Below, piece by piece: positions 1-64,000 of a stretch of 64,000 nt of DNA. The translations under genes were made by a program, and so were the position numbers. The stretch comes from an uncultured archaeon (lineage in GTDB: Archaea > Asgardarchaeota > Heimdallarchaeia > Heimdallarchaeales > Heimdallarchaeaceae): the NCBI GenBank assembly GCA_964534625.1, contig CAZHRF010000004.1, forward strand, positions 32,001 to 96,000, written 5' to 3'. The notes beneath the pieces were generated by a model. That model ran no database searches. It saw only the letters and a program-made list of their open reading frames with translations, and was not told the origin of the DNA. Position 1 is the first letter of the stretch. Each line of letters starts with the position of its first letter.

Positions 1-131
1 AATACCTCAGTAGCAGTAGGCAGTTCATTAACACCACAAGAAATGCTCAAATCCTCCATATTGATCTATCCGATACTAATTTCTGGAATAAAGAGCTTAA
101 ATACCTAGAAAATATAATAGATGAAAAATAG
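1..131 (+). CDS. 3' end of an unidentified gene running in from the left edge
   Basis: Frame 3 is open from the window edge (YLSSSRQFINTTRNAQILHIDLSDTNFWNKELKYLENIIDEK) to TAG at 129-131; no start in the window. Confidence 0.45.
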   Translation, partial: YLSSSRQFINTTRNAQILHIDLSDTNFWNKELKYLENIIDEK

Positions 132-161
132 AATCGTATTCGGAGAGTTTTGATTCTAAAT

Positions 162-380
162 TCATATTCTGTCCTCTCTAATGCTGTTAAGATATTCTTG
201 AGCATCTTCATCTCCCCATATGTCTTTACCAAGTCCATAAAGATCATTCCAGTCTAAAGACCCTTTTTCTGAAATCTTCTTTGCTCGAATGTTATGTATA
301 AGGGATTCAATAAGCTCTAGCTGCTCTTCTAATGAAAGATTGTTAATTTCATCTCGAATTTTTTTTACATTACTCTGCAT
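162..380 (-). CDS. Small putative antitoxin of the type usually found upstream of PIN/VapC toxins
   Basis: 72 aa with LSLEEQLELIESL and LYGLGKDIWGDEDAQEYLNSIRED motifs; its TGA overlaps (ATGA) the start of a short MNLESKLSEYDSIF stub. Confidence 0.55.
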   Translation of the reverse strand: MQSNVKKIRDEINNLSLEEQLELIESLIHNIRAKKISEKGSLDWNDLYGLGKDIWGDEDAQEYLNSIREDRI

Positions 381-484
381 CTATAAAATTATTAGTAAAC
401 TTAGTTTATATTGTTTATTATCTATAGCATAAATTCTATTACTAGTTCGAATTCTTGGAAATTCAATCAGAAATATGTGTATAT

Positions 485-1084
485 GAGCTATTCCACCCTA
501 AAGGATGAGGTTTCATGGATCATAGAAGCACCCTCAAAAGAAATAGACTAGCCCGTTTGTATGACAAAATAAATAATAGGTGCAAAGAGTGGGTGCATAA
601 AATGACCACAAAGTTAGCAGAGTTATACGATGCTATTATCCTCGAAGACCTGAATATGAAAGGTATGCAACAGTTTACTACAGGAGTCAGTAAATCGGTG
701 ACCTTAGACTTTTCCTGGAGTGAGTTTGTAAGATTAGTAGAGTACAAACTCGAAGAACGGGGCAAGTATGTGATAAAAGTTGATGGGTTTTTTCCTTCCA
801 GTAAGCAGTGTTCGACATGTGGATATACACACACCACGTTACGATTATCTGAACGGGAGTGGACGTGTCCTTCATGTGGTACCGTCCATGACCGAGATGT
901 TAAAGCTTCACGTAACGTATACTCTGAGGGATGTAGAATCCTCGACGAGCTTGGTGTATCAATACAATGTACCGTCGGAAAGAAGGGAACTATAGACGAC
1001 GCTTGTGGAGACGAGGTAAGTCCTCATTTTGAGGCAACTTCGTTGAAGCAAGAAACCATCTGCCTTTAGGCAGTGGTAGTTCAT
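485..1084 (+). mobile_element. Internally deleted, non-autonomous IS200/IS605-family element
   Basis: Left-end-like hairpin ttccaccctaaaggatgaggtttc (491-514), TnpB C-terminal half, and right-end hairpin accatctgcctttaggcagtggt (1055-1077) followed by TCAT (1081-1084); no tnpA. Confidence 0.8.
515..1069 (+). pseudogene. tnpB: N-terminally truncated TnpB (RuvC-II, Zn finger, RuvC-III only)
   Basis: ILEDL, FFPSSKQCSTCG, WTCPSCG, HDRDVKAS; only 184 aa, lacking REC/WED and the RuvC-I aspartate. Confidence 0.88.
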
Positions 1085-1100
1085 TTAATTACTATTTCTC
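965..1100 (+). ncRNA. Putative TnpB omega/reRNA scaffold plus flank-derived guide
   Basis: GC-rich structured stretch overlapping the tnpB 3' end (hairpins cctcattttgagg 1022-1034 and 1055-1077) ending at TCAT; boundaries approximate. Confidence 0.5.
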
Positions 1101-1116
1101 TTTCTCCATTTCATTT

Positions 1117-4100
1117 TCAATTTTTTCTCCTTTCTCCTTTCTCCTTTTTCTTTAGATATGCGACATATGAAAATACTATCAATAATATCCCAGCAAGTAA
1201 GAACAATAGAGAACCATATTGAAAACCAGCTGAACCCACGTTAAGAAAAATGAAAAGTATATAAATTAGGCCAAGTATGCCAGAAGTTATAGAAGAGATT
1301 ATTTGTACTGTTTGTATTTCTAGATTGGTCGAAAAGAATACGCCTACCAGTGCTAGAGTAAAAGCTAATCCAAAAGCGAGTTCAAAATCCATGGGACTCA
1401 AGAATCCACTGATAGCTATAGTTATTAATGATATAAGCAAAGCAGGTACAAAGTGAAACTCATTTTCTGTTTTTCTGTAAAGAAGGTAAGATAGCACTAA
1501 GATAACAGTCATGACACTCGAAACAAAGATAAAGGAAGTATAAGTCAAAAGCCTGTCAGCTGGTGCAAGATAGAAAGTACTCAAAGCAATTGCGATCATG
1601 GCTGTAAGTGAACTTGAACGCATCTGACTCTTATAACTAATCCCATAAAATAGTAGAGCTAAAACAAAGGGAACGAAGCCATACCAAGATTTTTGTATCA
1701 GTACAACAATAAAACTGTGAGCATAAAAAGGTACAAATAGTAAAATATGAGCTAGTTCAGCGTTAACAACATCTGTCTTAACTAAAACATATTCAAGAAC
1801 AAGGGAGTCAATTATAGTGTAAGAAATGACAGTAAAGATACTAAAGAAAATATAAAACAGAGTTAGGTGAATAGAACTTGTTAACTCTATTAAAAAGAAA
1901 GATAGGCTTCCAATGCTAATAAACAACAGCTGTATAGAAACACTATGAGAGAGGGCTTCTTTAGGTTGAGGTTTAAATTTATATTGTATTATCGATGAAA
2001 ACAATCCTAAAAAGAAGAATGTAGATATAATACTCAAACTATAGGAAAGGAAATACGATGATAAAGTGAAAGTGAAGTTTTCTCTTACTAACCAACCTAG
2101 ACTCATTACTAAAAGTGATCCTGTAAGATTCCATATTGACGCATGATATAAAATATCTGGTATTCTCATCCTTGCTTTCCATGCAGTATAAGAAGTACTC
2201 ACCACCCAGACTCCAAATACAATGAAGGGAACAAAATCAGGAAGTACTCTAAAAGGGTTAAATATTGGAATGAAAGATGATAAAATAAAACTTAACGAAG
2301 CCAGAGAAAAACAAGCTACTGTTATCTTCTCATTTCTTGATTCTACCCAATTAAATGATAAAGTAAGAAGGTATACAAAGAATATTGTCGTACAAATTAT
2401 TGATACAAGACGGATAAGCATAGGATTAGCTATTATTTCTTCTATTGATGGTCTACCTGGTATATTTTCAAGGACAAATAAAGCGGGAGTTACTAAAGTA
2501 GAAATAAAAGCTGGGATGAGTAATAACGTGTCAAACTTGTGATAATAGAAGTAAACTAAAGTTACCAAGGAGATAGGAATCAATAAGCCAATTAGGAATT
2601 CTGCCCGTAATAAACCAAAAATACCCGTAAAAACGAAAAGGAAATGCATTAAACTGACAAATCCAAGCGATAAGAAGAGTTTTGTTTTGGGGTCAATACT
2701 AGTACCATATATTTTTCCAAGGGCAAGATGGATCAGATAAATTATAGGTCCAATAACTGCTCCTGTCAATATAATACTAAAAACAAGCGATTCTCGAACA
2801 AGATCCAATAATTGTTCTTGGGGGATAATAAAAGCATTAGCTAAAACAGCTCCAAAAGTTACAAGAAATAGATCAATAGGATATTCAAGGATGGCATTAT
2901 TTCGTTGTATTTTATCATCTATAAACAACATATTAAAAACAAAAAACAAAATCGGAAAAATTATTAAGATACCAGAAGATATAGCTATGAGAATTTCAGC
3001 ACTTGTACCTCTCAAACTGAGACTAATTAATATTAAAGTGGTGGTCGCGAGAAGAGTTGAACCAATTCGCGTTCTCCAATCATCATGTTTTGTGCTTACA
3101 AAAAGAATAGATAAAGTTGGAAGGATATAAATAATAGGAAGGATCCAAAAATCACCAAATGGATTGGGAGTATCAGGAAAAGTAAATAGTGAAATAATTA
3201 CGGATAGATAGGTTATCAACGGGAATCCTATATTGTAATTCTTAATGATGAAAGGAATTATAGCTAGTACAATTGATAATGAAAGGGCAACAAAAATCAC
3301 AAAAGGCCATAAATTATGAATTTGTGCTGGAATTGAGATCAGAGAGAGAGAAATAGCAATCGTACCCAGCAATTCTTCTGGGATTGTTGAGGTTTCTTTT
3401 TTCTTCAGAAAAAGATTAACTAACCAGAGAAGCATAGATATCAAAACACCGCCATAGAAGAAAAAGAAGAGGTTTGAATCTTGTGCAATATACCAAAGAA
3501 TGGAAGTCAATGAAAGAAAGGAAAGCGAGTGAAGATGGGAAATTGTTATTGGTTCTTTTTCCAGATCCAATGATAACTTTTTTGTTGTCTGCAATAAAGA
3601 GACTATACCAAAACAAATAGAAATACCAAGAATAAACAAATAAGTAAAACTAGTGGAAATAGCGGTTATCGGAGTGACTAAACTATTGACAAAAAGATTA
3701 ACACAACCAAGTGCCAATAAACTAGCAGTTGAAACAAAAGTTAACTGGGTCTTTCTAAATAAATAAAGGCTCATCAGACCAAATAAGAATAGAAAAGCTA
3801 GATTATAATCTAATGCGATTCCAACACCAGAAATGTGAGACTTAACAAAAAGGATAATAAAACCTATTTCTAGTAAAATGAGCGTCAGTATTAAACGATG
3901 AAGTAAAGACAAGCCTCCTGGTAATTTTGAATTCATGGTAAACATTGAACTGCCAATTAAAAGTGCAAGATATAAACCAGAATAAATAACTAAAGTGGGT
4001 GTAGCATTGTTAATTTCAGTTATTAAAGCAAAAATAATACCTGTGTTAATAGCAATAATAGAAATGGTTTCTAAAATCTTGGTAGAAAGGGATGCTTTAT

Positions 4101-5766
4101 CATGATCAATTTGTTCTTTTTGAATACTCTCTTGAAATATTTGGTTGCTATATAACCCAATGAAAAAACTAATGTAAAGGAATAAAGATACAATAAAAAC
4201 AGTCCATGAAAGAATTTGCAATTCCGCTCGTTTGAAGATAAATAGGAAATAAGATGATAAGGGTAAAATAAAATTAAACACAGAGCTATCGGAAAATTCT
4301 TCTTTATTTTTATTGAAAATAATAGGAACCATGGAAAAACCAACAGCCAATACCACGTACAAACTAGAAAAGAGAATCTGAGTATCAGATTGTCTAGAGA
4401 TCTCAGTGAAGAGTGTAAAGAAGGTAACACCATTAAGAAATACCATAAAAATAAAGTTCACTAGTCTAGGATTTGTAATATTATATTCTTCAAATCGTTG
4501 AGATACAATACTAGAATAAGTGAAAACATACGTGATTAACAATAAAAATGCTGCAACAAATATTTCCCAAGAATATAATCCAATGGTCTCCCTTAGAAAA
4601 GTTAAGTAGAAAAAGCATGAAAGGGGCAAAATAAAATCTATAAAAGTAATGATTGTACGCATGACATTGTTATTGTACACTTTATAATAATCATAAGCAT
4701 TTTCAATCAATAATGATGCGACTAAACAAGAGGGAATAATAACTAAAAGCGTATTGAATTGAACTATAGTATAGAAATCAGGAATAAAACTGAATACAGG
4801 AAAGGTGACTAAGGTTAAAATAGAGGGAGCTGCGGAAATTTTGAATTTAGCTAAGGAATAAGCAAATAAAAGCGTGGCAAAATAAAAACCAAAAAAGATA
4901 TAACCAACATACTGTCCAAAAATCTCGGGATTAGTAATAATAGGAATTAAAGAAATAAGATTAAGACAGATGTATGCCTCACCTATTAAAAATTCGTTTT
5001 TGAAATAGATAGCCACCAATAAACTAATAATAGCTCCTATAATTGCTAAAGACCAAATCAATAAGGGGCGGGGTGTTTCAGTCACAACAGTTGTGGAAAC
5101 AATATACGAAATAAATATCCCCGCAGTACCTAGACCCAAAAAACTCCAAGGGAACATTAAATATGTAGATAATGAATGTTTGGTTAGCCATAATTTAGTC
5201 AAAATACTGCTTACAATGAAAAGTAAAGAAAAGATCGTTATATATAGAAAAACATTTAGTTGTGTGACTCTGCCTACTTGTCTTAACCAATCAATTAAAA
5301 ACAGCGTTCCTGCATAAACAGTTACAAAGAGGAGGAGATAAAACCCTAAAAGCAAAAAGTAAGGGAAAAGTTCTTCGCGACGAGAAAAGAGAGGAGAGGT
5401 GAATTTTTTTAGTAAAGAAGTAGAATCAGCCTTAGACTGATCTGCAAGAATTTGTTCTTTACTAGGTTCAATTGGAACTTCTGTTTTATAATCTGCAACG
5501 CTTGGTTCTGATACAGCTGAAGGTTCTATGATCTCTTGTTTTGGTCGCTCGATAGGTTCTGATACAGCTGAAGGTTCTATGATCTCTTGTTTTGGTTCCT
5601 CGATACGTTGAAATTCTTGAGTAAGCTCACTAGAGGAAGTAGAAGTATGCAATTCATCAGTCAATGCATTGAATTTTGAAAACAAAAAAATAATTTTCTT
5701 ATCAAGCAGTTCTAATTTTTTTTCGAGATCTTTTATACTTTCTCTAAGCGACTCTTCGTCATTCAC
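1117..5766 (-). CDS. Very large polytopic membrane protein (DUF2339-like architecture)
   Basis: 1549 aa; N-terminal coiled coil and acidic/Pro linker, then tens of consecutive hydrophobic helices and a basic C-tail. Confidence 0.75.
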   Translation of the reverse strand: MNDEESLRESIKDLEKKLELLDKKIIFLFSKFNALTDELHTSTSSSELTQEFQRIEEPKQEIIEPSAVSEPIERPKQEIIEPSAVSEPSVADYKTEVPIEPSKEQILADQSKADSTSLLKKFTSPLFSRREELFPYFLLLGFYLLLFVTVYAGTLFLIDWLRQVGRVTQLNVFLYITIFSLLFIVSSILTKLWLTKHSLSTYLMFPWSFLGLGTAGIFISYIVSTTVVTETPRPLLIWSLAIIGAIISLLVAIYFKNEFLIGEAYICLNLISLIPIITNPEIFGQYVGYIFFGFYFATLLFAYSLAKFKISAAPSILTLVTFPVFSFIPDFYTIVQFNTLLVIIPSCLVASLLIENAYDYYKVYNNNVMRTIITFIDFILPLSCFFYLTFLRETIGLYSWEIFVAAFLLLITYVFTYSSIVSQRFEEYNITNPRLVNFIFMVFLNGVTFFTLFTEISRQSDTQILFSSLYVVLAVGFSMVPIIFNKNKEEFSDSSVFNFILPLSSYFLFIFKRAELQILSWTVFIVSLFLYISFFIGLYSNQIFQESIQKEQIDHDKASLSTKILETISIIAINTGIIFALITEINNATPTLVIYSGLYLALLIGSSMFTMNSKLPGGLSLLHRLILTLILLEIGFIILFVKSHISGVGIALDYNLAFLFLFGLMSLYLFRKTQLTFVSTASLLALGCVNLFVNSLVTPITAISTSFTYLFILGISICFGIVSLLQTTKKLSLDLEKEPITISHLHSLSFLSLTSILWYIAQDSNLFFFFYGGVLISMLLWLVNLFLKKKETSTIPEELLGTIAISLSLISIPAQIHNLWPFVIFVALSLSIVLAIIPFIIKNYNIGFPLITYLSVIISLFTFPDTPNPFGDFWILPIIYILPTLSILFVSTKHDDWRTRIGSTLLATTTLILISLSLRGTSAEILIAISSGILIIFPILFFVFNMLFIDDKIQRNNAILEYPIDLFLVTFGAVLANAFIIPQEQLLDLVRESLVFSIILTGAVIGPIIYLIHLALGKIYGTSIDPKTKLFLSLGFVSLMHFLFVFTGIFGLLRAEFLIGLLIPISLVTLVYFYYHKFDTLLLIPAFISTLVTPALFVLENIPGRPSIEEIIANPMLIRLVSIICTTIFFVYLLTLSFNWVESRNEKITVACFSLASLSFILSSFIPIFNPFRVLPDFVPFIVFGVWVVSTSYTAWKARMRIPDILYHASIWNLTGSLLVMSLGWLVRENFTFTLSSYFLSYSLSIISTFFFLGLFSSIIQYKFKPQPKEALSHSVSIQLLFISIGSLSFFLIELTSSIHLTLFYIFFSIFTVISYTIIDSLVLEYVLVKTDVVNAELAHILLFVPFYAHSFIVVLIQKSWYGFVPFVLALLFYGISYKSQMRSSSLTAMIAIALSTFYLAPADRLLTYTSFIFVSSVMTVILVLSYLLYRKTENEFHFVPALLISLITIAISGFLSPMDFELAFGLAFTLALVGVFFSTNLEIQTVQIISSITSGILGLIYILFIFLNVGSAGFQYGSLLFLLAGILLIVFSYVAYLKKKEKGERRKN
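5504..5596. repeat. 51-bp period tandem duplication within the membrane-protein linker
   Basis: ggttctgatacagctgaaggttctatgatctcttgttttggt at 5504-5545 and 5555-5596; encodes PKQEIIEPSAVSEP twice. Confidence 0.9.
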
Positions 5767-5979
5767 ATCTATAATTATACAATGACTAAAATATAAATCT
5801 TATGTGCAAATTATTTATGAGAGTAGAAAATATATTGAATTAAAAATAAAAATAATAGCTATACAGTAAAGATTTCTTCCCTCAATAATAAAAAACCTAG
5901 TAAAGACATTAAAAAACCTGTTTGAAAAGGCTTTCTAGGCATTCCTTATTCCTAATTGTTTAATTGGTTGTTTACATAG

Positions 5980-6004
5980 TATTTCCTAGTTAACGAAGGA
6001 AATA
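5980..6004. promoter_or_regulatory. Inverted repeat in the divergent promoter region (possible operator)
   Basis: tatttcct-agttaacga-aggaaata, perfect 8-bp arms. Confidence 0.35.
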
Positions 6005-6151
6005 TATTTTTCCTATTCCGACAAAATTACTTTCAAAAGTAAAGAGCAAAAACTAGAGAAGAAAAGAAAAGAATAAAGAACAAGATTTCACTTTCAATGA
6101 ACTCCCAGTCCTCTCTTATAAATTAGAAGGTACTTGTTAACTTGAGAGCAA

Positions 6152-7168
6152 ATGTCAAAAGTCAAATCAAAAATTACAAATTCGAGTTCAAGCTCAGAAA
6201 CAGAATCAATAAATATAAATGAAGAAGAAATTACATGTCCTGAATGTGGTAACACTAATTTTGCGATAACCAAAGCCAATAAAGTATGCAAGGTATGTGG
6301 GGTAGTTATTGAGCCTATTTACCAGAATGATCATTGGCAAGGAAGATTTGAAAATGCGGAACGATATGGTAGTCCAGAAAGTAGGAGGCATACAAGTTCA
6401 ACATTTTTCAGAGTTAATGATGTGAAAACAAGCAAAAGACGAAGCAATTATAACAGATATAGGTTAGTGAATGGTTCACTGGAATATGACGCGATAGAAG
6501 AAAATCTCTCACGCTTACTGAATATTTTAACAACATTAGGCTTGTCATCTAATGAGCGCAATAATTTGATGTTTGAACTAAAAACTATCTATACAGACGC
6601 CAAAAGAAATGAAGACAAAATAACTAATATATTTCTCATAGCGGCAGCACTGACCATCAAGTTATTAAAAAGAAAAGGCAGAGCAATCTCTATAAGTGAC
6701 GTGGTCTCAATCTACAAACAATATGGTTGCAAAATCAGCAATAAGGCTATCCGCGATCATATCTTGGATAACAACATACGCTACTTAAGAAGCTCTAAGG
6801 ATCAATATATTAGTAAATATATGGCCAAATTACGCTCTGATGACGATATTCGATCACAAATTCTTGACTTTACAAAAGAAACCATTGATAAGAAAGAATC
6901 AAATATAGATGAGGATTTAGAAGTCAACAAAGTCCTGACTACAATTGAACGCATGGCTATAAAACTGAGTAAATTGAACACTGGAGCCAAGAAGCCTTCG
7001 GTTATCTCTGCTGCGGGGATATTTATAGCTTCAAAATTAATAGCAACAAAGTATGGCAAAGATCTCTTGTTACCTAAAAGCACGTTAAGCTCATTGTTAG
7101 ATGTACCACAAAGTACACTACGGACTCATGTCAATTACTTAAGCGAGAAGATTAAAGTTAAACTATAA
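6152..7168 (+). CDS. Divergent TFB/TFIIB-like protein (Zn ribbon + two cyclin-fold repeats)
   Basis: CPECG...VCKVCGVVI zinc ribbon; IAAALTI and AKKPSVISAAGIFIAS cyclin repeats; C-terminal HTH LSSLLDVPQSTLRTH. Confidence 0.78.
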   Translation: MSKVKSKITNSSSSSETESININEEEITCPECGNTNFAITKANKVCKVCGVVIEPIYQNDHWQGRFENAERYGSPESRRHTSSTFFRVNDVKTSKRRSNYNRYRLVNGSLEYDAIEENLSRLLNILTTLGLSSNERNNLMFELKTIYTDAKRNEDKITNIFLIAAALTIKLLKRKGRAISISDVVSIYKQYGCKISNKAIRDHILDNNIRYLRSSKDQYISKYMAKLRSDDDIRSQILDFTKETIDKKESNIDEDLEVNKVLTTIERMAIKLSKLNTGAKKPSVISAAGIFIASKLIATKYGKDLLLPKSTLSSLLDVPQSTLRTHVNYLSEKIKVKL

Positions 7169-7182
7169 TCAAACTATAGTCC

Positions 7183-7232
7183 TTATACTCATTATTCTCA
7201 TTCTTTATACTCATTCTTTATACTCATTCTTT
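7183..7232. repeat. Short 13-bp tandem repeat downstream of the TFB-like gene
   Basis: (tatactcattctt) about 3 copies, first one degenerate; T-rich, may double as a terminator. Confidence 0.6.
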
Positions 7233-7303
7233 AAATTTAAGCAACACGAGATTATAATCTTATTTAGTGAGCTAACAGCAATTACATATATTTATATATA
7301 ATA

Positions 7304-8509
7304 ATGTCTAGAAATTTCATATTACTCAGTAAGGGGCTCATTATGGTAACTTCATTATCAAAAAAGCAAATAACGGGAAATGATATAGGCGAAGTTCAAT
7401 GGCTATATAGAACACCAATTTTCACAACATTTTCAGCATTAATATTAATAACTCTTGATACAATACTACGAGTCACGGATGATTACCTTTTTATTTTTTC
7501 TATCTTTCTAATTTTATTCCTAATTTTTTCTATTGGAACGTACAAACTAACACAAGCAGTTTTTCTAGCGCCAATATTATATAATGAAAATGATTACAAA
7601 GCAAATATGAAAACAATCGTATTAGCACACCTTGTTTACACATTAATTTTTGCGATACACTCTTTTTTTTATACTTTAGTAATCATATATTATACTAGTT
7701 CCTTTGCTCTATTCAATACCGCTCCTGCTATTATGAGTATAATTCAAATAATTAGTTTAACTATACTAATTAAAACGTTCAAGAAACCAAATAAAATAGA
7801 TAAGGAAAAAATACAATTCACGAATGAAAAAAAAGTTTCTCATTCTCCCAAATATATTGATGTTAATTATAAAACGCTTAGGAATATTAAACGAACAATA
7901 TATGGCAATTTGACAATTTTCTTCTTTTTATGTTTTTTTCACTTAGTGTTTGAACTTTTTGTCTTTTTCTTAATTTTTTTGTGGGGGGTATTGCTACCAT
8001 TAATATCAATTTTCGCTTATAAAACATTAGATTTTCTTTCAGCTATTAGAGGAGATAAAAAAGAAGAGAAAGCCCTTAAATTAATATTAATATTGAAAAT
8101 AGTCAATGCATTACAATTTATATTTTTAATGATCTTTCTTGTAATCGGAATAATAAAATTAAGTATTTTTAATGATTATGAAATATTCTATCTTATTATA
8201 CCCATACTGATAGGGATAATACCACCCATGTGGGTTTTTGTAAGTTTCGAAAAATTGGAATTGAAATTGATTAAAGAAATAGAAATGCTGAATCAATCGA
8301 TATCCAGACAGATTCAAGCAAAAATGCTTGAAGATTTCTCACTTAAAGAAAGATCTCAGACAGGCGATATAGTGGCACTACATTCGGAGAATATAAAAAT
8401 AAAAGAATTAAATAACAACTCTAGTTTTCATTGTACTGAGTGCGGAGAAATACTACCGTCAAAGGAGTTATACTGCCCTAGATGTGGAACAAGAATGGAG
8501 ATTGAATAA
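7304..8509 (+). CDS. Multi-pass membrane protein with C-terminal zinc ribbon
   Basis: About 8 hydrophobic segments; CTECG...CPRCG at the C-terminus. Start may be ATG 7343. Confidence 0.75.
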   Translation: MSRNFILLSKGLIMVTSLSKKQITGNDIGEVQWLYRTPIFTTFSALILITLDTILRVTDDYLFIFSIFLILFLIFSIGTYKLTQAVFLAPILYNENDYKANMKTIVLAHLVYTLIFAIHSFFYTLVIIYYTSSFALFNTAPAIMSIIQIISLTILIKTFKKPNKIDKEKIQFTNEKKVSHSPKYIDVNYKTLRNIKRTIYGNLTIFFFLCFFHLVFELFVFFLIFLWGVLLPLISIFAYKTLDFLSAIRGDKKEEKALKLILILKIVNALQFIFLMIFLVIGIIKLSIFNDYEIFYLIIPILIGIIPPMWVFVSFEKLELKLIKEIEMLNQSISRQIQAKMLEDFSLKERSQTGDIVALHSENIKIKELNNNSSFHCTECGEILPSKELYCPRCGTRMEIE

Positions 8510-8974
8510 ACCCAAAGAAGAGATTTGGTATAAATTGAAACTTCAACACTAAAATGTAAGAGATATATCGTCAAAGTAGAAATAGACATAATCAACATCA
8601 TGATGCTTCATGGGACTTCTATGGGACATTTCATCAAATATTATTTGGCAGAGGACTTGGTCTATCTGGGCCATCATGGTGGATATAAAGTATCCTTATA
8701 TTAAGACTAAAAGGAGGGTTTATTTATTTTATAATTTTTTTTGTTCTTTGAGAATAAAATTGCCACATTACTTTGGATAGGGGAATTATCATATTCCCAG
8801 CACCCAGCGAGGGGTGTATTATTCTTATAATGTTTCTAAAAAAACTAATACACATATAGTAAGAATATACCATCACAGGTTTTGATATCGGGGGTAGGTA
8901 AAAATAAATAAAAAGGATATGGTATGTTTATATAGCTATTTTAGGTATGTATATATGAAAATGAGGTAATAAGA

Positions 8975-10534
8975 ATGGTCGATAATGATTCAATACATAA
9001 ATTAACCGATAATATACGATCTGGTATAGTTATACGGGGAGAAAAAGAATCCCCAATACCTGAAGAAGAAGTGGATTTAGAAGGTGATCCCAACGAGATA
9101 CTCTATGTTAAAGATTTTATAATAGATGAAGGATTACCAGGAAAACCTAATGTTTATCGTATAGAAGAACCGTATGTTAAACCTTTTAAGATTAAACGTA
9201 GCGAGTATCTTTTATATCTAAAACTTAGAAAATTGTTTACTACACAAAGTCTTTATCCTATAGATAAAGATAATAGCCCGTATCGTAACCCCTATAAGAA
9301 TCATTTTGCCCCACTTAAAAAAATTATATATAGATACTCATTATTTAGATGGTTATTCGGTTTTGAATATTTCATGTTAGGAAAATCTAACAAGGAATAT
9401 TATGGCTTTGAAGGAGAGGTTTCTTCTACCAACATGTGTTGTATTAAAGATCATTATATACGAGAAGTAATTCTAAATGATATTGCAACACCAAATACAG
9501 TATGGCCGTTGCGTATTTTCCCCGATGGTATATCGGGCCGTGATGGAATAAGATATGAACCTCAAAAAGAAAAAATGGTTACAATCTTAAAAAAGATGGA
9601 AAAGTTAGATTCATTGTTACTTAGAGAGGCTGAAGGAGTAGAAGAAGAGCAAAGATTACCCGATAATATATCAGAATTAAAAAATCTCGTGCAATTAGCA
9701 ATAATAAGTTGGGGGTTAAAACGCTTACCTAGAAGCTTTGGGAGACTAAAAAATCTTCGGAGTTTGTTTTTGGTGGATAATTGGTTTACCTATATTCCCA
9801 AGAGTATTTTTAGAATAAAAAAACTTCAACATCTAATTTTAGAAGAAAATAACATAAACGAGATACCTCCAGATATATTAAAATTAGAGAATCTAATAAC
9901 CCTAGATTTGTCAGGCAATCCACTTGGAGCTGTTCCTGAACATATATGTGAGTTACCTAATCTTAGATATTTTAGATTTGACCAACTTTATAACAACATT
10001 TGGGTTAAATCATATAACCAGACCAAGTATATGCTATCTTCTTTACCAGATTGTTTTCATAAATTACAAAAATTAGAAACCTTGATTTTATCTAACAATA
10101 AGTTCCAGACTATTCCTGAATGTATAAAGCATTTACACAATCTTAAAAGTTTGATTATGTACTATAACTCTGTTACTTCTATCCCTTCATTTATTTATGA
10201 TATGAAAAATCTAGAAGTGTTATCCTTAACTTGTAATAAAATTGATGAAATAAGTCCCGAAATTGAAAAAATGCAAAATCTAAAAATATTAGAACTAGGA
10301 GGGAATAATTTACAAGAGATACCTCCCGAAATAGGTAATTTGAAAGATTTACGAGTATTAAAACTAGGTGGTAATAATCTTACTTCTTTACCCAAGACGA
10401 TAAATAAGTTGTCTAACATAGGGATAATGAATGTAAGGGGAAATAATGACCTTAAAGTTAATATTGAAGAGTATTCAGTAACAATAAAAAATAGGTTGCA
10501 ATGGGATAAGTGGAAAAATAACCAAAATAATTGA
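8975..10534 (+). CDS. Leucine-rich repeat protein
   Basis: About 11 23-aa LxxLxLxxNxLxxIPxxIxxL repeats (e.g. LKILELGGNNLQEIPPEIGNLKDL) after a ~200-aa unique N-terminal domain; gaggt SD. Confidence 0.92.
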   Translation: MVDNDSIHKLTDNIRSGIVIRGEKESPIPEEEVDLEGDPNEILYVKDFIIDEGLPGKPNVYRIEEPYVKPFKIKRSEYLLYLKLRKLFTTQSLYPIDKDNSPYRNPYKNHFAPLKKIIYRYSLFRWLFGFEYFMLGKSNKEYYGFEGEVSSTNMCCIKDHYIREVILNDIATPNTVWPLRIFPDGISGRDGIRYEPQKEKMVTILKKMEKLDSLLLREAEGVEEEQRLPDNISELKNLVQLAIISWGLKRLPRSFGRLKNLRSLFLVDNWFTYIPKSIFRIKKLQHLILEENNINEIPPDILKLENLITLDLSGNPLGAVPEHICELPNLRYFRFDQLYNNIWVKSYNQTKYMLSSLPDCFHKLQKLETLILSNNKFQTIPECIKHLHNLKSLIMYYNSVTSIPSFIYDMKNLEVLSLTCNKIDEISPEIEKMQNLKILELGGNNLQEIPPEIGNLKDLRVLKLGGNNLTSLPKTINKLSNIGIMNVRGNNDLKVNIEEYSVTIKNRLQWDKWKNNQNN

Positions 10535-10703
10535 ACCAACACAACCCAAATTAAACTCACTAAACTAAAAGAGAAACGAAAACAAAGAGAAGTTATTAAA
10601 GGTTTAAATAGTTTTGTTGGTATAATAAAGTAGGGTAATACCTTAATATAAAATAAAAGGAAAGGTATTTGTTAATACCTAAAGTAAGGAGAAAGGAATA
10701 AAA

Positions 10704-12515
10704 ATGAATAAAAAAATAATTGTTAATCTACTTCTAGTGAGTATAACACTAAGTTTTCTTATGAGAATACCAGTAAGTAAAACGTTCCCATATGATGAAT
10801 CACAAGTAAATGGAAATATGGACAATGAAAATGATGCAAAGATAGATACACTTCCAATTAGGGATAATATACATGAAATAAATAATAGTTCCATTACTAC
10901 AGATTTACTTGACGAAGATAAGAGTTATAACAACGAATATGATAAATGTGACAAAAAAGCACAAGAACAACCAAAAAAACAACAAGAAAATGTAAACCTA
11001 TCCAACAAGCAAGATAGTACTAATATGGACAATACCGATATCACTACTAATACCTATGATGAAGAAGCGTTTGTATCACGATGGAACACGTCATTAACCA
11101 GTGATGTTTCAAGTGCAGAAAACCAAATAAAATTACCTTTACAAGAAAATGGAGACTATGCTTTTACTGTTGAATGGGGAGATGGAACAAATCATACCAT
11201 AACCACATGGAACCAATCAGAAATAATACATAATTATACCACGCCTGGAGTCTATACTCTCGTTATTAGTGGGAAAATAGAAGGATGGAGGTTTACCTCT
11301 GAAGGAGATAAATTGAAAATACTAGAGATTAGCCAATGGGGCACCTTACAGTTTAGAGATGGAGGGACATATTATTTTGGAGGATGTGAGAATCTTGTTC
11401 TTACTGCTACTGATGCACCAGATTTAACACAGACCACCTCTCTTAATGGGTTTTTTTCCAATTGTCCTAATTTAGGCGATCAAGGCGATATGAGTTTATG
11501 GGATACGTCAAATATAACGAATATGAAATCAATGTTTAAGTATTCTGATACTTTTAACCAGAATGTTTCTACATGGGACACGTCAAAAGTAACTACTATG
11601 CAGAGTATGTTTTATCATTGTTACGAGTTTAATTATTCTCTAGAACAATGGGATGTTTCCAATGTAAAATATATGGCTTGGATGTTTGCTAACGCATGGA
11701 GTTTTAATCAACCCTTAAATACATGGAATACCAGTCGGGTAATGGATATGGCTGTGATGTTTGCAAGTGCAATAAATTTTAATCAACCCTTGGATACATG
11801 GAATACCAGTCGGGTAAATGATATGACGGGAATGTTTGCTAATTGTTTATCTTTTGATCAAAATCTGGGTATGTGGAATATAGAAATTTTATGGTATGCA
11901 GAAGGTATGTTTACATTTTGTTCTTTATCTGTTGCTAATTATGATGCGTTATTAATAGGATGGGCAGCACAAGACCTTTCTTTTGCATTAAAGTGGGGAA
12001 TAGAAGTAAAATTTCATGGGGGATATTCAGAGTATAGTGAACAAGCGGTTGAAGCACGGAATAAATTAATTAATACGTATAAATGGGAGATTACAGATGG
12101 AGGGTTATATGATGATACACCACCTGTAATAACAGAGGTGAACCATACGCCTGTTGAACCAACAGAAGAAGATACACTCACTATTAACGCTACTGTTACC
12201 GATAACGTGGCACTGGAACACATAACCCTTTATTATGCTATTGATAATCAAAACTGGCAAAATACTTCCATGGTTACCTATGGTATCTCGTATACCGCTA
12301 CTATTGGTCCTTTTCCTGTTAATACCACCCTTTCGTATTATATTTATACTGAAGACACTAAAGCCAACAATGCTTCTAGTTCTATTGTTACTGTAACTAT
12401 TAGTGCTGTACCCGAAGAACCTACGCCTCCTCCCACTGCTACCGATTTTTCTTTCTTTCCTTTCCTCTCGCTATTACTTTTCTCTCTTCTCCCCCTCTAT
12501 AAGAGAAAACATTAA
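10704..12515 (+). CDS. BspA/DUF285-type surface LRR protein with PKD-like and Ig-like domains and C-terminal anchor
   Basis: Signal peptide; FTVEWGDG PKD-like motif; 25-aa FNQPLNTWNTSRVxDMxxMF repeats; Ig-like DDTPPVIT domain; TM + KRKH tail. Confidence 0.88.
   Translation: MNKKIIVNLLLVSITLSFLMRIPVSKTFPYDESQVNGNMDNENDAKIDTLPIRDNIHEINNSSITTDLLDEDKSYNNEYDKCDKKAQEQPKKQQENVNLSNKQDSTNMDNTDITTNTYDEEAFVSRWNTSLTSDVSSAENQIKLPLQENGDYAFTVEWGDGTNHTITTWNQSEIIHNYTTPGVYTLVISGKIEGWRFTSEGDKLKILEISQWGTLQFRDGGTYYFGGCENLVLTATDAPDLTQTTSLNGFFSNCPNLGDQGDMSLWDTSNITNMKSMFKYSDTFNQNVSTWDTSKVTTMQSMFYHCYEFNYSLEQWDVSNVKYMAWMFANAWSFNQPLNTWNTSRVMDMAVMFASAINFNQPLDTWNTSRVNDMTGMFANCLSFDQNLGMWNIEILWYAEGMFTFCSLSVANYDALLIGWAAQDLSFALKWGIEVKFHGGYSEYSEQAVEARNKLINTYKWEITDGGLYDDTPPVITEVNHTPVEPTEEDTLTINATVTDNVALEHITLYYAIDNQNWQNTSMVTYGISYTATIGPFPVNTTLSYYIYTEDTKANNASSSIVTVTISAVPEEPTPPPTATDFSFFPFLSLLLFSLLPLYKRKH
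11702..11839 (+). repeat. 75-bp near-identical tandem DUF285 units
   Basis: ttttaatcaaccctt..atacatggaataccagtcgggtaa..gatatg at 11702 and 11777. Confidence 0.85.
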
Positions 12516-12864
12516 CCTTTATTTTTTTCTTCCTTTTTTTCTATTTTTATTGAAGTTTAAAACAAGTAATGGGGATTTTCTCACTCGTATTTTTTCAGTG
12601 CGTTCTCTGTTCATTTTCTTTTTCTGTCATCATTACGGGGGGAAATTTAAGTGTTTATGTGATTCTTTATTGTTTTTCTCCCTTTGACTTTTTTCTTTAT
12701 TGTCGCTTTACTAACGGGGTAAAATTCCTTTTTATTCTATTTTTTTTGTTTTTTTAGTATTCTTTAATAAAATACTTTAAATAATGCTCTAGTCCAAATT
12801 TATGGATATTTCCATGTAGTTAAATTTATATATAACACCCCCCTTTTAAAGGTATAAACAGACC

Positions 12865-14823
12865 ATGATTAAAGCTGATACTAGAGCGAAAAGTTCACTT
12901 CTGAATAAAGCATATCTAATGCTTAAATACCAATATGTTAAAGATCTTCATGAATTTTCTCCAGGATCATCTTTAATTGATTATCTTCCCTCTAACTTTT
13001 CCGTTGAAAATCGTTTTCTTCTTTCATTATGTGATAAAAAAAGTTCTATTACTACTTCACTATCCGCTGCGATTTTAGATGATTTAATTGACAAAGCAGA
13101 GATAGAATATACTCATATTAGTTTTAATCCCAAATCCAAAGGCCAATTTTTTACAAATTCTGAAGTTGTAAAACTATTTTATAAGTATCTTTTCTCTTGT
13201 CTTCCTACAGATAGTACATATATCGATCTAACTATAGGAAAAGGAGATTTTTTATTCCCTTTTCTTTCTTCTTCCAATTTATTTTATGGCATCGAAAAAG
13301 ATCCTCTTGTGTATGAATATCTATTATACGATCTTCTGCTCAATCCAATTCTCACTTTCAACCAGAAAGCGTTGCTTTTCTTGACTATCAAACAAGGAGA
13401 TACCTTGTTGGGTTTGAATAAAGACAAAGCCTTATCAGCTATAAATGAAATAGGAATGGAAAAATTTATCCAATTATTGAACCTTAGGAAAATGCTTCTT
13501 TCCTCTCCTTCTCCTGTTTCAATTCAGTATCTTAGACAGTATGATTCTTTATCTTCACTTTTTAGCTCATTTACTGGCTTTAACTTTTTCCTCTCCTTCC
13601 CTGAGCGGTTCTATAATGAGAAAACAAAAAAGTTTTCCGTGTGTAGCACCTTCGATTACGTTGTTGGCAATCCTCCTTGGTTGAGCTATATGAAATTCGA
13701 TAAGACTCACACCCAGAATCTGATAGATTTTGCTTTCGATACTTATCTCTATGGGAAGTATAATTACGCTTTACCTTTTAGCATTCTCGGTTTTGAAATG
13801 ACCAAAAAAAAGGGAGGGTTAATTCTTCCTTTGGGTATGTTAACTGAAACATATGCGCATAAATGGAGAGAAAAACTGTTTAAGACAGCTTCAGTCAAAA
13901 AAATAATTCTTAATTCGGAGAATAACTGGTTTGAAGACATTTCTAACGAGTATTCACTTGTCTTATGGGAAAAGGAAAAATCAACTAATAGTTTTACTCT
14001 TTCCTCTTTATCTGATAGAAGAGAATTAGAGATAAACTCTAACTCTCCTTTATTTAACAAGCCTATTAAGATCCCCCTTATTCCTAAAAAATATTTCAAT
14101 GAACTTACACCTTACTTACTGAAGACCAAACGTTTATCTGATTATTGTTTAATTCGTCGAGGATTAACTCTCTCCCGGAAGTATCAAAACCAGTATAATT
14201 TGATGGATTTGGATGAGATAAATATGCCTATTAAACCTTTGATTAAATCCAACCGTAGTGTTTCTGTTTCTTCTAATGAAAGAAGAAGAAACGTTGAAGG
14301 TATATTTAACTATCAACTTTTTTATAATGGTAGAATGTTTGTTTATGACAAAGAGTTACTGGGCTCAGCTGGGTCCATTGATTTATTTGAGCAACCAAAA
14401 ATTGTTCGCAGGAATCGTGGTAGAAAATGGATAATTGCTCTTGACAAAGTAGGCTACTACTTCAATGATATTTTTGATTTATTTCTCCCTACTGCTAATT
14501 TGACCATAAACCAGCTGTTTGGCTATTTATTATCCTCTTGGATCCATTATTTAACTGAGAATTACATCCAGCGAGACATTACAAGTAATTTTGTTCGAGA
14601 TTTACCTGTTTTATCACTATCTAAATCTGAATGGAAGACAATTGGACATATTGTTACTGCTTTTTTAGATGAAGCTGAAAACACTTTTATTGATTTAAAA
14701 GAAGTACAAACTACCCAAGAAAATATCGATAAAATTATTTTCGACCACCTAAATATTAGTTCAAAATTTCAAGAGGAAATAATAAAAGAAACCGCTTTAA
14801 ACTGGTTTATGGTTAATGATTAA
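12865..14823 (+). CDS. N6-adenine DNA methyltransferase (Eco57I/TaqI-like gamma class), apparently orphan
   Basis: KGQFFT motif X, IDLTIGKGDFL motif I, YVVGNPPW motif IV, and FEQPKIVRR TaqI-like C-terminal region. Confidence 0.82.
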   Translation: MIKADTRAKSSLLNKAYLMLKYQYVKDLHEFSPGSSLIDYLPSNFSVENRFLLSLCDKKSSITTSLSAAILDDLIDKAEIEYTHISFNPKSKGQFFTNSEVVKLFYKYLFSCLPTDSTYIDLTIGKGDFLFPFLSSSNLFYGIEKDPLVYEYLLYDLLLNPILTFNQKALLFLTIKQGDTLLGLNKDKALSAINEIGMEKFIQLLNLRKMLLSSPSPVSIQYLRQYDSLSSLFSSFTGFNFFLSFPERFYNEKTKKFSVCSTFDYVVGNPPWLSYMKFDKTHTQNLIDFAFDTYLYGKYNYALPFSILGFEMTKKKGGLILPLGMLTETYAHKWREKLFKTASVKKIILNSENNWFEDISNEYSLVLWEKEKSTNSFTLSSLSDRRELEINSNSPLFNKPIKIPLIPKKYFNELTPYLLKTKRLSDYCLIRRGLTLSRKYQNQYNLMDLDEINMPIKPLIKSNRSVSVSSNERRRNVEGIFNYQLFYNGRMFVYDKELLGSAGSIDLFEQPKIVRRNRGRKWIIALDKVGYYFNDIFDLFLPTANLTINQLFGYLLSSWIHYLTENYIQRDITSNFVRDLPVLSLSKSEWKTIGHIVTAFLDEAENTFIDLKEVQTTQENIDKIIFDHLNISSKFQEEIIKETALNWFMVND

Positions 14824-14935
14824 ATCGTATTAATCGCAACTAATCTGTTTTAATACCGCTAGGTATAGTTTCTATATTTTAATTTAATGTTTTCATTAAA
14901 GTAATCTTCTTATATGAGCATAACCCATTTCACTT

Positions 14936-15436
14936 ATGATTGCATTTGATTTTGAAATAATCACATATATTTTACTTGGGAGCATTATATTCTTTCAAAT
15001 TTTAACATTAATTTTTATAATAGCTTTTCGAGTAAAAAAAGAAGGACCTATAATCGAATTCCTTAACCCGCAATTAGAAAATATTTTATTTAGAGCTAAC
15101 ACACGTTCATTTCAAATTTCATACACACAACGGAATAGAGGTAATTTAGCCACACAACTAGCATATGAGGTTAGTTTAGTTTTAATCTTTGATAAAGAAG
15201 AACATGAATCAGAGTTTCATAGCGAAAAATGCTACATTATACCTGGACAAGTTGAGCACAAAGAAGTCCTGCTAAATTTTATACGTTTACCTGGTCGACC
15301 TAGACTTGCTAGATTCGTATTAAAAGGTAGTTATTATAATTTAGATGACAACAAAATCGAGTTTGAAGAGCGGTTTAGACTCAAGGTTGATCAAGCAAAA
15401 TATGACGAATCAAGCTTCATACCAAAAATAGGATAG
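14936..15436 (+). CDS. Hypothetical protein, N-terminal TM helix plus beta-rich domain
   Basis: 166-aa ORF with a hydrophobic N-terminus. Confidence 0.65.
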   Translation: MIAFDFEIITYILLGSIIFFQILTLIFIIAFRVKKEGPIIEFLNPQLENILFRANTRSFQISYTQRNRGNLATQLAYEVSLVLIFDKEEHESEFHSEKCYIIPGQVEHKEVLLNFIRLPGRPRLARFVLKGSYYNLDDNKIEFEERFRLKVDQAKYDESSFIPKIG

Positions 15437-15473
15437 AATTATTCTTACCCTCTTTATTTTTAATAGAACCTTT

Positions 15474-16427
15474 TTATTTATTTATCGACTCTTTCTTATA
15501 CACTTTTTTTATTGTGTATAATTTTTCAGTTTTTATATTATGCCTTACAATCAACTCTCCAAGCATACCTGTAAAGAAAAATTGAAATCCTGAAATCATT
15601 AAGAGGGCTGTTAATGTAACTAATGGCCTATGTCCAATTGGTCTATAATAATAGAATTTTTCTATTAATAAATAGATTCCAAAACCTAGAGAGCTCAATA
15701 TACAAACCATTCCGAAGCAGAAGAAGAGCCTAAGTGGTCTTTCTCCATGCGTAAACAATATTCTAAAACTAAATAAATCTATCAACCCTTTAAAAAGACG
15801 AGTAAAACCATATTTTGTTTTTCCACTTTGTCTTTCTCTATGATTCACTTTTACTTCTGTGATTTTAAATCCTCGATTAGCCAATATAGCGGGCACAAAA
15901 CGATGATCTCCTTTTAATAGAATCAAATCTTCTACTGCATCCCTCCGATAGGCTCTAAAATTACAATCATTATCGTGAATTTTCACTCCATTCAATAGAC
16001 GATTTAATAAGTTATAAATTAAAGAAGGAACTCGTTTGATGAAAAAGGGATCTCGTCTAACCTTACGCCATCCACAAACAACGTCAATTTTTGGTTTAAG
16101 AGCTTCAAGCATTTTTGGTATATCGTGTGGATCATCTTGCAGATCTCCATCCATTGTGATAATAATGTCTCCTTTGGCATGATTGAACCCCGCTGTCATA
16201 GCTGCTGATTTTTGAAAGTTATGTCGCAACTCGATAAGAGTTAAAATACTATTTTCATCCTGTTTAAGCAATTGCACTAAATTTTCAACAGTATTATCTG
16301 TTGAACCATCATCGACAAAAACAATCTCATAATCTTGCTCTATCGTAGTTAATACCCCAACAAGCTGATTATAAAGAGGGACAACATTATCTTGCTCATT
16401 TTTAACAGGAATAATTATGGAAATCAT
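15474..16427 (-). CDS. GT2 polyprenol-phosphate glycosyltransferase (ArnC/DPM1-like)
   Basis: ISIIIPVKNE, VDDGSTD, MDGDLQDDP, HRERQSGKTKYG and two C-terminal TMs. Confidence 0.92.
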   Translation of the reverse strand: MISIIIPVKNEQDNVVPLYNQLVGVLTTIEQDYEIVFVDDGSTDNTVENLVQLLKQDENSILTLIELRHNFQKSAAMTAGFNHAKGDIIITMDGDLQDDPHDIPKMLEALKPKIDVVCGWRKVRRDPFFIKRVPSLIYNLLNRLLNGVKIHDNDCNFRAYRRDAVEDLILLKGDHRFVPAILANRGFKITEVKVNHRERQSGKTKYGFTRLFKGLIDLFSFRILFTHGERPLRLFFCFGMVCILSSLGFGIYLLIEKFYYYRPIGHRPLVTLTALLMISGFQFFFTGMLGELIVRHNIKTEKLYTIKKVYKKESINK

Positions 16428-16633
16428 TTATAATGAAAAAAGAAAGATTCCTTTTATAATCTTTATGACTTGAATGCTAAAAAAAAGCAAACAAATATGG
16501 ACAAAAATATATTTCCACAATTGTTATTCTATGCTAACCATCGATTTTTTTTGGTCCTGCATGTGATTTGTAGTGACCTTTAGGTAATCAATGTATCAAC
16601 AGACTTATATTTTCTCTCTAGCTGCAGTTAATT

Positions 16634-18541
16634 GTGAAATCAAAAGATTCCTATTACCGTATACTCAATAGAATTGAAAGAAATAATATGAGTTTATCAA
16701 AAGACTATCATGAGATATTAAACTATTGTATAAAAAAATTTACTGAAATGATTAAAAAATCTGCTCTGAGAGAAAAAGTAAAGCATTTGGGACAAAAAAT
16801 AGGGGGGAAAGATTCAACGCTTGTTGAAGTTCAACAAATGATAAAAAAGCAATTAGTTGATTTTTCTTTAGATGAAGAAGATTCAACAATCTCTATTACT
16901 CCTTATCACTTATCTTTCTTTTATTTAAACAAAATAAAAAACGAAAAAGCTAAAGGACAATTCAGCACACCCAAATATCTGGCTGATTATCTTGTTAAAA
17001 ACAGTTTAAACATATTTTCAGAAAGGCAAATAGGAAAACAGAATTTATCTGATTTCTGTAAAAACATTAGTTGTGCGGATATAGCGTGTGGAACAGGTAA
17101 CCTCATTATGGCCCTTCTTTATGCCCTTAAAAACAATACACAATCATCTCATCTCCTACTTTATTTTATTATCAATAATCTTTATGGCTATGATATAGAT
17201 CAAGAAGTATTAATGCTATGTCTAATTCGGATATATTGTTTTATTGATAGACATATAGCAAAAAAAGGCATTAAAATAACAGAGAAAGATTTAGAGAGTG
17301 TAGAAAATCATTTTCAACAGTGTAATATTCTAATCGATAAAGAAACTGAAAATGATTTACCATCCTCGGATAATTTTTTTCACGAACTACCTCCGGAATT
17401 AAAAGAACAGAAATATGATTTAATAATAGAAAATCCGCCTTTTATGATCTATGGGCTTAGAAATAGTCAAAACTATAAAAATTCTTTCAAGAAATACCTT
17501 AGAGAAAGATTTGAAGTAGCAGAGTACAAATTGCCTCTTTATCCAATCTTTATGCAAAGATCCATCGAGTTATTAAAAAAAGACGGTATATTAACAATTA
17601 TCACCCCTGATTCATACTTATTAGGTCGTTACTATTCTAAAATACGCAAATATATTTTGGAAAAAGCTTCTATCGCAGAAATAACACTTTTGGATTTTGA
17701 ACCTTTTCATAATGTAACTTTAGGGCGAACTGTATTAACTTTTTTAAGCAGAGAGAAAAAACAACACAATTCTTTCATAGCAAAATGGTATGATAATTCT
17801 GAAGACTTTTTGAACAAACAAGGAGAACAACTCATGAATATTCAAAACGATTTACAATTGAACCATTTACAAAGATTTCAATTGTTTTTCACTGACGAAG
17901 ATAAAATATATGTCCAAAACTGGTTCAATAATACCTCAAAAAAACTAGAAGATATTGTTACTATACATACAGGTATCAGGAGCAAAATTGGACAAAAAAA
18001 CATCATTTCTAAAAAGAAAAAAGGCCCCTCATGGAGTAAAGGAATAGTATCAAGTAAACAAATCATTCCATATAAAACAGTGTATCAAGATCATTATATC
18101 GATCTAAACCCTACCAGCCTTTGGAGTGGAGGCTACAAGAAAGAAATAATTAAGCAGCCTAAATTACTGATTCGGCAAACAGGTGACTCAATTTATGCAT
18201 GTTATGATGATCAAGGTTTATATCACTTGAATAATTGCCATTCTATCTCATCAAAGACACCTAAAGTTAATCTAAAAGCCTTAGCAGTCCAACTAAACTC
18301 TGTTGAGTTTAACAAGCTGTATCATATTTTGAGTATGGAAAAAGGGAGAACACTAGCACAAGTAGATATTGATTTCCTTTTAAAAATGCCCTATATTCAA
18401 TTGACAAAAGAACAAGAGAAAAAATTAGCCAATTATTATAATGAACAAACACATAAAGACCTTGTTCATTTGAAAAAATCTCGGACATATCTTTCTAATT
18501 TGTTGGAGAAAGAATGGATAACAAAAAAATATATATTATGA
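16634..18541 (+). CDS. N6-adenine DNA methyltransferase (Eco57I/TaqI-like gamma class), apparently orphan
   Basis: KGQFSTP, DIACGTGNL, YGYDID, LIIENPPF, and QPKLLIRQTGD TaqI-like C-terminal domain. Confidence 0.88.
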   Translation: MKSKDSYYRILNRIERNNMSLSKDYHEILNYCIKKFTEMIKKSALREKVKHLGQKIGGKDSTLVEVQQMIKKQLVDFSLDEEDSTISITPYHLSFFYLNKIKNEKAKGQFSTPKYLADYLVKNSLNIFSERQIGKQNLSDFCKNISCADIACGTGNLIMALLYALKNNTQSSHLLLYFIINNLYGYDIDQEVLMLCLIRIYCFIDRHIAKKGIKITEKDLESVENHFQQCNILIDKETENDLPSSDNFFHELPPELKEQKYDLIIENPPFMIYGLRNSQNYKNSFKKYLRERFEVAEYKLPLYPIFMQRSIELLKKDGILTIITPDSYLLGRYYSKIRKYILEKASIAEITLLDFEPFHNVTLGRTVLTFLSREKKQHNSFIAKWYDNSEDFLNKQGEQLMNIQNDLQLNHLQRFQLFFTDEDKIYVQNWFNNTSKKLEDIVTIHTGIRSKIGQKNIISKKKKGPSWSKGIVSSKQIIPYKTVYQDHYIDLNPTSLWSGGYKKEIIKQPKLLIRQTGDSIYACYDDQGLYHLNNCHSISSKTPKVNLKALAVQLNSVEFNKLYHILSMEKGRTLAQVDIDFLLKMPYIQLTKEQEKKLANYYNEQTHKDLVHLKKSRTYLSNLLEKEWITKKYIL

Positions 18542-18573
18542 GCTAATAATTTGGTCTATAGAGGATTAATAAA

Positions 18574-19611
18574 ATGATAGATTTTTTAGAAGCAATAATT
18601 CCTTATATCTCTGGGCTTTATACGCTCCCTTGGATCCTTGTTGGTTTTTTAGTTACTTATTTGGTTTCATTAAAGGTTGAAAGAAAGAAAATAGATCGAG
18701 TGATGAAGAAAATAGGCTTAATACTCCTTTACTTTTTTGTACCTGTTCTTGTTTTCAGAATTTTTTTGAACACCCAAATGGGTGCAGAGGAGATTATGCT
18801 TATTGGATTGATTGTTTTTGTACTTATTATTACATATGGAACCGCTGTTATTTATGCTCTTTTATCAAAACCAAATGATAAACAATATTTGAAAACCGTT
18901 TTGGCTAATCAGGGGAGATCAACAGCATTCATAGGCGGAGCATTATTGGGAATCTCTCATTGGGCGCTTCCCACAGCTATTTTTATAGCATTTAGTGGTA
19001 TTTCAATTTTTGCGATTATTCCTTTCATCCTAACAACAATAAATGATGAGAACATTTCTGAAAAAGAAAAACATCAAGCTGTATTTCCATTAATTTTAAG
19101 AATCTATCCTTGGTATTTTATTACTCTTGGAGCAATCATTCCAATCAGTATTCAAAAAGCAATAGGTGGGGTACCAGATCTAGGTAACTTTGGAACTCTC
19201 TTGCATTTTTATACAGCATTAACAATCCCTGCAGCTTTGTTTTATGTTGGAGCAGGTATCAGCCCTAGTGATCTAAAAATTGATGAGCTAAAGAAAATTA
19301 TGTGTACTAATGAAAATAAAGCAGAAGAGCATTGGGTTTGGGTACAAAAGATGCTTTTGCTACTAGTAATAGTCACTCCCCTCTTAAATGGTTTAATTTT
19401 TGGCCTATTGCTTCTTTTTAATATTATCACCAAAGCATGGTTTTCAGTAATTATTATCAACGCTCTCTTACCTGTAACCAGTACAAATATGTTTTTATTA
19501 CCATATGGATTAAACAAAAAAGCAACAGCTCATGTCATTACGTGGAGCACCTTAATCTGTGTCCCTATTGTTATTGTATTAATCACAATATTAAGCGGAT
19601 GGTCTGGTTAA
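18574..19611 (+). CDS. AEC-family-like membrane transporter
   Basis: About 10 TMs; YFFVPVLVF, TIPAALFYVGAG, ALLPVTSTNMFL and ITWSTLICVP motifs. Confidence 0.72.
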   Translation: MIDFLEAIIPYISGLYTLPWILVGFLVTYLVSLKVERKKIDRVMKKIGLILLYFFVPVLVFRIFLNTQMGAEEIMLIGLIVFVLIITYGTAVIYALLSKPNDKQYLKTVLANQGRSTAFIGGALLGISHWALPTAIFIAFSGISIFAIIPFILTTINDENISEKEKHQAVFPLILRIYPWYFITLGAIIPISIQKAIGGVPDLGNFGTLLHFYTALTIPAALFYVGAGISPSDLKIDELKKIMCTNENKAEEHWVWVQKMLLLLVIVTPLLNGLIFGLLLLFNIITKAWFSVIIINALLPVTSTNMFLLPYGLNKKATAHVITWSTLICVPIVIVLITILSGWSG

Positions 19612-19978
19612 TAAAAGGATCTAGCTCTTGTTTATTATCAAGAGTATACATTCTCTATTATTAGCCAAATTAAAATGAAATGCCCAAATCTGCTAAAGGC
19701 GTTAAATACGCAAACACAGTCAATCCTAGGCTAATGAAAATACTAAATATAGACAATACTAGAGCTGTTTGGGTGAATTTATTATGTTTTTCATTTTTAC
19801 GTATTTGGTGTTTTTGGGTATTTGAGTATATCTTTTGTCATTTGATCTCCGATAGTAAATAAGGGTAGGTTTAAAATCGGATGGTTCCATTTGCAATTTC
19901 ATACCTCTTTACTACTACTAACCTAGGTATGTAATTAGTATTTAAAACGTATATTTTAGTTCGATTTCGGAAATTTTT

Positions 19979-20215
19979 TTAGAAACTTCCCTTGCAACAA
20001 TTTTCTTCAACAGTTTTACAGTCTTTAACTGTTATGAGTTTTAATCGGTATCTTCCTCCTATATAAGAAAGTTTTTCCCCACTAAGAAATTCTTTTTCTA
20101 AGGGGGGTTCTTCTATTTGTTTAAATAGCAGTTGCTTCTCAAGGATCCAAGAAGCTTTACGTTTAACTATTTCAGCAAAACGATAAATACTAGCTTCTAA
20201 AATAAACGGAAACTT
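19979..20215 (-). pseudogene. Fragment of a DUF45/YgjP-like (M48-type) metallopeptidase gene
   Basis: Manual translation: EIVKRKASWILEKQLLFKQIEEPPLEKEFLSGEKLSYIGGRYRLK; no start and no HExxH region. Confidence 0.65.
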
Positions 20216-20375
20216 ACAAATCGAAAGAAATAATCAGTCATTATCAAAATATTAGAAGAAGATGGGTTAGATTTCGGAAATTTTTTAAGGTATTTTCTGA
20301 AGGTTGTAAAAAGTATCTAAGTTGTGTATACCACAAATATTTACAATTATACAACTTCATATTGGAGTTCATAAT

Positions 20376-23300
20376 ATGACGAAGAAAAAATCAGATATCT
20401 CTACCGAAGTAGATGTAAAACATAGAGAACAATTCACGAATTTAACGAAAATGCCCGATTTTCCTAAAATAGAAAATCAAATATTAGAATTCTGGGAAAA
20501 CATTGGTGCCTTTGAACGATTAGTGAAAAAAAATGAGAATAGTGAAAGATGGCCATTTTTTGATGGTCCAATTACAGCTAATAACCCAATGGGTGTCCAC
20601 CATGCTTGGGGTCGCACTTTAAAAGATGCTTACCAAAGATACCATGCTATGCTAGGGTATAAACTTCGCTATCAAAATGGATTTGATGGTCAAGGTTTAT
20701 GGGTGGAAGTAGAAGTTGAAAAAGCCTTAGGGTTAAATTCCAAAAAAGACATTATGGAATATGGTGTGGACAAATTCTCTATTGCTTGTAAAGAACGAGT
20801 GAAACGATTTGCAAATGTTATTATAGAACAATCTAAACGTTTAGGACAATGGATGGATTGGGGAAACGATTATTTCACATACGATGATACAAACATTGAA
20901 CATATCTGGTTTTTCTTGAAAAAATGTCATGAGAATGGTTGGTTATACCAAGGAGAACGAGTTATGCAATGGTGTCCTCGTTGTGAGACTTCTTTATCAG
21001 CACATGAAATGGCTGATAGCTATAAACAGCTGACCCATACAGCAGTATTTCTGAAATTGCCGGTAAAGGGAGAAGAAAACACCTATTTTATTGTGTGGAC
21101 AACAACTCCTTGGACGTTAACTGCTAATACAGCTTTAGCAGTTCATGCTGATCTTACCTATTTACTAGTAGAAGAAAATAGTACTCGATATTACCTTGCT
21201 GAAGGTACTGAACATCATCTAAAGGGTGATTGGGAAGAAATAAAGCAAATATCTGGTAAAGACCTCATAGGGAAAGAATTCACTGGACCTTTTGAAGACT
21301 TACCCGTTCAAAAAAATCTAGAAAAACGACCGGTAATCAAATGGGATGAAGTTTCGAATGATGAAGGCTCAGGAATCGTCCATATTGCTCCTGGGTGTGG
21401 TGTCGAAGACTATGAATTAGGAGAGATTCATGATCTTCAAGTAATTTCCCCTATTGATGAAACAGGACGATTTTTAGAAGATTATAAGTATCTTGCTGGC
21501 ATTACAACCAAAGAAGCTGTAGATGTTATAATTAATAATTTGCAGGAGAAAGGACTTCTATACAAATATGAAAATTATACGCACCGTTACCCTGTTTGTT
21601 GGCGCTGTAAAACCGAATTGGTATTTAAATTGGAACATGAATGGTTTATTGACTGCGATGAAATTCGTCCTTTACTGAAAGAAACAGCAGAAAAAGTTCT
21701 TTGGGAACCACCATATCTTGCAAAGGATATGCAAAACTGGCTAAATAATATGGATGATTGGTGTATTAGTAGGAAAAGATATTGGGGTCTACCTTTACCA
21801 TTTTATAAATGTAAGAATTGTGACCAGCTCACAGTAGTTGGTACAACAAAAGAATTAGCTGAACTAGCCATTGATAAGGATGCCCTTGAATCATTACCCG
21901 AATTACATAAACCTTGGATTGATGATATAACCATTGAATGTCCAAATTGTGGTGAGGAAGTAGAAAGAATTCCAGCGGTAGGTGATTGTTGGCTTGATGC
22001 AGGTATTGTTCCTTTTTCAACCTTGCATTATTTAGAAGATGAAGCTCATGAGTACTGGAAAAAATGGTTTCCAGCTGAGCTCATTGTGGAAATGAAAGAA
22101 CAGATTAGACTTTGGTTTTATTCACAATTGTTTATGTCTGTTACTATAATTGGTGATACGCCCTATAAACGTGTAATTGCGTTTGAAGAGGTGCGAGATG
22201 AAAAAGGTGAAAGAATGTCTAAGACAGCCGCTAATGCCATTACTTTCGATGTAGCAGCTGAAAAAATGGGTGCTGACATTATGAGATGGATGTATTCATC
22301 AGCAAATCTCAAAAACCAACTTAATTTTGGATTCAATCTTGGTAAAGAAGTCAAAAGAAAAATGTTAGGGTTATGGAATGTTGCATATTTTCTATTATCA
22401 TCTGCTCAAGCTGATGAATACACAATGAATAAAATTAAACCTTATCAAGAGCGAGAAAAACAAAAAATTATTGATAAATGGTTGTTGGCCGAGGTACAAA
22501 AATCACTTGAAATTATCAGACACAGCTATGATGATCTAAACATTCAAAAAGTAACAGAGGAAGTTGAAGACTTCATTGAATTAATATCAAATTGGTATGT
22601 ACGAATGAATAGAAGGCGTTTCTGGAAAAATACCAATGATGATGACAAGAAAGAAGCCTATGGAACCTTATACGAAGCCTTGATCGTACTTATAAAAGCG
22701 ATAGCTCCTATTGTTCCATTTATTACCGAAACATTATATCAAAATCTTGCAACAGAAGACGAATATGTTACTAAACCAAGTGTTCATTTATGCTCATTTC
22801 CAGAAGTAAATGAGAAACTTAAGAACCCAAAATTGATCAAACAATTTGATTATGTTGCCAAAGTTATCTCTATGGCGTTGAAACTACGAAATAACTCTCA
22901 ATTGCGGATTAGATTACCCCTGTCGTCTCTTGACATTTATTCAATTCATCCTGAAGTTAGAGAAGCTATTGAATTATTCAGCAAACAGATTAAGTCAGAA
23001 TTAAATGTGAAAAAGATTGAATTCAATGAAGATTTAACGGAATCAATTGTTTTTGAAATTCAACCCAATTATTCGGTTGTAGGACCAAAATTCAAAGAAC
23101 AACTCAAATATATTGAAGAAAAATTGACCGAAATGTCACAAGAGAAACTAAATAATTTGTTCCAAAACCCAACAGCCGTAAAACTAGACATTAAAGGCGA
23201 TTCGGTTGTTCTCAGTGAGGAAGATTATGATATTCACATTAAGGATAAAGAAGGCCATGCTACCATGTTTGAATCTGATATCATGGTGTCATTAGACCTT

Positions 23301-23597
23301 GAATTGAATCCTGAATTAAAAGCTGAAGGCTATGCAAGAGATATCGTTAGATATATCCAGAATATGCGACGAGAAATTGATCTTGAAATTACTGAAGAAA
23401 TTAATCTGGCAATAATAATAAAAGAAATGCCTTCTGAACTTGTCGATATAGTTAAGGAGTTCATTGATTATATAGCTTCTGAAACATTGGCTGCTAACGT
23501 AAAATTCAATGAAACGCTTGAAGAAGTTCAGAAAGAAACAGAAATGAAGGTAGATGATGTAGCTATAGATTTACAAATATGTCCTGTAAACTCTTAA
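20376..23597 (+). CDS. ileS: Isoleucyl-tRNA synthetase (type 2-like)
   Basis: FFDGPITAN, GVHH (HIGH position), WTTTPWT, GSGIVHIAPG, DWCISRKRYWG and RMSKT (KMSKS position). ATG 20376 with ggag SD preferred over the track start at 20322. Confidence 0.97.
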   Translation: MTKKKSDISTEVDVKHREQFTNLTKMPDFPKIENQILEFWENIGAFERLVKKNENSERWPFFDGPITANNPMGVHHAWGRTLKDAYQRYHAMLGYKLRYQNGFDGQGLWVEVEVEKALGLNSKKDIMEYGVDKFSIACKERVKRFANVIIEQSKRLGQWMDWGNDYFTYDDTNIEHIWFFLKKCHENGWLYQGERVMQWCPRCETSLSAHEMADSYKQLTHTAVFLKLPVKGEENTYFIVWTTTPWTLTANTALAVHADLTYLLVEENSTRYYLAEGTEHHLKGDWEEIKQISGKDLIGKEFTGPFEDLPVQKNLEKRPVIKWDEVSNDEGSGIVHIAPGCGVEDYELGEIHDLQVISPIDETGRFLEDYKYLAGITTKEAVDVIINNLQEKGLLYKYENYTHRYPVCWRCKTELVFKLEHEWFIDCDEIRPLLKETAEKVLWEPPYLAKDMQNWLNNMDDWCISRKRYWGLPLPFYKCKNCDQLTVVGTTKELAELAIDKDALESLPELHKPWIDDITIECPNCGEEVERIPAVGDCWLDAGIVPFSTLHYLEDEAHEYWKKWFPAELIVEMKEQIRLWFYSQLFMSVTIIGDTPYKRVIAFEEVRDEKGERMSKTAANAITFDVAAEKMGADIMRWMYSSANLKNQLNFGFNLGKEVKRKMLGLWNVAYFLLSSAQADEYTMNKIKPYQEREKQKIIDKWLLAEVQKSLEIIRHSYDDLNIQKVTEEVEDFIELISNWYVRMNRRRFWKNTNDDDKKEAYGTLYEALIVLIKAIAPIVPFITETLYQNLATEDEYVTKPSVHLCSFPEVNEKLKNPKLIKQFDYVAKVISMALKLRNNSQLRIRLPLSSLDIYSIHPEVREAIELFSKQIKSELNVKKIEFNEDLTESIVFEIQPNYSVVGPKFKEQLKYIEEKLTEMSQEKLNNLFQNPTAVKLDIKGDSVVLSEEDYDIHIKDKEGHATMFESDIMVSLDLELNPELKAEGYARDIVRYIQNMRREIDLEITEEINLAIIIKEMPSELVDIVKEFIDYIASETLAANVKFNETLEEVQKETEMKVDDVAIDLQICPVNS

Positions 23598-23801
23598 CAA
23601 ATTCCTTCAATAGTTTTTATTTTTCATTTCTATTTTATTTTACTTTCTACTTTTTTTAGGTGTACTTACTCCTTTATATACCCTCTCAAAATAACGTGAA
23701 AAGAGAAGCAGCAAAGACAAAAAACAGGGTTGTGGGAGAAAAAATCACAATGGTTGGAAATAATAAAAAAGTAAATCTAAAAAGTAGCTATTCATTTCAT
23801 A

Positions 23802-23862
23802 CAAGACGATAAATAAGTTATCTAACATAGGGATAATGAGTGTAAGGGGAAATAATGATCTT
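23802..23862 (+). repeat. 61-bp dispersed copy of the last LRR unit of the 8975..10534 gene
   Basis: Matches 10393-10453 at 58/61 positions. Confidence 0.9.
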
Positions 23863-24343
23863 GACACTTATCGCTCCCAGGTGTAACAACACTGGATACC
23901 TTGGTATTCTTGTGTTGTTCTCCTTTTATCACGTGTCCAGTTGGGTGAGGTGATACACTGGCGGGTGTATTGGGTTACGTACCCAGTTGTACCCAAAAGA
24001 ACTCATGATAACCTGTAATACTTTCAGTTAAATATGCAATTATAAGTAAAAGGAAACCAACGATTAATTGCTTCTTTAAGACTCTACTAACAGCTAAACC
24101 TTTTTTAAGATTATTTTGCATGGAAATAGAATTACATATAGTTGAAATGAGCAAGAAAAAACCGGCCCAACCACCAAGAAAAGCAATCACTATTAATATT
24201 CATGTACTAAAAATAGGTCTTTGTTCAATCGAAGACCAAGAATCAGTCCAGCTACGATCATAGACACGCATAACAGTATGTAATATTAACATAATCCATA
24301 TGGCGATTCCACGGAGGAAATCAAGAGAAGCATAACGTTTCAA
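23863..24343 (-). pseudogene. Disrupted DUF1624/HGSNAT-like membrane acyltransferase gene
   Basis: TTG start at 24343: KRYASLDFLRGIAIWIMLILH; in-frame TGA at 24200-24202, then AFLGGWAGFFLLIS...; truncated near 23975. Confidence 0.7.
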
Positions 24344-24487
24344 TTTAGGTACCTATCAATTGCCAGCAAAACTATTATTTAATATTTATCCTAAGTATCG
24401 AACTAAGAGATATAAAAAAAATCCAAGCATAAGGAAAAATATCATTAAACTTCCAAATCTTCCTAAAAAAACTCATAACAACATTTT

Positions 24488-25210
24488 TTAATCAAAAAAA
24501 TCAAAATCTTTTAGTTTATTTGAGTCTTCAACGGACAAAGGAATAATAAGCTGTTTTCTCTGGGGATGTTTTTGCTCTTTGTATCTATATAATGGAATTG
24601 TCAATGTCAAACAAAAGGTCAATAAAGCTAGTCCTTTATCTGATAGAAAGTTAAATACGAAGACATAGGTAGGTAAGGCTAAAATAACTAATTTAAAGAC
24701 CCATTTGAATACCGAAAATAATTTTATATTTTTAAATTGTTTAAATTCGGAAAGTACGGGCATACTATTGAGAAATACAATAAATCCAAGTATTTGAATA
24801 GCTAATGAAAGCCAAATATTGTATGTACTAATGTATCTTCCTAAGATCATTAACCCTCCTCCTATTATAGAGAGGAGGAACAAGACGCCTGTGATATTTG
24901 CTGTAATCAAACAATCAAAATCTTTTATTTCGCTAGGTATTTGAAATTCCAGCTCGTCCTCGTTTTCATGCTCTATAGGGACTGAATAGATCCAAAAAAA
25001 GAATTTACGGATAGGATAGCGGATCATTGTGAAAGTCAACCTGAATCCTTTAAGAAATTTTTTTGGGATAAGTAGCAGGAACAGGCGGAGCGAAAGAGAA
25101 TAGAGCCAGAATCTCAAATAGAATAGCAGAACCTCTAATAGAACGACCAATGAGTCATTTATTAGATAGGATAGATTTGTCATGTCTGTCTGCACCTTAA
25201 TAGTGTACAA
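24488..25210 (-). CDS. Membrane protein, probable degenerate paralog of 59469..60227
   Basis: Similar length and TM layout; SEIKDF vs GELKNV and FLNSMPVLSE vs FFGLPDYGD; no HExxH. Start probably ATG 25183. Confidence 0.6.
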   Translation of the reverse strand: MYTIKVQTDMTNLSYLINDSLVVLLEVLLFYLRFWLYSLSLRLFLLLIPKKFLKGFRLTFTMIRYPIRKFFFWIYSVPIEHENEDELEFQIPSEIKDFDCLITANITGVLFLLSIIGGGLMILGRYISTYNIWLSLAIQILGFIVFLNSMPVLSEFKQFKNIKLFSVFKWVFKLVILALPTYVFVFNFLSDKGLALLTFCLTLTIPLYRYKEQKHPQRKQLIIPLSVEDSNKLKDFDFFD

Positions 25211-25248
25211 ATGAATATATAAAGTTGAATGAGAGAATAAACACTCTA

Positions 25249-27153
25249 CTATACCTCTAATATATAGTGGTGACTAGATGCCACAGATTTAGTAGAAACT
25301 GAGTCTTTTTTCTTTTTTAGAATAACCCGAGGAAGAATTATTAAAACAATCCATATGGCGATTATTGCTCCTCCTTGAATTATTTGCTGCTGGTTATTGA
25401 CTATTTGAGCAAGGATTGTATCTGCAGATAAATCATCAAACCCCCTACTTATTATGGATAAGTCATAGACAAAAGAAGTAAGTAGTAGATGGCTTCCTTC
25501 TCCCTGAAAAGTTAGCTTGAACAACAATTCAGCTAATCCTTGAGGAATTATGAAATTAAAACTGAACTGGAAAGGATCTATTGTCTTAGTTTTATCTGAT
25601 ATAATAGTGTTATCGAGGTATATAGCTAAGGAAACTTTATCTACTGGGATGGCATTTATTTCTGTCCATACCATATTCACTGTCAATGAGTAATCTTCGC
25701 CTGGATTAGCAATTTCAAGAACATCATATAATTCAACGGTTTTAAATTTTATAGTTGAAGAGACCTGCACTTCTTCTGGGGTACCTATTAATTCTTTGGA
25801 AACAGTTGTAGATAACGTCTCTATTTTCTTCGCTTCTAATCTAAGATCATTATAGATATAGAAATGTCCTTTTCCAAATGATTCTCCTTGAAGAATCAGA
25901 AAGATTGGAGCTGTAAATTTCAAAGAATATCCCTCTATAATCAGTTTATTCTTATTTGTTGATTGTTCAGAATACACTATTTGTGATTTAGCAATATATG
26001 CTGAATTTTGTTCGATATACACATCTATACCCGCATAAAAGCGAGAGCCTTCACAGCTATAATTGAATGATAAGCGGAAAACTGAATTTTCATAGATATA
26101 TGAAGGTTTATAGTCTGTAATGTCTATTTTAGCACTCAATTGTTTATCCCATTCTATTTTGGATATATAGTCCTCAATAGGATCAGGATCAGGTTCAGGT
26201 TCGGGATCAGGGGGGTTTTCACTATCATCTGGTATCTCTTTATCTACTTTCTCATAATTCACAATAAGATCAAAGTTTTCAATTGTTAGCACTGTTTTGA
26301 GAAAGCTTATTTTGAAAGAAAATTCTATGATATTAAGACCAGTTGAAAGGTTCCCTTGAAATTCCCAGTTAGTTATAGTATTGTAATTAGTTTGAGAACC
26401 ATATTTTGTATCATTAATTTTTAGTGTAAGTGTACTAGAAAAAGCATCAAAATCATTACTATCAAGAGTTAACAAAATATTTGTTTCAACAGTTTCAATA
26501 TCTTTTGATGCAGATGATTTAATAATAATACCTGAACTAATGGTAAAACTGATTGAACTATAAGGTGCAGATTCAGTATAATATGTAGGGGGGGTCACTA
26601 CAAGCTGTTGTGTAAAGTTTTCTTTTGTAGCTACAGTAGGGATATTTAATTTTTCGAATCCACTTGTATTATAAAGCGTAAGTGATCCTGTTTGACCTAT
26701 AGCAGATTTTCCTTCAGCAGTTATTACTATACTAGCTAAACCATTAAAAGGCATATCCAAAAGAAGAGAGAAAGAAAGGCTATGATTCAAAGTATCTTGC
26801 AGTGTAGAGAGTATCTTGCAGGATAGAGACTTATTTAAGGTAAGAATATTTAACTCTACTTTAATACCAGCCATTGAAGAAGGGTCACCTGACGAAGAAA
26901 AGTGAAAAGTAAAATAATTAAGGTAAGAAAGGTCTAGAAAGATCTCAAAAAAGTATTCCTGAGACTTGCCTGAACTGTTATACACATAGTTAATAGATGA
27001 ACCAATAGTATTGATTGGGGTTGTATCTATCGATCTAGAAGTACGAGGGGTGATTTCCTTAGTTGTTGCATTAACTACTAAGGGTGAAATAATTAAACTA
27101 TATATTAGTATAGTATACACTATCGTGTATACTCTAATTTGTCTGCCTATCAT
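25249..27153 (-). CDS. Secreted, C-terminally anchored beta-rich surface protein (paralog of 49202..51247)
   Basis: Signal peptide, two internally repeated halves joined by a PPDPEPEPDPDP linker, C-terminal TM + KKKK. Confidence 0.75.
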   Translation of the reverse strand: MIGRQIRVYTIVYTILIYSLIISPLVVNATTKEITPRTSRSIDTTPINTIGSSINYVYNSSGKSQEYFFEIFLDLSYLNYFTFHFSSSGDPSSMAGIKVELNILTLNKSLSCKILSTLQDTLNHSLSFSLLLDMPFNGLASIVITAEGKSAIGQTGSLTLYNTSGFEKLNIPTVATKENFTQQLVVTPPTYYTESAPYSSISFTISSGIIIKSSASKDIETVETNILLTLDSNDFDAFSSTLTLKINDTKYGSQTNYNTITNWEFQGNLSTGLNIIEFSFKISFLKTVLTIENFDLIVNYEKVDKEIPDDSENPPDPEPEPDPDPIEDYISKIEWDKQLSAKIDITDYKPSYIYENSVFRLSFNYSCEGSRFYAGIDVYIEQNSAYIAKSQIVYSEQSTNKNKLIIEGYSLKFTAPIFLILQGESFGKGHFYIYNDLRLEAKKIETLSTTVSKELIGTPEEVQVSSTIKFKTVELYDVLEIANPGEDYSLTVNMVWTEINAIPVDKVSLAIYLDNTIISDKTKTIDPFQFSFNFIIPQGLAELLFKLTFQGEGSHLLLTSFVYDLSIISRGFDDLSADTILAQIVNNQQQIIQGGAIIAIWIVLIILPRVILKKKKDSVSTKSVASSHHYILEV

Positions 27154-27351
27154 TGTCTGTCAACTAATAAATGTCTCATTTCGTTTATAAAGCGGATAAA
27201 AGCGGTCTTATGATATTATAGGCATACACACAACTAAACAAAGTTGTGTAAAACTTAATGATTAAAATTGACAATAAACACGCATGTGACGATCCACATA
27301 GTACAGAATAAGTTTTTTATTGATAAAAAATGAAACAGTAAATAGAAGGCT

Positions 27352-28722
27352 TTAGTCTAATTCTTCACGGACGATATTTTCAGTTTCTTCTGTCTTTGTT
27401 TCTTCTTGAATTGAATCTTTTATTTGGGCTATTTTTTCTTTTCCTACAATAGGCATCAAATAAATCAATGGTGAGATCCCAATAAAGTAAATGATTGCTG
27501 TGACCATGAAAGCCAGACTAAAGTTATCATCACCAATTAAAAAGCCTCCAAGAACCGCGCTGATATTCCAAAATAACCCAAAGCTAATTGTTTTGATGGC
27601 ATTAAGTTTTCCTCTATGTCTTTTAGGAATCACATCCATCAGAATGCTTCTGCTTAAAGGTTCAGAAGCGTTCATAAGTGATCCCCTTGCTATGAAAAGG
27701 AAATAGAGTAACCAAACAGGAGGATAAAAAATCAACGCGACTAAACACAGTGTGGCACTAAGCTGAGTTATAAAAATCAACTGCACACGTCCTCTTTCTA
27801 GTGAAAATTGTTGGCTAATAATTCCGGAAACTCCTGTAAAAACACTAGTTAATCCTAGTATTAGCTGTACGTCAATGGGGGTAAGACCATAAATATCTTT
27901 TAGGAAAATTGGGAAGAACTTGACTGTCATACCAGCTCCCATTCCTATAATAATTGAGCTACTGACTAATAAAATAGGTATAAGTTTAGCTGTTTTCGAA
28001 TAAGAAATATCAGCATACACTGCACTTAGTTCTTTACTTTCTTGAATCTTTACCGTCTCTTCAAGTATTTCTTCACTTTCTTCACCCAATGAACGCTTGT
28101 CCTTAAAGAAAACCATAACAATTAATGAGAGAAAAGAAGCCAATATACCAATGGTCATCACTTGCTTGAGAATAGATATTTGCCATTCATTTCCAAAAAT
28201 TAAAAACAAAAAAATGGTAGTTATGGGACCAGAAGCTTGTGCTACTTGTCTGGCAAAGTGTAACCATGAGAAAATTCTTGATCTTGTCCCAGACTCGATA
28301 GAATCTGCTAATATTGATTCTAAACTAGGTCGAGTTAACGCTTGAAATAGCCCCCAAAGGAATAAAGTAACGAAAATGGCAGGTATTGTATCATATATTA
28401 GTATTACTAAAAGACTCGCAACACCAACTATAGCTGCTGTTCTAAGAACGGTATCTCGCCCTATCTTATCGGCAATATATCCTGAAGGAAATACAAATAA
28501 GGTTAATGTTAAGCCTGTAGCCCCACTAGTAAGCCCCAAAAGTTCATTAGGTGTAAAACCATAAGAGTTTTCAGAGATCTCGGCAATAATTACGATATAA
28601 TTAGATAGCACAGAGCCCATCCAAATACCTCTTCCAAATGATTGTAAAATGGAGAATAAAAAGACTAGTTTCACATTATAATTCATAGAACGTAATGTAG
28701 TTTTAATACTTGAAGAACTCAT
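27352..28722 (-). CDS. MFS transporter
   Basis: 12 TM; motif A SGYIADKIGRD; LMDVIPKRHRGK. Confidence 0.92.
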   Translation of the reverse strand: MSSSSIKTTLRSMNYNVKLVFLFSILQSFGRGIWMGSVLSNYIVIIAEISENSYGFTPNELLGLTSGATGLTLTLFVFPSGYIADKIGRDTVLRTAAIVGVASLLVILIYDTIPAIFVTLFLWGLFQALTRPSLESILADSIESGTRSRIFSWLHFARQVAQASGPITTIFLFLIFGNEWQISILKQVMTIGILASFLSLIVMVFFKDKRSLGEESEEILEETVKIQESKELSAVYADISYSKTAKLIPILLVSSSIIIGMGAGMTVKFFPIFLKDIYGLTPIDVQLILGLTSVFTGVSGIISQQFSLERGRVQLIFITQLSATLCLVALIFYPPVWLLYFLFIARGSLMNASEPLSRSILMDVIPKRHRGKLNAIKTISFGLFWNISAVLGGFLIGDDNFSLAFMVTAIIYFIGISPLIYLMPIVGKEKIAQIKDSIQEETKTEETENIVREELD

Positions 28723-29148
28723 ATTCTTTCCTCACTTTCTGAGAGATAAACTCAAATCTCTATTAAAAATATTGTTAAACGACAAATAAAGATAATAAAC
28801 AGTCAACAAAAAATAATCTGATCAATGCAAATTTTCTAGTCTTCTCTTCTCTCTCTCTAGGAGCATTTGAGCTATTTCATGATCTGAAAAAATGAGTTTG
28901 GTATTTATAGCACCATTTAATCTGACCGACGATTTTAAGTTCAGCTATTAGAGAGTAAAATTCATTCAATGGTTAAAAATAACATAGTTGAAGGATCTAT
29001 CACTAATATTGAAAAATTATTTACCGACTCTTTTAATATCATGAAACAAAACACTTAGCATGAAAAGATTCTTGCAAAAAATCCGAATAAATCTGGAATA
29101 TGACATAAACATTAAAATTTAAAAAAAAGGAAATGAGAACTTCTGAGT

Positions 29149-30738
29149 CTATATTGTATAACTACTCGAAGTTTCTATATTTTGTGATGAATCGTATATC
29201 CAATCCGTTTTAACAATATCTTCAACAGTTACTGTATGTGTACCTGTCTCACAATATTCTTGTTTGAAGTAAGCAATACCATTACTATCTGTAAGCGCGG
29301 TCATTGTTGTACTAGTACCATCAGGAAAAGTCCAAGTTATTGTTACTTCAGCATTAGCTACAACATTACCATCTCCATCAACTACCAAGATGAATGCCTC
29401 TAAAATTCTGTTTGGATATCTACCGCGTTTGTAGGTATACTCCCAATCAATAGATTGAACATGCATTGTATTACTTAATTCACCTTCACTGTTTTCTACT
29501 GTGATCGATATTTGATCTGAATTTGTATTTCCTGAAGTATCATAAGCAATAGCTTTTATGATGTAACTACCGTTCTCTACCGTTGTTGAATCCCAAGAGA
29601 TACTATAAGGCTCTGATGTGTCAGTGCCTATCAAAGTATTATCTACATAAAATTCGACTTTAGAAACGCCTACATCATCACTGGCATCAGCACTTATTGT
29701 CACAATACCAGATACAGTAGCACCATCAGCAGGATCAGTTATGGTAACTGTTGGCGGAGTTGTATCATCACTACCCCCACCTGAACCTATACCTGAATTA
29801 AGACCAGCATGATAAATTATTTTACCTAAAGAGGTTGACGCGAGTTTTAATTGGTCTACATTCCAATAATAAAGTTGGTCTGTTGTTCCTTCAATTTCAA
29901 CTCCATGGTGAACTGTGACTATTTTATTATCAAATCCATAAACTATTTCTTCAAGAAAGGCTTGGTAATAATCACCAACATCTTGCCCTTCATAACCAGT
30001 AGTTCTTCCTTCTCTATCTGGACCCATATTTGAGTATTGTGCAACCCATAATGCTTCATCATGCGCAGTATCATTATGCAAAGATAATGTAATATCTGGT
30101 CGTATTGAATCAAATTCGATTTCATATGCATCTAACGCTCGATCCGTAGCTTTTTCATGGCAAGAATGATAAGACATACGGTACATGTAATCGCCTATCC
30201 GTCCAGAATAATCTTCGTGCTCTTTTCCATTTTCAGTAGCGTCATCGTCAGTATGCATAGGATTACCCAAATCCCCAAGGTAATGAGCAAGAAGTCCTAA
30301 AGATTTTCTAGCATCAGACGTATAAACAGAATCTGAAGGCTGTCCCTCATTAACCCATAAGGTAAGATTTCCTACAACCCAATCATATGTCCATTGTACA
30401 GCGTCAGGTGCACCCCGATCAGGAGGACCTCCACAATAACCATAATCACCAAAATCATAATTGTGGTTAGTCCAATCTTGATATACCATGTCAGGTACCT
30501 CTGTCCAATAAAAGAATTCAGATATGTCTTCTTCGATCCAAGCAGTTAATTCAGGATAATTCTCTTTTACGTACAACATCCCATATTTTGCTATTTGATC
30601 ATGTGTTCCATAATCTGGATTGCTCTCCGATGTGGATTTCCCTCCATTTGACCAAGCGTAAGCTTGATAGCATATAGAGGATATAAAAAGAAATCCAAAT
30701 AGGATAGTTACAAAAGTTATTTTTGTTTTTTTTTCCAT
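29149..30738 (-). CDS. Secreted zinc-dependent phospholipase C / S1-P1 nuclease-fold enzyme with Ig-like domains
   Basis: Signal peptide AYA|WSNGG giving an N-terminal Trp; GTHD, EVPD, LAHYLGDLGNPMH and YHSCHE zinc ligands; DDTTPPTVTITDPADG Ig domain. Confidence 0.8.
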   Translation of the reverse strand: MEKKTKITFVTILFGFLFISSICYQAYAWSNGGKSTSESNPDYGTHDQIAKYGMLYVKENYPELTAWIEEDISEFFYWTEVPDMVYQDWTNHNYDFGDYGYCGGPPDRGAPDAVQWTYDWVVGNLTLWVNEGQPSDSVYTSDARKSLGLLAHYLGDLGNPMHTDDDATENGKEHEDYSGRIGDYMYRMSYHSCHEKATDRALDAYEIEFDSIRPDITLSLHNDTAHDEALWVAQYSNMGPDREGRTTGYEGQDVGDYYQAFLEEIVYGFDNKIVTVHHGVEIEGTTDQLYYWNVDQLKLASTSLGKIIYHAGLNSGIGSGGGSDDTTPPTVTITDPADGATVSGIVTISADASDDVGVSKVEFYVDNTLIGTDTSEPYSISWDSTTVENGSYIIKAIAYDTSGNTNSDQISITVENSEGELSNTMHVQSIDWEYTYKRGRYPNRILEAFILVVDGDGNVVANAEVTITWTFPDGTSTTMTALTDSNGIAYFKQEYCETGTHTVTVEDIVKTDWIYDSSQNIETSSSYTI

Positions 30739-31044
30739 TATAACACCAAAGCAATAGCTTTGAATGCTAGAAGACTAGCTTAATTATAATTATTGTCTAC
30801 AGAAATTTGGTAAAAAAACTAAATTTGTTTTTTGGTATTTTTTTGTCGGAACTTTAATAGGAATCCCTACAATTTTTGTCTTAACTGCAATAAACGATAA
30901 ATTACTCTTAGACGCTGTCAATTTTTATTATTTTTTGCATTACATATTGGATATTATTTGTTGAAAAATATACATATCCTGCCTGACATTTCTGAAATAA
31001 TCTATTTTATTTTAATAATTACTCTACAGAGTAAATGTTCATGC

Positions 31045-31734
31045 CTATATTTGGGTTGATAAATAGTTCAGTATAATTGTTAGTGGCATTTCATAACTAT
31101 GAGCATCTACATTTGTTGTTTCAAAAAATACTATTTTTCTGTCTAGTACAGATGAAAGTACTATTCTTTCTGCTATATCCTTTCCCAAATATACTCCTTT
31201 TGATTTTAAATCAGCTTTATTGACAAAAACTATAACAGGAATTTCAATATTCTTTCTTTGTTCTTCAACTTGAACCATATTGACATAGTGAACAATTTTT
31301 TCCAAGCTAGAAATATTCGTTCCATCCGCCATAATAATAACTAGATTAGCTCCCTTGATGGCAATATCTTGCATGAAATCAAAACGATCTTGTCCTGCAG
31401 GATCATTAAAAATTACTTGATACGCTTCATCAATACTTTCAAGATCAATAGTTTCAAAATCACTAAATTTCTTGATGATTATTTTATTATATGTTGTTCT
31501 AACTAGAATTGAATTAATCACATTAAGCGAGATAGTTGTAGTTGAGCTGGTAAAATTTGCATATTTAAGGGGAGTAAAATCCAAGTTCGCACTGACTTCT
31601 TTAAATACTTCTCTTACAACATCATTTTTTTCAAAAGACCCAAACAAAGTTTCTAAAAATGTTGTCTTTCCACTTCCTGTTGTTCCTAGTATTGTAATCT
31701 TTTTTTTAATTAAGGGTTCTAAAGAAGAAGTCAT
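31045..31734 (-). CDS. Small GTPase, MglA/Rab-like with insertion
   Basis: G1 GTTGSGKT, G2-like STTTISLN, G3 DPAGQDRF, G4 NKAD, G5 ETTN; ATG 31734 preferred over the track start at 31791. Confidence 0.88.
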   Translation of the reverse strand: MTSSLEPLIKKKITILGTTGSGKTTFLETLFGSFEKNDVVREVFKEVSANLDFTPLKYANFTSSTTTISLNVINSILVRTTYNKIIIKKFSDFETIDLESIDEAYQVIFNDPAGQDRFDFMQDIAIKGANLVIIMADGTNISSLEKIVHYVNMVQVEEQRKNIEIPVIVFVNKADLKSKGVYLGKDIAERIVLSSVLDRKIVFFETTNVDAHSYEMPLTIILNYLSTQI

Positions 31735-31999
31735 TATAATATCTAAAAAACAGTACATACATATCATTGATAAACGTTTGTAGAAAGGCAATCATCAACT
31801 ACCACTGAAAAATAGCAAAACTAATTAATTCTTTGACGAAAATTTTGGAACTTTAATTTTTATAAAGTAGTAGTAAAATGGAAAATATTCAAATATGGTG
31901 TCTCTCAACTGTTATCATTATTCATCAAATATTCTACTTAGATTTATATTCTAAAATATCCGCTATATATTTGATGATAATCTCACAGGATGTTTATAC

Positions 32000-33940
32000 A
32001 TGAACATGAAAAACCACCCATCAGCAAAAACTATCGTTAAACAGATTCTTGATAACACTCAAAGCAAAGACCAGTTTCGTTCATATATTAAACAGTTAAA
32101 CATTAAATTAATAACAGAGTTGTATACTATAGAAATTTCTACATTTGAGAAATTAATTGATATGGCTACCACGTTTGATGATTGGAAATCTATTATCGAT
32201 TTAAAATTTTATCTTGTATTTAAATATATAAGAACAGTTGGTTTCAAGTATCCTGAAAAATTAAAATCATTAAGATTAGATATTAAAAAAGAATCAATTA
32301 AGAATGATTACAAAAAAGGATTGGCACTAAATAAATATCTCATCTGGCAATTAAGCTATTATAGTGAGGACACTCAAAAAGAAAATCAAGGAGATATTGA
32401 CGCAGTTGCGGAAGCATTGAAGATTTATGAAGAAAATAAAATAGACAAAGATGTGCATTATTATACAATTCTTTATAGTGCCATTACAGTTTTATGGTTT
32501 TTTAAAAATAAAGATTCTAAGTATTTGGAGTACCTAGAAGAGTGTCGAGAATTTTATGAAAAGATAGATGCGAGAAATAATATTATTAGAACAAACTATA
32601 TCCTTGCATTAATGTATACTTATTTAAATCTTCCAAATGATGAAACAATTCGCAGAATAAAACAAATCTTAAAAAGAAAAGATCTGGAAAAAACATCCCG
32701 TATAATTGGTTTCCATTCTCTTGCCCATCTCAAAATAATCCAACTAAATTTTAATGAAGTTGAATTCTATTGTACAAAACTTATTGAAGAAACGGAAGAT
32801 ATAACGGAAAATATTTTTGCTTCAATCTATAGCAGATTATATGGTTTGTTATATTTAAGCCAGGTTTATCTTATGAAAACAGATTTTAGTAAAACACTAA
32901 AAACGCTTAAAGAGATACAAAAGACTCTGAACGATAAACAAGTATCAAACTTTTTACCTAAAGGATTCAAAAAAAGATATATCTATATAGCACAATTAAT
33001 TTTATTTAATATCAATGATTTAATGGATAAAAACATTTCACATGTATCCAAAGAATTGTTTAGAGAAAATTTAGAAACTATTCTACAAGTAACTGGTCAC
33101 ACATGGATTACAGAAAGAATTTCGATTAAAATCTTAACCAATTACCTTTCACAGAATTATGAAGAGAATGAAATAAAAAATAAAGAAATAGAAAATAGAG
33201 AAAAATTTCAAGATAAATCAACGGAGAGAAATGAAACAAAAACTGATTCAAATGGGTGGTTATCTGATGATAAACTGCATTTACTAAAAAAACTATTGAA
33301 TGATTTAGCTTTATCACCATCGGAAAATAAATTAATTAGAGTTAGAGAAGAGATACTCTTATTAAATAAAAAAAAGATAAACAATAATGACCCTTCGCTA
33401 CATATTAATATTAATCAGATGTTGATATATGTTATAAAAACATATTTATCGCTTGGATTGTTTGATGAGTTCAAAGTTTTGTTAGAACTAATATCAGATA
33501 TAGAAAATACAAACAAAGATTTACACCAAGATTTTTGGTTATGGCTCCGAACTTTTAGATTAATCGAGGACTATTTAGAAAATACTAAAAATAGTGAAAA
33601 AATAGTTAATAAGCTAGAGAAAGTTATGAATGAAGCAGAAGAATTAGAATTATTCAAAATAAAAAATGAGATAGATATATATAAACAGCTGATCATGCAA
33701 AGAAGTGTGAGAGAAGAGTTCTCAGATGTTTTTGAACAAGAAAGATTTCTGATTCACTATTCTAAACTAGTGGAACAAAAGACAAAAGACTATTTACAAA
33801 AAAAAAAAATAGAACAAAAGCATTGCACTCTTAATGTTCTATTCTATTCTATTCTATTCTATTCTATTCTTGGTTTATTGAGAAGAAATAATAAAATACT
33901 TAATTATTCTCCTTTATATACCATTTTCATCATTTCTTAA
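32000..33940 (+). CDS. Alpha-helical (TPR-like) protein; true stop probably TAG 33810-33812
   Basis: Helical repeats with AVAEALKIYEE, YLEECREFYEK and YLSQVYL patterns; C-terminal extension follows an A12 run and reads through a microsatellite. Confidence 0.7.
   Translation: MNMKNHPSAKTIVKQILDNTQSKDQFRSYIKQLNIKLITELYTIEISTFEKLIDMATTFDDWKSIIDLKFYLVFKYIRTVGFKYPEKLKSLRLDIKKESIKNDYKKGLALNKYLIWQLSYYSEDTQKENQGDIDAVAEALKIYEENKIDKDVHYYTILYSAITVLWFFKNKDSKYLEYLEECREFYEKIDARNNIIRTNYILALMYTYLNLPNDETIRRIKQILKRKDLEKTSRIIGFHSLAHLKIIQLNFNEVEFYCTKLIEETEDITENIFASIYSRLYGLLYLSQVYLMKTDFSKTLKTLKEIQKTLNDKQVSNFLPKGFKKRYIYIAQLILFNINDLMDKNISHVSKELFRENLETILQVTGHTWITERISIKILTNYLSQNYEENEIKNKEIENREKFQDKSTERNETKTDSNGWLSDDKLHLLKKLLNDLALSPSENKLIRVREEILLLNKKKINNNDPSLHININQMLIYVIKTYLSLGLFDEFKVLLELISDIENTNKDLHQDFWLWLRTFRLIEDYLENTKNSEKIVNKLEKVMNEAEELELFKIKNEIDIYKQLIMQRSVREEFSDVFEQERFLIHYSKLVEQKTKDYLQKKKIEQKHCTLNVLFYSILFYSILGLLRRNNKILNYSPLYTIFIIS
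33837..33870. repeat. (ATTCT)n pentanucleotide microsatellite
   Basis: ttct followed by six attct units. Confidence 0.95.
33912..33920 (+). promoter_or_regulatory. Candidate TATA box for the GriC/EhpF-like gene
   Basis: ctttatata about 36 nt upstream of ATG 33956; ggtg SD at 33943. Confidence 0.45.
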
Positions 33941-33955
33941 TTGGTGACAATAGAC

Positions 33956-35110
33956 ATGGCATCAAACACTAATTCAAAACATGAAGTGAAAATTAATCCA
34001 AACAAATTTATCTCAGAGATAATAAATATAGCTATCGATCCAGAGTTGGGATCTCCTTATATGATACAACAAGCTAAAGAAAAACAAATTAAAAGAGGAG
34101 ACATTAACTCATGGAATGATTTACGAACACATTTTGATCCCGTATCACCTGATATATTTAAAGAAAAACCCACGATGTTTAACACAACTAAATGGGCACT
34201 GAAAAGAGCTCAAACTAAACCTGGCTATGAATTGATGATGGGTGAAACAGGTGGTACAACAGGAGCACCAAAAAAGACGACATTTTCTGTTAATATGCTT
34301 AAAAATATCGACGATATACTCGCTCAAGATGAATACGATATTCATACAGGAACATTTAACGCCATCCATAAAGAATTTGTATTGTTAGCAGATAAATTTG
34401 GTGTTAAAACAAATCTAAATTGGTTAGCGATGTTACCAACAGGCCCTCATCCGGTGGGAAAATGGGCTACAACATATTGGGAACCTTATTTTGCTAATTT
34501 AGTGTGGCATATAGATTTAGATCCAAGATTTATAAAAAAGGCTATGGTGGCTGATCCTAAGATTGGCGGAATGTATCTCAAACATTTACAAGACCAAGCA
34601 CAAAATCTTATCAAACAAGAGTTTCCACTAATTAACGGGATTTTTACAACCAGCATAATTATAGAAAAAATGTTCCCCATTGTTAAAAAGATGCGAGAAG
34701 AAGGTAATTTACAAGCAATTGTACACGGAGGAGCACCTATGAGTGAAGAGACTCATCGAATATTAATTGAAGACCTTAAAATACCTGTTATTGGTGTTTA
34801 TGGACAATCTTTATTTGGTGTTCTCTGGCAATCTCCTATTTTAGATGGAACGCATATTGACTATTTCCCATATAGTCGTATGAACTGTTATGTAACAGGT
34901 GATGTATCTAATCCTGCAGAAAATATTGTAGAATATGGCGAGATAGGTACAGTTGTGAGCCAACGAGTTAGTCCTGAATGCGTGATCCCTCATATGATTC
35001 AAGATGGGGATCTAGGTACCAGAATTAAACCTAAAGGATCATTTGAAAAAGATGGTGTAAGAGATCCACATAGAGAACTCAAACAAGGACAACAAATGGG
35101 GGTATACTAG
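33956..35110 (+). CDS. GriC/EhpF-like AMP-forming aryl-carboxylate ligase (LuxE/PaaK-related)
   Basis: GSPY, GETGGTTGAPK P-loop, LPTGPHPVG, IDLDPRFIKK, HGGAPM, GVYGQSLFG, VEYGEIG, DGVRDP and terminal GVY. Confidence 0.8.
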   Translation: MASNTNSKHEVKINPNKFISEIINIAIDPELGSPYMIQQAKEKQIKRGDINSWNDLRTHFDPVSPDIFKEKPTMFNTTKWALKRAQTKPGYELMMGETGGTTGAPKKTTFSVNMLKNIDDILAQDEYDIHTGTFNAIHKEFVLLADKFGVKTNLNWLAMLPTGPHPVGKWATTYWEPYFANLVWHIDLDPRFIKKAMVADPKIGGMYLKHLQDQAQNLIKQEFPLINGIFTTSIIIEKMFPIVKKMREEGNLQAIVHGGAPMSEETHRILIEDLKIPVIGVYGQSLFGVLWQSPILDGTHIDYFPYSRMNCYVTGDVSNPAENIVEYGEIGTVVSQRVSPECVIPHMIQDGDLGTRIKPKGSFEKDGVRDPHRELKQGQQMGVY

Positions 35111-35295
35111 TAATAATTCACCCTCTTTTTTCTTTAGTATATAGTTCAATCTTGTTCCATCTCTCTATTTTTCGAAAAAACCTTTTTTGTAACACTGTTT
35201 TTTGTCGGAGATTTATTCTTATTTACGTTAAAATGGCTTTCTATGAAATAACTTTAAATAATAACCTCTCTTATTTTTTATTGGTTTGAGAACTG

Positions 35296-36141
35296 ATGAC
35301 AGAAGACGAATTAACTTTCGAAGTAAAAGACTTTCCGAGCAATAGAATAGATGTATTAGCTATACATAGTCAAAAAGGCGGTCCAGGAAAAAGCACCCTT
35401 AGCTGTAATATTGCTTATGATTTAGCAGAACGAGGACATAAAACTCTTCTTGTGGATTTAGATGTAGCTCAGCCAAGTATTAATTATCTATTCAATATTG
35501 ATCAAGCTGACATAACATGCACAATAAATGATATACTATTAGGAAAAAAGTCAATGACAAGACATTCTCCTGTGAAGACCGCTCATCCTAATTTAGATAT
35601 TTTTCCAGCTGACTTAAAAGTAGATATAGGAAAAGGACTGCTCAAGCTCCTAGAATCCATTCAAAACAAATCTTTCTTCTATCTACACCAATTAATTAGC
35701 AAAGCACTCAAGATTGGTTACAGATTTTTAATTTTCGATTGTGCCCCTGGTTATAAACTCGAATCGGTTACAGCAGCAGGTCTTAGCGATACCCGTCTTT
35801 TTGTTATTAAACCTTCCACTTTTTCTTTTGGGGGGGCGAAAGAAATGTTGAAAACCATCTATACAAGCTTAGATGTGGACGCTACAACATTTTTTTTGTT
35901 TAATCAAGTACCTCCGAATCTTGATGAAAAAGAGACAAACTTGCTCTTGGGATGGGTAGATGAATTAAAGAGCAATTATAAAGGTAGATTGGAATTTTTG
36001 GGAAATTTCCCTCTAGATTTTGGCATAATAAAAAATGGCATTGTTGGTAAATATATTATCTCTAAAGATTCTGGTGTCTATCCATTATTAAAATCGATAG
36101 TTGACCGTATTATTCAAGACCTAGATGAGAGAAAAAAATAA
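35296..36141 (+). CDS. MinD/ParA-family ATPase
   Basis: Deviant Walker A HSQKGGPGKST, LLVDLD, IFDCAPG, FNQVP. Confidence 0.9.
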   Translation: MTEDELTFEVKDFPSNRIDVLAIHSQKGGPGKSTLSCNIAYDLAERGHKTLLVDLDVAQPSINYLFNIDQADITCTINDILLGKKSMTRHSPVKTAHPNLDIFPADLKVDIGKGLLKLLESIQNKSFFYLHQLISKALKIGYRFLIFDCAPGYKLESVTAAGLSDTRLFVIKPSTFSFGGAKEMLKTIYTSLDVDATTFFLFNQVPPNLDEKETNLLLGWVDELKSNYKGRLEFLGNFPLDFGIIKNGIVGKYIISKDSGVYPLLKSIVDRIIQDLDERKK

Positions 36142-36319
36142 GATTTTCTCATCTCACTGATCCGAACTCCATATTCTAAATTAGTACAACAGCAGACAAA
36201 AATGCATATTTGATGTGTGTATATTATCATTGAATTATTGTTGACAACAAATTTATTGGAACTTTCTTTTAATAATATGCATAAAAAAAACATTTATTTG
36301 AGACACATCCTCAATCACT

Positions 36320-36934
36320 GTGAATAAAAAAAAAGGTCAAATTATGAATAACACTCCTCTCTCATTAAGTTATTTAACAATTATTCAATCTACTGGTGTA
36401 CCATTGTATAGTAGTTCCTTTAATTTTATTGATGATGAAAACTGTAGGAACTTTAATGGAAGATTGGAACTCACTAATCATAATCTGCTTTTTGGTGGAA
36501 TATTTTCTGCCATTTGTAATTTAAGTGCAGAAATAATGAAGGATGAATTAGAGAATATTAATATTCATCTGTCTTCTTATGATCTTTTCTGCTTAACAAA
36601 AAATAATCTTTTGTTTATAGGTGTTTTCGAAAGGGTAAGCAATCAGGGAAATGATCAAGAAATTAGTAAAATAATACTTGATACTATGTCTACTATAGCA
36701 AAGTGTTTCTTTAAGACTTACCCACAAGAAGAAATTATGCAAAACGATTTCACAATTAATCGATTTAACGGATTTAATGAACATCTCACGAAAATGAACC
36801 TTTCTATTTCAAATTGTAGAAATTGCCTAAAAAAGTGTTCAGATAAGTTTCAATGCTGTATACCCCATCAAATTTATTTTGAGAAAACCCTAAATAAAGA
36901 TAAAAACACAAATAAAGAAGAAAGTGAAAAGTGA
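36320..36934 (+). CDS. Longin-like domain protein with Cys-rich C-terminal motif
   Basis: LTIIQSTGVPLYS and LFGGIFSAICNLSAEIM pattern typical of Asgard longin-like domains; CRNCLKKCSDKFQCCIPH tail. Start probably ATG 36344. Confidence 0.6.
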   Translation: MNKKKGQIMNNTPLSLSYLTIIQSTGVPLYSSSFNFIDDENCRNFNGRLELTNHNLLFGGIFSAICNLSAEIMKDELENINIHLSSYDLFCLTKNNLLFIGVFERVSNQGNDQEISKIILDTMSTIAKCFFKTYPQEEIMQNDFTINRFNGFNEHLTKMNLSISNCRNCLKKCSDKFQCCIPHQIYFEKTLNKDKNTNKEESEK

Positions 36935-37016
36935 ATAATCAGCACTATAGTTTCACATATGCATTCAAAATCTACATATTTTATTAATTGTGTTTAAAGA
37001 TAGACTAATCTATTAC

Positions 37017-37253
37017 TTAAGAACAAATTGCTCTTGAACTTATGTATACGTTATCATAACCTAATGCGCGTACAACTTTTAATAGCTTCCTTGAATTGGT
37101 AATAGTATCATCTAAAACGAGTGTGGCTTTTTTTTCTTTTTCATTGATTTCTGATTTCTGAACGCCAGCTAAATATTTGAAAGTTACTTTTAATGTATGG
37201 TACTCTGTCTCGTTTTCAAGTGTATCAATATTTAGTTCGACTTCTTCTGTCAT
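37017..37253 (-). CDS. HMA-fold (CopZ-like) protein lacking the CxxC motif
   Basis: LAGVQKSEINEKEKKATLVLD...LLKVVRALGY matches the HMA pattern; ENETE replaces CxxC. Confidence 0.6.
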   Translation of the reverse strand: MTEEVELNIDTLENETEYHTLKVTFKYLAGVQKSEINEKEKKATLVLDDTITNSRKLLKVVRALGYDNVYISSRAICS

Positions 37254-37500
37254 CCTTTTCACTTCTTTCTAAGTAGCTTTATATACTTCACCTATTTAAA
37301 TCTCACTAATGCTCCACTTTTAAAACGCATTCTTATGTTGTTTGTAAAGCATCATCATGAAATAAATTTTTTTTTTAACCAAATAAGAACTATTTAGTTC
37401 TCATGAAATTAAAGTAAAAAGTGAAAGATAGTAAAAATAGAGAGACAAAGTTTAAATGTTTATTAGTAATTTTGTTGAATTTTTTCTTATTCACAACATA

Positions 37501-37668
37501 TTAGTCGTCATAAGGTTCAAATTCTTCTTTGCCAACACCACATTCGGGACAGATCCAATCATCTGGTAAATCTTCGAATGTTGTTCCAGGTTCGACGCCT
37601 GCAGCTGGATCACCTAGCTCTGGGTCGTATATATATCCACACATAGTACAAATCCATTTTCCACTCAT
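37501..37668 (-). CDS. Rubredoxin (55 aa, not in ORF track)
   Basis: [55 protein letters not shown]; aaggtg SD. Confidence 0.97.
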
Positions 37669-37872
37669 ATTTTACACCTTAGTTAAATTTCTGCAATTTT
37701 AAAAGAAAATAATCCTTATTAAAACTTTCTTATTTAACTATTAATTAACAGACAATTTAACAATAGTAAAAGTGGAGATACTGTTGGGTGGAAAGGGAGT
37801 ATGTATTCATAATACTTTTAAGTACAAGCTATTGTACCTACTAAATCAAATGTTCGAAGTTTAGTATTACAT

Positions 37873-38370
37873 TTGATATTTGAGATGAAAAAGATGGCAA
37901 ATAAAGTTACAAAAGATAGCATTGTTAAAGTGCATTATATAGGAACATTTCCTAAAACTGATGATATTTTCGATACTAGTAGAAAAGAAATAGCCAAAGA
38001 TAAGGGAATCTATACGGAAAAAAGAGATTATGCCCCGTTAGAAGTAAAAATGGGCGAGAAACAAGTAATTGTAGGATTTGAAAATGCTTTATTAGATATG
38101 AAGGAAGGAGAACGAAAAAAAGTTACTATACCCCCAGAGCAAGCGTATGGTCAACCAACTGAACAAAGAATTGTTGACGTTCCATCTACGAATTTTGATC
38201 AAGCTGACGTTAAACCAGAAAAAGGGATGTTAATTCAAACGCAACAAGGTATAGCTGCAATAGTTGATATTGATGAAGATCAGCAAACAATTAAACTTGA
38301 TTTTAATCATCCTTTAGCCGGTAAAACATTAGAATTCGATCTTGAAGTAGTTGAGGTCAAACAAGAATAA
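37873..38370 (+). CDS. FKBP-type peptidyl-prolyl isomerase (SlyD-like short archaeal FKBP)
   Basis: VKVHYIG, FDTS, GFENAL, IPPEQAYG, LDFNHPLAGKTLEF. Confidence 0.95.
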   Translation: MIFEMKKMANKVTKDSIVKVHYIGTFPKTDDIFDTSRKEIAKDKGIYTEKRDYAPLEVKMGEKQVIVGFENALLDMKEGERKKVTIPPEQAYGQPTEQRIVDVPSTNFDQADVKPEKGMLIQTQQGIAAIVDIDEDQQTIKLDFNHPLAGKTLEFDLEVVEVKQE

Positions 38371-38389
38371 GATTGAAATCTACACCGAC

Positions 38390-39178
38390 TTAAATATACC
38401 ATAAAACGTCTACTATTTCACTTCTCTGTTCTTTTTTTGTATATATGTATAACAAATCTTTAGCAATTAGGGCATCAATATGTTTGTAAATTTCTTTTTG
38501 TGGAAGTGTCAAAGTATTTTTTAGCATATTGATTGAAACTCCTCCAAGTCTATGATACTTAAGCACCATTAACAGCATTTCTCGTTTAACATCATCTAAT
38601 GATAATAATTTCTGTATTTCGAAATATTCTGGAACTAGATATTCTAAGACCATTTTTTCTATTTTTCTTGCAAGTATTTCAAATATGCGTTTATAAGAAT
38701 CGAGATGATGCTCACAGCTATCAAACCATGTAATAAATCGCTCCAATAAAACAATTAATTCTTCGTTCATTTGTAAATATTGCAGAAATATCTCATCTTT
38801 TACAAGTATGAAAATAATAGTGGGGACGAGGTTAATACCTGTATCAAAAACCATCCCGATAGGGATTGCTTTATGGCCATTTATTTGTAGTGGATTGTCA
38901 AAAAAATTGAATCTGTTAGAAGAATCTGCAAAACTATCAACAAATAATTGACAACCTTCAATATTTACCCAACGAGCAAGAGAGAGTTCAGCTAAGGGAT
39001 CATTATGAAACGTATAAAATGGTGCAAAATCTGAGGATGGAGTTATTTTCATATAAACAAAAAGATTGAATTTTATTGAAGAATCAGAGAAAGCAAAATG
39101 AATTTCTTCATCTGTTTCTGTATGTATATCATGTTCAAAATTTAAAGGATCTCTTTTTTTCTGTTCGTTTTTCATCAT
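38390..39178 (-). CDS. Hypothetical protein with C-terminal winged HTH
   Basis: GVSINMLKNTLTLPQKEIYKHIDALIAKDLL wHTH; 7 bp downstream of the XPD-like gene. Confidence 0.6.
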   Translation of the reverse strand: MMKNEQKKRDPLNFEHDIHTETDEEIHFAFSDSSIKFNLFVYMKITPSSDFAPFYTFHNDPLAELSLARWVNIEGCQLFVDSFADSSNRFNFFDNPLQINGHKAIPIGMVFDTGINLVPTIIFILVKDEIFLQYLQMNEELIVLLERFITWFDSCEHHLDSYKRIFEILARKIEKMVLEYLVPEYFEIQKLLSLDDVKREMLLMVLKYHRLGGVSINMLKNTLTLPQKEIYKHIDALIAKDLLYIYTKKEQRSEIVDVLWYI

Positions 39179-39185
39179 TTTTCGC

Positions 39186-40976
39186 TCACTTATTTAAGAA
39201 TAGGTGTATAGATTTTGCCATCATTTTTGCGTTATAATAGCGTTGGAAATGAAAATCTTTATTGAACCGGGTTCCACGAGGATCTAACAAAACATGAACA
39301 GCTTTATCATTTCCAGATCGTATGGCTCTTCCAAAAGATTGAGCTAAACGTTGAGCTGTTGGAATTGAAATGGTAAAATCTCTGGCTAATTTACTACCGA
39401 ATTTTTGTTTCAATTCATCAAAAATAAACTCTTTTTCGATACTAGGCGGAGGATAGGGTAGAGTACAAACAACAACAGCTTCAATCAGACTCTTACCATT
39501 AGACGTAAATTCGATTCCCTCACTAATTTTGCCCCCTATAACACACCCTACAAGTTTATGTGAAGAATTGAGAAGAATAGTTTTGAAAAAACTAATATCG
39601 ATTTTTGGTTCTTCAACAATATCAAAATCAACCTTAGTCAAGGTCTGTAAATTATGTAAATAATTATAGCTACTAGCAAAAACCAGCATATGACCAGGAA
39701 CAGCTTGATGAATGGTTCGAATAGCTTTGCAAATATCAATATAATAAGTCTCTGTTCTATTTAGATACTTTCCCATGAAACGCTTGTTCATAAGTATATA
39801 GGCACGACTTTGTTCCTCATCTTTAGAAGGAAAAATCCTTAAACAGTTTGAATGAGGGAGAGCATAGAGTTTTTGAAAAGCAGTGACAGGTTCAAAAGAT
39901 CCTGACATTAAAATAATCCTTGCTGCCCCCCATATTTTTGACAATACATCAGAAGGGAGAGGATTCACTAGAGTAAGTTTTTTGGTATCACTAATCACTG
40001 TTTTACCTTGAGCTTGAAGAAGGAAATAATAAGCCAAATAAGCATTAACCTTAGGTATAGTATCAGAGCTGATGTGAGATTTAATTTGAGGGAGCAAAAT
40101 AGACCCTAGATCCTTTAGTTCTTGAGAGAGAATAGCCAATTCTACTAGTTGTTCATCTTTTCCTATATTTAGCAATGTTTGAAATGAATTATGCGGTAGT
40201 TCAGTATTGGCTTTTTTGACTATATTTAGGCTGATTTCGGGATTCAATGGGGCATATAAGTTATGTGCTTCATCAATAGCAATAAGTAGATCACTAAGAT
40301 CACAACCAAGTCGGTATAGAAACGTTTTAAACAGAATTAAATTCTCCAAGAACGGATAAGAGGCTATTAAAATATCTGCTTTTGAAACTAATATATGACT
40401 AAAAAAATAAGGACATAAATTTCCATCAGTAAAAAAATTATAGATATCGTCAGGAACAAGCATATTAGGAAAGATTTGAAAACAATTCTGGATAAGCACC
40501 CGTATCTGATTATCTTCTAACCGTTTAGTTTTGTTTTTAAGAGGACAACTAGTGAATTCACATATGTGGCTGTAAATTTCGCTGGGCAAAGAATTTCTTT
40601 TTTTAAGACAAAGCTCGTTTTTTCCTAAAACGGGGAGAATAAACGGAAAATGCTCAAAATGCTCCTCCACTTGTTTCCAATTTTTTAAAACCTGTCTATA
40701 AATAAGTGCTAATTCTCTTAAAAAAACATTTATTTGTGCTTTTGTTCTCACAAAAATAACAATTTTCTGGTGAGGTTTTTTAAGCGCCATGAGTGAGGTT
40801 AATAAAGCAGCTGATTTTCCCACACCGGTCTTAGTAGAGAAAAACAATGTTTGATTTGATGTTAAGACTTCCTGAATAAACTGTTTTTGTGTTAGTTTTA
40901 TTCTTGGATATGGCCAAATATATTTAATTGTGTTTAAACGATCTTGAGCGATAATTGAACCCTTTAGTGTTTTCAT
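39186..40976 (-). CDS. XPD/Rad3/DinG-family Fe-S helicase
   Basis: TKTGVGKS, FVRTKAQ, four Fe-S Cys (ELC, HIC, SCP, LCPYF), IDEAHNL, MSGS, GGKISEGIEF, QSFGRAIR. Confidence 0.9.
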   Translation of the reverse strand: MKTLKGSIIAQDRLNTIKYIWPYPRIKLTQKQFIQEVLTSNQTLFFSTKTGVGKSAALLTSLMALKKPHQKIVIFVRTKAQINVFLRELALIYRQVLKNWKQVEEHFEHFPFILPVLGKNELCLKKRNSLPSEIYSHICEFTSCPLKNKTKRLEDNQIRVLIQNCFQIFPNMLVPDDIYNFFTDGNLCPYFFSHILVSKADILIASYPFLENLILFKTFLYRLGCDLSDLLIAIDEAHNLYAPLNPEISLNIVKKANTELPHNSFQTLLNIGKDEQLVELAILSQELKDLGSILLPQIKSHISSDTIPKVNAYLAYYFLLQAQGKTVISDTKKLTLVNPLPSDVLSKIWGAARIILMSGSFEPVTAFQKLYALPHSNCLRIFPSKDEEQSRAYILMNKRFMGKYLNRTETYYIDICKAIRTIHQAVPGHMLVFASSYNYLHNLQTLTKVDFDIVEEPKIDISFFKTILLNSSHKLVGCVIGGKISEGIEFTSNGKSLIEAVVVCTLPYPPPSIEKEFIFDELKQKFGSKLARDFTISIPTAQRLAQSFGRAIRSGNDKAVHVLLDPRGTRFNKDFHFQRYYNAKMMAKSIHLFLNK

Positions 40977-41233
40977 GAATTTGCCATATCCTTTCTATTC
41001 CGTCAAAATAATAATGAGTGGATTTATTTTTAAGGGAGAGAAAATACTTAGGTAATACATTTTAAAGTAATATTGCTTTATAAAGTGGTATAATAGGGAA
41101 TTATCAAACTCAATTCCAACCCCTCCTAGATAGAAAAAATAAAAACTCTTTTCCTAAATTAAGAGAAAATAAAAAAACAAAAAAGTGCGGATGAAATTTA
41201 GTCAAATATAACAAAAAAAGAGTGAAAAAAAGA

Positions 41234-44200
41234 TTAAATTCTTCTTTTGAACTTCTTTCTAATAATAACCAAAGTAGCAAAAGAACACGACATGATCAGA
41301 GTTAACCATAACGAAGATACTCCTCCTTTATCTGTTAATTCACTAGCTAATTCTGGGTCCCAACTGATTACAATGTGATGAATGCTATGTTCGTATTCAA
41401 AGTATAAAGCTATGTTAGTTTCATTTGAAGAAGAAATGTAATCTATTTCCGATCCATCTATTTCAACAACAAAAGAGTCGGTGGGAACATTGAAAATACC
41501 ATCCCTTGGAACAGTAAAATTGCAAAAACCAGTGGTACCTGACGCACCAGAAACATAAAATTCTACATGGTCATCAGCATAGTCGAAATTAGATAGATGG
41601 GACGGTGTCTCAATTTGGACATTATAGACTTGATCACCGATATTAAGTGTTTCTTGTTGCAAAAGAGGGTAACTAAGGTCATTAAGAGGATCAGACCCAA
41701 AAGAAAGTTCTTGTCCATCGTTATAACCATCGCCATCAGTATCGTCTAAAGTACAAAGTGTATGATTCAAAATATGCTCAAAGTTACCATAACTTGTAAT
41801 AGAATCATCTTGTAAAGACATACTATAACCAGGTACAACGGTATTTATTTCATACCAATCAGATAGGCCATCACTGTCGTAATCAGTCTGTTTACCATCT
41901 AAAACACCGTCAGAATCTTGATCAGAAATAAAAGGATGAGTACCAACTGGATACCAACTCCAACGAACATTATGATAATCAAAAACCTCTAATCGATCAA
42001 AGATACCATCATTATCACTATCGAAATCTAAGATGTTGGGTAAGTTGTCAGAATCAGCATCACCCATAGGGCCATAATTAGGGTTTCCAGTCTCAAATTC
42101 GAGTTGTTCATATATAAGTACTTCTTCAAAGTCATTCAAGCCATCTCCATCCGTATCTTTATTCAAGGGGTCAAGAGTGAGAATTTTACCAGTACTAGGA
42201 TCAGTAGTTCGATAAACAAAAAACTCTGTATAGTCGTCCAAACCATCTCCATCTGTGTCATTTGAGAGAGGATTAAAACCATTTATTGTTTCAATATAAT
42301 CATTGATACCATCACCATCTGTATCAAACGCTAATGGATCTGTATATCGCTTATATTCATCAGTAGCATTCAAGGAAAGGTCTAAACCATCTTCGAGTGT
42401 TATATTGTCATATGTATGACTGAAATAGGAAACAGGCATCTTGAGTTCTTGCCAGTCATCTAGACCATCTCCATCCGTATCTTGACTAAGCATATCGGTA
42501 CCATTAAGAAATTCTTCTAGATCGTCTAGACCATCTCCATCATAATCTAAATAATGCCAAATATCAGCTACGTTTCTCCAACTTTTACCTTCACGTCCAG
42601 TAATATAGTCAATCTCATCAAAATCTAGCCAATCATCTCCATCTGTATCAGCGGTTACAGGAGAGAGAACCATTAATTTTTCAAGACCATCAATTAAACC
42701 ATCCGAATCGGTGTCAGCTTCCATAGGATGTGTTTGGAATCTAGACCGATAAGGATCAGGTGCGTCGTGAAAGATAACTAAAAGAGCAGTATCGCCTTCA
42801 GGTAAATATGGTTCATTGATCACAGTTAAACCAGGATCAACAGTGCGATTAAGGGCCCAATTCCATCCATAATATTCTTCACCATCAGTGAGCATATCAT
42901 CATCACTGTCAGGATCATTAGGGTCAGTTTCGTAAATCACTTCACCTATGTTCTGAATATATAGCGATTGAGGAACAATCTCGAAATCGTCGGATAAACC
43001 ATCATTATCTGTATCTTGCCGTCGCGGGTCAGTATTATAAACATGAACCTCAAGCCCATCTAAAATAGAATCGCCATCAGAATCTGGAAGCAATGGATTT
43101 GTGCCCATTTCGATTTCATCTCCATCTCTAAGCCCATCTCCATCCGTATCATTGTTTAATGGGTCTGTACCTATTAGCAACTCTTGACCATCTTTCAATC
43201 CATCATTATCAATATCATCATTAGTTAAATAACAACCTTCTGCAATGGTTTCATTGCTTATTAGTCTCGTGACATTGAAATAATACCATTCTTCTCCATC
43301 TAGTAATCCGTCATCGTCTGAATCTGGATCACCACAATCTGTTCCAAAGTCAGAATACTCTTGCTGATCAGGTAAGCCATCTCCATCAGAATCTCCCTCT
43401 ATGGGTATGGTACCAGCTTTCCATTCCTCAACATCACTTATACCATCATTGTCAGTATCTGCTTTTAGTGGATTCGTTGGTGTAGGATTGGGCGGAGGAC
43501 AATCAGTAAGCCCCCAAGGATGATCTTGCCAAGTATTACCCATAATCTCGCCATAATCAGTAAAATCGCCTATTCCAGCTTCAGAGTGATTTGCATTTTC
43601 TAATTCTGAAGGATCAATGATACCGTTTCCATTTAAATCAAAATCGCCATCTGTATCAATATCAGTAGGATCAGTTCGATACATACGCTCTTGCCCATCA
43701 TCCAAGCCATCTCCATCAGAATCTTGAGTTAATATATTAGTTACTGGAAAAGGTATGCCATACTCATTTTTGAAATATTCCCACTCTTGGAAATCATTTA
43801 AACCATCTTCATCACTATCCCATTTTCTAGGATCTGGATGGTCTGATTCATATGCTTGACCAGCTATTTCCCATTCTTCCAAATCAGTAAAACCATCATA
43901 ATCGGTATCTATTTGGGAAGGATTGGTTTTTATTACTTCGTTCCAGTAGGCACTATAGAACCCTTTTATTTCAAACTTATCGTCAAGTCCGTCATTATCA
44001 CTATCTGGATCCATAATACAAGGTAGACCGTCTTTGTCATAATCAGCTAAGGGATCTAATCCCATCATGTAAAACAATGCAATTTCTTCTCCATCTAGTA
44101 ATCCGTCGCCATCCGTGTCATTCTTCTTCGGATCAGTAAAGAAATTTTTTAGTTCTGAACCGTCTGAGAGCCCATCATTATCCGTGTCTGGATTAGTAGG

Positions 44201-45976
44201 ATCTAATCCCATTCTAATTTCTTGTAGATCATTAATTCCATCTCCATCCAGATCTAGTAACGTGTTATTATTTTCAGGTGGAGCACTGCCTGTTCCAGGT
44301 ATTTTAGGTAAGGTAAAAAGAATGTCATCATCCCATTTTTTCGTTGTTGAGAACTTAAATACCCAAAAAATAGAAGCCCAGAATTTAAACAGGAACTTAT
44401 AGAATAAACCTACTTGAAAAACCAATCCTAAATGACTAAAACTCGTTTTAACTACAACACCTGCAATAGCTTTTAGCTTGGCACCCAATTTGATTATATC
44501 AACAGGAACACTAATACCTATCGCATCTTTGATCATCTTTTTCGGGCTTGGCAGTTTAAATTCAATATCTAGTCCAAAGCCAGCTTTCAGAGTTACATCT
44601 TGGACAGATGCATCAGTTGTACTATTATAGTTGAGTCCAAAAGCAAATGATAAGAAATTTACAAGATTAAGTTTGATATTCAGAAGTTTCAACACTGTTC
44701 CAATAGCTTGACCTGTACCAGGTATAACATAATCTAAGAATTTTGAAATAGGTATACCAAATTCAAAGTCAAGTTTGATTGAAAAAGCTCCCGCTAGAAA
44801 CGAAAAAGGGTTAGCTGTCACATCCGCACTTGCATTTTCCATAGCATCTATATAATTTCCTAAACGAATTGTCCCAGATAATTTAGGTGATAGATCTAAT
44901 TTTATTTCATATCCCGACGCAGCGATAATTTCTTTTAAACCGGGTACATTTGTTAAATCCAGTTTTCCTCCTTTAGGGGCTATACTCATGGATATATCAA
45001 CATATTCTGGCATGTACCACGGTCCTGAACCTACTCTAGGGTCAATAGTAATATCAAGAGGGATATCAAAGGGAAATTCTCCAGTAGCTGAATTTCCCTC
45101 TCCCATATCTTTTAATTCAACACTACCCCCACCTTTTGAACCACTATTGATTTTGGCATCATCAAATATTAAAGTATCCGGATTTCCACCTGAGCCTGAT
45201 GTTTTTGAATACCATTGGTCACTTGCATCATTAAGATTGCCTAGCATTAATAAAGTTGTGATAAGTTCTACTAGCCAACCATAGGATCCTCTAACACGAG
45301 TATTGACTTCACTAAATTCTATTTCAGTTAAAGGTTCAATAGGCATCATGCTTCTTTTTAATATGTTATCTAAATTCACAACAAAATATTCAGCGAGTAC
45401 AGCCAGAATATTATTATGTAATTGCCTAACTTTGGTGTCATACTGTGTTAAATCGTGAAGTTTACATAATGTGTGAAGTAAGGCAAGGTGAGAATCAACA
45501 TCATTTTTTAGTCCAAAAATGCTTTTTCCTTGAACAAGGGTTTCTAAAATGGATGAATAACATACTTCAAAAATATGATTTTCCACCGAAGACTGCTCAA
45601 TAAGACTAGTAATAACAGACCACTTGATTAAATCTTGATTGATTAGAAGACCAGCGGGTTTTCCATGGAAAACATAAATATTGAGCCATGAATCCTCCTC
45701 AGAGGTTTTTAATTCATTAATAGAACCAATTTTATGTAATCGGGGATTCAAACCCGTTTTTAAAAGTGTAAGAAAGAGTTGATTTGCAGCTTTTGAAGTA
45801 ATTCTATTGCTACTATCATAAAAAATAACCACTGATTGTTCATTCGTGGAATTTGCACCTAAACTTTTTCTAAAATAATCTTTTTGGTCAAACCCCATAT
45901 ACAAACTCTTAAGCGGAATACTTCCAGTAAATAAGAGTATAAAAAATACTGACAAAATTTTTTTTCTAATTGTCAT
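41234..45976 (-). CDS. Large surface protein with thrombospondin type-3-like Ca-binding repeats
   Basis: Signal peptide; dozens of DxDxDGLxDxxE...TDP repeats; C-terminal VSGASGTTGFCNFTVP domain; TM + KKFKRR. Confidence 0.9.
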   Translation of the reverse strand: MTIRKKILSVFFILLFTGSIPLKSLYMGFDQKDYFRKSLGANSTNEQSVVIFYDSSNRITSKAANQLFLTLLKTGLNPRLHKIGSINELKTSEEDSWLNIYVFHGKPAGLLINQDLIKWSVITSLIEQSSVENHIFEVCYSSILETLVQGKSIFGLKNDVDSHLALLHTLCKLHDLTQYDTKVRQLHNNILAVLAEYFVVNLDNILKRSMMPIEPLTEIEFSEVNTRVRGSYGWLVELITTLLMLGNLNDASDQWYSKTSGSGGNPDTLIFDDAKINSGSKGGGSVELKDMGEGNSATGEFPFDIPLDITIDPRVGSGPWYMPEYVDISMSIAPKGGKLDLTNVPGLKEIIAASGYEIKLDLSPKLSGTIRLGNYIDAMENASADVTANPFSFLAGAFSIKLDFEFGIPISKFLDYVIPGTGQAIGTVLKLLNIKLNLVNFLSFAFGLNYNSTTDASVQDVTLKAGFGLDIEFKLPSPKKMIKDAIGISVPVDIIKLGAKLKAIAGVVVKTSFSHLGLVFQVGLFYKFLFKFWASIFWVFKFSTTKKWDDDILFTLPKIPGTGSAPPENNNTLLDLDGDGINDLQEIRMGLDPTNPDTDNDGLSDGSELKNFFTDPKKNDTDGDGLLDGEEIALFYMMGLDPLADYDKDGLPCIMDPDSDNDGLDDKFEIKGFYSAYWNEVIKTNPSQIDTDYDGFTDLEEWEIAGQAYESDHPDPRKWDSDEDGLNDFQEWEYFKNEYGIPFPVTNILTQDSDGDGLDDGQERMYRTDPTDIDTDGDFDLNGNGIIDPSELENANHSEAGIGDFTDYGEIMGNTWQDHPWGLTDCPPPNPTPTNPLKADTDNDGISDVEEWKAGTIPIEGDSDGDGLPDQQEYSDFGTDCGDPDSDDDGLLDGEEWYYFNVTRLISNETIAEGCYLTNDDIDNDGLKDGQELLIGTDPLNNDTDGDGLRDGDEIEMGTNPLLPDSDGDSILDGLEVHVYNTDPRRQDTDNDGLSDDFEIVPQSLYIQNIGEVIYETDPNDPDSDDDMLTDGEEYYGWNWALNRTVDPGLTVINEPYLPEGDTALLVIFHDAPDPYRSRFQTHPMEADTDSDGLIDGLEKLMVLSPVTADTDGDDWLDFDEIDYITGREGKSWRNVADIWHYLDYDGDGLDDLEEFLNGTDMLSQDTDGDGLDDWQELKMPVSYFSHTYDNITLEDGLDLSLNATDEYKRYTDPLAFDTDGDGINDYIETINGFNPLSNDTDGDGLDDYTEFFVYRTTDPSTGKILTLDPLNKDTDGDGLNDFEEVLIYEQLEFETGNPNYGPMGDADSDNLPNILDFDSDNDGIFDRLEVFDYHNVRWSWYPVGTHPFISDQDSDGVLDGKQTDYDSDGLSDWYEINTVVPGYSMSLQDDSITSYGNFEHILNHTLCTLDDTDGDGYNDGQELSFGSDPLNDLSYPLLQQETLNIGDQVYNVQIETPSHLSNFDYADDHVEFYVSGASGTTGFCNFTVPRDGIFNVPTDSFVVEIDGSEIDYISSSNETNIALYFEYEHSIHHIVISWDPELASELTDKGGVSSLWLTLIMSCSFATLVIIRKKFKRRI

Positions 45977-46210
45977 AACTCAATGTTTACTATTTATTTT
46001 TAAGTATTAAAATGTTATTCACCATATTGAGTGATTGTTCACTAAACCAACATCTTTTATGTCAAATGAAACAAAGAAAGATTCTTAATTTTATGTTATA
46101 AAAAACAAATAGCTAAATAAGGAAAGAAATTGAAACAGTACTAGCTTACTGTGGTGGCTTTAGCACATTTCTCAGCTGGTTGTTGAAATAAAAATACTTT
46201 AGTATGGTAT

Positions 46211-46450
46211 TTGTATGAATTATTTAAGATTATACCTGATTCGAGATCGTTTCTTGCTTCTTCAAACCGGAGCGATTGGAGCGGTACAGGATCATATCTT
46301 ATCGATGGTTTCGCTGAATCAGAAGACATATATCCCTTAAATAACAAATATGGAAATGAAAATAGTACACGTGTTATTTGTTCATTATTTTATGTTACCT
46401 TAATCAGTGGGTTTGCTTTCATCTTGTACAAAAGTAAAAAGAAAAATTAG
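46211..46450 (+). pseudogene. C-terminal remnant of a NosD/beta-helix-type surface protein
   Basis: SDWSGTGSYLIDGFAESEDIYPL resembles the NxWSDW...YxIDG...DxYPL end motif, followed by TM + KSKKKN; no upstream body. Confidence 0.5.
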
Positions 46451-46482
46451 TTGGATCATAGAAAAAACAAGCCCTTATCCTC

Positions 46483-47943
46483 CTAAGGGCGGATATTTGT
46501 GGCTTTTGTTTGATATAAGAAATCGCCTAAGAACCCTTCATGAGGGGCAGCTATATCGTGTGTAAAGGTTATTTCATTTAAGAAAACTTTTTGTATTGTA
46601 GGTTCCACCAATAATTTCTTTGCTTTTTCAACTCTATCAGTTAGATAGGCAACAGATAAGGAGTTACTTGCTGCTTCATGCACCAAGCTATCTTCTGGTT
46701 GAATGATAGTACCAAAAGGCCAAGGATATTCGTCGGTTACCATTTTGTGATCCTCAGGCATTTCTAAAAGAGTGGGAAGGAAATAAGTTAAGTTATTTTT
46801 CTCTATCATCCAGTTAATATCACCTCTGCACTTGGCTGTTAGATCTAAGACATTATAATCCATGCGTGATTCTACATAAGAATGTAATTTTTTTGCAGTT
46901 TCTTTTTTCATTGCGGGTAAGACAGCTCTTGGATCAAGTATATTTAAAGGTTTAATTTTTGCTAATTGTTCAGCTAATCTAGTTTTAAATTCATCATAGC
47001 GTTCATTACCCATGAATATAATACCAGAAGCATTGATACATCCTCTGCCGCCGTCTATAGTAATAGAATTATATGCAACATCAAGAGCCATATCCATGTG
47101 AAACTCGCTCATCTGATCAAAATCGATAACAACTTTAGATTGACCAGGACCATACGCTTTAATTGAATTATTGTCGCCATATTGTTTAAGCGTCCAATCA
47201 CTTCCAAAGATAATTCCTAGGTCTGATTGTCTGACAATAGTATCAACTGCGCTATGATCTGTAACAAAGTGGAATAGCGTTTCATATGGTAATCCAGCTT
47301 GCCACAAAGATTTACAGAGTTTATAACTGGTAAAAGGCTCTTGGCTAGACGCACGAATAATAGTAGGAACTTTCATAAGAGGACTCAATACACCCATCAG
47401 ACTAACAGCTGGATGATTACTAGGCAATGCTACTCCCACATTGCGACCTCTTGGGCTCCAACCAAATACTGTCCCGCGTATACCTATATTTTCGTCATAA
47501 ATATCTAACTCACCTGTTGGAGAGTTTGCTTTTAGAAAGCGTATTAAATGCTCTTTACTCAGAAACTCTTTAATCATTTCAAAGGTGTTCCGTACATATG
47601 TTATCGGCATACCAGTAGACAAAGTAATCAGCTCCGTCCATTCATTGTTGCTTAGATATAGTCCTTTGATTTCTAAATCTTTTGCGAAAATTTTCCCTGC
47701 TTCAGCGTAAATTGTAATTAATTCTTCAATACTCATCTCTTGTAGTTTGTTAAAACCAGCCAGTTTATTCATAGGCATAGCCATTTGAACATGTATATCA
47801 GAAGAGACGCTTATATCTAACAATTTTTGCCCTTGTATAGATTCAAGAGCCTTAGTTGATCTTGAAATATATTCTTCACCATTGCGCAAAATTGGTAAAT
47901 TGAGATTTTTTGTTATTGCCATGTCTGTTTTCACCAAATTCAA
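46483..47943 (-). CDS. GriD/LuxC-like aldehyde-dehydrogenase-fold acyl reductase
   Basis: GVALPSNHPAVS, RASSQEPFT, IFGS, YGPGQSKVVI, catalytic Cys in GGRGCINASG, EYPWPF, APHEGFL. Start probably ATG 47922. Confidence 0.8.
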   Translation of the reverse strand: MNLVKTDMAITKNLNLPILRNGEEYISRSTKALESIQGQKLLDISVSSDIHVQMAMPMNKLAGFNKLQEMSIEELITIYAEAGKIFAKDLEIKGLYLSNNEWTELITLSTGMPITYVRNTFEMIKEFLSKEHLIRFLKANSPTGELDIYDENIGIRGTVFGWSPRGRNVGVALPSNHPAVSLMGVLSPLMKVPTIIRASSQEPFTSYKLCKSLWQAGLPYETLFHFVTDHSAVDTIVRQSDLGIIFGSDWTLKQYGDNNSIKAYGPGQSKVVIDFDQMSEFHMDMALDVAYNSITIDGGRGCINASGIIFMGNERYDEFKTRLAEQLAKIKPLNILDPRAVLPAMKKETAKKLHSYVESRMDYNVLDLTAKCRGDINWMIEKNNLTYFLPTLLEMPEDHKMVTDEYPWPFGTIIQPEDSLVHEAASNSLSVAYLTDRVEKAKKLLVEPTIQKVFLNEITFTHDIAAPHEGFLGDFLYQTKATNIRP

Positions 47944-48158
47944 TTTCTTGTCATGTCTACTAGTAAAATATTGAAATTCATTTATAAACTAGGTAAAACC
48001 CTCGTATCAAGAAAGCTGTAGAAAGGATTGAATTTAAACATAATTCAGATATACTTTCAGGTATTCTAACAAAATCATTTGAAAAACTGGTATGTATTTA
48101 CATTTCTATTGACATAAAGAAAAACAATAAATACTCGTATAATATAATAATATTTGTT

Positions 48159-49100
48159 GTGAATGATATGTCGATGGATAAAGAAGCAATTCCCGTAACT
48201 ATTGTAGGTTTGGAAAATGCAGGTAAAACCACACTCATTGAACGCCTTAAACATGATGAATTTGTTGAAGATACAACTCCCACAATTGGTGTCAGTTTTG
48301 AAATTTTCGATGTTGATAACACACGTTTCAAAATCTTCGATTTAGGTGGGCAATTAGTTTTCAGGGAGCAATTTTGGATTAAATATGCTAGTTACTCATA
48401 TGGAATTATATTTGTTTTTGACGCTGCTGATCGCCAAAAACTTGCTGATGCTAAAAAATGGTATTGGAAGCTTATAAATGAACTTGAAGTGGAAGATAGA
48501 ATAGCTATTGCATTCTTAGCTAACAAAGCTGATTTAGATGGGTGTATGAGCCTTCAAGAGATTATAGACGAATTGGAATTAACCAAAATGAGTGAGTCCC
48601 CATCTATTAGTTTTCAAATATTTAAAACAAGTAATAAAACCGCTGAAAACATTCAACAGTTTATGCAATGGTTTGAGCGTAAAATAGATAGTATTTCTAG
48701 CTCTAGATCAACTTCTCCTAAAGGCTTGATTCTTTCTACCATCTACGGTAGAATCCAGTTAGTCTTAGATTTCTCTGATTTATCTGATCAGATAGGCTTA
48801 GTACGTGAATTATTAATGAACCTTTATTCAGAGCAGAAAGATATTTTAAAGACTTTTAAGTTAACTTCAATGATTTATAAAGATGTTAAATTAGTGTGCA
48901 ATGAAAAAGCCGATATGATTCTCTCTTTAATCACACACCCTACCGATTCAGATGTGGAAACTCAACGTTATATTGACATCATTTATGCATTTATTAGCGA
49001 AAAAAAAGCCCAAACAAAAGATGAACTAACCACATTCATTTTCGATCTGTTCAATGTTCCAGAAAATAAACGAAAAGAGATTAATGGATTAAGTTTCTAA
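48159..49100 (+). CDS. Arf-family small GTPase fused to a C-terminal longin/roadblock-like domain
   Basis: GLENAGKTT, PTIG, FDLGGQ, FVFDAAD, LANKADL, FKTS; extra ~130-aa C-terminal domain. Confidence 0.9.
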   Translation: MNDMSMDKEAIPVTIVGLENAGKTTLIERLKHDEFVEDTTPTIGVSFEIFDVDNTRFKIFDLGGQLVFREQFWIKYASYSYGIIFVFDAADRQKLADAKKWYWKLINELEVEDRIAIAFLANKADLDGCMSLQEIIDELELTKMSESPSISFQIFKTSNKTAENIQQFMQWFERKIDSISSSRSTSPKGLILSTIYGRIQLVLDFSDLSDQIGLVRELLMNLYSEQKDILKTFKLTSMIYKDVKLVCNEKADMILSLITHPTDSDVETQRYIDIIYAFISEKKAQTKDELTTFIFDLFNVPENKRKEINGLSF

Positions 49101-49201
49101 ATTATCTTTACAATATACTTTGATACCAAACAACCACAAAGAGTATATGCAAAAAAGGTAAAGGAGAGATTCAAATAAGTTAAAGTGACCAATTTATTTG
49201 T

Positions 49202-51247
49202 TTAGAATAGATCATCATCATCGTCGACATGGTGATGAAAGTCAATAACTAGTTCATATTCTTCATTTTCAAGATTATCGGTTTTTTTTGAATATTTCTT
49301 GTTTCTAAATTTATAAATTGCCATAAATCCCCCTACAAATAACCATGAATTTGCCAAAGCTATGATGCCAATTATTTTTCTGTAAGGAGGTTTATAGATG
49401 GGTATATTTATTTTTCGATTAGTATCTGTGATATTTCCATCTTCTTCATTAATAGCACCTATAGATAATCGTATATTTTCAATAATTATTAGCCCACTTG
49501 TTTCTTGTCCATAAAATAATAAAGACAAAACTATCTCTTGATAGCCTTGGTAGAGATTCATTGTCTCATCAATTGTATGAAGTCCTTTCTGATTTAATGT
49601 TCTTGTCATCGTCTGGTTGGATCCCACATCAAGAGTTAATATAACTGTTTTTAAAACTGAATCTGCTAATATATTCATTGTTAGACTAACTTCATATTGT
49701 TCAGTAAATAGATCGTCTATCTCTATCAATTCTTGTAGTTTGATAGTTTTTGTTTGATATACCTTCATATTAATGAAAACTGTATCTGCTAAAGTTTGAT
49801 TAATCTGTGATTTTTTTTGATTAATAACAGTAGGAGGATAATATTCTAACCTAGTATCATTATGTAGAAAAAACAAGCCCTTACCCTCACACTGCCCTTC
49901 TAAACTTATATACACATCTTCTATATTCTTGAATTGGTAAGTAAAGGTTATGAGTGATAGATCCTGTTTAAAGGATGTCAGTTGTTGATTCGGAATAAAC
50001 GCTTTTTGTTTTTCATTCATTACTCCTCCCATCTTTGTTTGAATTTTTATGTTTAAACCATCAACCAGCGGGTCACCTTTATAACTGTATGTGATAAACA
50101 CTTTTAAGCTTTGTATATTATCTCTATCTTTTCTTCTTTCAGGAAGCATGTCTTTTAATGAAATATCAAAACTAAACGGTTTCTCTTCCCATTTAACATA
50201 TGTATAGATGTCCCTTTGATCTATTTCATCACCAGATTCATCTATATCGTTTATAAGTGATAGTTTTAGCTCCAGTTCAGAAATTTCTAAGGTATTTCCA
50301 GAGTTTTTAATTATAAAAGAAATATTGAGAATATTTAATCCTTGTTTACTAAAATTTAAAGAATAGAGAAGTAAATTTCTTTGATTTGTGTTAAAAACTT
50401 TTTTTCCAGTACTTTCATTATTTAGACACAATTCCACTTCTTTGCTCAATGCAGACAATTCATTGCTAACAAATGTTAAAGTTACATTCAAATTCGATTG
50501 TTGATGATTTTCGATGAAAAAGGCGGAATTTGTCAATCCTACAGCTGTTCCAATCATTTTTCCTGGAACAATTAATTCATTAGGTATTAGATTTAACGTT
50601 ATTTCTTTTTTTTCTTCTAAGAAAGGAGTTTCAACAATATGAAAGGAAGTATCACTTAAAATAGTTATATTAGCTTCTTGATTAAAGGATGTTTGCCCTG
50701 CTACACTAACTGTTATATTTGTTTTTTCGTATCCTTTTATCTCTTGACTATTCAGATGTCTGAAATAATATGCTTTTTTTACTTCCTTTTTCTTACCTAT
50801 TTCTTGCAGATCTCTGGAGATAAGGGCATAAGAAATTACCTCTGCATGATCAGTAGTATTAATTCCTATATTTATTTCTAAATTAGAAATCTTATTTCCA
50901 TTTATCACATAAATTAAGTTTAACGCATTCGATGCGCCTAAGTTGAATGTTTGGTTTAGACAGATATTTCCATTATACACTGAATAAGTGTCGTTAAAAT
51001 AAAAAGTCATATTTTGACCTATGATATTTTTCGTTTCAACATCATTATTTATATTAGGAATTTCTTCATTTTGATTCACAAAAAAAGGATGAGTAGATGG
51101 AGGAGGAGGAGGAGGAGAGATTTTCTGAGAAGAAACATTATTTTCTATTCCTCTATAGGCTATAACTTTGGGTGTATTTAAAAGTAGTAGTAAAGCAATA
51201 GCCAACACAATAGACATGACGCTCTTATGTTTTATCCGTGAATCCAT
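49202..51247 (-). CDS. Secreted, C-terminally anchored beta-rich surface protein (paralog of 25249..27153)
   Basis: Signal peptide and poly-Pro; TLTFVSNELSALS vs LTLDSNDFDAFS and GLNILNISF vs GLNIIEFSF; C-terminal TM and acidic tail. Confidence 0.78.
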   Translation of the reverse strand: MDSRIKHKSVMSIVLAIALLLLLNTPKVIAYRGIENNVSSQKISPPPPPPSTHPFFVNQNEEIPNINNDVETKNIIGQNMTFYFNDTYSVYNGNICLNQTFNLGASNALNLIYVINGNKISNLEINIGINTTDHAEVISYALISRDLQEIGKKKEVKKAYYFRHLNSQEIKGYEKTNITVSVAGQTSFNQEANITILSDTSFHIVETPFLEEKKEITLNLIPNELIVPGKMIGTAVGLTNSAFFIENHQQSNLNVTLTFVSNELSALSKEVELCLNNESTGKKVFNTNQRNLLLYSLNFSKQGLNILNISFIIKNSGNTLEISELELKLSLINDIDESGDEIDQRDIYTYVKWEEKPFSFDISLKDMLPERRKDRDNIQSLKVFITYSYKGDPLVDGLNIKIQTKMGGVMNEKQKAFIPNQQLTSFKQDLSLITFTYQFKNIEDVYISLEGQCEGKGLFFLHNDTRLEYYPPTVINQKKSQINQTLADTVFINMKVYQTKTIKLQELIEIDDLFTEQYEVSLTMNILADSVLKTVILTLDVGSNQTMTRTLNQKGLHTIDETMNLYQGYQEIVLSLLFYGQETSGLIIIENIRLSIGAINEEDGNITDTNRKINIPIYKPPYRKIIGIIALANSWLFVGGFMAIYKFRNKKYSKKTDNLENEEYELVIDFHHHVDDDDDLF

Positions 51248-51354
51248 TCTACTCTATCCAAATTAATAATGTCGCAAATGATTTTTAAAGAAGAAAAAAA
51301 ATGATAAAAGAAAAACCTAGAAGTAAATGAAAAAAAATGTAGAAGTAAAAAAGA

Positions 51355-54300
51355 TTATTGTTTGAAGAATCGCATTTTTTTCATTAAATCTGCTCCTTTA
51401 TTTAAAGCCATTATTTGTCTCACACCTAAGGCTATACCAAGAGCAGCTGAACTAACAATAGGCGCAAGTAAATTAATTAAGTTATCATTTTTATGTATCA
51501 TAATTTGCTCATATTCATATTCAATAGAGCAAGCTGCTCCTTTATGATTTTTATCCCCAGTAAATATTACAGCTATCTGTTTTACATCATGCATTTCTAA
51601 TTTGCTTAGATCAAGAAATACTTGTCCATCTTGGTCTGTAGATAAAAAGAATTCATATATTATTGAATTATTCTCACTTTTTAACATAATTGTGATTAGC
51701 TGATCGTCCAAAGACTCATTGTATGCATCAGTTAAAGAAATATATGCTTTAGTTTCAACTATTTCAATACTTAATGCTGTATCTAAAGGTTTTATTTCTA
51801 GAATGAAAACCAAATAAGCTGGATTATAGAATTGATTACCTGAAAAATTAGCTGAAATGGAATAATTGCCCCCTTCGAATTCTGCTAAATCAATATTTAT
51901 TGAGCCATTTATTGAGTAACTAACCTCGTCGATAATTAGATTAAAAGAAACATTGGCTAAGTAAAACGAGTTATTCGAATAAAGCATAATAGTGAGTTGT
52001 TGATCTTGTTTATATTTAGCACTTTCAAGGTTATGATAAAACCAAGTAGCATCTTTTTCAAAATTAAAGGCATATTCAAAAGATATTTCTTGGTATAAAT
52101 CTGTTGCTTCACCTTTGATAGATAGAATAGGCTCCATTAGAGTGATATTCCAAGAGAAAAATAGTTTTCCTTCTTGATCTGTTGTTAGATAATATTGATC
52201 ATCCCCAATAGTGAGCTCTATCGTATAATCTACTAAAGAGTTAGACATTGTATCTTTCAGAGTTATTTCTATTTCTAATATGTCTTTATAGTTAGTTCCA
52301 TTAAGATGTAAAAATTCTATAATTATGTCTCCTTTTACAATCGTTAGGTCATAGGTTTGTTTAATGCTATCTAAGTTTTTATTGTTGCTTGTTACTATTA
52401 AAGTTAAATTATATGTTTCAGGTTCATAATCCATAAGAAACGAGGAAGGTATGATAAAATAGCCAGAAGCATCTGTCTTGACTATTCCTATCAATTCGTC
52501 TTCTATATAAATTGTCACCTTACTATCAGTTAAATTCAATGTTAAGAAACTGAAAGTTCCGTTCAAAGGCACAATATTATTGTATTGTTGTTCAGTTATA
52601 TCTAAATGTAATGCTGGCGTTCCTAAGTCTCGTTCATACTCTGTTATTGTACTATAAGCCAATAGTAATTCTGTTTGATCAACAGTTATGGTAATTTCAT
52701 AATAGCCTGCTTCTAAATACTGATCTAAAGTTAATATGAACCTACTCATAGAAGTAGTAACAATATAACTTGTTTCATTGATCCTAATGTTTACTGCTAC
52801 TTCTGGTAAAAGCCCATCGAATGAATTAAATTGACCTTCTATGCTAAAATCTTCTCCGTAAGTCCTTCCATTTATATCTAAACTTTCAAATTCTAATGAA
52901 TAATACACACTAAGATTTATTTCATATGTGCTTTGTGAATGGCTTACATTTCCTTGATAAAAACAAGTTATGAGATAGTTTCCGCCTATTAGTTCCTCAG
53001 CTGTTAGGGTTAATGTTCCTATACCATTACTGTCCGTTGTGATTGTCTTATAATACACGCCATTTATCTTGATTAGCAGGTCTGTTTCTGTTAAATTATT
53101 TCCATTTATATCACTTAAATGAAGCTGAGTAACTATGTCTTCCCCATAGGTGTTATTGATTGATGAAACTTCACTTGTCAAACTAGTTATTATCTTATAG
53201 ATATCTACTGTCAATTGTTCAACTGAAGCAAGGAAATAAGTATTTCCCGCAAATATCACCTCTAGGGTATATATTCCTTCGGATAAAATTATATTCGTTG
53301 AAAAATACCCATTACTGTCTGTCAAAACAGTATCATAGAAAGTATCATTAGCATAAATGGAAATAGTTATATTTTCAAGTAAAACCTCACTCACTATTTG
53401 TCCATTGAGTAATGGTAAATTGCTTACGTAACTAAATTCTAAGAAAATGAATGTTTCAGCTTTTTTCACAGTAAATTGTCCTTCTAAACTGTTTTGTGAA
53501 TATTCATCATCACCCGCAAAATATATAGTATAATCATATTTCCCCGGTGTTAAGTATATATCTAAATTAAACTTCGCTATTCCAGATGCATTAGTAAGAG
53601 CGAAATATACTTGTTCGCCTACCATTAATTCAATTTGTTTATTGGCTATCGGATCATTGAAGGAAGTTAGAGTTGTATAAAAAATGGTGGGTTCTGTAAC
53701 GTACGTACCTTCGTTTATAGTTGTTTTTAGTTCTGTCGGAAATTTATCTTGCTCGCCAGACATAGTTATCGATGAATCTTCATAAATAGTAGTTTCTTCA
53801 AAAATAATAGTGAATATATAATAACCTGGGGCTAAATCATGTGTGAAAATTGCCATACCTGAAGCATTCGTTAAGGCGTCAAGAATCCATGTGTTGTTAA
53901 TATATAATTTTAATAGTTCATCAGCAATCGGAGATGATGAAGCATCCGTGAGTGTTGCAGCTATTTCAATCGTATCATTAATGAAGGTGAATGTTCCATT
54001 AATGGCCGTTTGGATCTTGTAAATAGTTATTGTTTTTGTATTTTGTATATATTTGTAAGTAGAAGTTTCTTCTACGTAAACTTTTATCTCATATGCACCA
54101 GGTAGAATATCATTTACATGAAACTCATAATAGCCATTACTAGCTGTTTGGGATGTTTCAATTTGTGTTCCATTAATTAATAAATAAATAGTAACATTTT
54201 CTACTGGCTGTAAATGTTGATCTTTTAAATATCCTGAAACGAGTATCTCCGATCCATAAACACCGTCATTTACAGTGAGAGTTAAGGTGAAGGTTTGTTT

Positions 54301-57300
54301 TTGTACTATCAGATTGATTTGTAAGGTTGCGTCTAGTATGGTTTCTGATCCTTCATAGACAATACTAAGCACATGTGTACCCACATCAAAATCATTACCT
54401 AAATTCGTGGTTAAATATCCACTTGAGTTAGTTGTTGAACTAATCAATAATATATCATTAGCATAAATATTGATTTCTCCATCAGCTACAACGCCAAGGG
54501 ATGAATAGACAAATATTTCAACATAAGCGTCATCACCATATACAACTATTACATCTTCAGCTTCAATTATTGAAGGCAATTTAAATACTTCAAACGAAGT
54601 TGCATTTTGTGAGACTTCATATAACTCATTTTCAACTAATTTAGCTTCAATAATATAGTTTCCAGGTAATAATTCTTCTTGAAATACTAAGAGATAGGAT
54701 CCATTTACGTCTGTTATAACTTGATCCCAAAATATTCCATTCAGATAGAGATCGACTAACATTTCACTAATTGTTTGATTATTCTCATCTGTTACTGATA
54801 TTTCTGCTGTTATACTTTCTGTATAGTTGTATTCTTGACTGTCAGTGCTAATAACAAGGGATGTATCGATCTTTGAAATAGTTATTGTTGCAGAAACTTC
54901 CACATAGTGATAATTAGCTGATTCAGGTACATACACGACACATTCATAGCTACCAGGTAATAACTCGATTATAAATTCATAATAACCAGTTTCATTAATT
55001 GTATACACATCTGTTTCGGTTCCATTAATTTGAAGATAAATAGCAATCCCGTCTATGGAATATGAAGAATCGCTGTGTAAATACCCAGAAATGATTGATG
55101 TCTCATTGTATACTGCGTCATTAGCTTCAATTGATAAAGATAGACTTGCTTTTGTAACAGTCACAGTTATTGATGCAGTAGAAGATAAGAAATAGTCTGA
55201 ACCTTCATAAACCAAGACTAACGTATACACACCTACTTCTAAATTCAAATTTATAATATCTATTATTGCATATCCACTAGTATTTGTTAAACAATTGACT
55301 AAAGCAATATCGTCCTCCGTTATTGTAATTTCAGCATTTTCAATTGGACCTAAAGCAGAATATAAGTATGAAATTAATTCATATGATTCACCATAAACTA
55401 CGGTGATGTCAGAAGCATCGATGAAAGAAGCGTGTTTTTTTACAGTAATAATTTGCTCTGTTTCTGATGAAAGATAATAATCATCTTCGAGAATTACTAG
55501 TCTAAAAGTATATACGCTAGGATCAAAGTCAAATACTATTGAATAATGATAGTATCCGTTTTCATCTGTTAATATCTGGTCATAAAGGCTGTCATTTACA
55601 TAAAGGTTAACAGAAATAGAAATATTAGCGTTGAATTCATCGTACGTGTAAATTTCTAAATCAATCGTATCTGTATAGTTATATTCAAACTCTGTTGAGA
55701 GAATTATATTTGTTGAGATTTTTGTTACCGTTATACTTGCTGAATTTTCTGCATAAAGATAATTTTCAGATTCCTCTACGTAAACTTTTATTTCATATGT
55801 TCCCGGTAAAAGATCATCTATGTGAAACTCGTAATACCCTTGTTCATCTGTTAAACAAGATTTAATCTCGTTATCGATTTCAAGATAAATTGTATAATTG
55901 TGCAATGATACAGATTCAGCTGTTTTAAGATAACCTGATATAGTATTAACTTCTGAATACGTACTGTTATCAGCTTGTATTGATAAAACAAGGCTTTCCT
56001 TTTTAACAGTTAAGGTAATTATCTCTGAAGAACCCAGATAGCCTTCTGTTTCTTCAAAAGAGATCGTTAACAAATATGTTCCAACATCATAAGTGCCATC
56101 AATAATGAAAACAGCCCAACCTGAAGAATTTGTAAAAATCGTCCCAATTAGTGCATCAGTCTCGTATATCTTAATTGTAGCCTCTGATATGCTACCAAAC
56201 GAAGAATAAAGATAGATTGGCAATTCACATGCTTGACCATATAGAACAGTTAAATCATTAACATCTAGTTGAGATGTGGTCTTGGTTATACTAAATTCTA
56301 GCGATTGTTCTGATGGGAAATAAATTGAAGTATCTTCGATAACAGCTGTTAAGATATAATAATTGGGAAATAAATCATCAGAAATAGAATACAAATAGTA
56401 TCCGTTTGTATCTGTGGTTATTTGATCCAACTCTGTACCATTTATATATATTGTTACCAGAACTGAGATGGTTTGATTATTCTCGTCATATGTATAGATT
56501 TCGAACATAATATTTTCTGTATAGTTGTATTCTTGTTTATTAGAAGCAAGATTAATGGAAGTATAATAACCAATTTGTAAATTTCTCTCTTTGACATCAC
56601 CAATCCAGTTATCATCGTCTATAATTTTTGCTCTCCATTGATATTCGCCACGTTCTAAAGAACAAACTATCTTCAAAACAGCATAACCCGTTTCATTTGT
56701 TTGCTTGTTGGATAAATGCTGCCATGTCTCACCATTATGCCAATAAAATTGTACAGTTATTCCTGTAGGATAGGTACCCAATGATGAATTAACCCTAACA
56801 GTGAGAGTAAGGAGCTCGTCAGTCACTCCTTGTGCATCATCCATTTCTATTGAAACATCAATAGGTGAAGAATAAATATAGGTATGATCTTCTATATACT
56901 CATAATTTGTGTTATTGAACGAATAATTAATCGTTAATGTTGTTCCTTTATAAACTAGATATGTTAAATTGAATATTCCTTCTGAATCAGTTAAGAGTTC
57001 AAATATTTCTCCATCAATTTCAATAGTCACTATTTCATTTTCTAGGGGAGTTGAAGCGTCCGAATAAAGTTTTCCCGTAATAAAGATTGTTTCTTGATTA
57101 GTTGTATTATAATCTTGCAAGTCTTTGAAAATCGCACTTCCTTGAATACATGTAAAAGTAGTAAAATGACAGTCAGATTGACTATAAAGGGTCGTACCAT
57201 CTTCCTCATAAGGACGAGAGAATATAGTCACTTTAATTTGATCATCAATTTCAAGATCAAAATTAAGAGTAAAGGTTACATAGCCCGAAGAATTAGTTAC

Positions 57301-59469
57301 TTTAATATATGAGTGTTCAACGATTTGTAAATTATTTACATAACTGAGCTGAAGCATCACTTCAATTCCGCTTAATGAATTCATGTACTTATCTGTAACA
57401 AGTATTGTTACAACTATAGTATCATTATAGAGATAGTTTTCAGCTGAGTCAAGTTGTGGGTCTAAATGAATATATGCCTCACCAGGGTTTACAATGAGTG
57501 TAACATCTTGTTCAAAATATTCATAATTATCATCAAACACTTTGAATCGCAAGGTATACTCATCAGACATTAACAGATTTTCACTAAACGAAACAGTAAA
57601 AACGCCATTAGAATTAGTATAATAGCTACCTAAATTCATATGGACATCATTAGAATCAATCAATTCAAGTTCATATTCTACTCCTCCTATGGAATCATTT
57701 TGATAATCACCAAAATGCCCAGAAAAATTAAAGGCTGTGTTGAAAGCGAAATGATATGTATCCGATTCACTTGAAAATATAATTGTACTAGGTTTTATCT
57801 TAATATCGCCATAAGTATTTATTTTGTAGTCATATAAGTCGTCATTGAGATCTATATGCAGCCAATAAGCATTGATATAAGTTCCAGCATCCCAGTTAAC
57901 ATACTGATTATTAATTTCTGCATATCCTGAACCATTAGTAAAAGTGTATATGCCCATTTTCCCTTCTATATAGAAGTATACCATGAGATTAACAAAAGGC
58001 TCCCCATCATTATCTGTTACTTGTGTTATTAAAGGGATCCTCGTTTCTGTACTTGAACTTGTTTTTGAACCATAGGTAGCATTAGCAATAGGAGCCCATA
58101 CAATCACTTTTTCTTTTGTTCTATTAGTTGATGAATAATCTACTAACATCTTATGTACTGCTTTAAAATAAATCACCCCTATATCTTCAATAGCATAATT
58201 GATAGAAGCAATACCAAAGGCATCAGTTGTAGCAATACCTAATGAATACCACGCTGATTGGTCTTCTGAGTAAGCAAAAGAAACATTATACCCACTTAAA
58301 GGAGCATTATCAATATTTTCTAACTTGGCAGAAAGAGTAATCTGATCTGAATATTCAGCTTTAGCAGGACTAGTTAAAGTAAGATAATATGCTTCTAACG
58401 AATCAGTGACTAGTGCATCAACAAAATCGCTTGACATATCTAATAAATATTCTTCGTCATAATATAATCCTAAAAATCTGTGATCTGCAAATATACTATT
58501 TGAAGAGTCATACATAAATGATGTGGCACCATCACTTGTTTCAGACATATAAATTGGTTCAGCATTATTTGATGTATAAATTGTGCATTGGAGATCAATT
58601 CCTAATTGTTCTGTCCAACCAATAGAAGAATCATAACTATAAACAGTATTTTCATCAACGCCATTTGTATCATTACTTGTTTGTAACACAAGCCCCGAAG
58701 AAGAATGAATCACAATATAATAAGACGTTTCAGCAGAGAGAGTATTGTCAAAACTATCAGATCCTGGAAAATTATATGTTGCAAAAACAAGAGGTGAATC
58801 ACTAGTATCTTTTTGAGTTGAAATATAATGTTGTGTGATCATCCCCTTATATTGATAATTCGATAGATAATTCTCTAAATCTGTTGTCAAATATACATTA
58901 ACATAATCTTCAGATATTGTAGAAGCTATCGTACTATAGTTAAGGCTCAAAGCTGCAAAAGTACTATCAAAGGGAAATGAAAATTTTACTGCAATAATCT
59001 CGCTTGATATAGTAGAAGAAACAGGATCAGAATCAGTTGTTAAGGTGTAAAGATCGTACCAATAAACTGATCCTTGAGAGACAGGCTGTAAACCTATTAT
59101 TTCCCATTCTGTATAAGAACTTAATTCTATAGTTTCTCCTTTAGTGATAATCTCTTGGTCAGCTGTGACTGAAGTATATGACTTGTATGTTCCTAATGAA
59201 TGCTTAGGTTGCATAACACGCAAGTCATCTTGTTCTTCTATTTCTTGCTTTTCTTTACTATTATCACTATTTGTATCATGAGGGGGGGAAAAGTTAAGTC
59301 CCCCTGTTTTGGGTGAAATATTCTCATCATGATTGGTCGTGCTTAGTTTTGCAAAAAAGTTGTTCAAAATATTTTCACTAAAAGTGCTACTGGTAGCGGG
59401 AATCAGCAAAAGGATCACAATTAGCGTCAAAGCTTTTTTAAAAATAATTTTTAATTTGTTTTTTTTCAT
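51355..59469 (-). CDS. Giant Ig-like repeat surface protein (2704 aa)
   Basis: Signal peptide; more than 20 ~95-aa beta units with T(D/N)xxG and YxxS motifs; C-terminal TM + basic tail. Confidence 0.88.
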   Translation of the reverse strand: MKKNKLKIIFKKALTLIVILLLIPATSSTFSENILNNFFAKLSTTNHDENISPKTGGLNFSPPHDTNSDNSKEKQEIEEQDDLRVMQPKHSLGTYKSYTSVTADQEIITKGETIELSSYTEWEIIGLQPVSQGSVYWYDLYTLTTDSDPVSSTISSEIIAVKFSFPFDSTFAALSLNYSTIASTISEDYVNVYLTTDLENYLSNYQYKGMITQHYISTQKDTSDSPLVFATYNFPGSDSFDNTLSAETSYYIVIHSSSGLVLQTSNDTNGVDENTVYSYDSSIGWTEQLGIDLQCTIYTSNNAEPIYMSETSDGATSFMYDSSNSIFADHRFLGLYYDEEYLLDMSSDFVDALVTDSLEAYYLTLTSPAKAEYSDQITLSAKLENIDNAPLSGYNVSFAYSEDQSAWYSLGIATTDAFGIASINYAIEDIGVIYFKAVHKMLVDYSSTNRTKEKVIVWAPIANATYGSKTSSSTETRIPLITQVTDNDGEPFVNLMVYFYIEGKMGIYTFTNGSGYAEINNQYVNWDAGTYINAYWLHIDLNDDLYDYKINTYGDIKIKPSTIIFSSESDTYHFAFNTAFNFSGHFGDYQNDSIGGVEYELELIDSNDVHMNLGSYYTNSNGVFTVSFSENLLMSDEYTLRFKVFDDNYEYFEQDVTLIVNPGEAYIHLDPQLDSAENYLYNDTIVVTILVTDKYMNSLSGIEVMLQLSYVNNLQIVEHSYIKVTNSSGYVTFTLNFDLEIDDQIKVTIFSRPYEEDGTTLYSQSDCHFTTFTCIQGSAIFKDLQDYNTTNQETIFITGKLYSDASTPLENEIVTIEIDGEIFELLTDSEGIFNLTYLVYKGTTLTINYSFNNTNYEYIEDHTYIYSSPIDVSIEMDDAQGVTDELLTLTVRVNSSLGTYPTGITVQFYWHNGETWQHLSNKQTNETGYAVLKIVCSLERGEYQWRAKIIDDDNWIGDVKERNLQIGYYTSINLASNKQEYNYTENIMFEIYTYDENNQTISVLVTIYINGTELDQITTDTNGYYLYSISDDLFPNYYILTAVIEDTSIYFPSEQSLEFSITKTTSQLDVNDLTVLYGQACELPIYLYSSFGSISEATIKIYETDALIGTIFTNSSGWAVFIIDGTYDVGTYLLTISFEETEGYLGSSEIITLTVKKESLVLSIQADNSTYSEVNTISGYLKTAESVSLHNYTIYLEIDNEIKSCLTDEQGYYEFHIDDLLPGTYEIKVYVEESENYLYAENSASITVTKISTNIILSTEFEYNYTDTIDLEIYTYDEFNANISISVNLYVNDSLYDQILTDENGYYHYSIVFDFDPSVYTFRLVILEDDYYLSSETEQIITVKKHASFIDASDITVVYGESYELISYLYSALGPIENAEITITEDDIALVNCLTNTSGYAIIDIINLNLEVGVYTLVLVYEGSDYFLSSTASITVTVTKASLSLSIEANDAVYNETSIISGYLHSDSSYSIDGIAIYLQINGTETDVYTINETGYYEFIIELLPGSYECVVYVPESANYHYVEVSATITISKIDTSLVISTDSQEYNYTESITAEISVTDENNQTISEMLVDLYLNGIFWDQVITDVNGSYLLVFQEELLPGNYIIEAKLVENELYEVSQNATSFEVFKLPSIIEAEDVIVVYGDDAYVEIFVYSSLGVVADGEINIYANDILLISSTTNSSGYLTTNLGNDFDVGTHVLSIVYEGSETILDATLQINLIVQKQTFTLTLTVNDGVYGSEILVSGYLKDQHLQPVENVTIYLLINGTQIETSQTASNGYYEFHVNDILPGAYEIKVYVEETSTYKYIQNTKTITIYKIQTAINGTFTFINDTIEIAATLTDASSSPIADELLKLYINNTWILDALTNASGMAIFTHDLAPGYYIFTIIFEETTIYEDSSITMSGEQDKFPTELKTTINEGTYVTEPTIFYTTLTSFNDPIANKQIELMVGEQVYFALTNASGIAKFNLDIYLTPGKYDYTIYFAGDDEYSQNSLEGQFTVKKAETFIFLEFSYVSNLPLLNGQIVSEVLLENITISIYANDTFYDTVLTDSNGYFSTNIILSEGIYTLEVIFAGNTYFLASVEQLTVDIYKIITSLTSEVSSINNTYGEDIVTQLHLSDINGNNLTETDLLIKINGVYYKTITTDSNGIGTLTLTAEELIGGNYLITCFYQGNVSHSQSTYEINLSVYYSLEFESLDINGRTYGEDFSIEGQFNSFDGLLPEVAVNIRINETSYIVTTSMSRFILTLDQYLEAGYYEITITVDQTELLLAYSTITEYERDLGTPALHLDITEQQYNNIVPLNGTFSFLTLNLTDSKVTIYIEDELIGIVKTDASGYFIIPSSFLMDYEPETYNLTLIVTSNNKNLDSIKQTYDLTIVKGDIIIEFLHLNGTNYKDILEIEITLKDTMSNSLVDYTIELTIGDDQYYLTTDQEGKLFFSWNITLMEPILSIKGEATDLYQEISFEYAFNFEKDATWFYHNLESAKYKQDQQLTIMLYSNNSFYLANVSFNLIIDEVSYSINGSINIDLAEFEGGNYSISANFSGNQFYNPAYLVFILEIKPLDTALSIEIVETKAYISLTDAYNESLDDQLITIMLKSENNSIIYEFFLSTDQDGQVFLDLSKLEMHDVKQIAVIFTGDKNHKGAACSIEYEYEQIMIHKNDNLINLLAPIVSSAALGIALGVRQIMALNKGADLMKKMRFFKQ

Positions 59470-60227
59470 TATATATCAACTCCTGGTGAATCATTATCTG
59501 TTCTCGACTGACCTTCACGGTCAGCATTAAAATTGTGAAAGACTGAATGTGTTTCAGCTGCGAAATAATTTTGGCTTGCTAACCATATGATAAACATTAA
59601 ATAAAGAGCGAAATTTATTAGCGGGATTAAATAGCCCCAGACCGATATACCTACAATTAAAAAGAATACTCCAAAGAAAAGCAAAATGGAAAATTCACCA
59701 TGGTGGGCTGTAATAGTAGCGAATGGAAGTGTTTGATCACCATAATCAGGTAAACCAAAGAATATTAATGCTATAAGCAAATAAATGTTAACCCAAATAC
59801 CATTATTAATGCCTATCAAATAATAGAAGTAAAGAATTTGGTTGTTATTTGTAATAAGTAAAACAACTAATAGAAAATTTAGTAAGGGAGCATACCCAAT
59901 TAAAAACGCATGCCAGACATTTTTTAATTCTCCTCGAAGTCTTTGAGCTGAATAGTCGCCTTTAACTAAGTTCATACTATATACAACGCTTACATCATAG
60001 CCTAAAATTCTAATAGCTAAGGAATGAAATAATTGATGGAAAAAAGAGCCAGGTAAAAAGAACACATTAAGGTACTTGACTAAATCCCCAAAAAGCCAAT
60101 CTCTAAGCATGTCAAACAATAATTTTAAACCAAATATGCACACAATAACGAGAAAACTAAACCCAGTCGTAAAAGTGAATATACCTACAATAAACTCGTA
60201 AAGATTTTTTACATTTTCCGTGAACAC
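59469..60227 (-). CDS. M50/S2P-like (DUF3267-type) membrane metalloprotease homolog with HExxH changed to HQLFH
   Basis: FLPGSFFHQLFHSLAIRILG, IGYAP and GLPDYGD motifs; multiple TMs. Confidence 0.7.
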   Translation of the reverse strand: MFTENVKNLYEFIVGIFTFTTGFSFLVIVCIFGLKLLFDMLRDWLFGDLVKYLNVFFLPGSFFHQLFHSLAIRILGYDVSVVYSMNLVKGDYSAQRLRGELKNVWHAFLIGYAPLLNFLLVVLLITNNNQILYFYYLIGINNGIWVNIYLLIALIFFGLPDYGDQTLPFATITAHHGEFSILLFFGVFFLIVGISVWGYLIPLINFALYLMFIIWLASQNYFAAETHSVFHNFNADREGQSRTDNDSPGVDI

Positions 60228-60228
60228 T

Positions 60229-61917
60229 TTAGCCCCCCCTATTTTCCTGTAAGTGATAAATGGTTAGCAACAGATTTTTCTCTATGGCTTCTTTTCTTAT
60301 CCTATGCCTGAAATTGTATATTGAACGCTTTATTTTCTTATATTCATAATCACTATTAGACTTGAGATATTGCCAGAATTTTTTCATTTTCTTTCCTCGC
60401 TTGAAATAATAACGTAATAAAGAAAATACCATTATTGTCGCTGCTTTCTTATTCTGTGTTCGAGAGAGTAACTGGCAATCAGCTAAGCTGAATGCTTTTT
60501 CTTCTATTTTTTCCAAGCGTTTCTGATACTCAGGAAAAACTGCTTGCAGTTGTGTGACTATTTCTGTAATTTCTTCTTTGAGTGATTTGACATTATTTTC
60601 TCTTCTTTTTCTTTGGATAACACTGTTGACAAGGAGCGCTTCTTGAACTTTCAATAAACTAGTTCGATTCCAATGGGGATGCTGTTTATTGATTTTATTG
60701 CTAATCCTTATAATATCCTGATCGGTTATTTCTAATCCAACAAGGCTGAATTGATAGTCTAAGATGGCCATGAATTTATATATAGCTTTAGAAGCGCGAA
60801 TGAACGCAATATGGGAATTATCTTTAGCTAAGAATGATTCAAGATTGTTTTGAAAAATATCTACAGCTTTGTTCAATGTTTCAGGACGAATGCCTTTAAT
60901 TTCTTTGGTATAATATTGTACAATACAAGCAACATCTTCAAGTATATCGCCTATTATATCTGTGCCTGGACATTTTTCATCCTTCGTTTTAGCTATTACA
61001 AAGTTAGCTTTAGATGTAAGTTGTGTTCTTTTTTGTTGGTTGTAAGTTAGCTCAAGATCAATACCTTTTTCCTTTAAAAGAGATCTAAACTTATACATTC
61101 CTTTCTTGAATGCATCAAAATCAAAATCAAATTTATCTGAATTTTCAATAAATTCAAAGACTGTTTGACGACAATTAAAGTCGGGAATAAACTCTTGAAA
61201 ATGAGCAGCTATAAGTGTGGCTGCTGATCTATCAACGTTGACATTTGGATAAACTTTTGATTCTATTAGAGCATTAACATTATTCTCTATCGCTCGTAAA
61301 GAGTTTCTCAATTGTTCAAAGTGGTGTATAAGTTCATTTATGGCATAATTAACTTTTGAGCGTAAAAGATGCGAGAAAACAAATTTAGTAGGGTTGCGTT
61401 TGAGAAGTCCCCATTTATATAATTGTATTTGGGCCTTTTTCATATTAAATATAGTGCAAACATTTTTTGTGAGCCCAGGTAATTCTAAGAGCGTATCAAA
61501 ATGTGATGGGCTAATCTTTGCATATACAGTATTTAGCCTGTGATTCAATAGCCCCATATAAAATAGAACTATCGTATTTTTGGTTATATAAACCTCTTCC
61601 CCTAAATTCTTAATAATTTGATCAATCAATTGTTCGAACAAGAATAATGAATCATCAAGCATACTACTTGGGAATTGATCATAAAATAAATGCTTTACAT
61701 TCTTTTTTATATAGTCCACAGCGTTAATTTTTCTTTCTTCCGCTGCGTCTCTAAAATATGAGCTGATTAATGAGGACGTTCTGACACCCTTTGAAAGGAT
61801 CTTATATGCATCTAGCTTCTTTATGTAGCCTCCTAATTCTAGATCTTGGATGTCAGATCCATCGTATTCTGATGTACCATACTCTATTGTTCTTTTTACT
61901 TGTGTTACCAACGCCAT
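60229..61917 (-). CDS. Internally duplicated helical protein resembling two TFB/cyclin-fold cores
   Basis: Two ~260-aa halves align (KAQIQLYKWGLLKR / KVQEALLVNSVIQR; FKKGMYKFRSLLKEKGID / IKRSIYNFRHRIRKEAIE); aggagg SD. Confidence 0.55.
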   Translation of the reverse strand: MALVTQVKRTIEYGTSEYDGSDIQDLELGGYIKKLDAYKILSKGVRTSSLISSYFRDAAEERKINAVDYIKKNVKHLFYDQFPSSMLDDSLFLFEQLIDQIIKNLGEEVYITKNTIVLFYMGLLNHRLNTVYAKISPSHFDTLLELPGLTKNVCTIFNMKKAQIQLYKWGLLKRNPTKFVFSHLLRSKVNYAINELIHHFEQLRNSLRAIENNVNALIESKVYPNVNVDRSAATLIAAHFQEFIPDFNCRQTVFEFIENSDKFDFDFDAFKKGMYKFRSLLKEKGIDLELTYNQQKRTQLTSKANFVIAKTKDEKCPGTDIIGDILEDVACIVQYYTKEIKGIRPETLNKAVDIFQNNLESFLAKDNSHIAFIRASKAIYKFMAILDYQFSLVGLEITDQDIIRISNKINKQHPHWNRTSLLKVQEALLVNSVIQRKRRENNVKSLKEEITEIVTQLQAVFPEYQKRLEKIEEKAFSLADCQLLSRTQNKKAATIMVFSLLRYYFKRGKKMKKFWQYLKSNSDYEYKKIKRSIYNFRHRIRKEAIEKNLLLTIYHLQENRGG

Positions 61918-62483
61918 GGATGTAGCCTCCTTGTCTTTTTTTGATGTAGCCAGTCTGTAAAAGACAATGGATTTTGTCTGTTAATATACTCTAATAGAAA
62001 TTCCTACTTTTATTTGGCGCTTAGTAATTACAATCTCACTACAATTCTCCTTAAATTTGCTCAATTTGAACTTGGTACCATTCAATACCCGTTTTGTGTC
62101 TTTTCCTTAACTATTTCCTTAACAAATAAACTTATAAAGAGAATACTTGCTTTTTTGCTTCCGTGATGAAAAAAGCAATAGTAACAGGATCTGGCGTTAA
62201 AGTCTTTTTGAGTAGACAATAAAGGTTTGTTTCAGGCTTTGAAACACTTGTTATTGGAGAAATTTCTGCTTGATCAAATAAAAAGTATAGAATTCACAGA
62301 TAAAACTGGTTAGAACTAATCTATTGTTTCACTTATTTTAAATAAAATTTAAGAAGTAAAGCTTACTTAACAATAGATCAAAAAGGAAAAAGTTATACGA
62401 AAGATAATATCAAAAAAAAAGAAATACACCTTATTTGGGTGTTAAGTTTTTGTTTTTATTATTTATTATCGACACTTTAGGTT

Positions 62484-63140
62484 TTAGACTGTAATGCTCC
62501 TTTCTTTTTGAGTTGGTGTAAGTTCTGGTTGTTTCATCATTTTATGTGCAAAGATAGCAGGATTCCACATCCATTTACTCATTATCCATAAAGCAATGAA
62601 TATACCTATACCTGCAATTACAAAAGCAATAGCAAACGCCATCGCATAAATTTGTAACCATCTTACAAACCACCCAGGTTGAAGTCCATCAAGAGCTACA
62701 GTAAGAAAAGCTCTTATACCCCCAATCAAGGCACACATCCACGTGTCAGCGATCAAAAAGAACGCCCAAAAACGAGGATTCTTTATCATGCTTGATATAG
62801 GTTCACCTTTACGTGATCTTCCTATAAAATCATATCCACTGATTCTTCCAGCTATTTTTGCTAATCCAGGCCATCGACCAAATTCGTTAAAACTGAAAAA
62901 ACCCACACAAAAAGCAATAGGCATGACTATACCAACATTTTGCAGAAATTTTACAAGTACTTGGTTTGGATACAATGCAACTGCCATTATTATTGCCATT
63001 GGTAATGATATATAAATTGACATTTGCACTGACATTCCTAATGCCCTGTGTCTTGGATTCAATTTGTCTGTCAAACCTCCTGGTGTTGGAGGTAATTGTT
63101 CCTTTAGGAATAAGCTTTTAGGTAATTGTTGTTGTGACAT
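62484..63140 (-). CDS. Membrane protein (DUF2798-like helices)
   Basis: Four TMs; WFVRWLQIYAMAFAIAFVIA pattern; gaggt SD. Confidence 0.6.
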   Translation of the reverse strand: MSQQQLPKSLFLKEQLPPTPGGLTDKLNPRHRALGMSVQMSIYISLPMAIIMAVALYPNQVLVKFLQNVGIVMPIAFCVGFFSFNEFGRWPGLAKIAGRISGYDFIGRSRKGEPISSMIKNPRFWAFFLIADTWMCALIGGIRAFLTVALDGLQPGWFVRWLQIYAMAFAIAFVIAGIGIFIALWIMSKWMWNPAIFAHKMMKQPELTPTQKERSITV

Positions 63141-63410
63141 TTTTTGTTTAACCTCTTTTTTATTCTGTATGTCATGTGTTCTAAAAAGAAAATTATTAGA
63201 ACAGTATATAAAGGAGGAAAATTATTTCCCTTAATTTTATGTTTTTGTAACATTATCACTATACACTATTCTATTACCATTTTAAGGTAAAAAAGTGTAG
63301 AACTAAGTAATAAGACCAACCTATAAAAAGAAAAACACATCTTTTTTGAAGGAACCAACAAATAATAGCAAAAGGAAAATGTATTTATTTTTCATATTGC
63401 TTTTTTTTCT

Positions 63411-64000
63411 ATGAAAAATTTCATTTCAGGTTTAAAACTTTCTGAGAAAACCTATGAAACAGTTATTAACCCCATTTTACATGAAAACTATCCCACTTTA
63501 CTCTATTCGGCAGCTAGATTGGGCAAAGGTTCAGAAATCTTAGGCTTTGATGATCAGATGTCTATGGATCATGATTGGGGAGTAAAACTACAACTTTTTT
63601 TACGCCCCGAGGATACACACTTAAAAGATGAACTCTGTGAGTTATTTTCAATAGTTTTGCCTGATAAGATAGAGGGTATTCTAACGAATTTCAGTGAACA
63701 AGGTAAAGATGGTTCTTCTGTACTAAAAAAGAGGGATAAAAATGAAATGATCAATCATGGTATTGAAATTACAACTATCCAAGAGTATTACAAAGATTTT
63801 CTTGGTATTGATCCCTATAAGAATCTTTCAAGTATTGATTGGTTGGTAATCCCTGAACACAGACTTTTATCAGTAACCTCTGGAAAAGTTTTCCATGATC
63901 AATTGGATCTCATTGATATAAGGAATAAATTCTCTTATTATCCCCACGATGTCTGGTTATTTATTCTCATGTCTCAATTCAAATTGATAGCAGAAGAAGA
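63411..64000 (+). CDS. DUF4037-family nucleotidyltransferase-like protein (runs off the right edge; not in ORF track)
   Basis: MKNFISGLKLSE...YSAARLGKGSEILGFDDQMSMDHDWG...WLVIPEHRLLSVTSGKVFHD...YYPHDVWL. Confidence 0.88.
   Translation, partial: MKNFISGLKLSEKTYETVINPILHENYPTLLYSAARLGKGSEILGFDDQMSMDHDWGVKLQLFLRPEDTHLKDELCELFSIVLPDKIEGILTNFSEQGKDGSSVLKKRDKNEMINHGIEITTIQEYYKDFLGIDPYKNLSSIDWLVIPEHRLLSVTSGKVFHDQLDLIDIRNKFSYYPHDVWLFILMSQFKLIAEE

Follow-up and report, generated by a model that had tools for sequence, protein, structure and literature searches.

The window, the whole 64,000-nucleotide stretch of DNA analysed here, comes from a member of the Heimdallarchaeaceae. Its central part holds two enzyme genes on opposite strands, 11.4 kb apart and not in one operon, together with their promoters and several neighbours:

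31045-31791, minus strand: small GTPase (Ras match at 4e-10; G1, G3 and G4 intact), an incidental neighbour
32000-33940, plus strand: helical TPR-like protein, TPR by weak orthology to a TPR_12 protein only
33900-33925, plus strand: ligase promoter motif, a pyrimidine/C-rich block and the TATA box TTTATATA (33913-33920)
33956-35110, plus strand: EhpF/GriC-type adenylating enzyme (the ligase), 384 aa, ANL N-terminal domain only
35296-36141, plus strand: MinD/ParA-family ATPase
36320-36934, plus strand: longin-like protein with a Cys-rich tail (Atlas lead at 0.88-0.89; matched by an HMM of Arf C-terminal domains)
39186-40976, minus strand: XPD/Rad3-family helicase, preceded by the same promoter motif (rank 11)
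46483-47922, minus strand: GriD/EhpG-type acyl reductase of predicted ALDH fold, 479 aa, with Asn169 and Cys295 invariant and the general-base Glu absent
47976-48001, minus strand: reductase promoter motif, the same motif, with the TATA box TTTATAAA (47988-47981)
48159-49100, plus strand: Arf-family GTPase with a longin-like C-terminal domain, divergent from the reductase, an incidental neighbour

These identities agree with the original prediction, which had named the neighbours as an MglA/Rab-like GTPase, a TPR protein, MinD, a longin-like protein and an Arf fused to a longin-like domain, and which had read the two enzymes as a split carboxylate reductase. All of the motifs quoted for the enzymes are present: GETGGTTGAPK (residue 96), TGPHPVG (162) and IDLDPRFIKK (186) in the ligase, and LPSNHPAV (166), SSQEPFT (192), GPGQSK (258) and GGRGCINAS (291) in the reductase.

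We found that the ligase has an ANL adenylation fold with EhpF as its nearest structure. EhpF was the sole significant phmmer match in the PDB (E 1.4e-15), and the top five Foldseek hits were EhpF chains (E 1e-21 to 1e-23, TM 0.71-0.75), with PaaK-like ligases ranking below them (E at least 7e-14, TM approximately 0.6). EhpF chains are 345-352 aa long and PaaK-like proteins 420-436 aa. The protein ends 32 residues past the A7 aspartate D352, so that its sequence holds no C-terminal (CoA/thioester-forming) subdomain, and no conserved acyl-carrier Cys was found in it. Hits for the ligase bear the names "phenazine antibiotic biosynthesis protein" and "ThnN". The reductase starts at the ATG at 47922 within an open reading frame spanning 46483-47943, and matches both Aldedh (4.7e-14) and LuxC (8.5e-12) in Pfam. 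Its catalytic Asn and Cys are kept in 17/17 aligned homologues, the hydrolytic Glu is absent, and YGPG replaces the LELGG of ALDH1A1. Neither protein scored above any family cut-off in NCBIfam, and identity to characterised bacterial enzymes is only approximately 25%. The assignment of both enzymes in the original prediction thus holds, the ligase being EhpF-like rather than LuxE-like and the reductase standing above the LuxC Pfam cut-off.

The two genes are inherited together. Among 400 Asgard genomes the ligase occurs in 26, the reductase in 25 and both in 23, and 21 of these 23 belong to Heimdallarchaeaceae. The Asgard origin given in the original prediction is supported. Outside the family only two genomes (G128 and G397) carry the genes and each has both; the one other reductase hit, in G048, shares 99.6% identity with a family member's contig, and the genomes with one enzyme only are incomplete or misbinned ones. 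The ligase and reductase trees recover the same clades. In the close relative L081 the genes are adjacent with a 26-bp gap, and adjacency recurs in L227, L086, L185, L224, L226 and G397. Many bacteria, too, have the two genes side by side. A six-frame search of more distant loci placed the ligase beside a reductase in 36 of 72, while 15 of the 72 had full flanks and no reductase nearby, which indicates that EhpF-type ligases can also work otherwise. Co-folding of ligase and reductase gave a weak score of 0.33 against 0.00 for the best control, where the mark used was reached by 58 of 80 solved pairs and 2 of 110 mismatched pairs, and at values of 0.60 or below by 7 of the 80 solved pairs and both mismatches; the co-fold runs concur in at least 68% of contacts, with pLDDT of at least 84. 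Co-occurrence, congruent trees and adjacency in relatives thus point to a functional pairing of the two enzymes, as proposed, and set them apart from ordinary PaaK and ALDH.

The order of ligase, reductase and Arf gene is not an assembly artefact, since single contigs from two sequencing runs cover 33880-49300. All four runs checked, which may be the source of the assembly itself, are interrupted by the (TATTC)6 repeat that occupies 33829-33879, and this leaves the joint between the TPR-like gene and the ligase without independent bridging. The last approximately 40 codons of the TPR-like open reading frame run through this repeat and through the ligase promoter, which lies in that read-through tail, with its TATA box 36 nt upstream of the ligase ATG.

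A promoter motif is shared by the two halves. When a matrix trained on relatives only was ranked across the 2650 genes of this genome, the reductase came 4th and the ligase 10th; the neighbouring GTPases ranked 272 and 2351, the TPR-like gene 1840, MinD 1242 and the longin-like gene 2470, so that by this ranking the GTPases lack the shared motif. The promoters of ligase and reductase resemble each other more closely when both come from one genome (15.1 of 20) than when they come from different genomes (12.9), and 0/5000 permutations were as high, a figure uncorrected for kinship. We rejected the motif as a general Heimdall promoter: the stretch ahead of TATA-bearing genes and tRNAs is A-rich, and only 9/473 reach at least 4 bits on the upstream block. 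The reductase had been said to share a divergent promoter with the Arf-longin gene; the two do have a common 236-bp intergenic region, but the motif in it faces the reductase alone.

Our data suggest that ligase and reductase are probably the two components of one carboxylic acid reductase of the GriC/GriD (EhpF/EhpG) type and are co-regulated. The ligase would use ATP to activate a small carboxylic acid, probably an aromatic or heterocyclic one, as its acyl-AMP and, having no CoA-transfer domain, would pass the acyl group to Cys295 of its ALDH-fold partner, where NAD(P)H would release the aldehyde; we infer this chemistry from that of the family and from the active-site residues. The ancestral operon was probably broken in most Heimdallarchaeaceae, each half retaining a copy of one promoter, and with the same promoter on both halves ligase and reductase would stay co-expressed.

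We tentatively regard a KaiC-roadblock-FIST sensor module, possibly served in trans, as the likeliest context of the pair, which would make or remove a small molecule that FIST senses. FIST/KaiC genes lie beside the pair in five other archaeal lineages (L086, L185, L224, L226 and L087/G397). Heimdallarchaeaceae conserve a KaiC-roadblock-FIST operon with a Rab-like GTPase, found in this genome at a separate locus with its own Rab-like GTPase (G000 C1:35.6-39.1 kb), and their FIST, encoded in this genome at C1:36861-38180, forms a sister group with the FIST linked to the pair in G397 (SH-like 97 in a quick FastTree run). Within the family the FIST operon never adjoins the pair and lies Mb apart from it in closed genomes, and the pair's promoter motif is not clearly shared by this operon, which ranks 526 here and scores 5-12 bits in relatives. 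LuxE comes after a related FIST gene in 12 Asgard genomes, with LuxC confirmed in five; LuxE was found in 0/31 genomes of Heimdallarchaeaceae. Family f5 has the FIST operon in 22/22 genomes, and neither enzyme pair was found there. FIST as an exclusive phyletic partner of the pair was ruled out, as it occurs in 94/400 Asgard genomes.

A bolder proposal, which we consider rather unlikely as it stands, is an undescribed form of archaeal signalling in which a two-component carboxylate reductase would set the level of an acid/aldehyde ligand read by a FIST protein coupled to KaiC and roadblock. Heimdallarchaeaceae, like some other archaea, would use an EhpF/GriD-type reductase for this and Lokiarchaeia the unrelated LuxE/LuxC type; in Heimdallarchaeaceae the output would be the operon's Rab-like GTPase, with the split enzymes acting in trans from a promoter shared with Hef/FANCM-like and XPD genes. 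The idea of small-molecule signalling put forward in the original prediction survives through this module, but not through the neighbouring GTPases.

It is possible, if somewhat improbable, that the pair has no part in signalling and catalyses an orphaned step, aryl acid to aldehyde, of a biosynthetic or catabolic pathway whose genes are dispersed, the aldehyde being needed for a cofactor, a lipid or a secondary metabolite. The bacterial homologues are biosynthetic (PMC10179220, PMC3175449), in the Asgard genome G128 two ligases share a cluster with two reductases and with U32 and B12 radical SAM enzymes, and some further homologues carry a fused aminotransferase or alcohol dehydrogenase domain. 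However, no biosynthetic enzyme is conserved as a neighbour in approximately 20 family members, and the nearest archaeal homologues repeatedly lie beside FIST/KaiC. In agreement with the original prediction, no secondary-metabolite cluster surrounds either gene here.

The promoter motif also raises the question of whether ligase and reductase are part of a regulon for stress or DNA damage and are induced together with Hef/FANCM-like and XPD helicases. They would then either make a reactive aldehyde from which the cell shields its DNA, or handle a toxic acid or aldehyde. This can be compatible with the reductase chemistry but appears quite unlikely. XPD and its Hef-like partner are the most often conserved neighbours of the reductase, which lies within 8 kb of them here and in 8/19 relatives, although this linkage may be inherited gene order and is absent outside Heimdallarchaeaceae. 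L081 has ligase, reductase and Hef-like gene as one run behind the motif, and in relatives the motif precedes the Hef-like/XPD operon (5/6 other genes with at least 14 bits among 379). In this genome XPD ranks 11, the Hef-like gene 26 and a RadA paralogue 35 on the promoter matrix, but most other top-ranked genes encode membrane or secreted proteins and the remaining RadA-like genes fall between 394 and 2404. The Hef-like protein has degenerate Walker motifs, although it hits Pyrococcus Hef at 4e-14 and FANCM at 1e-12.

It had been suggested that the pair makes an aldehyde or acyl signal for the neighbouring GTPases at 31045 and 48159, or acylates them, with the TPR-like, MinD and longin proteins as partners. 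Synteny largely rules this out, and we consider it very unlikely. Both GTPases are indeed real and intact and GTPase proximity is uncommon (3-4% of genes in this genome have a small GTPase within 500 bp, 8-9% within 2.5 kb), but ligase and GTPase are separated by 2.1 kb and do not directly adjoin. The loci of 20 relatives for the ligase and 19 for the reductase hold a single GTPase-like open reading frame, which has no P-loop and is not an orthologue. In two closed genomes orthologues of the neighbour GTPases lie approximately 230 kb and 1.8-2.0 Mb off, those of the 31045 GTPase being 230-240 kb from the ligase. This genome itself holds 44-58 small-GTPase-like open reading frames and nine Arf-longin paralogues, the gene at 48159-49100 included. 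The C-terminal domain of the Arf has roadblock-like Atlas matches at or below 0.81, which are leads only. Proximity of the TPR-like and MinD genes to the ligase is limited to this genome and a second genus, Heimdallarchaeum. G397 has a longin gene ahead of its ligase, and the longin-like protein at 36320-36934, used as a query, had no match in five relatives. With regard to acylation, neither Gly2 nor a C-terminal Cys was found as an acceptor site on the GTPases, the ligase has no conserved acyl-carrier Cys, and a Heimdall Arf put to the test attaches to membranes without being myristoylated, a modification that the Asgard Arfs tested do not need (PMC11914678). Synteny, compared over 40 loci and two closed genomes, shows the small GTPases and the longin-like gene on the flanks to be chance neighbours within a genome that is shuffled and rich in GTPases; that both halves have a GTPase close by is coincidental and particular to this genome. 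Of the grounds for refutation named in the original prediction, lack of linkage is borne out for the GTPases and longin, whereas failure of the enzymes to co-occur and grouping with ordinary PaaK and ALDH are not.

That the genes encode two housekeeping enzymes with no relation to each other, namely a CoA ligase of the PaaK type and a conventional aldehyde dehydrogenase, would fit their generic Pfam labels (a weak AMP-binding match for the ligase, Aldedh for the reductase) and the 11 kb between them but is extremely improbable and ruled out by co-occurrence and congruent trees, alongside the phyletic match, adjacency elsewhere and common promoter.

Read as a carboxylic acid reductase, an enzyme type of bacterial antibiotic and pigment clusters would be a single-copy, family-wide trait of Heimdallarchaeaceae, co-regulated after operon breakup, and a concrete promoter motif is now testable. 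If the FIST link is true, two unrelated acid-to-aldehyde pairs would have been recruited to one archaeal sensor module, and that module ends in a Rab-like GTPase in lineages near eukaryotes, so that the ligand feeding into an Asgard GTPase could be put to the test.

Among known systems, both the PaaK C-terminal domain and the ALDH general-base Glu are absent from the pair, which sets it apart from PaaK and canonical ALDH. EhpF, from the D-alanylgriseoluteic acid cluster of Pantoea/Enterobacter agglomerans (PDB 3hgu, 3hgv, 3l2k), resembles the ligase in fold and length class, in the motifs ETGGTTG, PTGPH and DLDPR, in the absence of the ANL C-terminal domain and in having an ALDH-fold partner. 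However, the ligase is only approximately 22-24% identical to EhpF and carries a family-specific insertion of approximately 20 residues after the P-loop, and here, unlike for EhpF/EhpG, the genes are split and phenazine genes are absent nearby. The mechanism of EhpF/EhpG was reportedly treated by Bera et al. in 2010. GriC/GriD of Streptomyces griseus grixazone biosynthesis, compared here by description rather than by direct alignment, likewise comprise an AMP-forming enzyme and a separate reductase, predicted to take an acid through acyl-AMP to an aldehyde (PMC10179220); the pair described here differs in being archaeal, single-copy and family-wide, with no griH/griI-type cluster around the genes. 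In the literature on EhpF/GriC/GriD, ThnN/ThnO and KaiC with FIST we did not find an archaeal pair described. LuxE/LuxC share the same overall chemistry and hold the FIST-adjacent place in Lokiarchaeia-type genomes that EhpF/GriD hold elsewhere, but the ligase lacks a LuxE Pfam match and the C-terminal acyl-Cys, and the EhpF profile gives LuxE proteins no more than 18 bits. Archaeal KaiC-like ATPases are described as signalling hubs (Makarova, Galperin and Koonin 2017, as cited in PMC5847659), and our literature search on these hubs found no paper tying them to carboxylate reductases. Elsewhere among archaea the pair has KaiC-roadblock-FIST genes next to it, while in Heimdallarchaeaceae the link between such a hub and the pair would be in trans.

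Our data establish the folds and catalytic residues of the ligase and the reductase, their co-inheritance, their shared promoter motif and the absence of GTPase synteny.

Genes of the window considered here
31045-31791, minus strand: small GTPase
32000-33940: TPR-like protein
33956-35110, plus strand: ligase, an EhpF/GriC-type adenylating enzyme, 384 aa
35296-36141: MinD
36320-36934: longin-like protein
41115-46269, between the two enzyme genes: variable region with the gene of a TSP3-repeat surface protein, 1580 aa
47922-46483, minus strand: reductase, a GriD-type ALDH-fold enzyme, 479 aa
48159-49100, plus strand: Arf-longin

The ORF positions and every enzyme motif quoted in the original prediction were found in place. 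Structurally the ligase qualifies as EhpF-type: the proposed sequence and structure searches placed it with EhpF (sole significant PDB sequence match, E 1.4e-15) and above PaaK-type ligases, the top five structural matches to its AlphaFold model (pLDDT 89) being EhpF chains (TM 0.71-0.75). It stops 32 residues past the A7 aspartate and therefore lacks the ANL C-terminal domain, as does EhpF; CoA transfer in ANL enzymes is the job of that domain. In the reductase, Asn169 and Cys295 are invariant in the homologue alignment, and YGPG occupies the position of the ALDH1A1 general-base glutamate (LELGG), a replacement expected, from established ALDH chemistry, in an enzyme of the acylating or reducing kind.

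Close homologues of both enzymes are labelled Heimdallarchaeaceae/Heimdallarchaeota. Among 400 Asgard genomes, profiles matched the ligase in 26, the reductase in 25 and both in 23, of which 21 belong to the host family (the other two are G128 and G397), while lone matches came from incomplete genomes. The sole reductase-only match outside the family, G048, probably reflects a misbinned contig, which matches a contig of family member G016 at 99.6% identity over 9.4 kb (L077 and L078; families f6 and f1). Maximum-likelihood trees of the two enzymes agree in their clades and place Heimdallarchaeaceae as a monophyletic group (100/100). The genes lie 3-21 kb apart where one contig holds both (G001, G002, G004, G007, G009), and are adjacent in the close-relative locus L081. 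Of 72 loci further afield, most of them bacterial, 36 have the two side by side. Co-occurrence, adjacency and matching trees therefore support the pairing well, and co-occurrence across Asgard genomes was borne out. Co-folding gave only a weak pass (0.33 versus 0.00 for the best control; contact agreement at least 68%, pLDDT at least 84). Of 80 solved pairs 58 reached the mark, as did 2 of 110 mismatched ones; those that did so with 0.60 or below were 7 of the 80 and both of the mismatched pairs. Positions 33880-49300 are unbroken in single contigs of two runs. A minority contig of run X1 carries approximately 1.4 kb of other DNA in place of the TSP3-repeat gene, a variable cassette.

Promoter sequences suggest that the split pair is held together by a shared motif, T-rich and then C-rich, directly 5' of the TATA box and found family-wide. 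Among the 2650 genes of the host genome, a matrix trained without that genome put the reductase in 4th place and the ligase in 10th, and the window GTPases in 272nd and 2351st. In Ca. Heimdallarchaeum aukensis PM71 (G004) the 25 nt before both genes are identical, and in the host their start regions are near-identical (TTGGTGA..AGACATGGCA). Across 13 genomes, ligase and reductase promoters from one genome resembled each other more than those from different genomes did (15.1 versus 12.9 of 20; 0 of 5000 permutations, kin genomes not being independent), and the L081 operon, left out of training, begins with the motif (22.7 bits). A general promoter was ruled out, since at the block position both tRNAs and TATA-bearing genes are rich in A. 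Genes for a 681-aa surface protein (49202-51247) and a 218-aa membrane protein (62484-63140) rank 3rd and 6th for the motif.

The motif also precedes a Hef/FANCM-like and XPD helicase operon, which supplies five of the six other genes, among 379, that reach at least 14 bits. The Hef-like protein has degenerate Walker motifs. In 8 of 19 relatives, no more than 8 kb separates Hef-like/XPD genes from the reductase. We speculate that the pair and the helicases might share a stress regulon.

Features at other loci (L, extracted locus; C, contig)
L143:5082-6710 (host C4:97081-98709), L051:10917-14487, L081:2819-4522: Hef/FANCM-like helicase, usually in an operon with XPD behind the pair's motif
L142:5586-9138 (host C1:35585-39137): KaiC-roadblock-FIST-Rab-like GTPase-small CxxC protein operon, separate from the pair
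L086: KaiC, HTH-FIST, ligase, reductase
L185 (Aenigmatarchaeota): FIST, ligase, reductase
L224, L226: V4R-type, FIST, ligase, reductase, KaiC
L087 and Asgard G397: FIST, roadblock-sized gene, KaiC divergent from longin, ligase, reductase
L248:846-5465, L249:2750-9271, L250, L252, L253 (Lokiarchaeia-type Asgard genomes): FIST then LuxE and LuxC, with roadblock-like and gelsolin genes
L138:5412-15733 and L139 (G128 C117, approximately 19 kb): biosynthetic-looking cluster with two EhpF-type ligases, two GriD-type reductases, three U32, B12 radical SAM, DUF362 and DUF2284

The nearest archaeal homologues outside the host family adjoin FIST and KaiC genes. Within it, the KaiC-roadblock-FIST-Rab-like GTPase operon is kept in 5 of 5 relatives examined; in a FastTree phylogeny the FIST of this operon groups as sister with the pair-linked one of G397 (SH-like 97). 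In 12 other Asgard genomes LuxE comes after a related FIST gene, with LuxC confirmed beside LuxE in five; LuxE was found in 0 of 31 host-family genomes. Thus two unrelated acid-to-aldehyde pairs occupy the same place beside FIST, and we speculate that the acid or aldehyde of the pair could be a FIST ligand. Against a strict link, all 22 genomes of family f5 have the FIST operon and neither enzyme pair was found in them, and the KaiC-FIST operon does not clearly bear the pair's motif. The f5 operon is reordered and includes a transporter.

The duplicated pairs of G128, amid U32 and B12 radical SAM genes, appear to show an alternative, biosynthetic use. EhpF-type domains fused to class III aminotransferase, zinc alcohol dehydrogenase, alpha/beta hydrolase or SCP2 (P0156, P0169, P0198, P0236) are consistent with aldehyde-consuming next steps. 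In anammox Brocadiaceae (L152, L154), an EhpF-type ligase with no reductase nearby lies between a large membrane transporter-like gene upstream and, downstream, genes for a U32 protein and an aminotransferase-like product.

The original prediction wired each enzyme to its adjoining GTPase. The GTPase, MinD and longin-like genes are real, but GTPase linkage fails in relatives: across 40 loci (around the ligase in 20 genomes and the reductase in 19, with certain flanks truncated) an HMM found one GTPase-like ORF, in G009, which lacks the P-loop and is orthologous to neither window GTPase. In two closed genomes the orthologues lie approximately 230-240 kb from the ligase (31045 GTPase) and 1.8-2.0 Mb from the reductase (Arf). 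The host contains 44-58 small-GTPase-like ORFs and nine Arf-longin paralogues, and 8-9% of its genes have such an ORF within 2.5 kb; the GTPase beside each enzyme is explained as coincidence. The longin link fell away, as a search with the longin-like gene of the window found no counterpart in five relatives. Only in genus Heimdallarchaeum do orthologues of the TPR-like and MinD genes still neighbour the ligase, which reads as leftover gene order. All four Logan assemblies break at a (TATTC)6 microsatellite (33829-33879) near the end of the TPR-like ORF, approximately 30 nt upstream of the ligase promoter, so the number of units may vary, and with it the C-terminus of the TPR-like protein; the host genome has one other array of this kind, likewise on contig C4. 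GTPase acylation finds no support: the window GTPases lack Gly2 and a terminal Cys, the ligase family has no conserved Cys, and a tested Heimdall Arf binds membranes without myristoylation (PMC11914678).

The pair is real, as are its connections to FIST and the helicases, and we found none of these described in the literature searched. The ligase would convert R-COOH and ATP to acyl-AMP, the acyl group would pass to Cys295 of the reductase, and an NAD(P)H hydride would free R-CHO; likeness to EhpF suggests that the acid may be aromatic or heterocyclic. This acid to acyl-AMP to aldehyde chemistry has been described for GriC/GriD (PMC10179220). Although the pair lacks the operon and cluster features of bacterial GriC/GriD and EhpF-type systems, we infer by analogy that it would work like GriC/GriD.
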